Source: a virus
Taxonomy: Duplodnaviria; Caudoviricetes
Length of the DNA: 37,210 nucleotides
Direction: 5' to 3' (one strand)
Virus record (IMG/VR): IMGVR_UViG_3300034357_000099
Location: 1-37,210 of that record
Shown: positions 1 through 37,210 of the stretch, in pieces
Position numbering within the stretch: the first letter of the stretch is position 1
Layout of the letters: each line of letters starts with the position of its first letter
Translations under genes and position numbers: made by a program
The notes under the pieces: model-generated
What the model was told of the DNA's origin: nothing
Databases searched by the model: none
The model's input: only the letters and a program-made list of their open reading frames with translations

Positions 1-127
1 ATCTGTGGAGCCATGCGTGCAGCGCCAAAGTCTGTGTTGAGGTTAAACTCTGCGTCTTGTGGTGCGCCTACCCATTCAGCCATCCAGTTAAGCGAACGCT
101 CAATGGCATCCGATGCCGAGCGGCTAA
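1..127. repeat. Terminal direct repeat, left copy (circular assembly overlap)
   Basis: Bases 1-127 are identical to 37084-37210. 127 is a common assembler k-mer size and the portal ORF continues in frame across the join. Confidence 0.95.
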
Positions 128-1289
128 TAGATGCAAGCACTGACCTCTCACCCGCAGTCCGCAGCTCTAATGTGCCAAAGGCTTCTGCTGTGCGCTTATC
201 GTCGGCAAGCATCCGTGCGCCAAGCACTGCCATGCGCTGTTCTTTGTCCTTGAGCGCCTGTTGAAGCGTCTTTAGGCCATCGCCCTTAAACTCTAGGTAT
301 TCAGCCTTAGCGGATGGGTCAGGGAATACCCATGCCGTCATTGAGCCAATGGAAAGCGTTTGGCCCTCTGCTAACTGAACACCAGCAACGTAAGGGGTTG
401 GCAAGCCAGTGAAGTGCAAGCCATGCTCATAGTCTGCGCTGTTGCGGTAGTGAGCAAGGTTAGTGTCCACTAAGTCAAGCAATGGTGGCTTAGTCACTGT
501 GGTTGACGCGCTGTTAGCCCCAAGCACTGTGAACGGGATGTAGCGCATTGGCTGGCCCTGTTGCAGCGGGTAGACTTCTTGCAGCAGTTCGTTGTTGTCG
601 TTTATGATGCGGACGCGATAGCCTTGCTCCGTAAGGTCAAGCACCCGATAGCGTATCACTTCTTCAGACGTAAATTCGTCTTGGTAAACTTCCGCAGCCT
701 CACGCAGCACCACAAGCGTCAGCGTTTCAGCGCCGTTGATGTAGTTTGTGCGCCAGTTAATAATGCTTTCTGCTGAATACCACCGCAGGAATGGGCGGAC
801 GTTCATTGCCTCTGCCGCTGCTACAGTCAGGTTAGTTGGCATATTAGATGGATAATCCACCATGATGCCTACGCGACCTACGGCAATCTGTTGCTCAACA
901 ACCTGTTCGCTAAACTCCCGAAGATTTGTGCCTGACAGCGTTATATCGTCAGTAAAGGCTTCAATGGCAGTTGGTAGCTTCCACGTTGGGTCTTTGCTGA
1001 ATATCATGCCTGTGAACGCATCTAGGGTGCGTCCAGTGGCGTTGAAGAAGCCAGCCCGTTCCTGATACGCAATATAGTCAGGGTCGGTCTGGTTAATCAA
1101 GCGAGGCAAATAGTCATTGCCTGTGTAGTCTGGGTTATACAAACTGCCAGCATACTTCGCGCCATACTGAACCTTAGCCCCGTATTTCACTTGCTGGATT
1201 AGTGCATCTCTGCCCTGTATAACGTCACGACAACGCTGCCATTTATAGCGGTTAGCGTCATATTCTTTGTGGGTGGTATCGACGGCCAT
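1..1289 (-). CDS. Portal protein (DUF4055-like), 5' part; continues at 37083-36843, about 509 aa in total
   Basis: ATG at 1289 directly after the TerL stop (MAVDTTHKEYDANRYKWQRCRDVIQG...). 1289+241 nt = 510 codons, in frame with the 36843-37166 ORF. Position after TerL is typical. Missed by the ORF track because of the contig edge. Confidence 0.88.
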   Translation of the reverse strand, partial: MAVDTTHKEYDANRYKWQRCRDVIQGRDALIQQVKYGAKVQYGAKYAGSLYNPDYTGNDYLPRLINQTDPDYIAYQERAGFFNATGRTLDAFTGMIFSKDPTWKLPTAIEAFTDDITLSGTNLREFSEQVVEQQIAVGRVGIMVDYPSNMPTNLTVAAAEAMNVRPFLRWYSAESIINWRTNYINGAETLTLVVLREAAEVYQDEFTSEEVIRYRVLDLTEQGYRVRIINDNNELLQEVYPLQQGQPMRYIPFTVLGANSASTTVTKPPLLDLVDTNLAHYRNSADYEHGLHFTGLPTPYVAGVQLAEGQTLSIGSMTAWVFPDPSAKAEYLEFKGDGLKTLQQALKDKEQRMAVLGARMLADDKRTAEAFGTLELRTAGERSVLASISRSASDAIERSLNWMAEWVGAPQDAEFNLNTDFGAARMAPQ

Positions 1290-2543
1290 CTAAACCCCTG
1301 CGATTTGTGCAAATGAAACTGTTCCACGTCCAATACCATACTTATACGCAATAAGGTAGCCAATGGCATCGTTTAAGTGGTCTAGCCCTGTAGTTTTATC
1401 TGGTTCGCCTGTTTTATTGTATGCTTGGCGCTCCAAACCTTCAACTAAATTGGGGCATTTGTCGGGGTTTACCAACAATCTACGGACGCCCTGATTATGG
1501 ATTATTTGGTTCAGTGCCATCACCCTATCTTTAACTGCTGGGTTTTTATTGGGAGCCAGCACAGTGAAGCCAGCCGAGCGCAGCAAGGTTATATCCGATA
1601 GGCTTGCGTTGACGCTCTTGGTGGCCCCGCCTGACGCATCTGGGTAGACTGTGATGGCATGGCCTTGGTAACGCTCTATCAGCGCCCTAATCATCGTAGG
1701 CGTGTCCCTGACGCCTGTTAGCTCATCAAGGGCTAGTGGATTGCCATTGCGGATGACGCAGACGATGGCGCTCATGTTGTTGACGTTGAAGTCTAGCCCG
1801 ATATGCAAAGGCTCCCTTGGCTGTATGTGCTCAAAGGTAATGTTTAGCTTGCGGTCAAACTCTGGGTAAACGCTGCCAGCCGTTAGGTTGACAAACTCGC
1901 CATCCAAATATGCGGACAATAGGCTTGTGGAATATGTTGCCTGTAAGTTCTTTATGTAATCCTCTGGCAAGTTGGCTGCGTTATCAGCGGTCTTGGCCTT
2001 ATACAGCGCATAGCCTTCAGCCTTGTTCTTTACCCAGCGGTCATAGACGAAGCGGAAGCCTTCTGGCGTTGTCGCAACGCCAACTGTGTTGCGGACAGGC
2101 TTACCAGATACAGTGAAAGCCTTTTGGCGGTTACGCGCAATAATCTTGTTCCAAACTGCACGGGCCTTTTCTAGCGGCAGCGTGTCAAGCTCATCCACTA
2201 TGCTGTGCGCCACCTCATAACCAACGATGCGGTCAGGTTGTTCCATGTTGCGAAAGATGATGCGGCCTAGTTCCGTTTCCATGACAGCCTTTTGCTGGTT
2301 CAGCTTGAACGGGATGCCGTTACGCTCAAACAAAGCGGGGAAGCGTTGAAAAGCAATATCCTCAATCAGCGGATAGGTAGGCAAATAATATGCAACATCT
2401 TGATATGGACAGTATCGCTTGAGGCGCATTAGTCGCGCTATACCAGCCGCAGTCTTACCAGAACCAAAGCCGCCAACAAAGGCGGGGAATGGCACTTCGC
2501 TATATATAAAATCATGCTGGCTGGTGGTAAACTTCAAAGCCAA
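1290..2543 (-). CDS. terL: Terminase large subunit
   Basis: Walker A GGFGSGKT, Walker B IVDE, nuclease motifs GLDFN and DHLNDA; lies between TerS and portal. Confidence 0.95.
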   Translation of the reverse strand: MALKFTTSQHDFIYSEVPFPAFVGGFGSGKTAAGIARLMRLKRYCPYQDVAYYLPTYPLIEDIAFQRFPALFERNGIPFKLNQQKAVMETELGRIIFRNMEQPDRIVGYEVAHSIVDELDTLPLEKARAVWNKIIARNRQKAFTVSGKPVRNTVGVATTPEGFRFVYDRWVKNKAEGYALYKAKTADNAANLPEDYIKNLQATYSTSLLSAYLDGEFVNLTAGSVYPEFDRKLNITFEHIQPREPLHIGLDFNVNNMSAIVCVIRNGNPLALDELTGVRDTPTMIRALIERYQGHAITVYPDASGGATKSVNASLSDITLLRSAGFTVLAPNKNPAVKDRVMALNQIIHNQGVRRLLVNPDKCPNLVEGLERQAYNKTGEPDKTTGLDHLNDAIGYLIAYKYGIGRGTVSFAQIAGV

Positions 2544-2926
2544 TCTTCATCCGTGATGGGCTTAAACTTTAGGTCAACTGATAGCTTAGTTGGCTCGTTA
2601 TAGCCGTGCATGATGTTAAGCTCTTTAACCGCAGCCGTCATGCCTGTTGAGGTCTTGGCCTCCAGTGCAATTTTATAGGCGCTCATCAAGCCTTTAACGG
2701 ACATTTCGCGTGTCCATAGCTGCTTCTCAACCACTTGCGATTTTAGTTCAGCAACTCTTGCTGCAACCTTGCTGTTGCTCATTAGCCGCGAAGCGTTGGG
2801 GTAAACAGTCGCATCCTTCATCTGTTCGGCGTCATAAGCCATGCGATAAGCGTCCGCTTGCCCTAAGCCATCAGCTATAGCTTGGGCGAAAGCTTCTTGC
2901 TTTGCGGTTAGTTTAATTTCAGCCAT
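2534..2926 (-). CDS. terS: Terminase small subunit
   Basis: N-terminal LTAKQEAFAQ...AYRMAY...ASRL helix-turn-helix pattern typical of TerS; overlaps the TerL start. Confidence 0.88.
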   Translation of the reverse strand: MAEIKLTAKQEAFAQAIADGLGQADAYRMAYDAEQMKDATVYPNASRLMSNSKVAARVAELKSQVVEKQLWTREMSVKGLMSAYKIALEAKTSTGMTAAVKELNIMHGYNEPTKLSVDLKFKPITDEDWL

Positions 2927-2941
2927 TGCTTTGTATGTATC

Positions 2942-3721
2942 CTATAAGTTTGCGAACGATTTGAGCGCATACCACACATGAGAATTACGATAGCCGTTTT
3001 TATGCGTTGGAATGATTGGAGTGACGCCGTGCATATTTCGCCAAGCTGGATATACTAACATTGAATTGTCTGTCTGGTCAAATGTCGCCCCATAATCAGG
3101 AACGTGCAAATTCCCTCCAGTGCTATTCCTGCGCTTAGTGATGATGATGTTGATTGCACCCTTCACGTTGGCATGGTCTTGGTGAATGGGTGCGGAGATA
3201 TTGCAGTTGCTAATGGTTGAGCTAAAGTGCTTAGCGAAGCGCCATTCTTCAGGTATTTTCTGTGCTACTTGCTCCAGATGCGTTTTGGCAACGCTGGGAA
3301 TGTATTGCTCCACCAGTTCAAAAGCCTTTATTCCAGCAGCATTCATAGCCCTAGCAAATGTCTGCGCTGATTTTACGCCATGAACAGATGAGCGTGAGGC
3401 ATACGGCCTACGCATATGTGGCTTGGGTGGGCATGAGCCAAGGATTGTGCTGTATTGCTTCACTTCCGCCTCAGCGTTATGCAAACCAGATGAGCGCCGC
3501 ATTTCCGATTTAGGGACGCGACTAGTTTGTATTTCAGCATCAGCGATATTGATGAGGTTCTGTAAATCGTCTGGCAGCGTTCGTAAGTATAATCCTACTT
3601 CACTACCATCTGGGTCTACAAGGACGCAATCTTCAGTAACATTTGGCTCCAATCCCTCTGGTTGGCTACCAATGCCTATAAGCCTCTGAATAGGCGTCAA
3701 GGTGAGTTTAGGTAATGTCAT
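2942..3721 (-). CDS. 2OG-Fe(II) dioxygenase, TET/JBP-like (candidate methylpyrimidine oxidase)
   Basis: FSSTISNCNISAPIHQD (HxD), GGNLHVPDY, MHGVTP (distal His) and YRNS (2OG-binding RxS) follow the TET/JBP double-stranded beta-helix pattern. Confidence 0.8.
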   Translation of the reverse strand: MTLPKLTLTPIQRLIGIGSQPEGLEPNVTEDCVLVDPDGSEVGLYLRTLPDDLQNLINIADAEIQTSRVPKSEMRRSSGLHNAEAEVKQYSTILGSCPPKPHMRRPYASRSSVHGVKSAQTFARAMNAAGIKAFELVEQYIPSVAKTHLEQVAQKIPEEWRFAKHFSSTISNCNISAPIHQDHANVKGAINIIITKRRNSTGGNLHVPDYGATFDQTDNSMLVYPAWRNMHGVTPIIPTHKNGYRNSHVWYALKSFANL

Positions 3722-4413
3722 TTGGCGAAACAGAAAACATTAGTGCACGCAGGGAACCAGCTTTTTTGCCACATCGTTTCCCGTTGGTCATCATAACAAA
3801 ATCTGTGCATTTCACCCTCAATACGATAGTCTTCTTTCTGCTTATCAATGACATTCCATAACCTGACCAATGACGGGTCAATATCGAAAGACCATTCGTA
3901 AACTAGCTTCCGAAATTTAGCCTTGGTGTTTTCTAAAATTGGCATTTCTGCGCCCTCAATATCCATCTTACAACCGTCAAAGCCGATGGCCTCATTATCG
4001 AAATTTAAACAAGGGACTTTGATAGCTTTTTCATTCCATTTTCTGACAATAGAATTGCGCCATACTTGGCTATTATTGCCTATGTATAGAATTACGCTTT
4101 CACGGTCATCATGCACCAATGCTGCCTGTTTAATATCTGCCTTAAACCCATTAAGCCGAAGGTTCTTTGCTATCATGTCGCAATTAAACTCATCTGGCTC
4201 ATAGACCGTTACCTCTGCGCCAAGTGCACAGGCAAGCAAAGTGAACGCCCCCACATTGCCTCCGCAATCCATCCATCGTTCTTCTGGTCTAATATCTAGA
4301 CCACGCTTTAGGTAAGTCTTGCGGCCAATGACTTCCTCGAAAGTTTTTAGGTCGCTGAAACCAGTGCGATGATAGAATTTAATCTTACCGATTGAACCTT
4401 GCTCTAATTTCAT
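3718..4413 (-). CDS. FkbM-family SAM-dependent methyltransferase
   Basis: WMDCGGNVGAF (motif I), VYEP and KMDIEGAE are FkbM signatures. ATGA overlaps with both neighbours. Confidence 0.85.
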   Translation of the reverse strand: MKLEQGSIGKIKFYHRTGFSDLKTFEEVIGRKTYLKRGLDIRPEERWMDCGGNVGAFTLLACALGAEVTVYEPDEFNCDMIAKNLRLNGFKADIKQAALVHDDRESVILYIGNNSQVWRNSIVRKWNEKAIKVPCLNFDNEAIGFDGCKMDIEGAEMPILENTKAKFRKLVYEWSFDIDPSLVRLWNVIDKQKEDYRIEGEMHRFCYDDQRETMWQKSWFPACTNVFCFAK

Positions 4414-4997
4414 GCCGACAAAGCCTCAATTAATTTTAGGCCAACATATTCGCCACGCTTGCGTGCAGCATCAACCAAGTCTTTCGCTTTCTGATAATCT
4501 TCAGCTTGAAACTCAATCTGTATAGCCTTCATAACTCCACTTGCTAAATCAGCAGTTGGGTCATCCAAATCATCAAGCGCCGAATAATCAGGCTCTTTGG
4601 CGAAAGTTGGAATATCATCGCCCCAGCCAAGCAACGAAATATCGAAGTCAAGCTCCAGCAATGCCTCTAATTCGGATTGCAGCAAATTGTCATCCCAATC
4701 AGCGGTTAATGCTAGTTGGTTGTCAGCAATCACCAAAGCCCTGCGCTGCGCCTCACTTAAATGGTCAAGGACTATTACAGGAACCTCCACCATACCAAGT
4801 TTTCTTGCCGCAAGCGTCCTTGCATGGCCAGCGATGATGGTATCGCCAGCATCAATCAAAATGGGGTTTGTCCATCCAAACTCTTTGATGCTTGCGGCTA
4901 TCTGCGCCACCTGTGTATCGCTGTGGGTGCGACTGTTAGCTGCGTAAGGTATTAGGTCAGCAACAAGGCGCTGTTCAATCTTTGGTGCGTCTATCAT
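4410..4997 (-). CDS. ParB/Srx N-terminal domain protein, without a fused methylase
   Basis: LIPYAANSRTH...IAASIKEFGWTNPILID...IIAGHARTLAARKLG...IADN is the phage ParB-like domain; short acidic linker and small C-terminal domain. Confidence 0.88.
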   Translation of the reverse strand: MIDAPKIEQRLVADLIPYAANSRTHSDTQVAQIAASIKEFGWTNPILIDAGDTIIAGHARTLAARKLGMVEVPVIVLDHLSEAQRRALVIADNQLALTADWDDNLLQSELEALLELDFDISLLGWGDDIPTFAKEPDYSALDDLDDPTADLASGVMKAIQIEFQAEDYQKAKDLVDAARKRGEYVGLKLIEALSA

Positions 4998-5223
4998 TTA
5001 TTTCGCTTTCATGTTCACATAGCTTGGCAAGGTAGTGCTGGCACTTTAACAAATCCTCAATACCGTTCTTATCACGATAGCGAGATAAATACTTTATGCA
5101 ATTACCTTGCAAATATCCTGCAAATGCTTCCGCTGACATCCATGCTTCCATTGCTTGCCAAGGCTGGACAGACTTAAATGCATAATGGTCTCCGCCCACT
5201 TGATGTGAATTAATATCCTCCAT
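4975..5223 (-). CDS. DUF3310 family protein
   Basis: QVGGDHY...GNCIKYLSRYRDKNGIEDLLKCQHYL signature. Start moved to the ATG at 5223. Confidence 0.85.
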   Translation of the reverse strand: MEDINSHQVGGDHYAFKSVQPWQAMEAWMSAEAFAGYLQGNCIKYLSRYRDKNGIEDLLKCQHYLAKLCEHESEINDRRTKD

Positions 5224-5437
5224 CAAGCATATCCTCTTCACCATATCCAAATGGGTCGTAACCCTTCATCATAGCGTCTACGGCTACCATAATAGGCCCA
5301 GTGATGTTGACCTTGCCAGCCTCCATCTTGCGTATGGTTGTCGCCCCTGTTGTCGGTGACAGGCGTAGTGCGTCGGCCATATCTGTCAGGCTATAGCCTA
5401 AATACATTCTGGCTAGTTTAAGCTTTGATGGTGTCAT
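5210..5437 (-). CDS. XRE-like HTH DNA-binding protein
   Basis: LKLARMYLGYSLTDMADAL...TIRKMEAG...ITGP pattern. Confidence 0.75.
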   Translation of the reverse strand: MTPSKLKLARMYLGYSLTDMADALRLSPTTGATTIRKMEAGKVNITGPIMVAVDAMMKGYDPFGYGEEDMLDGGY

Positions 5438-6183
5438 GTTATTCCCTTAATATCTTGCTCTGCGATGTGACAAAGAAAATCGCACCTTGGCGCTATTGCT
5501 TGAGTAGTAGGCCAATCATCTGGCAGCTCATCAAGAAACTTCCGCTCATCGTTAACGCGAACCAATCTAGAACCGAACCGCCTTGATTGCTCTGCACGTT
5601 TGTTGAATGTATCAGGAAATTCCTTCCTAACCAGTGACCAGTAGTTTGGGCTAGTTGCCTTTACGCACCCAATACAATTAGCGTTAGGAAAACCCATTGC
5701 ATAAATGCGAGGCGGAGCGATGTTAGCACGTTCAATCATTGACAAGCACGCTTCTTTTGTCAGTCCCTTTTCAATCAACGGTGCGCGTTGCTTCATTTCT
5801 GGATAGGTGTCGCGCATTCTTTCCCAGCGTTTAACGTCTGAGCTATCAGCGGTATATCCCCACAAATGAGTATCACTTGGCAACTGGAAGTCTAGTCTAG
5901 GGGCAACCTTCATTTCTGAAGTGCATGGTGCGCCAGCAATCCCAGAATGGTATTTCCGCTTTTCAAACACAGCATCAATTCCGTCAAATTTGCCAACAAT
6001 GTGAATTATAGGCTTTCCGAACCATTCGACGCATTCATTTGTAAATCTGCGATTGTCAAAATCTTCGCTGTTGCCCAAATCGCATTGAACTGGAATGACT
6101 TGTGGATTTTCTAGCAGCGCAATCTTTGTCATAACGGCACTGGCAGCGCCAGATGAAAACCAAGCAATAGTTCTATGCGTCAT
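5434..6183 (-). CDS. PAPS-reductase-like / PP-loop family protein with Cys clusters
   Basis: N-terminal WFSSGAASAV (degenerate SGGKDS PP-loop), PCTSEMK, RAPLIE, GFPNANCIGCVKA and C-terminal CDFLC. Confidence 0.75.
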   Translation of the reverse strand: MTHRTIAWFSSGAASAVMTKIALLENPQVIPVQCDLGNSEDFDNRRFTNECVEWFGKPIIHIVGKFDGIDAVFEKRKYHSGIAGAPCTSEMKVAPRLDFQLPSDTHLWGYTADSSDVKRWERMRDTYPEMKQRAPLIEKGLTKEACLSMIERANIAPPRIYAMGFPNANCIGCVKATSPNYWSLVRKEFPDTFNKRAEQSRRFGSRLVRVNDERKFLDELPDDWPTTQAIAPRCDFLCHIAEQDIKGIT

Positions 6184-6209
6184 TATACTCGCCCTTCAAT
6201 TTAGCCAAT

Positions 6210-6557
6210 TTAAGCTTTTATGGCGTCATGAGGCCATCCTTCTAATTTGTATCTAGCCAAAGCTTTAATTTCTTCCTGCTCATGCTTTTTTAGCGCATGG
6301 CATATGGTGGAATGGTCGCGCAGCATAATTCGCCCAATTTCTGTGGTTGAATAGTTCCTATCCCTAAGCATTACAACGCATTTGCGCCTAACTTCTACCA
6401 GCGCCTTGAGTTTGCTTTTGCCTAAAACGTCCTCAACTGTGTAACCATACAATTTGGCGATGGCTTCTATTCGCATCATGTTTGATTGCCTTGGCGTCAT
6501 CCCTAGCGTGTCAACCAGCACTTCTTCTTCTTCCCAGCTTAAATCATCTTCAAACAT
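6210..6557 (-). CDS. DnaA C-terminal (domain IV)-like DNA-binding protein
   Basis: IAKLYGYTVEDVLGKSK...VEVRR...YSTTEIGRIMLRDHSTICHA resembles the DnaA domain IV signature (S.PEIG..F.RDHTTV.HA). Confidence 0.8.
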   Translation of the reverse strand: MFEDDLSWEEEEVLVDTLGMTPRQSNMMRIEAIAKLYGYTVEDVLGKSKLKALVEVRRKCVVMLRDRNYSTTEIGRIMLRDHSTICHALKKHEQEEIKALARYKLEGWPHDAIKA

Positions 6558-6558
6558 T

Positions 6559-6813
6559 TTAGCCTTCTTTCTGTCTTTTAATAACTACTGCCTCGTTGTA
6601 AATTTCATGGCAGATTTTGTCTATCGCCTCAATGCGGTCATAATGCTGTTTGCGGTCAGCCTTGCATTGTTCGTAATCGCCGTAGTCCCTGCCGTTAGGC
6701 GTAGCTTGTAGCAAAGCCTCAATAGCGTCCCGTAGATTGCTCCATGCTTTTAAGCGCGGGTTGATAAGGTCATCTGCGCTGGAACCGTTTATGTTTAGTG
6801 TTGGGGTTATCAT
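6559..6813 (-). CDS. Hypothetical protein
   Basis: 84 aa ORF coupled to its neighbours (ATGA overlap at 6810-6813). Confidence 0.65.
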   Translation of the reverse strand: MITPTLNINGSSADDLINPRLKAWSNLRDAIEALLQATPNGRDYGDYEQCKADRKQHYDRIEAIDKICHEIYNEAVVIKRQKEG

Positions 6814-7049
6814 GCTGCAAACTCCGCATCTAATTGACAGGCTTCAATGAAACGCTTGCGGTCAAAGTTGGAATTATCCAACTGTAATTCATAAGCAAGC
6901 CTGTGGGAAAGGGTTACGAGAGCGTCACGTTCACCATCCCTAATTGCTCGTGCGCGGTCTGTGAAATATTCGCTATCGCTATCAATAGCGATGTCGCGGC
7001 TAAATTGAGCGATAGTGTTTGCGATTAACTGATAATCTTTGCGTGTCAT
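6810..7049 (-). CDS. Hypothetical phage protein (MTRKDY...NFDRKRFIEAC type)
   Basis: GGAG RBS upstream; N- and C-terminal motifs recall a common small phage early protein. Confidence 0.7.
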   Translation of the reverse strand: MTRKDYQLIANTIAQFSRDIAIDSDSEYFTDRARAIRDGERDALVTLSHRLAYELQLDNSNFDRKRFIEACQLDAEFAA

Positions 7050-7089
7050 TTTACATCTCCGTATTGGCGAGGCTTGGCCTCTGGTGGGT

Positions 7090-7105
7090 GGGGGCCGAAG
7101 CCCCC
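7090..7105 (-). terminator. GC-rich hairpin with UUCG tetraloop (terminator or stabiliser)
   Basis: GGGGGC-TTCG-GCCCCC just after the 7112 stop. No U-tract on the - strand, so the role is uncertain. Confidence 0.5.
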
Positions 7106-7111
7106 TTTAAA

Positions 7112-7384
7112 TTATTCCGCTTCGATAATGTCGAAGATGGTGTCAACACCAAGGTCGCTCAACCAAAAAATATTGCCGTTACCTTCTTCATCGTCGCTGT
7201 AACCCATACCCTTATCTATAAGTGAACCAATCAGGGCAGCTACTTGCTTGTCATTCCAACCAAGTGCAGCCTTAAATTCTTTTTGACCACCGTTGCTGAA
7301 ATTGTCACAATGCTGTTCAGCACGGCTGTCATAGTTCAAGCAAAGCTTAAGGGCGGTGATTTCGTTGGCAGTCAATGTAGTCAT
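7112..7384 (-). CDS. Hypothetical protein, possible winged helix
   Basis: Start moved to the ATG at 7384 (MTTLTANE) behind a TAAGGA RBS; LGWNDKQVAALIGSLIDKG looks wHTH-like. Confidence 0.65.
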   Translation of the reverse strand: MTTLTANEITALKLCLNYDSRAEQHCDNFSNGGQKEFKAALGWNDKQVAALIGSLIDKGMGYSDDEEGNGNIFWLSDLGVDTIFDIIEAE

Positions 7385-7474
7385 GGTCGTTTTCCTTAAT
7401 GGCGGGGTAGAACCCCTGTGGTTGATTAGCAGTCTATGGACTATCTGAATTATAAAGAAAAGCGTTTTTTTCAT
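7382..7474 (-). promoter_or_regulatory. Promoter/leader element, copy B
   Basis: About 93 bp similar to 13228-13320: AAAAAAACGCTTTTCTTT ... hairpin-GCCA ... TAAGGAAAACGACCATG. Confidence 0.7.
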
Positions 7475-7489
7475 TATTTATGCATTATT

Positions 7490-7666
7490 TTAATTTTTCT
7501 GCCGTTTTGCGTGATTTATCGCTTCCAATGCCCATGCCTCTGGCGCTCCTGCATACTGGCCTTTGGCCCAATGCTTTCGGATGTCATCCATTGATAGCCT
7601 CCCAGATTGAAAGCGCATTAGGTCGCACATTAATCTGGTGGCTGCGCTAGGGCTATCCTTTACCAA
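7490..7666 (-). CDS. Small hypothetical protein (58 aa, not in ORF track)
   Basis: TTG start, MVKDSPSAATRLMCDL...HAKRQKN; fills the gap and overlaps the upstream stop. Confidence 0.5.
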   Translation of the reverse strand: MVKDSPSAATRLMCDLMRFQSGRLSMDDIRKHWAKGQYAGAPEAWALEAINHAKRQKN

Positions 7667-8177
7667 TTTGCAGGTTGCTCCGTAGCTCCGCTAATTCTTC
7701 AGCCGTCACATATTCCTGTGGTGGCGTGTAATCGCGGCGATGTATCATCAAAAGATGCTTGGCCCTGTAAAACTTTCTCCGTCTGTCATAACCCTCTTGT
7801 TGAGCAAGCGTATCTATTTCGGCTGGCGTAGGCATAAATTTGCAGGTGCGTAGCAGCTTAACAAATGCGCTGCGTAAATCTATCAGCGGATAAATTCGCA
7901 ATGCCAGCCAATAAAGTTCTAGGCGCTCCGTTTCTTCTTCCAGACTGCGCTTTTGACTAGCAGTGGCAAGCGCCAGCTTCGCAATCATTACCTCCACCTG
8001 TTCACGCTCTGGCATAGGTGGCTGCGGGGCATCTACAAACTGCTGCAATATCTCAGCAGACTTAGGCCCAATCGTCGGATAATCGTTGCCCATCAGCAGC
8101 TCGTTTAGCTTGGCTGGCAAGGACGGCTCTGACCATTGGGTTGGTTGGCTCTGTTGAATGTTGGCTATTTCTTGCAT
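7653..8177 (-). CDS. Replication accessory protein (possible helicase loader)
   Basis: Directly downstream of the initiator; LELYWLAL...AF..LLRTCKFMPTPAEI resembles phage loader-type motifs. Start uncertain (8177 or 8207). Confidence 0.5.
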   Translation of the reverse strand: MQEIANIQQSQPTQWSEPSLPAKLNELLMGNDYPTIGPKSAEILQQFVDAPQPPMPEREQVEVMIAKLALATASQKRSLEEETERLELYWLALRIYPLIDLRSAFVKLLRTCKFMPTPAEIDTLAQQEGYDRRRKFYRAKHLLMIHRRDYTPPQEYVTAEELAELRSNLQIGKG

Positions 8178-8769
8178 TGGTCGTGCCTTTCGGTTCGTAT
8201 ATATCAAGCCAGCCGTTGATTGTCGAACGGTCTAGCAATTCTGCTATGTCATGCCCAGCGGTATGCAGGGCTTCCAGTTTATTGATTGCCCTTGTCTTGG
8301 CCCTATCGGTCAATGGACGCTTGCGCTGCTTCCGCATTTCCACCCAACCCTGCCAAGCATCAACAGGAATGCAATCTGGTAGCGCAGCCTTATCTATATA
8401 TCTTGAAGGTTCTATTGAAGGTTCCGTGTCCCGTTTTTGGGACTGTTCCAACGGAAAAGCGGAACCGTTCCGTTCTTGGGACTGTTCCGTTCTTGGGACT
8501 GTTCCAATATTGGCTTGATATACCTTGATTTGCCCCGTCCTGCCAACGCGCTCACCAGTTTCGCAAATCCATCCATCACTGAGCAGCTTACCAATGTTTG
8601 AAATAACAGTTTTACGGTCTTGACCAGTAATCTGGCAAAGGTGCTTAATGCTAGGAAATATTTTGCCCGTTTGATAATTGGCACATTCGCAAAGAGCGAC
8701 CAGTGTAAATTTTACACTTGATGGTTTGACATCAGATTTAAAGGCCCATGCCAGTGCTTCACTGCTCAT
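8062..8769 (-). CDS. Replication initiator protein (N-terminal HTH, lambda O-like organisation)
   Basis: AWAFK...KFTLVALCECAN...IFPSIKHLCQITG HTH, a repeat-rich linker holding iterons, and C-terminal AWQGWVEMRKQRKRPLT...STINGW domain. Confidence 0.8.
   Translation of the reverse strand: MSSEALAWAFKSDVKPSSVKFTLVALCECANYQTGKIFPSIKHLCQITGQDRKTVISNIGKLLSDGWICETGERVGRTGQIKVYQANIGTVPRTEQSQERNGSAFPLEQSQKRDTEPSIEPSRYIDKAALPDCIPVDAWQGWVEMRKQRKRPLTDRAKTRAINKLEALHTAGHDIAELLDRSTINGWLDIYEPKGTTNARNSQHSTEPTNPMVRAVLASQAKRAADGQRLSDDWA
8431..8503. repeat. Iterons / putative replication origin inside the initiator gene
   Basis: Three copies of CCGTTYTTGGGACTGTT at 8431, 8470 and 8487, plus TTGAAGGTTC twice at 8403 and 8415. 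Confidence 0.75.
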
Positions 8770-9226
8770 TGGAAACCACCTTGACGCCCTTTTTAGAATT
8801 ACATGGTCTGCAAAGCGTTTGCAGATTATCTAAATCATCCGTCCCGCCTTTGGATTTTGGATAAATATGGTCAACAGACAAATCAATGTGGCTATCACAA
8901 TGTCTGCACCGATAGGCATCGCGCTCCATAACAGACTTGCGTAACGATGGCTTTAATTGGTGGCTTTTGTTTTTGGCTGAAGCAAAAGGCTCTATGTCGA
9001 AATCAGCTTCTTCGCATAAGGTTCGCATTAACCAACCACCCTTGCCATCTCCATATGGAAAAATTAATGCAAAGTGCGGGGCTAAAATCTTTGCTGCCAT
9101 ATAAACAGCATCTACTGCGGCATCCATTTTTTCTTGGTCTGCCATATGTAGGCGAGCGCAATATTCTTCGTAATCTTCATAACAAGATACGTCTTGCGTA
9201 TAGGTTTTGTGGCGTGTATTACTCAT
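8759..9226 (-). CDS. HNH endonuclease domain protein
   Basis: RDAYRCRHC...VDHIYPKSKGG...NLQTLCRPCNSKK. Start moved to ATG 9226 behind AGGAGG. Confidence 0.9.
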   Translation of the reverse strand: MSNTRHKTYTQDVSCYEDYEEYCARLHMADQEKMDAAVDAVYMAAKILAPHFALIFPYGDGKGGWLMRTLCEEADFDIEPFASAKNKSHQLKPSLRKSVMERDAYRCRHCDSHIDLSVDHIYPKSKGGTDDLDNLQTLCRPCNSKKGVKVVSNEQ

Positions 9227-9258
9227 TACAGCGATGCCTCCTAGATGGGCGTTGTTAG

Positions 9259-9299
9259 AGCGGGTCGAGTGCTTTTCTTGCCTTTCAGCACTCCCCGCT
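9259..9299 (-). promoter_or_regulatory. Long leader hairpin upstream of the HNH/initiator genes
   Basis: AGCGGG-GAGTGCT...AGCACTC-GA-CCCGCT bulged stem just downstream of a promoter-like motif. Confidence 0.55.
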
Positions 9300-9305
9300 C
9301 GCTCT

Positions 9306-9347
9306 CCTATAACCGACAATCGTGATTTATAAAAGCGTTTTTATCCA
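9306..9347 (-). promoter_or_regulatory. Putative leftward early promoter
   Basis: TGGATAAAAACGCTTTTAT-17 nt-TATAGG; the upstream part matches 9921-9940. Confidence 0.55.
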
Positions 9348-9692
9348 TCACTTCGTTTCGCGCAGATGGTAGTTTGGAAACAGCGCGATAAACACAGCGC
9401 GGCGCAAAGGCCAATCACGAACGATTACGCCCTTCACATCCTCAGTGACCCATATGCCATTTTCGTTATATTCAAAGTCAGACTTGTAGCCAACGCGCCT
9501 ACCATTCGGGTGCTTTAGCTGGCGACCATTAATCACGAACCAGTATTGCGGATGCACTGTCAGTTCAGTAATCTCACCAGCCGCTTGCAATGCGTGCAGT
9601 TCATTGCAGCGGATGGCTTCGCGTTTGCTGTCGTGCGTGTGACCTTCACCGCACTGCATCTTTACGGCGCGGTATTTACCAAAGCGCCTCAT
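9348..9692 (-). CDS. DUF1064 family putative endonuclease
   Basis: KYRA...HDSKREA...L..AGEI..L...Y.SDF.Y...EDVKG pattern. Confidence 0.85.
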   Translation of the reverse strand: MRRFGKYRAVKMQCGEGHTHDSKREAIRCNELHALQAAGEITELTVHPQYWFVINGRQLKHPNGRRVGYKSDFEYNENGIWVTEDVKGVIVRDWPLRRAVFIALFPNYHLRETK

Positions 9693-9694
9693 GC

Positions 9695-9901
9695 TTAATT
9701 TTCCAGCTTGGCTTTGACCAAGCGGTCAAGAGCGTGTTGCGCGGCAAGGAATGCGCTAAGGGTTGGTTCGCTGCGTTTGCTTTTCCAGTTGGACAGCGTG
9801 ACGCGAGTGATGCCAGCCTCTTTGGCAATCTGGTAAGCTCTGATTTTGTGCTCTTTTGCTAGCGTGTAAAGGTCTGAAACTGCTTGTGCGGTATAGTCCA
9901 T
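9695..9901 (-). CDS. XRE-family HTH regulator (Cro/CI-like)
   Basis: QIAKEAGITRVTLSNWKSKRSEPTL; first gene of the divergent control region. Confidence 0.85.
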   Translation of the reverse strand: MDYTAQAVSDLYTLAKEHKIRAYQIAKEAGITRVTLSNWKSKRSEPTLSAFLAAQHALDRLVKAKLEN

Positions 9902-9920
9902 TTAAATTTTCTTTCGATTG

Positions 9921-9963
9921 TGGATAAAAAACGCTTTTAATTTCCGTTTGTCGCGTTTACAAG
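9921..9963 (+). promoter_or_regulatory. Putative rightward early promoter
   Basis: TGGATAAAAAACGCTTTTAA-17 nt-TACAAG in an AT-rich divergent gap. Confidence 0.55.
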
Positions 9964-9992
9964 GGGTTTACAAAATAAAGAAGGCAAACACA

Positions 9993-10199
9993 ATGACACA
10001 ACCAAAATGCGCCGTTTGCGGCCATACCATGACTACCACTTTTGAATGCTTGCCATGCGACTTTGTTGAAATGGCAATCAATGCTGGCGCTTGCCATCCA
10101 AATTACGGGGAGCACCTAGCCGAGTTAATCGGTGACGTTATGACCATTCGTAATTGGTCGGCAGAGCCAATTCGTTATAAATTTCCACGTTTTGCATAG
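9993..10199 (+). CDS. Small Zn-ribbon protein
   Basis: CAVC...CLPC. Start moved to ATG 9993. Confidence 0.6.
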   Translation: MTQPKCAVCGHTMTTTFECLPCDFVEMAINAGACHPNYGEHLAELIGDVMTIRNWSAEPIRYKFPRFA

Positions 10200-10210
10200 G
10201 GAGAATATCA

Positions 10211-10771
10211 ATGCCAATTCATAAAAAACTTAATGAGGCACGGTTAGCGTTTCACGCGCTGCCACTAAAGAAATCAGGCCACAATACATTTGCTGGCTAT
10301 AAATACTTCGAACTTGCCGACTTTCTTGTGCCAGCCCTTAAAATCTTTAACGATGTTGGCTTGTGCGCCGTCATCAGCTTTTCTGAAAGCACTGCGTCGA
10401 TGCACATCGTCGATGTTGAGGATGGTAGCCAAGTGATTATTCACAGCCCAATGGGTTCAGCCAATCTTAAAGGTTGCCATGAGATACAGAACATCGGCGC
10501 TTGCGAGACATACAGCACCCGCTACCTTTGGACTGCCGCACTTTGCATTGTTGAGCATGACGCACTGGATGCCACCACGGGCGCAGAAAAAATTGCCGCT
10601 CCCGTTAAGTTCATCAGCAACAGCCAGTTTGCCGAATTGCAGAAGCTAATCGATGATACTAACACCGACTTGGCATTGCTTTGCAAGCACTACAAAATAA
10701 ACGCTCTCAAAGAATTGCAGGATAGCCGCTTTGATGCGGTCAAGGCTGCATTAGAAAAGAAACTAGCATGA
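10211..10771 (+). CDS. erf: ERF-family single-strand annealing protein
   Basis: KKSGHNTFAGYKYFELADF...IQNIGACETYSTRY...D motif; adjacent to an exonuclease. Confidence 0.85.
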   Translation: MPIHKKLNEARLAFHALPLKKSGHNTFAGYKYFELADFLVPALKIFNDVGLCAVISFSESTASMHIVDVEDGSQVIIHSPMGSANLKGCHEIQNIGACETYSTRYLWTAALCIVEHDALDATTGAEKIAAPVKFISNSQFAELQKLIDDTNTDLALLCKHYKINALKELQDSRFDAVKAALEKKLA

Positions 10772-11397
10772 CAGACGCAGCAATTATCCAGAGGTCAGCC
10801 CAATGGTTTGCAGCACGTTGTGGAAGCCTTGGCGCTTCCCAACTGGCTGACGCCCTAGCCAAGACTAAATCAGGCTGGGGAGCATCACGCGCTAACCTAC
10901 AGGCCAAGCTTGTGGTCGAAAGGCTAACAGGTCGGCAGGAAGAAAGCTTCACCAGCGCAGCTATGTTATGGGGAGTGGAAAAGGAAGAAGAAGCCAGAAC
11001 CGCCTACAGCTTCATGACGGGCAACGAAGTGCTTGAGGTGGGACTATATAAGCACCCAACCATCATTGGCACTCACGCCAGCCCTGACGGGCTTGTGGGC
11101 GACGATGGCTGCATAGAGATTAAATGCCCCAATTCCGCCACGCACATTGAAACGCTAAAGAGCAATCGAATTGCCAATAAATATATTATGCAGATGCAAT
11201 GGCAAATGATTTGCGCTGGCCGTCAGTGGTGCGACTTTGTAAGCTTCGACCCACGGATGCCAGACCATCTTATGCTTTATGTGCAGCGGGTAAAACGTGA
11301 TGCTGATATGCAAGCGTATTTGGAAACTGAAGTGGCACAATTCTTGCAAGAGGTTGAGGCGGACGTAAACGAATTACAAAAGAAAGGCACAGTATAA
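10768..11397 (+). CDS. Lambda-exonuclease / YqaJ family protein
   Basis: QRSAQWFAAR.G..GAS, ASPDGL, IEIKCP, QMQWQM, CDFVSFDPR. Confidence 0.93.
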   Translation: MTDAAIIQRSAQWFAARCGSLGASQLADALAKTKSGWGASRANLQAKLVVERLTGRQEESFTSAAMLWGVEKEEEARTAYSFMTGNEVLEVGLYKHPTIIGTHASPDGLVGDDGCIEIKCPNSATHIETLKSNRIANKYIMQMQWQMICAGRQWCDFVSFDPRMPDHLMLYVQRVKRDADMQAYLETEVAQFLQEVEADVNELQKKGTV

Positions 11398-11618
11398 TGG
11401 CACAATATGACAGAGTATTAGAGCACCTTCAAACTAAAGGCACATTGCAACCAATGTCCGCTTGGCGCGAACTTGGGGTTTATAGGTTAGCCGCACGCAT
11501 CAATGATTTGCGAAAGCTTGGGCATAAAATTAACACAAAAAAAGTTGAGGTCGTAAATCGCTGGGGCGAGGCATCTCACATTGCGGAATATAGTTTGGTG
11601 ACTGACAATGCTTCCTAA
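11397..11618 (+). CDS. Winged HTH protein
   Basis: VLEHLQ..G.L...AWRELGVYRLAARINDLRKLGHKI. Confidence 0.8.
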   Translation: MAQYDRVLEHLQTKGTLQPMSAWRELGVYRLAARINDLRKLGHKINTKKVEVVNRWGEASHIAEYSLVTDNAS

Positions 11619-11940
11619 CCGCATCGCAAAGAAGCCAAAGCGCAGTGCGCGATGGCGCTCAATAGGACACCTTAACTTTATTAGGGGATTTCATTGCGCT
11701 ATCAATGGCTGTCAAGATATGCCTATTGAATGCGCCCATGTTCGCTTTGGCAGCAACACAGGCATGGGGCAGAAGCCAGATGATTGGCGAGTAGTTCCAT
11801 TGTGCCGCACCCATCACAACCAGCAGCACACAGTCGGTGAGCAGACGTTCTGGAAAGGCATCGACGTTGAAGGGTTGATTGAAGCGTTTTGCAAAGCCAG
11901 CCCTAAAGCAGCGGAAATAAAAGAGGCGCAAAAAAGATGA
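11608..11940 (+). CDS. DUF968-like / HNH-like Zn nuclease
   Basis: HLNFIR...C...C...AHVR...KPDD...VPLCRTHH..QH. Confidence 0.75.
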   Translation: MLPNRIAKKPKRSARWRSIGHLNFIRGFHCAINGCQDMPIECAHVRFGSNTGMGQKPDDWRVVPLCRTHHNQQHTVGEQTFWKGIDVEGLIEAFCKASPKAAEIKEAQKR

Positions 11941-12308
11941 CGCAAACAGTTTGGCTTCGCGGTGAGCATCAAAGGCGATTAGCGCACCAGCTTATCGAAA
12001 AGGCTCCACAGGATGCAGTCGTAAAGGTAAGCGCAGCCAAGCGCAGTGATGACCAAAACGCAAAGATGTGGGCCATGCTGTCAGACATAAGTCGCGCAAA
12101 GCCAGAGGGCAGAGCGCATATACCAGAAGTGTGGAAGTGCATCTTTATGGCAGCACTAGGCCACGAAGTAAAATTTGAGATGGGGTTGGACAACCAGCCC
12201 TTCCCAATAGGGTTTAGGACATCAAAGCTAACCAAAGCACAGATGTCAGACCTGATTGAGTTTATCTACGCATATGCAAGCAAGCATGGCGTCAAATGGA
12301 GTGAATAG
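11937..12308 (+). CDS. ninB: NinB/Orf family recombination protein
   Basis: [18 protein letters not shown]...WK..F...RTSKL...MSDLIEFI.A....GV.WS. Confidence 0.9.
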
Positions 12309-12309
12309 C

Positions 12310-12540
12310 ATGAGTGATACGGACGATATGTTGCGCCTCTTGATTGAGCGCATTGAGCGGATGGAAGAAGAAAAGAAAGGCGTTTCAGATGACATCAAAG
12401 GCATTTACGGCGAGGCCAAATCACATGGCTATGACGTTAAAATCTTGCGTGCCGTTATACGCCTTCGTAAGATGGAAAAGCACGAACGGGCAGAATATGA
12501 AGTCCTGCTTGAAACATACATGAACGCACTAGGCGGTTAA
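12310..12540 (+). CDS. gapR: GapR-like nucleoid-associated protein (DUF2312)
   Basis: [47 protein letters not shown]...[10 protein letters not shown]. Start moved to ATG 12310. Confidence 0.92.
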
Positions 12541-12550
12541 GGAAAAGACT

Positions 12551-12937
12551 ATGCAGAATATCACAATATCAGGAAACGTAGGCAAGGATGCCGAATTGCG
12601 TGACACCCGCGACAGCAAGGTTCTCAGCTTTAATGTTGGCGTTAAGAATGGCTTTGGCAGGGATGCTGGCAGCGTTTGGTATCGGTGCAGCTTGTGGGGC
12701 AAGGCGGCGGAGGCATTTGCTGGCAGTCTAAAGAAAGGCACTAAGGTCTTTGTATCTGGTGAGCTGACGCATGACGAATACGAAGGCAAGCCACAGTTTA
12801 ATGTGCGGGTTGGCAGCATTGATACAGGCGGTGCTAGGGGTGAGCCAAGACCACTAGATGCGTCTGTTGACCCATCAAAGGGTGAGCATAGCACTTGGGA
12901 TAACAACCAAGACCTTGACGATAGCGTGCCATTTTGA
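12551..12937 (+). CDS. ssb: Single-stranded DNA-binding protein
   Basis: OB-fold motifs GNVGKDAELR, WYRCSLWG, LKKGTKVFVSG; acidic tail ending DDSVPF. Confidence 0.95.
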   Translation: MQNITISGNVGKDAELRDTRDSKVLSFNVGVKNGFGRDAGSVWYRCSLWGKAAEAFAGSLKKGTKVFVSGELTHDEYEGKPQFNVRVGSIDTGGARGEPRPLDASVDPSKGEHSTWDNNQDLDDSVPF

Positions 12938-12948
12938 GGTTAGCAAAT

Positions 12949-13179
12949 ATGATAACTAAATCCCGACCAGAGCTGCCAAAGCGCACAAGGAATATTCCGC
13001 CACCATCTGAATATTTGGAACATCGCTATCGGCAAAGCAATCAAGCAATAGCGGACAGCACGGCATCATTGCTCAAAGCGCAGTTAAAAGCTGGGCATCA
13101 TACGTTGACGCCAGAAAGCTTTAGGGCAGTGGTTAAAAAATACGGCTGGCAACACTGCTTACAACCTACGTTATTCTAA
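12949..13179 (+). CDS. Hypothetical protein
   Basis: ATG 12949 with GAGG RBS; followed by a terminator. Confidence 0.6.
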   Translation: MITKSRPELPKRTRNIPPPSEYLEHRYRQSNQAIADSTASLLKAQLKAGHHTLTPESFRAVVKKYGWQHCLQPTLF

Positions 13180-13183
13180 GCAA

Positions 13184-13220
13184 AATGGCGGGTGGCAATC
13201 AGCTTCCCGCCATTATTTTT
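13184..13220 (+). terminator. Rho-independent terminator
   Basis: AATGGCGGG...CCCGCCATT stem followed by ATTTTT. Confidence 0.7.
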
Positions 13221-13227
13221 ATAAAAT

Positions 13228-13320
13228 ATGAAAAAAGTGCTTTTCTTTCTGATTTAATTGTTTTAAAGATTGTGCATCAGCAAGGAGCATCGCTCCGCCA
13301 AATAAGGAAACCGACCATGA
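13228..13320 (+). promoter_or_regulatory. Promoter/leader element, copy A
   Basis: Similar to 7382-7474(-): AAAAAAGTGCTTTTCTTT ... GGAGC-ATC-GCTCC-GCCA ... TAAGGAAACCGACCATG. Confidence 0.7.
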
Positions 13321-13502
13321 TACATACAACTTCAACATTAAAATTTTGCCGCTGCTGCGGTGGCAAAGCTTATGGACGCAAGCGCGTTTGCAAAAGCTGC
13401 GGTGTTCCAGCAATTTGGGATAAAGCTAATACAGAGCAATTAGCTGAAGAAGCTGCTTGGGCAGTAACATTCGAAAAAATGCTTCAGGAGTTAAACGCAT
13501 GA
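13317..13502 (+). CDS. Small Zn-ribbon protein
   Basis: CRCC...CKSC. Start moved to ATG 13317 behind TAAGGA. Confidence 0.65.
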   Translation: MIHTTSTLKFCRCCGGKAYGRKRVCKSCGVPAIWDKANTEQLAEEAAWAVTFEKMLQELNA

Positions 13503-13660
13503 GAAAAATTCTAACCGCAGAAGAACGCATCGAGTTTTACAAAGGCGTAACTGAACGCCTTATGGAGCGCATAAAAAATGAAGGCTTAGGCGCTGACGTA
13601 AATATTGATGATGATGACTATGACGGTGGGCGTTATGACTTTTATACGACAAGGGGGTAA
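13499..13660 (+). CDS. Hypothetical protein
   Basis: ATGA overlap with the previous ORF; MRKILTAEERIEF... Confidence 0.6.
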   Translation: MRKILTAEERIEFYKGVTERLMERIKNEGLGADVNIDDDDYDGGRYDFYTTRG

Positions 13661-13661
13661 A

Positions 13662-13757
13662 ATGACTGCAACAACAAAAGCAAAGGTTTGGCTTTTCACA
13701 ATATGGTTAGCCACTATGATTTATATGCTTCTTACAGAAAGGCCCGAATGGTCATGA
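13662..13757 (+). CDS. 31 aa single-pass membrane peptide (not in ORF track)
   Basis: AAGGGGG RBS; MTATTKAKVWLFTIWLATMIYMLLTERPEWS; its stop overlaps the next ATG. Confidence 0.55.
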   Translation: MTATTKAKVWLFTIWLATMIYMLLTERPEWS

Positions 13758-13942
13758 CATTGATTGAACTTAGAGGCGTGGTCGCTGACCATGTAGAAAT
13801 GACGCACGGCAACCCAGAGTTTATTCGCCAGATTAGAGATGGTGAGCAGGATGATGGCCCGTTCATAATAGGAGCTTTGGCAGTTTGGGCCAAGTTTATG
13901 GAAGGCTTGCAGCCAGCGCCAGAGGTGCTTGCAGATGATTAA
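13754..13942 (+). CDS. Hypothetical protein
   Basis: Start moved to ATG 13754 (ATGA overlap); FIRQIRDGEQDDGPF. Confidence 0.6.
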   Translation: MTLIELRGVVADHVEMTHGNPEFIRQIRDGEQDDGPFIIGALAVWAKFMEGLQPAPEVLADD

Positions 13943-14081
13943 GCCAGCACAGGCAGCGCCTTTAGGCAGAGCTTATCGCGTATCATCCGAAAGCGCATTT
14001 CCGCTACGCAACTCAGAAGGCTTGACCTTTGCAGAAGCCAAGCGCCGCAGGGAACAGGAGGAAGCTAATGGCAAACGGTAG
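13935..14081 (+). CDS. Hypothetical 48 aa protein (not in ORF track)
   Basis: GAGGT RBS; MIKPAQAAPLGRAYRVSS...; overlaps both neighbours. Confidence 0.5.
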   Translation: MIKPAQAAPLGRAYRVSSESAFPLRNSEGLTFAEAKRRREQEEANGKR

Positions 14082-14271
14082 CACTAGTCCTTGGGATGCA
14101 GAATTGATTGCTAGGGCGGCTGGTTTAAAACGCGCTGGATTTAGCGCAAAGGAAATCGCCAAGCGACTAGGTGTGACTGCCTCCGCAGTGAGTGGTAAGA
14201 TGTCGCGCACAGGGGCTAAATCACCACCATATGAACGAAATGGCCGCAAACTATACAGGCAAAGCAAATGA
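14068..14271 (+). CDS. GcrA-like HTH protein
   Basis: WDAELIARAAGLKRAGFSAKEIAKRLGVTASAVSGKMSR resembles the GcrA N-terminus (W...L.....G.SA..IA..LG..RNAV.GK..R). Start moved to ATG 14068 behind GGAGG. Confidence 0.72.
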   Translation: MANGSTSPWDAELIARAAGLKRAGFSAKEIAKRLGVTASAVSGKMSRTGAKSPPYERNGRKLYRQSK

Positions 14272-14459
14272 TAAATGACAGGCACGTTTCAGCGGACATA
14301 ATGGCCGCAGCACTTAAAGCCTCCAAGACTGACCCGCTGGTGGAGGTGATGGGTGACTTGGGTTGGGATAGCGATGTCGCTACTGATTACGCCAGACAAC
14401 TTCGCGCCGCACTGGAAGCCCGTGGGCTGGAGATAAGGGAGCAAGGCAAATGCCGATAG
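14268..14459 (+). CDS. Hypothetical protein
   Basis: 63 aa ORF with ATGA coupling. Confidence 0.55.
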   Translation: MINDRHVSADIMAAALKASKTDPLVEVMGDLGWDSDVATDYARQLRAALEARGLEIREQGKCR

Positions 14460-14620
14460 TAAGGCGGTCTGTAATGATGTGGACGCCCGATAAGGACGCC
14501 GAGCTGCTAAAGTATTATGAGCATGGCTTAAGGCCAGCTTACATGAGCGCACAAATGGGGCTGACGATTGCATCCGTTGAGGGTCGCTATAGAAAACTAA
14601 AGAAGGGATTGAGCAAATGA
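14450..14620 (+). CDS. Second GcrA-N/Myb-like HTH peptide (56 aa, not in ORF track)
   Basis: MPIVRRSVMMWTPDKDAELLKYYEHGLRPAYMSAQMGLTIASVEGRYRKL; its stop overlaps the next ATG. Confidence 0.6.
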   Translation: MPIVRRSVMMWTPDKDAELLKYYEHGLRPAYMSAQMGLTIASVEGRYRKLKKGLSK

Positions 14621-14901
14621 TAGAGATATTAATTAACACAGGGTATTTTAATCACGACACCGCCACCGACTTCTTGCACAAGCTAGAGCAGCTTAGTCAT
14701 ACGGTGTATAAGAAGAAGGTGTTTGCCAATGGTCGCAGACCAAATAGCAGCCAACCTGTCACGCCAGACGTTGTTCAGGCCATGCGCGTATATTATGCAG
14801 CCAACCCAGAGGCAACGCAGCAAAAGATAGCGAACCAATTTAACGTCAACATTGGTCGCGTAAATGAGGCAATTAGGGAATTAAAGGAACCAGCAATATG
14901 A
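14617..14901 (+). CDS. HTH domain protein
   Basis: C-terminal NPEATQQKIANQFNVNIGRVNEAI. Confidence 0.7.
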   Translation: MIEILINTGYFNHDTATDFLHKLEQLSHTVYKKKVFANGRRPNSSQPVTPDVVQAMRVYYAANPEATQQKIANQFNVNIGRVNEAIRELKEPAI

Positions 14902-15077
14902 TGATTGATGTAGATGTAAGCCAGCTAGACGCCATCGTTCGCGCTTGGCTAAAGGAAACACTAAAGTCAGTGCAGTATAACGCCGCAGCGCATTACGTTC
15001 ATCCAGAAGATGCTGAGACATACAAAAAAGACATTCAATCTCTTAAATGGCTTCTAGAATATATTGGTGAAGATTAA
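14898..15077 (+). CDS. Hypothetical 59 aa protein (not in ORF track)
   Basis: AAGGA RBS; MMIDVDVSQLDAIVRAWL...IGED; converges on the late operon. Confidence 0.55.
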   Translation: MMIDVDVSQLDAIVRAWLKETLKSVQYNAAAHYVHPEDAETYKKDIQSLKWLLEYIGED

Positions 15078-16312
15078 GCAGAGAAAGCTCGTTTAGGTTC
15101 TGGAATGTAATGCTTTGGATTAACCTTAGATATTGCGTTCCAGACCTTTTCAATGGGCATTTTATAGCGCCCTACATCGCCATAGGTGCGAGAGCGCAAC
15201 ACAAGCGTCATAGATTGCTTAGAGCGCCAGCCGCCATCGTGAGCGTATTTATCAAGTGGGGCTAGGTTGTTAAAGCTCTCCCATTGAGCGCCCCCTAGTT
15301 CCTTGGCCGAAAAATGGTGTATATGGCCTCCGTCGATATAGCAAAATTTAGCCTCGCCCCAGTCAATCCGATAGTCCGTTGACATAATCTGACGCAGCGC
15401 CTCTGGCTTGCACTTGTGACCATGATGAACCAGAACAAAGGTGTCGCCCATGCGATAGCCTATAAATGGGCTTTCATTTTTTAGCACGTTGACGCGATTG
15501 CTTCCTAGCCGCCCATAGAGCCGCCTAAAGTAGTGTGCAGCCCAATAGTCGTTGGTCTCGCTATGGTTGCCTTGGTTAATGATTACATCAACTGTAACGG
15601 CCTTTGTGAGAGCCTTTTCAATAATGGCTTCCATTATGTCTAGGTAGGCTTCAATCATCTTTGGAAAACGGCTATCAAAGTCTACCTGATGGCCGCTGCG
15701 CTCTGTCATGGCCTTCATGTTTTCGTAGTGTGTCCCATCGCCCAAGTCATTAATTACCATGCGTTCGCAATCAGGGGCCATGTCGATTAGGTCAAACGCT
15801 GCTTGCAGAATTTCAGCCTTAGCAATTTTAAGGTCAAAGTTCTGTCCAACTTCATCCTTGTGGGCCAGCATACCTATGTGGGCATCGCCTATATTCAACC
15901 AAGGGATAATATCAGCGCCATCAAACGTCTGCACTTTAGGGGGCGGGATGTTAATTTCACGAACGGCACAATTCGCAATCGCATCCGCTACGGCTTGCTC
16001 CCAGCGTTCACGCACCGCTTCTGTTTTAAGCCAGATATTTTCGCCAGAAGCTGTCTTCGTAAAATGCGAGTAGCCTTTTAGCTTAAATCCCGCTGCGACA
16101 TGGTGGTTTAGCCCTGCTTCAGGCGCATATCCTGCACGAGCCGCCTTCTTTTTAACGGAAATATACGCATCGCTTGCTGCGCCTTGATTAATGCCCAAAG
16201 CGATTGAAGCAGCTTTTGCGCTTCCATGTAGATTAACTGCTTGCAGCAATTCGAGCTGGCGAGGTGTGCAATATGCAAACAACGCTTCGTCTATTTGTAA
16301 GGGGATTGCCAT
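15074..16312 (-). CDS. HTH + calcineurin-like metallophosphoesterase
   Basis: Metal motifs GDAHIG, LGDGTH, GNHS, HHGH, GHIHH; N-terminal TPRQLELLQAVNLHGSAKAASIALG HTH. Confidence 0.82.
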   Translation of the reverse strand: MAIPLQIDEALFAYCTPRQLELLQAVNLHGSAKAASIALGINQGAASDAYISVKKKAARAGYAPEAGLNHHVAAGFKLKGYSHFTKTASGENIWLKTEAVRERWEQAVADAIANCAVREINIPPPKVQTFDGADIIPWLNIGDAHIGMLAHKDEVGQNFDLKIAKAEILQAAFDLIDMAPDCERMVINDLGDGTHYENMKAMTERSGHQVDFDSRFPKMIEAYLDIMEAIIEKALTKAVTVDVIINQGNHSETNDYWAAHYFRRLYGRLGSNRVNVLKNESPFIGYRMGDTFVLVHHGHKCKPEALRQIMSTDYRIDWGEAKFCYIDGGHIHHFSAKELGGAQWESFNNLAPLDKYAHDGGWRSKQSMTLVLRSRTYGDVGRYKMPIEKVWNAISKVNPKHYIPEPKRAFSA

Positions 16313-16549
16313 TTATTTGCCTTTCGGACAGTCATCCTCGCACAAGCAAATCAAGACGCTGTTATGTAGCTCAATCTCCGCCACAGTTTCAGGCGTGTCC
16401 TTTGTTGCGTCATAGGTGATAGGTTTCGCAATAGCGCAATAGCTATTTACGGGAACGGTCGAAACGGTCGCGCAACCGCTCAGTGCGCTCAGGGTCAGGA
16501 ATAACAATGGCAGCTTCGCCCAGTGCAATTTGCTCATTGATAACCTCAT
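16313..16549 (-). CDS. Outer-membrane spanin (Rz1-like lipoprotein)
   Basis: Lipobox LSGC after a hydrophobic stretch; overlaps the upstream ORF in another frame. Confidence 0.7.
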   Translation of the reverse strand: MRLSMSKLHWAKLPLLFLTLSALSGCATVSTVPVNSYCAIAKPITYDATKDTPETVAEIELHNSVLICLCEDDCPKGK

Positions 16550-16655
16550 TTATTTCTTTGATGGTTTCCTGACGGCCTTGCCGCTTCCAACGATGCTCTA
16601 CCCAAAATCCCAACAATTTGTTTAGGACACCCAGCAAAGCCGTCAGGAATTTCAT
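16443..16655 (-). CDS. Inner-membrane spanin (Rz-like)
   Basis: N-terminal hydrophobic MKFLTALLGVLNKLLGFW followed by a helical region; start at 16655 coupled to the holin stop. Confidence 0.6.
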   Translation of the reverse strand: MKFLTALLGVLNKLLGFWVEHRWKRQGRQETIKEINEVINEQIALGEAAIVIPDPERTERLRDRFDRSRK

Positions 16656-16834
16656 TATTCTGCCTCTGGTGCAGGAGCCTTGCTCATTACTGACCATACA
16701 GCAACGCCAATGGTTGCAACAGCGCCAGCAAGTGCTTCAGCAGTAGCGCCATCAATAAAGCCGCGACCAGCGATGTAACCAAAGCCAGCAGCCGCGATGG
16801 TGCGAATGACGCCAAACAATTTATCCTTATTCAT
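16655..16834 (-). CDS. Putative holin
   Basis: 59 aa with two hydrophobic segments (IAAAGFGYIAG; LAGAVATIGVAVWSV); directly after the endolysin; AAAGGA RBS. Confidence 0.75.
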   Translation of the reverse strand: MNKDKLFGVIRTIAAAGFGYIAGRGFIDGATAEALAGAVATIGVAVWSVMSKAPAPEAE

Positions 16835-16844
16835 GTGCATTCCT

Positions 16845-17339
16845 TTACGCTTCATTAGTGGAGACTTTTCCACCCTTCATATAGACAGGCTTTCCAATAA
16901 CAGGCTCACCCTTGGGCCAGCGCGATGCTATCAGTCTACTTTTGCCTAACTTCATTACGTTTACAGCATTACCTTGATTACCACCAAGAATAAAATAATG
17001 TCCTGCATCTTCGCCAACATAGAACCCAACGTGTCCGCCACCAGCGCGGTCAAAAACTAATATGGCTCCAACTGCCAAGCGGTCACGGCGCAGCAATAAA
17101 CCATAGTCAGACCATGCTTTAGCACGCATATACATTTTAGGAAAAGGTAGCCCCGCTTCTTTCATGCAGTAAGCAACAAAGACGCCGCACCAAGGCGTTT
17201 CATCATTACGCCACCAAGCGTTTAGCTTTTCAAGCCAGCCAACAATTATGCCATTATGCTTAGGGCCACGCACTTCTTGCAAGCCATTAAAGCTTTGGGC
17301 TGTTCGCATCCAACGGGGAGTGGAATTGTTCATAGGCAT
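16845..17339 (-). CDS. Endolysin, TIGR02594 / NlpC-P60 (CHAP-like) peptidase
   Basis: PRW...A...G..E, DETPWCGVFV (catalytic Cys), GGGHVGF (His), LGGNQGNAV. Confidence 0.88.
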   Translation of the reverse strand: MPMNNSTPRWMRTAQSFNGLQEVRGPKHNGIIVGWLEKLNAWWRNDETPWCGVFVAYCMKEAGLPFPKMYMRAKAWSDYGLLLRRDRLAVGAILVFDRAGGGHVGFYVGEDAGHYFILGGNQGNAVNVMKLGKSRLIASRWPKGEPVIGKPVYMKGGKVSTNEA

Positions 17340-17361
17340 TGCCCTACCAGATAATTTATTT

Positions 17362-17381
17362 ATACACAACAAAGTGTGTAT
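17362..17381. promoter_or_regulatory. Operator-like palindrome between divergent genes
   Basis: ATACACA-N6-TGTGTAT between the endolysin start and the + strand membrane gene. Confidence 0.45.
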
Positions 17382-17399
17382 TTAGCAAAGGACAAGGCA

Positions 17400-17543
17400 A
17401 TGACATTAGCTGAATGGGTTAATACCCTTGGAACCATAATCGCTGTAGCAATTAGCTGGAGCGTAAACCAAAGCATATTGTGGGCGGTGCTTCATGGCAT
17501 CTTTGGTTGGTTCTATGTCCTGTATTACGCCATTTGGGGTTAG
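17400..17543 (+). CDS. 47 aa membrane protein on the opposite strand (moron-like, not in ORF track)
   Basis: AAGGAC RBS; MTLAEWVNTLGTIIAVAISWSVNQSILWAVLHGIFGWFYVLYYAIWG, two hydrophobic helices. Confidence 0.75.
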   Translation: MTLAEWVNTLGTIIAVAISWSVNQSILWAVLHGIFGWFYVLYYAIWG

Positions 17544-17683
17544 CGTTTCTTGCGCTTCTTCTTTGCTTCTTCAGCTACCGACAATGCAATGGCAACGGAT
17601 TGCTTTTGGCTTTTGCCGCTTTTCATTTCGCGCTTAATGTTTTTGGATACGCTCTTAGGTGAGTAACCTTTAATCAACGGCAT
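17540..17683 (-). CDS. Small basic phage protein (47 aa, not in ORF track)
   Basis: MPLIKGYSPKSVSKNIKREMKSGKSQKQSVAIALSVAEEAKKKRKKR resembles a recurrent small phage family (MPL.KG.S...IS.NI..EM..G....QAVAIAL). Confidence 0.75.
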   Translation of the reverse strand: MPLIKGYSPKSVSKNIKREMKSGKSQKQSVAIALSVAEEAKKKRKKR

Positions 17684-17684
17684 A

Positions 17685-17993
17685 TCACAGCGCCCCTAGC
17701 TTTGTGCCAATGAAGCCCATAGCTGCCACAATGACTGCAAGAATAAACCTGTCCATCCAGCCTGACGTTTCTTTGGTTTTCGGTGCTGCAAGCTCAAGCG
17801 CAGACAGCCTATCATCAATCTTGGATATGGTTTTAAACGCACGCTCCAAAGCTTCAGCGGTTTGAGTTTGCTGTTGCTCAACAAGTGCCAATTTAGTGAT
17901 TGCCTCCGATAGCTTATTGAGCGCACTTTTAACTTCCACCACATCGCTGTGGAGCATTTCTAGTTTTAGCGTGAGAACGTCAGGCGGCGTCAT
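17685..17993 (-). CDS. Coiled-coil protein with C-terminal TM (lysis-associated, holin-like)
   Basis: Heptad-rich N-terminus, C-terminal FILAVIVAAMGFIG; upstream of the lysis genes. Confidence 0.65.
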   Translation of the reverse strand: MTPPDVLTLKLEMLHSDVVEVKSALNKLSEAITKLALVEQQQTQTAEALERAFKTISKIDDRLSALELAAPKTKETSGWMDRFILAVIVAAMGFIGTKLGAL

Positions 17994-18709
17994 TCTGCTG
18001 GCCTAAGAGCTAGTGTGACTGAGGCCGAAGAAAAGGTTGTGCTATCAGTTCCGCCGAAGGTAAACTGCGCGGGGTCAAACGCGCCAGAAGTCCAAACTTT
18101 ATAGCCAAGACCAATGGTTGCATCGTTAGTATCACCGCTTCCTACAGTAAGGAAGTTAGTCAAGTCTGAACTTGAAAATGTCTCCGCCCCAACGTTGTGT
18201 GCGCCAGCGCCGCCAGAAACAATAATAGCGCCGCTTGTTATTGGCGTAATCGCAGGAGGGTTGCAAATGACGCTGTTTGTTGTGGTTGATGTCGTGCGAG
18301 TGACATCCAGAGGCGTAGTTGCATCAACACCGCGCCAGACCTGAATAGCAACTGCGCCAGCATTAGAAGTATTTCGACTTCCGCCAGTAAGAAAAACAGA
18401 ACCCACAGTGAAAAGGTTAAGTATTCTATATGCAACAACAAGGTTGGTATCAAAGGTGCTATTTGCGTAAAGTTCAACGATTTCTGTGTAGCCACTGACA
18501 ATTAACTCGTTGTCAAGAGTAGACCCAGTGCCGAAGTAGACAATGGCGACATCACCACTAGACGGCGATGTAGCCAATCCACCACTCAAAGTGCCTGATA
18601 GCGATATAGTTACATCATCTGTTGTTCCCGCAAAAGCAAAAGTGCGACCGCCAACATACTGGATGCCTGACGGGGCAGCAGCCTTGCTTACCAGCTTTTG
18701 AAATAGCAT
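17990..18709 (-). CDS. Putative receptor-binding / tail-tip beta-rich protein
   Basis: Start moved to ATG 18709 (MLFQKLVSK), coupled to the upstream stop; Gly/Ser/Thr-rich beta-strand sequence. Confidence 0.6.
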   Translation of the reverse strand: MLFQKLVSKAAAPSGIQYVGGRTFAFAGTTDDVTISLSGTLSGGLATSPSSGDVAIVYFGTGSTLDNELIVSGYTEIVELYANSTFDTNLVVAYRILNLFTVGSVFLTGGSRNTSNAGAVAIQVWRGVDATTPLDVTRTTSTTTNSVICNPPAITPITSGAIIVSGGAGAHNVGAETFSSSDLTNFLTVGSGDTNDATIGLGYKVWTSGAFDPAQFTFGGTDSTTFSSASVTLALRPAE

Positions 18710-19329
18710 TATGCCACCTGTCCAACTAGCGAACCATAAATCGTCGTGCCAACCTTCCAGAGCGTGATGACGGTAAAGCCGCCAGTAGGAGCTAAGGATG
18801 GTGCAGAGCCACCAACCCATACAACGCCAAGAGTTGTCCAATCAACAGTGTATGCAGACGCTGTTTCATTCAGCATTAAAGTAATTGATTGCCCCGCCGC
18901 CCAGCTTGCCTGAGTGGGCGTGCGGTTTGCTCCCAAAGTCCATGTTTGAATACTGCCGTTGTTTGGGTTGAGCACAGCGCCAACGCCATCAACTACAGCG
19001 AACACTTCTTCAGTGTAGCCATCGTTTAAAACAGCCCTTGAAAGTGTAGGAGCTGTGCTGAGAACAACACTGCCAGTGCCCGTAGAAGCTGTAACACCCG
19101 TGCCGCCATTAGCCACCCCGACAACGCCGCTGACATTACTGGCGGTAATATTCCATGTGCCAGATGCGTTTGTGCCGTCAGCACGCGCTATCACCCTGCC
19201 GCCGACAGTAGCGCCATCGTGAACGCGCAGCGCATGGTTCGTTGTGTCTACAGTGACTTCACCAACGACACCCGTAAAACTGGCGTGTTGAGTAGCCGTG
19301 CCACGGCGCATTTTGACTTGCTTACTCAT
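18709..19329 (-). CDS. Tail fibre protein with major-tropism-determinant-like N-terminus
   Basis: VKMRRGT....FTG..GEVTVDT....LRVHDG.T.GG is the Mtd N-terminal pattern; VANGGTG motif. Confidence 0.75.
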   Translation of the reverse strand: MSKQVKMRRGTATQHASFTGVVGEVTVDTTNHALRVHDGATVGGRVIARADGTNASGTWNITASNVSGVVGVANGGTGVTASTGTGSVVLSTAPTLSRAVLNDGYTEEVFAVVDGVGAVLNPNNGSIQTWTLGANRTPTQASWAAGQSITLMLNETASAYTVDWTTLGVVWVGGSAPSLAPTGGFTVITLWKVGTTIYGSLVGQVA

Positions 19330-19930
19330 TGATAAATCCCCAATCGTCAGTTTCTGTATATGTAACTTCTATGCCGCCCCAATCTTCATCACTAAGTGAA
19401 AATGTAGCTACATAATTAGCGAATTGTTGCAATGAAGTCGAAAACAAATTGGCGCTGGTATAAAAAGCAATAGATTTGCTTTCGAATTCCAACTGCCCAT
19501 CATTACGCAATGGTGTTGCAGAAATGGTGCTGATAGTTGGACGCGCTGGGTCAACGATTACAGGCGCTAATGGGTCAACAATAGTATCAATCCATTCGCC
19601 AACATCATTGGCGTCTGGGACAAAGGCCGTCATGCTTGCCAAAAGACTATCAATAGCTGAAGCTAATGGAAGGCCAGAAAGTAGGGTTGTCGATGGTGCT
19701 GCGTTAATAAAGTTGGTAATATAAACGGGAGACACCTCACCTGTTGGCGATAGGTCGCCCCAATTATATTGGTCAAAATATGCAGAATTAAAATAGCTTG
19801 ATACGGCGTTGCAGTCCGCGACAAAATCCACTTGAGCGTCCAAAAACGCAAGGCTTTCGGTAATGAAATTGTTAGGGTCGCCAATGCGTGAAGGAGCAAC
19901 TGGCAAAGTTGCGATTGCAGGATATGTCAT
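19322..19930 (-). CDS. Tail-tip / fibre-attachment protein with three degenerate internal repeats
   Basis: Start moved to ATG 19930; IATLPVAPSR..DPNNF....AFL type motif repeated about 3 times. Confidence 0.55.
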   Translation of the reverse strand: MTYPAIATLPVAPSRIGDPNNFITESLAFLDAQVDFVADCNAVSSYFNSAYFDQYNWGDLSPTGEVSPVYITNFINAAPSTTLLSGLPLASAIDSLLASMTAFVPDANDVGEWIDTIVDPLAPVIVDPARPTISTISATPLRNDGQLEFESKSIAFYTSANLFSTSLQQFANYVATFSLSDEDWGGIEVTYTETDDWGFINE

Positions 19931-20829
19931 TAAATCAATCCCTCCACCGAAAGAGCGCACTCAGATATTGACGGGTTAGATAGCACAACTGAGAAGTCAC
20001 GATAATACCCTAAAACGATTGTTTCGCTTCTATTAGGGTCGCCAATATACACAGCAGGGGTTGAGCGTATGGATGCCAGAAACTTATTGAATTGACCAAC
20101 CTGCGCGGTTTCAACAGTAACGTCATAATCAGCACGCTTGCTGTAGGCTCTTGGCGTAATTGTGATGTTGCCAAAGTCATCAATAGTTTTGACTGAATAG
20201 TCCTTGATGCCAACAGATGTGCCAAAGTTACTCACGGCAAGCGTAGACTTTTGACCAATAATCATTTCACCGCATGATGCAGTGCCTTCGCCAGCGTCAA
20301 TGATAAGCTGAAAACTTGCACCTGAATAGTTTGGAATATCAAGAAACGCCAATTCAGTTGCGCCCGTTTCTGCAACAGGCAGAAAGTAATAATTGAAGTA
20401 GCTGTTTAATTCGCTGTAATCTGCCAAGCTTATTGTTTCATCATAAACTATCACATCGCCAGATGAGCGGACAATTAGCTGTGCGGTCGAACCATCAACG
20501 TCAAATAGAACAACGGAATTGCAAACAGTGGTAGGCGTGACAGTGACATCAATGCTTTCTGCATTAACAGTGCCAGAGCCTACGGATATATCAAACATCT
20601 TAAAACGGTTAGTGGCGCTGATATACAGCCATGTTGCGAGAACAGCAGCCGCCCCTACATCTGGCCTGTCAGTAGTTGATGTTGCCACCACCTCATAGAT
20701 TTTATGGTCATATATGCGGCGGTCACCAAGAACATAAGTCCCAGCCGTCCATTCGGCATAATCCGTTTCCGCAACATTGCTGCTTGTTAAGGTTGCCGCC
20801 GTAACACCCGCTGGCTTAATAATAATCAC
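19930..20829 (-). CDS. Virion structural protein following the tape measure (distal tail/hub-like)
   Basis: GTG 20829 behind GGAGGA; SSNVAETDYAEW, ATNRFKMFD, GIKDYS....D.FG motifs; position. Confidence 0.65.
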   Translation of the reverse strand: MIIIKPAGVTAATLTSSNVAETDYAEWTAGTYVLGDRRIYDHKIYEVVATSTTDRPDVGAAAVLATWLYISATNRFKMFDISVGSGTVNAESIDVTVTPTTVCNSVVLFDVDGSTAQLIVRSSGDVIVYDETISLADYSELNSYFNYYFLPVAETGATELAFLDIPNYSGASFQLIIDAGEGTASCGEMIIGQKSTLAVSNFGTSVGIKDYSVKTIDDFGNITITPRAYSKRADYDVTVETAQVGQFNKFLASIRSTPAVYIGDPNRSETIVLGYYRDFSVVLSNPSISECALSVEGLI

Positions 20830-23800
20830 TTGCGTCCTCCCTGATGTCAGGCAACCCGTCACCATCCCAACGGTCTAGCAGTTCAAACGATTTGCCAGTG
20901 TTCCGAGCGACTTGATATAGCGCGTTATATAGAACATTGCTCATGTTTGAAAGCTCGCCAGCAGTTTGGTCAGCATTAGCAGACGCAGTGCTGTTGCCGT
21001 CAAAGGTTAGCCCTGCGCTTGTAGCATTGACCATGCTATCAGATGAACCTTGCAGAGCCAATGTCTCGCTAAGGCTTGCTGCAAGCCATGCGCGAATGCG
21101 TGCAACTTCTAGGGCAGACGTTGCCGTGCCAAGCGTTGCTTCTTCAATAGAGCGGCTTAGTTCTGGTAGCTTGCCCAATGCGTCAAGGTTGCCAGTGCGT
21201 GCCTGTGCGGTCAGGGTTGCAAACTGCGCCTTTAACAATACAGATGATGAAGATGAATTGATGCCGCGCAGACGATTGATTTCGTCAATCACTGTTTGGC
21301 TGACGTTAGCCAAGGCATCTGCATAATCCTGCAACGCCTTTGCTGCATCTTCCGCAGCTTGCACCGCTAGTGCATCAGCTTCCGCCTTGGCTTGTGCGGC
21401 CCAGATTTGCTCTTGTATGCCACGCAAGCTTTCATCAATGGCTTCTAGTTCCATTGCACGGCGCAATGTCAATGCTTCAATCGCAAAGCCTTGTGCTTCC
21501 AGTAATTCAATTTCAAGAGAACGCCTGTCACGCGCCAAGGCTAAAGCTGCTTCCGCAAGCCTTTCTTGTTCTTCCGCAGCTTGAGCAGCAGCTTCAGCAG
21601 CCGCCAAACTTGCTTCACGTGCATCTTCCGCTGCGTAAATTTGCTGTTGCAGCCCACGTAGGCTTGCGTCCATGCCAGCTAGTTCTATCGCACGGCGTGC
21701 AGCCAATGCTTCACTAGTCTGCCCTTGGGCTTCCATTAATTGTATTTCAAGTTGACGGCGGTCATTAGCAAGCTGTGCAGCCGCAGCTAATCGTTCTGCC
21801 GCTTTTCGTTCTGCCTCCGCTTGCGCTTGTGCGCGTTCCTGTGCGCGTTGTTCGGCTGCACGAGCAGCTTCTTCAGCAGCTCTTGCCGCTATATCACGCG
21901 CAGCCGCTGCATCTTGCTCGGCATAAATAAGCTCTTGCAATGCACGATTGCTTTCGTCCAAAGCAGCCAGTTCCTGTGCGCGTCTAGCAGCCAAAGCATC
22001 AACTGAATTGCCCTCCGCTTCCATTAGCTGTATTTCAAGATTTGTGCGCTCTGTGGCAATTCTTGCTGATTGGTCTGCCGCTTGTTGTGCTGCCCGTGTA
22101 GCGGCTTCAATAGCAGCCTTAGCATCTTGTGCCGCATAGATTTGCGCTTGCAATGCACCCAAGGTTTCATTCATTGCCGCAAGTTCTAATGCGCGTCTAG
22201 CAGCAAGCGCACTAGCAGCATCACCCTGTGCTTCCATTAACTGAATTTCAAGATTTGTCTGTTGAGCAGCATCCCTTGCCGCTACATCACTTGCAGCCTT
22301 AGCAGCTTGAGCCGCCGCAGTAGCATCCTGTGCTGCATAGATTTGTTCTTGAAGCGCACGAAGGCTTCCATCCATTGCCGCTAACTCTAGTCTGCGACGA
22401 ATAGCCAAAGCTTCAGATGCAAAGCCCTGCGCTTCAAGCAGTTGAATTTCCATAGATACGCGCTTTTGCTGTATCTCTAATGCGGCCTTGGCATTTTCAG
22501 CATTTATTTTAGCAGCATCAATGCCAGTTTGAGCACTAGCTTCTTGTAATTTTGCAATTTCAGCCTGATAGTCTGCAACCTGCTTAAACGCTGGGGCTAA
22601 TTGCAACAGCGCAGCATATGTCTCTTGTCCAGCGGTGCTTGTAAGGTCAAGGCCAAGAACAGCGTTTTTAAACTGCTCAATAGTTGTAAGAGATGACAAG
22701 CCAAGTCGCGCCAATTCGTCAGCCACAGCCTGTGTGATAGGCGCAAGCTGCTCTGCTTCTGTTAGGAAGTTATCACGGAAGTAATTGGTCTGCTCAACAA
22801 ACTGGTCAAGGCTCTCAAACATCTGAACCAATGCACTGCGTGCTTCAATGCTGGCAACGCCAACGGAACCAAACTCTTTGCCGATAGAGCGCAGCGCAAC
22901 ATCAACAACCTGATACTCACGCGCTACCCGTGCGAAAGTCTCAAACAAGCCTTCGCCAATCCGTTGCATTGAAGTAAGTGCAGGGAACAAAGCGCCAGCC
23001 ATTTCATCGCCAACCTTTGAGAAGATAGCGTTCAACTGTTCTTCAATTTCACTGCCGCTTAAGCCTGATAAGCTAATCCTGCCAATGTTGACCTGAATGC
23101 TGTCAAGGATAGCCTGTGCGCCATCCAAGCCAATAACGTCAGCGCCGTCAATTAATCCCTGACGCAAGCTCGCAATAACGTCTGTAATGGAATTACGAAT
23201 ATCTTCGTCAATATTGCCTGTAGTGGTTTGATAGGTTGTCTTTGTGCCGCCACCGATACCAAAGAAGCCAGACTTCTTTTTAACTTGCTGCACAACTTGA
23301 TATGTATTGCCAGCAATGCCGCCAGCAATAATTTCAGCAATGGACGTTGATACAATGTCAATGCCAAGGTCATACAGTTCGCGGGTGGTGCTTGTCTTAC
23401 CGATGCCAAGGAAGCCGCCAGAGCCGCTTGAACCTAAACGCTGACCAGATGTGTCAAACATACTGCCGCTGACGGATATTTGCTTGGCAACATTGTTTGC
23501 CAAGTCAGCCATGCTGTTTTGAATAGAACGCAGTGAAGTCAGCATTTGATTGCTATACTCAAGGTCGCTATTGCTGTTTGAAGCCATTATCTCAAGCGCA
23601 CGGTTAATACTGTCAGACTTAGCAGTAGCATCACCTAGCACGCTCCCAGCGCCTTGTTGCGCTTGCATATCTTCTGCACTTGGGATGGTTGGTTGCGATA
23701 CGCTTCCGCCTTTGCCGCCTAAGCTTGCCATAACAGCAATCATTGCCGCAACCACAGGGAAAGCCCACATACCTAACTGACTAAATATCTTTGATGCACC

Positions 23801-26095
23801 AGAAGCAGTGTTAGCCGCAGTTTCTGTGCCAGCCGCCGCGACAGTTGCTGTGGCTTCAGCCCCCTTCATAGCTATTGACTTAATTGACATGGCAAACTCA
23901 AACGCACGGAATGCGGTTTCAGCCGCTTGCATTACTTTATAGCCTACAGACTTTTCCTTGAAGAAGCCTTTTGCCGCGCCAGCAAGGTTTGCATATTGGT
24001 TAATTTCTAAACGTGAATTGCGCTGTTGAGCCGCCGAACGAGTAGCCTCATCTTTAAAGCCAAGCTTTACCAGTGCGTTGAATTTTTCTTGGCGGTCAGC
24101 TATTTGGTCAAAAACGCTAACAACGCCGCCCATAGCCTTACCCATGTCACCAAATAGGGCTTCAAAGTTCATGTCAATGTTAAGGTTGTTAAATGCTTCT
24201 AGGGCTTTTTTGTATTCATCAGCCGCTTTTTGAGCATCTTCGTCAGCTTTCTTTTTATCTTCTACGGCCTTCATATTGGCAATAAGAACCGCGCCGTTTG
24301 CAATGATTGCATCACGCAATGGGCCAGCCGCAACCGTAGCGGCCTTTTGATTTATTTCTAACTGCTTTAGTTCAATGGAGGTTTTGCCTATAGCGTCTGC
24401 TTCTTTTAAATAGCCATCAGCAATTTCCTGAGCATTAAACTGCGCTTGCTTTTCCGCAGTTGCAGCGCCAGCAGTCCTGATTTTTGCGGCATAATCAGTA
24501 TAGCCTTTAGCAGCGGCTTCCAATGCTAATTTTTCATTATCAAACGCCTTAATTTGTTCTGGCGTCATTCCAATTTTGACGCCTTCTTCAATTATATCCG
24601 ACAAAGCATTGCGGTATTTTTCCAGAGGGTCAGCAGCTTCCTTGGCTTTCTTGCCAGTTTTTTCAATAGCAGCGGATACATTTTGCAAAACAGGTTCTGT
24701 TTGGCTGTAAACCTTGTTGCTTTCAATTATAGCATTGCCGTTTTGTATTAAGAATGTGTTAGCTTCTTTAATCGCGGCAGCATTCTTTTTGTATTCTATA
24801 GCAACTCTGCCAACCATTCCGCTTTTCGCAGTATATGCTTCTATTTGCTTATTGCGTTCAATTAATACGTCACGTTCAATTTGAACGTCTTTTAAACCAG
24901 CAACGCCTCTCTTGGCAGCTTGTGCGTAATTTTTATCCTGCGTTGCAGCCAATCGGCCAAGGTCATTGATAAGGTTTTGCGTTTCGCCCCTTGCTTCTGA
25001 TTGCGCGGTGACAAGAGCGTATATTGCGCCCACGACAGCGCCAATGGCAACAACGGCTAATCCCCAGCCAGTTGAGGCAAGAATAGCCTGTAAGCCCTTG
25101 ATGCCAGCACCAGCTAATGCGCTTGCGGTGGTAGTCGCGCCCAATGCGAATTGCATGGCAACTAGTTGGCTAATATATGCCACAATAGCTTGAATGCCTA
25201 ATGCTGCGCGAAACGCCAGAAAAGCAGCGGTCATTGCTGCTACAGCTACTATTACAACTTGAGCAACACGCGCAATTTGATTTAGATTATTTGATAGACC
25301 AACTATTCCTTGGGCAAGCGCCGCTGTAAATCCAGTCGCCCTATCCGCCTCAGCCACAAACAGCATAAGTGAATTACTTAGCACCGTCATAGACTGCCCA
25401 ACAGTCATAGGCATTCTGCTAAACTCACTGTCAATATCATTGCCCATTTTAAGCAATGCCGCATAAACTTCTGCGCCAGTTAGCTTACCTTGTGCGCCAA
25501 GCTTTCGCAGTTCACCAACGGTAATACCCATGCCTTCAGCAATAGCTTGAGCAACGCGAGGCATACCCTCCATAACTGAATTGAGTTCGTCACCGCGCAA
25601 AGCACCAGATGCAAAAGCTTGCCCTAATTGCATCAACGCACCAGATGCCTGTTCAGCACTAGTTCCAGATACAATCATTGCTTTGTTGATTGTTTCAGTT
25701 ACGCGCATGACAGATTGTTGACTTACGCCTAAGTTTTCTGTTGAACGGGCTAAACGTGAAAAAAGCGAAACCGTGCTTTCATATCCAACACGAGTATTTT
25801 GCGACATTGCAAACAGTTGCTTTTCAGCAGCAGCTAATTGCTGCGCGTTATCTGTAACTAGAGCAAGCTGGCCGTTCATGCGGGTAAATGTATCAGCCAT
25901 TAAAATAGCTTCGCGTGCTAGTAGTCCAAAGCCAATGCCAGCTAAAACGCCACGCAACCCTTCAAAGGCACGACCAAGGCCAGTAGCTTTTTGCTCTGTG
26001 CCAGCAGCGGCGTTACCCAATGCGTTCAGGTCAGTAGTGGCAGACTTAACGTCACGGCTATCTACGCCAATTCTTAGGTTTGCTAAATCTGCCAC
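20816..26095 (-). CDS. Tail tape measure protein
   Basis: 1759 aa, Ala-rich; N-terminal tape-measure domain (QLGQAFASGALRGDELNSVME); follows the tail chaperones. Confidence 0.93.
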   Translation of the reverse strand: MADLANLRIGVDSRDVKSATTDLNALGNAAAGTEQKATGLGRAFEGLRGVLAGIGFGLLAREAILMADTFTRMNGQLALVTDNAQQLAAAEKQLFAMSQNTRVGYESTVSLFSRLARSTENLGVSQQSVMRVTETINKAMIVSGTSAEQASGALMQLGQAFASGALRGDELNSVMEGMPRVAQAIAEGMGITVGELRKLGAQGKLTGAEVYAALLKMGNDIDSEFSRMPMTVGQSMTVLSNSLMLFVAEADRATGFTAALAQGIVGLSNNLNQIARVAQVVIVAVAAMTAAFLAFRAALGIQAIVAYISQLVAMQFALGATTTASALAGAGIKGLQAILASTGWGLAVVAIGAVVGAIYALVTAQSEARGETQNLINDLGRLAATQDKNYAQAAKRGVAGLKDVQIERDVLIERNKQIEAYTAKSGMVGRVAIEYKKNAAAIKEANTFLIQNGNAIIESNKVYSQTEPVLQNVSAAIEKTGKKAKEAADPLEKYRNALSDIIEEGVKIGMTPEQIKAFDNEKLALEAAAKGYTDYAAKIRTAGAATAEKQAQFNAQEIADGYLKEADAIGKTSIELKQLEINQKAATVAAGPLRDAIIANGAVLIANMKAVEDKKKADEDAQKAADEYKKALEAFNNLNIDMNFEALFGDMGKAMGGVVSVFDQIADRQEKFNALVKLGFKDEATRSAAQQRNSRLEINQYANLAGAAKGFFKEKSVGYKVMQAAETAFRAFEFAMSIKSIAMKGAEATATVAAAGTETAANTASGASKIFSQLGMWAFPVVAAMIAVMASLGGKGGSVSQPTIPSAEDMQAQQGAGSVLGDATAKSDSINRALEIMASNSNSDLEYSNQMLTSLRSIQNSMADLANNVAKQISVSGSMFDTSGQRLGSSGSGGFLGIGKTSTTRELYDLGIDIVSTSIAEIIAGGIAGNTYQVVQQVKKKSGFFGIGGGTKTTYQTTTGNIDEDIRNSITDVIASLRQGLIDGADVIGLDGAQAILDSIQVNIGRISLSGLSGSEIEEQLNAIFSKVGDEMAGALFPALTSMQRIGEGLFETFARVAREYQVVDVALRSIGKEFGSVGVASIEARSALVQMFESLDQFVEQTNYFRDNFLTEAEQLAPITQAVADELARLGLSSLTTIEQFKNAVLGLDLTSTAGQETYAALLQLAPAFKQVADYQAEIAKLQEASAQTGIDAAKINAENAKAALEIQQKRVSMEIQLLEAQGFASEALAIRRRLELAAMDGSLRALQEQIYAAQDATAAAQAAKAASDVAARDAAQQTNLEIQLMEAQGDAASALAARRALELAAMNETLGALQAQIYAAQDAKAAIEAATRAAQQAADQSARIATERTNLEIQLMEAEGNSVDALAARRAQELAALDESNRALQELIYAEQDAAAARDIAARAAEEAARAAEQRAQERAQAQAEAERKAAERLAAAAQLANDRRQLEIQLMEAQGQTSEALAARRAIELAGMDASLRGLQQQIYAAEDAREASLAAAEAAAQAAEEQERLAEAALALARDRRSLEIELLEAQGFAIEALTLRRAMELEAIDESLRGIQEQIWAAQAKAEADALAVQAAEDAAKALQDYADALANVSQTVIDEINRLRGINSSSSSVLLKAQFATLTAQARTGNLDALGKLPELSRSIEEATLGTATSALEVARIRAWLAASLSETLALQGSSDSMVNATSAGLTFDGNSTASANADQTAGELSNMSNVLYNALYQVARNTGKSFELLDRWDGDGLPDIREDASDYY
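21390..22470 (-). repeat. Five ~48 aa repeats in the tape measure C-terminus
   Basis: (L/M)EI(Q/E)L(L/M)EA(Q/E)G....AL..RR..EL.........Q..I(Y/W)A occurs 5 times, separated by Ala/Glu/Gln linkers of variable length. Boundaries approximate. Confidence 0.85.
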
Positions 26096-26135
26096 GCTGT
26101 AACCCCATTCAAAGTTGATTGCTTATAGCGCAAAA

Positions 26136-26580
26136 CTATCGTCTTGTCTTGCCTGCATTGATTTTATCCGACCATGAGGACATCGCATCAGCAATTTTCT
26201 GCCGCCGTTCTTGTGTCATGATAGATGGGTCTACCCAAGGTGCTGGGCAATTAGCATCGCTGGCCTGTCCCAGCATATAAGCATAATCTTTGGATAGCGT
26301 GCGGACAGCCTTGGCTTCCCACGGTGTTAGGCTGATGCCTTGGTTGTATTGCCATGCAACAAGGTCAACCTCATCAATGCCAATTTGCCCACCCATGCCA
26401 GATGGTTTAGCGGGGCCAACCTCAAACAGTATTTCAAGCAAGTGAGCGCCAGCCTCAATTTGAGGCATGGCGTCCGACTTGGTTTCGCGTCTTGGGCGTT
26501 TAGCTTTTGACGGGATTGTGTTCAGCCAAGCTGCGTGCTTAACGAACACCGATAGTTGTTCAATCGTTTGCGCGAAAAAA
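26136..26580 (-). CDS. Tail assembly chaperone C-terminal extension (gpT-like), probably made by frameshift
   Basis: Overlaps the end of the chaperone ORF at a T6 run, in the +1 frame; lies between chaperone and tape measure. Confidence 0.7.
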
Positions 26581-26967
26581 GTTGGCGCGATTGCCAACAA
26601 ACTCCTGCACCTGTTCTTTAATCCACGACCAATCTGCATAGACAGTGCGGACGTTTTCAGGCGTGCATTCAAGGTCTTTGCCATCAAGGGTGAAGCCAGC
26701 CCACGCAGTTGTCAACTTGACTAAATCGTCAATGCCATCTTCCGAAAGCTTTTCAGCATCAAGGTCAAGTGCCTTTTTGCCTTTAGCCATGCGGTTAAGC
26801 GCAGCCTGTTGCTTGCCCATTTGAAGCTTGCGGTAAATCTTGCTGTCCTGCCCAAGCAGGGTAATGGTCATGCCCTCAATTAGTTCTTCCGTTTCAGGAT
26901 GCACAATATTAAGAACAGCGCCATCGTCTGCCATTACTGGCTTTAATGAATTAAGGTCAAAAGACAT
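26560..26967 (-). CDS. Tail assembly chaperone (gpG-like)
   Basis: Between major tail protein and tape measure; ends ...WIKEQVQEFVGNRANFFRAND. Confidence 0.82.
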   Translation of the reverse strand: MSFDLNSLKPVMADDGAVLNIVHPETEELIEGMTITLLGQDSKIYRKLQMGKQQAALNRMAKGKKALDLDAEKLSEDGIDDLVKLTTAWAGFTLDGKDLECTPENVRTVYADWSWIKEQVQEFVGNRANFFRAND

Positions 26968-26984
26968 ATTAAAACTCCATCCGA

Positions 26985-27039
26985 TGCGCCCGATTAAAGT
27001 TCTCCCCTGCCGTAGTCGGACGCAGCCACGGCAGGGAAG
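26985..27039 (-). other. Predicted H-type RNA pseudoknot between major tail and chaperone genes
   Basis: S1 CCCUGCCGUGG/CUACGGCAGGG; loop UGCGUCCGA pairs with downstream UCGGGCGCA (9 bp, one G-U). Confidence 0.6.
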
Positions 27040-27050
27040 CTTTTATGTCG

Positions 27051-27506
27051 TTAGTCTACTTTAACGACCGAATTGTCGATTTCAAGTGTAACTTCAGCCA
27101 TCGTGATGGCGTCAGCGTTACCGACATTCGTTTTGTATGACATAACCTGTGCAGTGAAATACTGGATTTCACCAGTTACAAGCGCAACCTTAACAGATAC
27201 CTGAGCATCCGAACCAGCAGGGGCTTCACCAGCGGTCTTCAATACGCCTTGGCCTGTATCGTCAAACGACGAAGCCATTGCAAGCGTAACGGAGCCATAG
27301 TTAAGCGAACCACGGCGCTTTGCAACAATACCCGTGCCAAGTGGCGTATGGGTAGCAAGCGCAGCTTCTGCACCGAACGCTGGCAAATCAGAAAGCTCAC
27401 CGCAAGCAGACCAAGTAAGAGCAGCAAAACCCGTTGCGTCATAAGTCGCGGGGGCAGTGGCGGAAACGGAAACAATCGTCCCTACCGAAGAAACAATATC
27501 AGACAT
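27051..27506 (-). CDS. Major tail (tube) protein
   Basis: Start moved to ATG 27506 behind GGAGG; PATYDATGFAALTW...G.L...FG...KRRGSLNYG; position. Confidence 0.82.
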   Translation of the reverse strand: MSDIVSSVGTIVSVSATAPATYDATGFAALTWSACGELSDLPAFGAEAALATHTPLGTGIVAKRRGSLNYGSVTLAMASSFDDTGQGVLKTAGEAPAGSDAQVSVKVALVTGEIQYFTAQVMSYKTNVGNADAITMAEVTLEIDNSVVKVD

Positions 27507-27563
27507 TAAAAAAACCTCCATGCATGAAGAAACAAATAAAACTCTTTGCGAATGATAAACAAA

Positions 27564-27950
27564 TCACCGCAAATCGCGTTTCATGTTATCAATAGCAATT
27601 CGCACCATACCACGTTCAGCTTGTTTAGACCACCCTTCAAACTCAAGGCGGTAAATGTATGGCAAATTGTTACTAATCCAAAATACGTTGCCAGTAGCTT
27701 TAGCAATATCTGGCATGGCGCGACCAATAGCTAGACTTTCGGCTGGTGACTTGCCGCCTTCAAATTCAATGGTTGCGCCAGATGGTGAACCAATAGATGT
27801 GAACCAATTAGCTTTAGCCCTGCCAGTATCTACGGGTGTATCGTAAACTATGTCTTTAAGTAAATTTAAGCACAGTTCACGAACCACCTTGTCAGCGTTG
27901 CCTTCAGCCTTTTTTACAAACTTGCTTATATCAAGCGTAAAGGTGCTCAT
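27564..27950 (-). CDS. HK97 gp10-like tail completion protein
   Basis: TPVDTGRAKANW, NNLPYIYRLEF.GWSKQA..GMVR. Confidence 0.85.
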   Translation of the reverse strand: MSTFTLDISKFVKKAEGNADKVVRELCLNLLKDIVYDTPVDTGRAKANWFTSIGSPSGATIEFEGGKSPAESLAIGRAMPDIAKATGNVFWISNNLPYIYRLEFEGWSKQAERGMVRIAIDNMKRDLR

Positions 27951-28342
27951 ATAAACGCCCTGTATGTAACTGATACTGGAACCACCCAGCGGTCACCAGA
28001 CATGAACGCCGCAGCCTGTGACGTTGATAGGATGGTGACAGTCACATCATCATAGACCAGCCTGTCGCCACGCACGAACGCCCCTGCAACAGTGTCAGCA
28101 GTCAAGCGGCCAATGCCCTTACCTGCGTCCGCTGGAGAATAGACCAGCACTTGATAGATGCCGCCATACTCATCCGATGCTTCGCTTGCGATGCCTACAG
28201 CAATGGTGTTGCCAGCAATGAGGCTTTCAGCAAGGTAAACCTGCCCAGCAGTCGGCTTAAAGCGTGAGTTCTCCCACGCCGTAGGAATGTTCAAGGTTGC
28301 CAGTTGCGTTGATAACGCTGCACCAATTTTAGTAAGGCTCAT
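27947..28342 (-). CDS. Tail terminator-like protein (DUF4128-like)
   Basis: AWEN..F.P, GIYQV.V..P...G, W.VPVSV.YRA; position. Confidence 0.75.
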   Translation of the reverse strand: MSLTKIGAALSTQLATLNIPTAWENSRFKPTAGQVYLAESLIAGNTIAVGIASEASDEYGGIYQVLVYSPADAGKGIGRLTADTVAGAFVRGDRLVYDDVTVTILSTSQAAAFMSGDRWVVPVSVTYRAFI

Positions 28343-28499
28343 CGAAAGGCTCCGCCACTTGCATATCTACCGCCACTTTTTCGCCATTATCTAGCAAAAG
28401 AATATAGGCGATGATACCGCCGCTGGTATCATGCAGGACGCTATCTAACGTGCCTACGTTCCAATCACAGGGGAACCAAACTCTGGTGCCGATTTCCAT
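28329..28499 (-). CDS. Small hypothetical protein (56 aa, not in ORF track)
   Basis: TAATG coupling; MEIGTRVWFPCDWNVGTLDSVL...AYILLLDNGEKVAVD fills the gap. Confidence 0.6.
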   Translation of the reverse strand: MEIGTRVWFPCDWNVGTLDSVLHDTSGGIIAYILLLDNGEKVAVDMQVAEPFDEPY

Positions 28500-28852
28500 T
28501 AGTTAGCCCTCACCTGACAAATAAAGATAATGTCTTGACCCGACAGCCGAATGCTTTGGATGTCCATGACGCGATAGGTTGTGTTGTTAATTTCAATAAG
28601 GCAACCAATGACAGGCTGTGGGTCAATCAGTTCCATGATAAAGCGTATATCACCCGCTTGAATTACCACCCCATCAATATCCTTGGTGTGATATTTTGAT
28701 GGGTAGCCGACAGCGGTTACAGTGCTTGTTGTGCTGCTACCAACGTCTTCGCCAGTGATAGGGTCGTATTCCGCCCAATCCGTAAAGGTGACAGTGACTT
28801 CCTCGCCGTATTTGGCAAGCAGCCTAGCAGCGGTTTGTGCCTGTCCGCTCAT
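28499..28852 (-). CDS. Head closure / head-tail joining protein
   Basis: A.RLL.KYG, YDPITG, IDG..IQ.GD; position. Confidence 0.72.
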   Translation of the reverse strand: MSGQAQTAARLLAKYGEEVTVTFTDWAEYDPITGEDVGSSTTSTVTAVGYPSKYHTKDIDGVVIQAGDIRFIMELIDPQPVIGCLIEINNTTYRVMDIQSIRLSGQDIIFICQVRAN

Positions 28853-29361
28853 ACTCGGTTTATTCTTACCTGTGAAAAGCTGCCGTCAGATGACGAAACC
28901 AAATATGCGGCAAGCATACGATTGACGAACGGATAGCGTTGCGTTGGGTCTGAATAGTCTTGATATTCAATCTCAATGACATCAATTTTCTCGCGCTTCA
29001 CTCGCTGCCCTTGGTCGGCAATCAGCGTTTCACCACCAGCGGCACGGACAGCCATTTCAATGCAAGAATAAACTAGGGGAAGGGGTAGCACGTTAGCATC
29101 CAGCAGGAAGCCATCCACGATGACGTTAGAGCGAGGCCACGATAGCGATTGTGTTGCAGTAATGCGGTTACCCTTCCACGCATCGCGGTAGGTAGCCTCA
29201 AGGTAATCAGTCGCGTTTATCAGCGCCTGTTGCTTGATTGTGTTTGTAAGCGTTGACCAGCCAGCAATGCCACGGTCAGCCACATAGCCATCCGCAGCCG
29301 AAACGCTGGCATAACTATTGGCGTTTGGAACACCAGAACCTGTTTCGACTACGAATGCCAT
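28849..29361 (-). CDS. Head-tail adaptor (DnaT-like domain family)
   Basis: VVETGSG.PNANSYAS...AL..ATDYL...WKG.R....Q.LSWPR. Confidence 0.8.
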   Translation of the reverse strand: MAFVVETGSGVPNANSYASVSAADGYVADRGIAGWSTLTNTIKQQALINATDYLEATYRDAWKGNRITATQSLSWPRSNVIVDGFLLDANVLPLPLVYSCIEMAVRAAGGETLIADQGQRVKREKIDVIEIEYQDYSDPTQRYPFVNRMLAAYLVSSSDGSFSQVRINRV

Positions 29362-29364
29362 GTA

Positions 29365-29652
29365 TTAATCCTTTTTTGGACGGCCACGCTTTGATGGCTT
29401 GAAGCTAACTTCTTCCGCCTCATACGCTAGTGGCGTATCTTCTTCTGCTTCTGCTTCTGCTTCAGCTTCAGCTTCAGGCTCATCAGCAACCTCTGGCTCT
29501 GCCGTAACAGGCGCATCTTCTTCTTCAATCTTTTGATGAATTGGTGTGCCAGCGGGTGCAAAGCTTGCGTCGATGATTTTATAACCCTCTGCTTGCAGTT
29601 TAGCTTTACGCGCTGGGTTTACTGGATGCGGCTCATAAATGATTTTAGCCAT
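29365..29652 (-). CDS. Hypothetical head-associated protein
   Basis: Start moved to ATG 29652; IYEPHPV...K..L...GYKIIDA.F, acidic EA repeat, C-terminal KRGRPKK. Confidence 0.7.
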   Translation of the reverse strand: MAKIIYEPHPVNPARKAKLQAEGYKIIDASFAPAGTPIHQKIEEEDAPVTAEPEVADEPEAEAEAEAEAEEDTPLAYEAEEVSFKPSKRGRPKKD

Positions 29653-29674
29653 AAACAATCCTTTCAATAAGGTT

Positions 29675-29700
29675 AGGGGCTGTCATGAGCGACAGCCCCT
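29675..29700 (-). terminator. Hairpin after major capsid gene
   Basis: 10 bp stem AGGGGCTGTC/GACAGCCCCT just past the capsid stop; weak U-tract. Confidence 0.6.
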
Positions 29701-29711
29701 TTCCTTTACTC

Positions 29712-30683
29712 TTACAGGTCAGCGTCACCAACAGCAAGAACACCAGCAGTGTGCTTGATGGAAGTGGCAACCTTGTCCCAGTTGGAACCAGTTGCGAGTT
29801 CTGCATCGGTTGGCGACTTGCCACCGTTTACAGTATCCCATGTGTAGCCCTTCAGAGCCACGCCAAAGGTGTAATCGACCTGCATTGTGGTTTCGATGCG
29901 GGTCTGACCATTGCTGGTTTCGATGTTGCTGATAACGTCACCGCCATCATAAACAACAGCAGCACCATCAGCCAAGCCAAGCGCACGGGCGAGGTTTGGT
30001 GTGCCAGCAGCATACAGTGCAGGAGCATCAGTGACGATGACAGGACGGCCAAGGATGTCCACAACCTGAACATTCTGTGCAACGAACAACTGAGCGCCAT
30101 TGGTCAAGTTCTGACCAATGAGCTTGTGGTAGGTTGCGCCGTTGATGACGTTAGCAACGATGCTTGACGAATGGTCGCCAAACAAAGCGTTTGCGCTGTT
30201 CATTGTGCCATAGCTCAATGGGTCATCAGCCGAAACGTCTACAGTCGTTGCAGCGCCTTGGTTGCCGATTGCAGCAACAAGAGCAGCTATTGCAGTGTTC
30301 AACTGGTCAGCCATCAAAGCTTCAGCAAAGTTACGCGATGCAACTTCAATGCCTTCCGATGTAGGCTTCTGCAACCATGTAAGCTGCGAAGGCTCAAAGC
30401 GGATAGGGCCAAAGCCACCAGCAACCTTAACACCGCTGATTTGAAGCTGCGTAAGGTCAGTTGCAGTTGCCGAAGCTTGCGATGCGTAGCGGTCTACACG
30501 GCGCTGTGCCGAGTGGATAGCAGCGAAGAAGCTCTCTTGGTAAAAGTCGCCATCAAAACCAGTGGTGGTCAAACGGATTGCGCCGTTGGATGCACCGTTA
30601 AACTTGTCAACCATTTGCGAGAGCGTCTCGATGGTGGCTGGCATTACGTATTCATTGAATACCTTCATTTGCGAAAGTGACAT
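29712..30683 (-). CDS. Major capsid protein
   Basis: 323 aa after the scaffold with AAGGA RBS; VDKFNGASNGAI.L, GYTWD...GG.SPT...LATG.NW....TS.K.TAGV. Confidence 0.88.
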   Translation of the reverse strand: MSLSQMKVFNEYVMPATIETLSQMVDKFNGASNGAIRLTTTGFDGDFYQESFFAAIHSAQRRVDRYASQASATATDLTQLQISGVKVAGGFGPIRFEPSQLTWLQKPTSEGIEVASRNFAEALMADQLNTAIAALVAAIGNQGAATTVDVSADDPLSYGTMNSANALFGDHSSSIVANVINGATYHKLIGQNLTNGAQLFVAQNVQVVDILGRPVIVTDAPALYAAGTPNLARALGLADGAAVVYDGGDVISNIETSNGQTRIETTMQVDYTFGVALKGYTWDTVNGGKSPTDAELATGSNWDKVATSIKHTAGVLAVGDADL

Positions 30684-30695
30684 AACTTAAAATCC

Positions 30696-31289
30696 TTATG
30701 GTAGGTCAGGGAACATATTTTTAATTGCGTTTACCCGCTGCCCTTTATCGCCGCCTAGGTTGCCCTTGGGTGCGATAGGTGTGCCATTACCGTTTCCGCC
30801 AGTGGCTCCACCACCAGAATTTGCGGGAGCAGAAACGAAGTGCTTGCCTTCGTCACTAGCGGCCCATTCAGTAATTGCATCAAGCAACGGCTTGTCACCC
30901 ATGAGTGCAGAATATTGACCATTCTCCGCTGTCACCTTGGTATTAGCCTTCAACATCGCCTTTGCAGCCGACATGAATTCTGGCTTGATACCTGCTTTCA
31001 GCATCGCATCGTTAAGCCCGTTGTCGATTAAATAAGACTGCAATGCGCCATCTTTTTCTGTCAGGCTTGATTGCAATGTTTCAATCGCTTTGGTGCTTTC
31101 CTTTGTGGTCTTGGTTAGCTCCGATTTCAGCGTTTCATTTTCGTTTTGTAACGCTGCGTATTCGGCGGGGTCTATTTCAGCACCTTTGGCTTTCGCCTTT
31201 GCTACCTTAACTTCACCCAGCAACTGATTATTCTTTGCGCTAAGAACCTCAATCGCTGCTTCTAACTCTGCTATTTTATCTTCACTCAT
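30696..31289 (-). CDS. Capsid scaffolding protein
   Basis: Coiled-coil N-terminus, Gly-rich C-terminal tail (SGGGATGG); directly upstream of the capsid gene. Confidence 0.78.
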   Translation of the reverse strand: MSEDKIAELEAAIEVLSAKNNQLLGEVKVAKAKAKGAEIDPAEYAALQNENETLKSELTKTTKESTKAIETLQSSLTEKDGALQSYLIDNGLNDAMLKAGIKPEFMSAAKAMLKANTKVTAENGQYSALMGDKPLLDAITEWAASDEGKHFVSAPANSGGGATGGNGNGTPIAPKGNLGGDKGQRVNAIKNMFPDLP

Positions 31290-31295
31290 AGGTTT

Positions 31296-31346
31296 GTCCT
31301 CTGGACTTTGTTGCCCCTCTGGGGCGGTTGGCGCTCTGGCTCTGCC
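31296..31346 (-). promoter_or_regulatory. Tandem CAGAG hairpins in the scaffold leader
   Basis: GGCAGAGCC, GCCCCAGAGGGGC and GTCCAGAGGAC; the last contains the GAGGA RBS. Confidence 0.65.
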
Positions 31347-31394
31347 TCGGCGTTAGCTTGCTATTAACACATTTAGAAACGCTTGACTATAACG

Positions 31395-32426
31395 TCACGG
31401 TTTCCCGTATTTACGTTCTAATTGTGTCAACGACAATGGGTTGCCACGCTGGTCTAATAGCTGGCTTAAAGTTATCTTGCCTGAGCGCCAAAGTTCAGCG
31501 CGGCCCTTGCCTAGCATCTCATCTGCAAACTCTGGCGGCTTGTTCTTTAGGAATTGGTCAAAGGTTAAGTCTTGGGCAACTGAACCATCCATGCTTGCGC
31601 GAGTTCTTGGCGCAATCTGGTCTTTAGCCTTACCCGTTATCTCGGACATTGAGCGCGTGACGGGTATTGATGTTGAGCGGCAAGCCCAATGAGCGGGTGG
31701 CCCACCATTCCACGGGATGCTGTGACCGATGGGCTTGAAGTCTGGAAACGTCCATGTCTTGCCAGAACGCGCCATACATATTTCGGTGGTGCGGCTATCC
31801 AACGTAGATACCCATTGCACCGCCTTGATAATGTCAGCGTTTTCCATGTAGCTTGCCATGCGAACGTCATTAGCCACAGTTTGCGTTGCCGTGCGTGTGA
31901 CAGCCATTGCATCGCGCCGTGCCTTAGCAATAGGCTCACCGCCCTTGTCGCCAGTGCCCATGATTGACTTGGCAATCTGCGCGTTTGTCAAACCAAGGCT
32001 TACACCGTTCTTAACAGCGCGGTTGATGTTAAAGCGTGCGCTTTCGTTTAACTGACTGAACCAACTGCCGATGGTCGCGCCTTGCGTTAGCGATGACTTG
32101 GCTATTTCATTTATAACGCTTGTGGCTGGCAATACAGCGTCAATGCCTACACTAGCGAATGCGCCGTTCATAAATGATGCCTCAGATGCAGCGATGCCAG
32201 CAAGGTCAGGTGCATCCAGCTTCATGATGCTGGTCAGTTCAGCTATTGCCTTATCAAGACGCTTGCCTTGATATTCCGTTAACTCTTTACCTTTTAATGC
32301 CTTGGTGATTTCCGCAGCTATGCTGTCCAGTTGCTTGTTCAACGCAATGTTTTCGCCAGCAATAATCCGCTCCAACAGAAGCTGGCGTATCGTTAGTAGG
32401 TCAAGCAGTTGGTCAGATACGCTCAT
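31395..32426 (-). CDS. Head morphogenesis protein (SPP1 gp7 / Mu gpF-like)
   Basis: WVSTLDSRTTEIC, PPAHWACRS, RASMDG.V...TF..FL. Confidence 0.88.
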   Translation of the reverse strand: MSVSDQLLDLLTIRQLLLERIIAGENIALNKQLDSIAAEITKALKGKELTEYQGKRLDKAIAELTSIMKLDAPDLAGIAASEASFMNGAFASVGIDAVLPATSVINEIAKSSLTQGATIGSWFSQLNESARFNINRAVKNGVSLGLTNAQIAKSIMGTGDKGGEPIAKARRDAMAVTRTATQTVANDVRMASYMENADIIKAVQWVSTLDSRTTEICMARSGKTWTFPDFKPIGHSIPWNGGPPAHWACRSTSIPVTRSMSEITGKAKDQIAPRTRASMDGSVAQDLTFDQFLKNKPPEFADEMLGKGRAELWRSGKITLSQLLDQRGNPLSLTQLERKYGKP

Positions 32427-32434
32427 TGGTTAGC

Positions 32435-34483
32435 CTATAAAATGCTGAAAAATGCACCAGTGTTTCCACCCACTGGCGCAGCCGTGAATATCACGTTTAG
32501 GTTATTGCCGCCGTCAGTTGAGTTTACACCGACATAGAAGCGGTTGGCTTGGTTTACGCCAATATCCCTGACGCTCAGATAGTCAATGCCAGTGGTGACG
32601 TTGGTTAGGTTGAACGTGCGGCGCAATGCTGTGCCCTCGCTGTCTACCGTAATGACATTGCCTACCGTGCCTGTAATGCTCCAAGTGCCGATAGTGCCAA
32701 GGTTGTCTTTGAAGAGGACAGTGTAGGCAACGGTCTTAGTAGATGCAAGTTCAGTGAATGATGCCGCGCCCTCAATGGTAGTGGTGGACACGCCAGTGGC
32801 GCCGCCTATTGTCAGTTTATTGAATGACAGACCGCCACTAATAAAAGTTCTGGAATTATTCGTCGTATTAGACAGCAGAATGTTGGCAGTACCTTTGTTA
32901 AAGGTAAGACCTGTTGTGGTGGCAGTAGTCCAGACTGTTCCTGTGCCGCTCAACGTCCACAGCCCTGACCCCATCGTAATGGTGCGAGTGACGCTATTGC
33001 TTGAACTAAATGTCGTGCAAATCAGATTATAATTAAACGCATCAAACGTGCCGCGAGTGAGTGTAATGGTGTTGCTTGCGGTATAAGCACCCCCAAGTTG
33101 GAACGTCCCGCTAGGAGCATCAACCGTAACTGGAAATGTGATGGTCTTACCCGCGCTGGTGAACACCATCGTGCTGCGACCAGAGAAGGTTTGGGTTCCA
33201 TTGCCAGATATAGTTAAGCCTGAACCATACGATACAGAACCATATAGAGTTATAGGTGAGTTTGTATGATTAAGCGTCATTGCGGACGTTCTGGTGGATG
33301 CATCAATAATGCCGATGTTGTATGCAATTAAACTAACAGTCCCCGCAGAGCCGCTATTTGTAAATGTCGCTGTATCTTGCGCCAAGGGGAAGTTGTTTAC
33401 TGCTGGAGTTCCGTTTGAGGTTGTCGCCCATGCAGTTGAGTTCCAGTTTTGTGTTCCAGTAAGGTTCCAATAAACCGTCTTTGCCGCAGGGAACGTAATG
33501 CCGCTATTGCCGCCGCAGTCGCCGCCACGGGTAGGCGAGATAGGAGAAGCAGCCCCAGCAATCGTAATGTCACGGAAGTCGCAGTCGGTGGCAGATACAG
33601 CCGCACAGGTGAGGGTGCGTGTTGTGCCAATGGTATCAGAACGAACAAAGCCACGTTGGATGGCGGATGTGCCAGCGCAGGTGAATGTGCCGATGACTGT
33701 TTGGTTGCCGTTAATAGATAGCTGGCTTAGGCCCGTTGCGCTGGCGGTTAGTGTCAGGTTGTTAAAAGTTTGTGAAGAGCCACCTGATTGGCTTATTTGG
33801 CGAGTTCCAACGGCGGTGCTGGTGAAGGAGACGTTGTGGAATGTTTGATTGCCGCCCGAAAAGATTACACCAGCGTTACTTAAAGATATTTGGGAAGTTC
33901 CCGCATTAAACGTCAAGTTAACGGAGTTCGCAAAGGTTAACGCAGCCCCACCACCACTCAATGTAACCGTGCTTGACCCTAGCGTAATGGTTCGCACCGT
34001 TGATGCGCTAGACGACAAATTCCCAGCAGTTACACTATAATTTGCAGTATCAAAAGTGCCAGTTAAAACAGTCAGTGACCTAGTTGACATATTCAACGCA
34101 TCACCCAGCGTAACCGTGATGCCAGAACCATCTAGCGTCACGGCACTAAACGTCTTACCCGCAGTAGTCAGCGTCCCTGTGCCAGTGAACCCCACCGTGC
34201 CTGTGTGGGTGTAGGTCATGCCAGCAACAAGCGTGACGCTGCCAGCTACAATAATTGTAGCCGTGCCAGTAATCGTGCCTGTAAAGCCAGTGCAATTAAT
34301 AGACTTCGCGCCAGTGTTGCCCGTAGCAATCGTGCAAGTGCCAGTGGATAAGGCGCTAAAAAACACATCATCAGCGGTAGTTGGAACAGACGCGCCACCA
34401 GAACCGCCAGAGGTAGTAGACCACTTAGTCCCTGCCGTGCCGTCCCAAGACGCCGATCCGCCAACCCAGAAGCGGTCAGCCAT
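32435..34483 (-). CDS. Large Thr/Gly/Ser-rich beta-helical adhesin-like virion protein
   Basis: RFWVGG...WD......WSTTSGG.GGASVP...DDVFF motif recurs mid-protein (VYWN....NW....WATTS.G.....P...D), suggesting an internal duplication. Confidence 0.65.
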   Translation of the reverse strand: MADRFWVGGSASWDGTAGTKWSTTSGGSGGASVPTTADDVFFSALSTGTCTIATGNTGAKSINCTGFTGTITGTATIIVAGSVTLVAGMTYTHTGTVGFTGTGTLTTAGKTFSAVTLDGSGITVTLGDALNMSTRSLTVLTGTFDTANYSVTAGNLSSSASTVRTITLGSSTVTLSGGGAALTFANSVNLTFNAGTSQISLSNAGVIFSGGNQTFHNVSFTSTAVGTRQISQSGGSSQTFNNLTLTASATGLSQLSINGNQTVIGTFTCAGTSAIQRGFVRSDTIGTTRTLTCAAVSATDCDFRDITIAGAASPISPTRGGDCGGNSGITFPAAKTVYWNLTGTQNWNSTAWATTSNGTPAVNNFPLAQDTATFTNSGSAGTVSLIAYNIGIIDASTRTSAMTLNHTNSPITLYGSVSYGSGLTISGNGTQTFSGRSTMVFTSAGKTITFPVTVDAPSGTFQLGGAYTASNTITLTRGTFDAFNYNLICTTFSSSNSVTRTITMGSGLWTLSGTGTVWTTATTTGLTFNKGTANILLSNTTNNSRTFISGGLSFNKLTIGGATGVSTTTIEGAASFTELASTKTVAYTVLFKDNLGTIGTWSITGTVGNVITVDSEGTALRRTFNLTNVTTGIDYLSVRDIGVNQANRFYVGVNSTDGGNNLNVIFTAAPVGGNTGAFFSIL

Positions 34484-34484
34484 T

Positions 34485-34730
34485 TCAGCCCTCCACAGGC
34501 TTCAGCACAACCTGACCGTCAATCTCAACGCGCTCATAGGTCACGCCGTCAATCTCAATGGTTTCTGGCTCAGGTGCTGGCGGGTTTTCTACAGCGAACA
34601 GCCAGTTATCCAGCCGCTCCTGCTTCATGGCCGCTATTTCTTCTTCTGTGAACGTGTGGTCATCATCTAGGTGCAGCGCATCACGAAAGACGCCGTAAGC
34701 AGTAGTGAACTCAAATACAATTCTCATCAT
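34485..34730 (-). CDS. Small acidic protein (possible fibre chaperone)
   Basis: FEFTTAYGVFRDALHL......EEI.AMKQ.RLDNW; coupled between two fibre genes. Confidence 0.6.
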   Translation of the reverse strand: MMRIVFEFTTAYGVFRDALHLDDDHTFTEEEIAAMKQERLDNWLFAVENPPAPEPETIEIDGVTYERVEIDGQVVLKPVEG

Positions 34731-36112
34731 GCCTCCTGTGACAGAGCAATCGCATCCCAGCGAAGGTCTGTTGAGTTATATTTGCAGCCTATATACATCG
34801 CCTTAGTCGCTACGGTTATTGTAGGCAAGGTAATGCCAACAGCGCGATACGCTCCAGATGCGCCCGTAGTCCAAGTCAGCGCACGGGCCGTGCCATTGTC
34901 CTCAATGCGGATGACTAAGGATTGCCCGTCTGATGGTGTGCCAGAGGGTGATGCAATGGTGGCAGGGACGGCCAAAGCCGTGACCGAGACTTGCGTGTCA
35001 GTGTTGGCGTTTGGCGTAATCGTTGAAGCGGAAGCAATGGATTGCACGCTTTGAAAAGTAGATGGGTTTGCCGCATTATAGGGAGTATAGCCAAGTGCCG
35101 TTGCAATAGACTTCTTTTCCCATAGGCTTGTTGATGTGTTGTAAAACAAGCCATCGTTGTTGGCGGGAGACACAGCCGACACATCGTGCAACTCATCCAT
35201 CTCATAGCCGTTTTGTACTGTGACAAACAAGCGGCCAGAGGTAACATGGCTTTTAATGCAGCGTGCAACATAGACCATATGAATGGGCGCAACAGTCTTG
35301 GTTTGCGTCAATGCACCCGCAGTAGTGCCTGACAGATAAAGCTGTGCGCCAGCGGTAAATGCGGACGTATCAATGTTCTCAATGATGCCTAGCGTTGTTA
35401 CCCAACCCTCTGCGCCGTCAGCAATGCTTTCAGCTACAATGCCAAGCGTGCGTGCAGATGTTGCATCACCCGTTGCTAAGGCTAGTGCAACCGTAGGACG
35501 CTGCCCTTGTGCGCCGTTGCTGTAGACCACTTGGCCCTTAGTCAATGCAGAGCCAGTGCCGTTATAGACAAGCACTTGCTGTGATTGCCCTACCTCTTGA
35601 ATGACATTGCCGCCCTTTAGTGTGTAGGCCAGGCCGCCTTCGCCATCATTAAAAAACAGCTTACCAGTTGCGGGGGTAACAGTTGCCGCAGTATCAAATT
35701 GCACAAAGTCGGGCGATGATATACCGCCTGTAATGCCCGTCAGTGATGTTATGTCGCCGTTAGCACCCAATACAGCGGCGCTAAGGTTTGCACGCGCTGT
35801 AGCTGCGTCTGTGGCCCCTGTGCCGCCATTAGCAATGCCAAGTGTGCCGCCAAGGGTTAGCGTGCCAGATGTAGTGATAGGTGAGCCAGTGAATGACAGA
35901 CCAGTTGTGCCGCCAGATGCAGCCACGGACGTTACTGTTCCGCTACCGCCACCGCCGCCTGAGCCAATCTCAACAATGGCGGGCGTGCCATCATCCTTCT
36001 TTAGGAATAGCTTGCCGTCATAAGTGTTGATTGCCAACTCACCCAAGGCGAGGTCAGCAATACTTGGAACCTTGGCAGGAACCGCACTACGTTTAAACTT
36101 CATCAAGGCCAT
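34727..36112 (-). CDS. Fibre protein (mosaic)
   Basis: N-terminal KRSAV..KVP...L..GELAINT.DGKLF, IANGGTGAT.AA.AR.NL, and a central VYN.TG....GQVVY...G.....IA.G..G.V...G module recalling capsid-decoration domains. Confidence 0.7.
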   Translation of the reverse strand: MALMKFKRSAVPAKVPSIADLALGELAINTYDGKLFLKKDDGTPAIVEIGSGGGGGSGTVTSVAASGGTTGLSFTGSPITTSGTLTLGGTLGIANGGTGATDAATARANLSAAVLGANGDITSLTGITGGISSPDFVQFDTAATVTPATGKLFFNDGEGGLAYTLKGGNVIQEVGQSQQVLVYNGTGSALTKGQVVYSNGAQGQRPTVALALATGDATSARTLGIVAESIADGAEGWVTTLGIIENIDTSAFTAGAQLYLSGTTAGALTQTKTVAPIHMVYVARCIKSHVTSGRLFVTVQNGYEMDELHDVSAVSPANNDGLFYNTSTSLWEKKSIATALGYTPYNAANPSTFQSVQSIASASTITPNANTDTQVSVTALAVPATIASPSGTPSDGQSLVIRIEDNGTARALTWTTGASGAYRAVGITLPTITVATKAMYIGCKYNSTDLRWDAIALSQEA

Positions 36113-36152
36113 GTGGCATTCCCTTTATTGCTATATAGCTGGGTTATATTAC

Positions 36153-36842
36153 TTAATACGTTCCGCCATCAAAAACACCAGCAGTATTTATCCATTTTGA
36201 TGTTGATGCGTTATACTGCAAAACATCTAGGTCAGAAAGGTCTGTTATAACAACATCCTCTAAATCTGACAGCCTCTTGGCTCCGCCACCACCGCCGCCA
36301 AATGAACCGCTTGGCTTGGCAACGGGTAGCTCTATTTGTGTCTCTTGCCCGTCAGTCAGCGTAATCCAAAAAGACTTATCGTCGCGCTGTTCCACAAGTG
36401 CAATGCCAACACCATCAACACCATTGGAACCATTACGACCATCGCGGCCATTAGTCCCGTCACGCCCAGCAGCACCACTAGCACCGTCAGCACCATCTCG
36501 ACCGTCACTGCCACGCAATGTTTCGCGGTTAAGGTCAAACCATATATCAACGGCAGCTTGTATTTCTTCGTCTGTGGGTGGGCGTCCTTGTTGTCCGACC
36601 TGTCCATCTTGTCCGTCCTGTCCGTTTGCTGGCTGGGTGATGTTCTCCCGTAGCCAATTCTCAGCAGCATCCTTGATTTGCTGGTCACTAACAGGTGGCG
36701 CATCATCCCCACGCTCTCCTTGTGGGCCAGCCTCGCCCTGTGGCCCTTGTATCATGGGCCTTGAAGCTGCATCATTGACGCGCAAATTGAGCGCGGCAAC
36801 AGCCTCGACTAGCGAGGTGACAATTTCCTCGCTGATTGCCAT
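36153..36842 (-). CDS. Collagen-like (Gly-X-Y) fibre protein
   Basis: GPQGEAGPQGERG, GQDGQDGQVGQQG, GSDGRDGADG...; starts 1 nt after the portal stop; ends DGGTY. Confidence 0.78.
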   Translation of the reverse strand: MAISEEIVTSLVEAVAALNLRVNDAASRPMIQGPQGEAGPQGERGDDAPPVSDQQIKDAAENWLRENITQPANGQDGQDGQVGQQGRPPTDEEIQAAVDIWFDLNRETLRGSDGRDGADGASGAAGRDGTNGRDGRNGSNGVDGVGIALVEQRDDKSFWITLTDGQETQIELPVAKPSGSFGGGGGGAKRLSDLEDVVITDLSDLDVLQYNASTSKWINTAGVFDGGTY

Positions 36843-37210
36843 TTAGAGACCAAGCCTCTGACGGATGTTAGCCATCAAGGTTTGTTCTGCTACGTTGTCG
36901 CTATCGTCATCCTCTGGCTCAAGCACAACGTCTTGCGCGAATGATGGGCCTTCGTCTGCAAGCATAGCTTCATATTCCTCAAACTCCATTTGCGGGTTGA
37001 CTAGTTCACCGCGCTGGAAGTTATCAAACAATACGGACAGCGGCATTGCGTCACCTTGATATGCACCCATCAATGCGCTTACCATCTGTGGAGCCATGCG
37101 TGCAGCGCCAAAGTCTGTGTTGAGGTTAAACTCTGCGTCTTGTGGTGCGCCTACCCATTCAGCCATCCAGTTAAGCGAACGCTCAATGGCATCCGATGCC
37201 GAGCGGCTAA
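36843..37210 (-). CDS. Portal protein, 3' part (continuation of 1-1289)
   Basis: In frame with the 5' part across the circular join; LNTDF...L...YQG....S..LF...QRGE, acidic tail. Confidence 0.88.
   Translation of the reverse strand, partial: SRSASDAIERSLNWMAEWVGAPQDAEFNLNTDFGAARMAPQMVSALMGAYQGDAMPLSVLFDNFQRGELVNPQMEFEEYEAMLADEGPSFAQDVVLEPEDDDSDNVAEQTLMANIRQRLGL
37084..37210. repeat. Terminal direct repeat, right copy
   Basis: Identical to 1-127. Confidence 0.95.

What the first reader, a model, noticed from the sequence alone, without database searches (positions are those of the whole stretch)
1..37083. Genome-wide purge of GATC, GANTC, CCGG, CCWGG and GTAC
Seen by manual scan: GATC 1 (34455), GANTC 0, CCGG 0, CCWGG 1 (35629), GTAC 2 (32889, 35215). 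Uniform base composition predicts roughly 145 for each 4-base motif and roughly 70 for CCWGG. Other palindromes (GGCC, GCGC, AGCT, CATG) are common. Known: GATC, CCWGG and GANTC are the Dam, Dcm and CcrM targets, and all five are common type II restriction sites. Inference: strong selection from several R-M systems, or from methyl-directed nucleases, even though the phage has a candidate modification cassette.
Basis: partly seen in the sequence, partly recalled or inferred. Interest (0 to 1): 0.72.

Follow-up and report, generated by a model that had tools for sequence, protein, structure and literature searches.

The report
Phage purged of restriction sites
This complete freshwater phage genome has lost almost every copy of more than thirty short DNA words, likely because its bacterial hosts cut DNA at those words, and its short-tailed relatives, which share its replication genes, keep exactly the five commonest of these words.

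Summary
The counts are exact: GATC 1, GANTC 0, CCGG 0, CCWGG 1, GTAC 2, against 101, 63, 65, 38 and 77 in a codon-preserving null. The purge is much wider than five motifs: GGWCC, RCATGY and 34 of 64 six-base palindromes are absent.

The window is a complete 37,083-bp siphophage with no integrase found, likely lytic and likely infecting a sphingomonad. The pattern fits type II restriction-site avoidance, a known strategy; this genome lies at its extreme end and is broader than T7. The ParB + FkbM + TET cassette does not relax it.

The new point is the comparison with relatives. P22-like podoviruses share and exchange this phage's replication genes and purge the same rarer sites, but keep GATC, GANTC, CCWGG, GTAC and part of CCGG. 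In motif-blind loci, 33 of 33 podoviruses keep GATC and 14 of 14 siphoviruses lack it. Most likely only the siphoviruses infect hosts with frequent cutters. Masking by adenine-modifying genes (26 of 33 against 0 of 14) or by co-ejected proteins is not excluded. The host is not identified, and no GATC-cutting family was found in the sampled sphingomonads. The scan noted site avoidance before on other DNA (e1-3410703).

The parts
1..37083 (.). Complete circularly permuted siphophage genome depleted of more than 30 type II restriction-type sites; no integrase or C5-cytosine methyltransferase among 60 ORFs scanned; no tRNA
37084..37210 (+). 127-bp duplicate of bases 1-127 (circular assembly overlap)
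34455..34458 (.). Only GATC, inside the 682-aa ORF; not present at this place in the podovirus homologue G346
35629..35633 (.). Only CCWGG, inside the 461-aa fibre-like ORF; ACAGG in G016 and G043
32889..32892 (.). Residual GTAC, 682-aa ORF
35215..35218 (.). Residual GTAC, 461-aa ORF; GCAC in four relatives
32435..36842 (-). Variable block between portal and head-morphogenesis genes (682-aa, 81-aa, 461-aa fibre-like, collagen-like ORFs); holds all 4 residual sites of the five motifs; the 682-aa gene is 74% identical in DNA to a gene of podovirus G346
4410..4997 (-). ParB-like protein, first gene of the modification slot
3718..4413 (-). FkbM-family methyltransferase (PF05050, TIGR01444); likely an O-methyltransferase for the oxidised base (inferred)
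2942..3721 (-). TET/JBP-like 2OG-Fe oxygenase (PF12851, E 3.5e-8, just under the curated cut-off; HQD motif in the translation); likely a ParB-dependent thymine dioxygenase (inferred from neighbourhood)
3..2926 (-). TerS, TerL and portal (portal continues at 36843-37083); the TerL type is the marker that separates purged siphoviruses from site-keeping P22-like podoviruses
9348..12937 (.). Resolvase-ERF-YqaJ-HNH-NinB-GapR-SSB block shared with the podoviruses (ERF 80-93% identical); 0 GATC and 0 GANTC here, 9-18 GATC and 7-15 GANTC in each of 12 podoviruses
12256..12540 (+). GapR-like nucleoid protein; host marker (9 of 9 organism-named rows among the best 120 homologues are Sphingomonadales, 68-73% identical)
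20816..32426 (-). Siphovirus head, neck, tail-tube and tape-measure genes

Best explanation
This complete siphophage genome lacks almost every copy of more than 30 restriction-enzyme-type words, likely because selection by the many type II restriction-modification systems of its likely sphingomonad hosts has removed them, and its TET cassette shows no sign of relaxing the purge. Shown: the depletion, its independence of codon use, its match to type II sites, its sharing across the siphovirus clade whatever sits in the modification slot, and the split from P22-like podovirus relatives. Inferred: a lytic phage moving between host strains with different enzymes is cut wherever an unmethylated site arises, so new sites are removed even from genes freshly exchanged with podoviruses. 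Inferred, weaker (about 0.5 on its own): the siphoviruses also infect strains that carry frequent (4-5 base) cutters for GATC, GANTC, CCWGG, GTAC and CCGG. The podoviruses, with an expected 55-158 copies of each, gain little from losing one copy at a time and stay out of such strains.
For: Null models. The most depleted of 520 enzyme sites tested are type II sites. The most depleted gapped words are interrupted palindromes: GCTNAGC, GACN3GTC, GCCN5GGC, CCAN5TGG. Nested specificities in relatives. No integrase among 60 ORFs; best capsid relative in GTDB genomes 80% or less; elimination is typical of non-temperate phages and type II sites (PMC6286503). EcoRII-C matches in 14 of 201, MvaI/BcnI in 7 of 121 and PstI-family in 4 of 171 sampled genomes of the candidate host family. 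TET-carrying genomes have six-base palindrome O/E 0.20-0.27 (n=4) against 0.22-0.34 (n=10), p=0.64. 40 of 40 loci of at least 9 kb from distant phages with a similar TET gene keep GATC. Split: ERF-selected loci with TerL in view, 33 of 33 podo GATC 0.49-0.81, 14 of 14 sipho 0-0.06. The ERF tree forces at least 4 label changes. The five motifs the podoviruses keep are the five most frequent of 34 compared, and RCATGY, GGWCC, RGATCY and GGYRCC (28-43 expected per 35 kb) are at 0.03-0.07 in them.
Against: The host is not identified. DpnII-family (0 of 171) and MutH/Sau3AI-family (0 of 121) GATC cutters were not found in the sampled family, and that family does not itself avoid GATC (pooled O/E 1.03) or CCGG (0.96); its palindrome profile correlates poorly with the phages' (rho 0.14). 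HindIII-family genes occur in 4 of 171 genomes although AAGCTT is spared in the window (26 sites). Over all 34 motifs, frequency does not predict podovirus retention (rho 0.11); rarer GCAGGC, CGATCG, ATCGAT, TTCGAA and AACGTT are also kept. 7 of 23 sipho-type genomes are partly or fully relaxed for GATC. Adenine-modifying genes track the split almost as well as the virion does. One 83% capsid homologue carries a Synechococcus phage label.
Confidence: 0.8

Rival explanations
1. Delete versus mask: the podoviruses keep the frequent sites because they usually carry an adenine-modifying enzyme (N6/N4 methyltransferase, Mom, phrog_799) next to the terminase, while the siphoviruses fill that slot with other cassettes and must delete the sites. 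This concerns the split, not the cause of the purge.
For: Such a gene is in 26 of 33 podo and 0 of 14 sipho ERF-selected loci. Siphoviruses with a stand-alone N6/N4 methyltransferase keep GATC in 3 of 3 lineages, and L249 relaxes GATC only (39/57). G043, 86% identical to the window in DNA and carrying ParB + Mom, has GATC 0.67 with GANTC, CCWGG and GTAC at 0. The slot is physically linked to TerL.
Against: 7 of 33 podo loci show no such gene yet have the same profile (some may be cut short). Eight sipho loci with a ParB-N6 fusion have 0 GATC and 0 GANTC inside the aligned methyltransferase part of that gene and 0-2 GATC in the whole locus. Four unrelated enzyme types give one uniform podovirus profile. 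Many A-containing sites (GCATGC, CCATGG, GATATC) stay purged in podoviruses. No specificity was tested.
Confidence: 0.2
2. Virion-linked protection: proteins co-ejected by the P22-like particle shield the DNA from, or inhibit, a host defence keyed on these frequent words, so podoviruses on the same hosts need not purge them.
For: Virion type is the best single predictor (35 of 36 against 7 of 39 dereplicated lineages). All 12 podoviruses have P22-like coat, gp10 and gp7-type genes, and those scanned have 850-1180-aa DNA-transfer-like proteins with long unannotated parts. Shared lysin, GapR, ERF and recombinants show co-infection of common hosts.
Against: No enzyme or anti-defence domain was found in the ejection proteins scanned. 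A general inhibitor should also relax six-base sites, which remain purged. Some sipho-type genomes relax GATC with no P22-like virion.
Confidence: 0.15
3. Methyl-directed attack or interference by host solitary methyltransferases (Dam-like, CcrM, Dcm-like): host marks on GATC, GANTC and CCWGG would make phage DNA a target for type IIM/IV nucleases or for methyl-reading regulators such as GcrA.
For: T7 eliminates only GATC and CCWGG among 4-5-base palindromes (6/143, 2/87), and Caulobacter phage DMCA is low in GANTC (34/142). Sampled sphingomonads are low in GANTC (0.37), and GANTC is the main m6A motif of Sphingomonas AAP5 (PMC8067484). The window encodes a weak GcrA-like HTH.
Against: It cannot cover the roughly 30 other purged words. 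GAWTC and GASTC behave separately in six relatives, which CcrM would not do. Siphoviruses with their own adenine enzyme regain GATC. Type IIM/IV sites are only weakly avoided in general (PMC6286503). DpnI-family not found in 171 genomes (no control rang).
Confidence: 0.1
4. Composition or artefact: codon, amino-acid or trinucleotide bias, or assembly, produces the gaps.
For: None found.
Against: (no shuffle came near), and orthologous podovirus genes that carry the sites.
Confidence: 0.01

Closest known systems
Restriction-site avoidance in non-temperate dsDNA phages (Rusinov et al. 2018, PMC6286503; read parts 1-4 of 5)
   Same: Elimination (O/E below 0.1) of orthodox type II sites, no type I-like signal, phage with no integrase found.
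   Different: Breadth is at the extreme end. There, 7.1% of type II site-genome pairs are eliminated, and hydroxymethylase-encoding coliphages avoid 2.4% of sites against 55.8%; here a base-modification cassette goes with no relaxation. A split by virion type within a recombining group is not treated in the parts read.
Coliphage T7 (NC_001604, counted here)
   Same: GATC and CCWGG nearly eliminated; many six-base palindromes absent (20 eliminated against 24 here).
   Different: T7 keeps GANTC, GTAC, CCGG and GGWCC; six-base palindrome O/E 0.45 against 0.27; T7 has Ocr, and no anti-restriction gene was recognised here.
ParB-dependent phage T-dioxygenases, Clade C1 5mYOX (O'Toole et al. 2026, PMC13229309; read parts 1-4 of 7, passages, one supplement row)
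   Same: TET/JBP gene next to a ParB-like gene and terminase, no C5-methyltransferase; FkbM O-methyltransferases occur in 6-7% of such contigs.
   Different: Activity and clade placement untested here. The paper reports partial, context-selective T oxidation, which fits the lack of relaxation.
Two anti-restriction strategies of plasmids (Shaw et al. 2023, PMC10359461; abstract and outline only)
   Same: Sequence tuning against carriage of protective genes; stronger avoidance with broader host range.
   Different: Plasmids split by size; here equally sized phages split by virion type inside one gene pool.
Alphaproteobacterial phage methyltransferases with CcrM-like GANTC specificity (PMC5537653; passages)
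   Same: The same broad host class; relatives of the window carry N6/N4 methyltransferases.
   Different: The window encodes none; specificities of the relatives' enzymes are untested.

Membership tests
Type II restriction-site avoidance | Sites far below composition-corrected expectation (O/E below 0.1) | tested here: met
   37 of 63 motifs at 0.10 or less of a codon-preserving null
Type II restriction-site avoidance | Depleted words are type II recognition sequences, not bipartite type I sites | tested here: met
   (3+n+3 words, spacers 1-8, pooled over 13 genomes)
Type II restriction-site avoidance | Non-temperate dsDNA phage | tested here: inconclusive
   No integrase among 60 ORFs; no close prophage among 50 GTDB loci; absence of lysogeny is not shown
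Type II restriction-site avoidance | Host species encodes the cognate endonucleases | tested here: inconclusive
   Host inferred to family only. EcoRII-C 14/201, MvaI/BcnI 7/121, PstI 4/171 found; DpnII 0/171, MutH/Sau3AI 0/121, HaeIII 0/171; HindIII 4/171 although AAGCTT is spared
Type II restriction-site avoidance | Added sites lower plating on restricting hosts | not testable with these tools
   needs cultured phage and host
ParB-dependent T-dioxygenase (5mYOX Clade C1) | TET/JBP domain with HxD iron ligands | tested here: met
   PF12851 E 3.5e-8 (33.3 bits, cut-off 34.9), HQD in the translation
ParB-dependent T-dioxygenase (5mYOX Clade C1) | Neighbouring ParB-like gene and no C5-methyltransferase | tested here: met
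   ParB directly adjacent in G001 and G002
ParB-dependent T-dioxygenase (5mYOX Clade C1) | Placement in Clade C1 by phylogeny | not tested
   no tree with the published enzymes was built
ParB-dependent T-dioxygenase (5mYOX Clade C1) | ParB-dependent conversion of T to 5hmU | not testable with these tools
   needs expression and nucleoside analysis
Modification that replaces site avoidance (T4 hydroxymethylase type) | Carriers show little avoidance | tested here: not met
   TET carriers are as purged as non-carriers
Methyl-directed (type IIM/IV) avoidance | Purge confined to host-methylated motifs, with cognate nucleases in the host | tested here: not met
   About 30 further motifs purged; DpnI family not found in 171 genomes, with no positive control ringing

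The most novel reading that the evidence does not exclude
One recombining freshwater phage population holds two stable anti-restriction states tied to the virion. Long-tailed members delete every GATC, GANTC, CCWGG and GTAC. P22-like members on the same hosts keep them because something they deliver or encode (a co-ejected protein or a terminase-linked adenine-modifying enzyme) neutralises just the defences aimed at these frequent words. That would be an undescribed, selective anti-restriction activity.
Probability: 0.25. Interest if true: 0.7.

Novelty: new variant of a known kind. Interest (0 to 1): 0.46.

Why it matters
Site avoidance is well known, so the observation as filed is an extreme example of a known strategy. 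The comparison adds a natural experiment on why some lytic phages eliminate frequent sites and others do not: the same genes, 80-93% identical, carry none of the sites in one virion type and about 10-18 GATC per 3.4 kb in the other. The purge also lists the likely restriction repertoire of uncultured freshwater hosts, and it suggests that a ParB-TET cassette gives no broad anti-restriction shield.

Tried and rejected
1. The TET cassette spares sites in its target context: rejected; no difference between carriers and non-carriers, and sites with TG or TA are purged.
2. GpC methylation protects GC-containing sites: rejected; no C5-methyltransferase was found and AGCGCT, TGCGCA, GCGCGC, CAGCTG are absent.
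3. A ParB-N6 methyltransferase fusion relaxes the purge (suggested by G007 and G008): rejected as a general rule.
4. A stand-alone N6 methyltransferase explains the relaxed group: not required once loci were picked by ERF.
5. Podovirus sites are confined to a late-injected part: rejected for GATC, GANTC and CCWGG, which are evenly spread; GTAC thins out in the replication half.
6. The four residual sites were inherited from a podovirus donor: not supported; the homologues seen lack them at those places. Their clustering in 10% of the genome is unexplained.
7. Host identification: no close prophage; cluster look-up gave no organism names; the self-avoidance fingerprint of 20 sphingomonad stretches gave no match (one short stretch dropped).
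8. PDB hits of the TET protein to TAL repeats are sums of weak repeat matches with 0 passing stretches.
9. Runs with small shares of words were not used as evidence of habitat.
10. The long unannotated parts of the podovirus ejection proteins remain uncharacterised beyond Pfam, PHROG and PADLOC scans.
11. Literature searches for a virion-linked split or for GANTC loss in alphaproteobacterial phages found nothing on point (open-licence library only).


Full report
Observation. They survive a maximal-order Markov correction and 300 synonymous-codon shuffles, whose minima were 72, 43, 49, 24 and 52. The purge is far wider than five motifs. GGWCC, RCATGY, GRGCYC and CYCGRG are absent; GGYRCC, GCAGGC, GCCCGC, CACGTC, GCTNAGC and GCCN5GGC have 1-2 copies; 34 of 64 six-base palindromes are absent (189 sites against 563 +/- 20). 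AT-rich palindromes such as AAGCTT (26), TTTAAA, AATATT and CATATG are spared. GGCC is mildly low (0.67 of the null); GCGC, AGCT and CATG are near expectation.

The genome. It is a complete 37,083-bp record with 127-bp terminal repeats, held by a lake-water run that may be its source. Sixty ORFs were scanned against PHROG and Pfam. They give a siphovirus virion, a lambdoid-type replication and recombination block (O-like initiator, resolvase, ERF, YqaJ, NinB, SSB), GapR, a weak GcrA-like HTH, no integrase and no C5-methyltransferase. Nine of nine organism-named rows among the best 120 GapR homologues are Sphingomonadales, so a sphingomonad host is likely but not shown. One capsid homologue at 83% carries a Synechococcus phage S-CBS4 label on a 105.6-kb record; no curated phage record exceeds 70%, so I take that record as possibly mixed, unverified. 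The best capsid match in GTDB genomes is 80% or less.

How extreme. T7 eliminates only GATC and CCWGG among 4-5-base palindromes, with six-base O/E 0.45 against 0.27 here. Among 75 dereplicated unrelated viral loci of at least 12 kb (found by TET, methyltransferase, capsid or YqaJ queries, so not a random sample), 3 eliminate six or more such motifs; the window's 15-kb thirds eliminate 6-7. GATC is eliminated in 1 of 75, GTAC in 3, CCWGG in 24, GGWCC in 19. The window is in the tail but not unique. PMC6286503 (parts 1-4 of 5 read) describes elimination as typical of type II sites in non-temperate phages.

Why type II restriction. The depleted words are enzyme prototypes. The most depleted gapped words, pooled over 13 siphovirus genomes, are interrupted palindromes; no asymmetric word with a 5-8 base spacer fell below 0.3. 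Where relatives relax a short motif, nested sites stay purged: residual CCGG sits mostly in GCCGGA or ACCGGA, GAWTC is at 0-0.10 while GASTC is at 0.32-0.55 in six genomes, and RGATCY stays low when GATC returns. In the candidate host family, EcoRII-C (14 of 201), MvaI/BcnI (7 of 121) and PstI-family (4 of 171) genes are patchy, as expected. Against a neat match: no DpnII (0 of 171), MutH/Sau3AI (0 of 121), DpnI (0 of 171) or HaeIII (0 of 171) family gene was found; HindIII-family genes were (4 of 171); and 20 sampled host-family stretches do not avoid GATC or CCGG. The family sample may simply miss the true host.

The modification cassette. ParB-like, FkbM-family and TET/JBP genes lie directly before TerS. 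That neighbourhood, without a C5-methyltransferase, is the one described for ParB-dependent thymine dioxygenases (PMC13229309, parts 1-4 of 7 and passages; FkbM in 6-7% of such contigs, supplement row). The slot is interchangeable in the clade: TET, TAGT glycosyltransferase, PAPS-reductase-like, GNAT, ParB-N6 fusion, Mom, or nothing. Only 3 of the 28 capsid- or clade-selected records searched carry TET (the other 10 of the 38 were picked for TET). Carriers are as purged as non-carriers (0.20-0.27 against 0.22-0.34, p=0.64), and 40 of 40 loci from distant TET-bearing phages keep GATC, though many lack CCWGG. The cassette neither causes nor relieves the purge.

The split. Picking relatives by the ERF gene, blind to motifs, gave two groups. 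Of 80 loci, 70 were at least 6 kb with ERF at 75% or more; 23 showed no TerL and were set aside; all 14 with the window's TerL type have GATC at 0-0.06, and all 33 with the other type have 0.49-0.81 (not dereplicated). A metagenome scan gave 4 of 4 and 11 of 11, partly the same contigs. After dereplication on TerL (167 to 75 lineages, some found through methyltransferase queries), GATC exceeds 0.3 in 35 of 36 podo and 7 of 39 sipho lineages. The other type is a P22-like podovirus (portal phrog_156, P22 coat, gp4, gp10, ejection proteins). Twelve such genomes keep GATC 0.53-0.74, GAWTC 0.70-0.93, CCWGG 0.39-0.59, GTAC 0-0.60 and CCGG 0.09-0.56, yet purge GGWCC, RCATGY, GGYRCC, RGATCY and most of the same six-base palindromes (rho 0.80 with the siphoviruses). 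Of 23 sipho-type genomes, 16 have GATC at 0.03 or less, 2 at 0.15-0.18 and 5 at 0.67-0.93; the 13 'core' genomes pooled were chosen from the first group after seeing the data. In the shared 3.3-4.2-kb resolvase-to-SSB block each podovirus has 9-18 GATC and 7-15 GANTC; 12 siphoviruses have 0 and 0-1 (in five of them ERF is only 34-42% alike). The ERF tree of 51 genes needs at least 4 changes of label on well-supported branches. Mosaics exist: all 27 GATC of G016 lie in one 10.7-kb block, and all sites of L260 in its first 2.6 kb. The two types therefore likely exchange genes in common hosts, and site content follows the virion.

What maintains the split. I take the likeliest reading to be exposure plus a fitness valley: siphoviruses infect strains with frequent cutters, and podoviruses gain little from losing one of a hundred sites (about 0.5). 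Frequency is not the whole story, since several rarer words are kept too (rho 0.11). Masking by adenine-modifying genes is the main rival (26 of 33 against 0 of 14; L249 and G043 regain GATC but not GANTC, CCWGG or GTAC), but eight siphovirus loci with ParB-N6 fusions stay purged inside the methyltransferase part itself. Protection by co-ejected proteins has no positive evidence beyond the association. The methyl-directed reading has the T7 and DMCA analogy for it and the nested specificities against it.

Novelty. Avoidance is known. Searches of the open-licence library for a virion-linked split, or for GANTC loss in alphaproteobacterial phages, found nothing on point (listings only). Subscription papers and bioRxiv supplements were not visible and may bear on this. 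The scan's notes hold another purged phage genome (e1-3410703) and nothing on the split. Verdict: real, explained in kind, with one testable new pattern.

Noticed in passing
window 2942-4997; G001-G016, G043, G344-G355: The slot between the ParB-like gene and TerS is a swappable DNA-modification cassette: TET with or without FkbM or a kinase, histidine-phosphatase/cytidylyltransferase + TAGT without any TET in the genome, PAPS-reductase/DUF3440, ABC/GNAT, ParB-N6 fusion, Mom.
   Followed up: partly
window 32435-36112: All four residual sites of the five motifs lie in this 10% of the genome, none is shared with the homologues seen, and each could be lost silently; the clustering is unexplained.
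   Followed up: partly
window 32435-36842: Fibre-like and collagen-like genes sit between portal and head-morphogenesis genes, not in the tail module; the 682-aa gene has a homologue beside the scaffold gene of podovirus G346, suggesting head-attached fibres shared across virion types.
   Followed up: no
window 5434-6183: PAPS-reductase-like gene with a weak PADLOC SspD match (E 1.3e-6); a contig in run X2 skips 5439-6232, so it is accessory.
   Followed up: no
G016 20418-31094; L260 1-2600; L258 126-3050: Sharp mosaic blocks that carry GATC, GANTC or GTAC inside otherwise purged genomes; recent recombinants or chimeric assemblies.
   Followed up: partly
G352: A podovirus with 0 GTAC while keeping GATC, GANTC and CCWGG: one motif purged on its own.
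   Followed up: no
L626:13284-13967 (G345) and six other podoviruses: A short tyrosine-recombinase gene, in G345 inside the virion module; found in 7 of 12 podoviruses; invertase or remnant, not tested.
   Followed up: no
P0218; L171; L181: An 83% capsid homologue labelled Synechococcus phage S-CBS4 on a 105.6-kb record, and purged phage-like contigs binned in an Actinomycetota and a Brevundimonas MAG; possible mixed assemblies or mis-binning.
   Followed up: no
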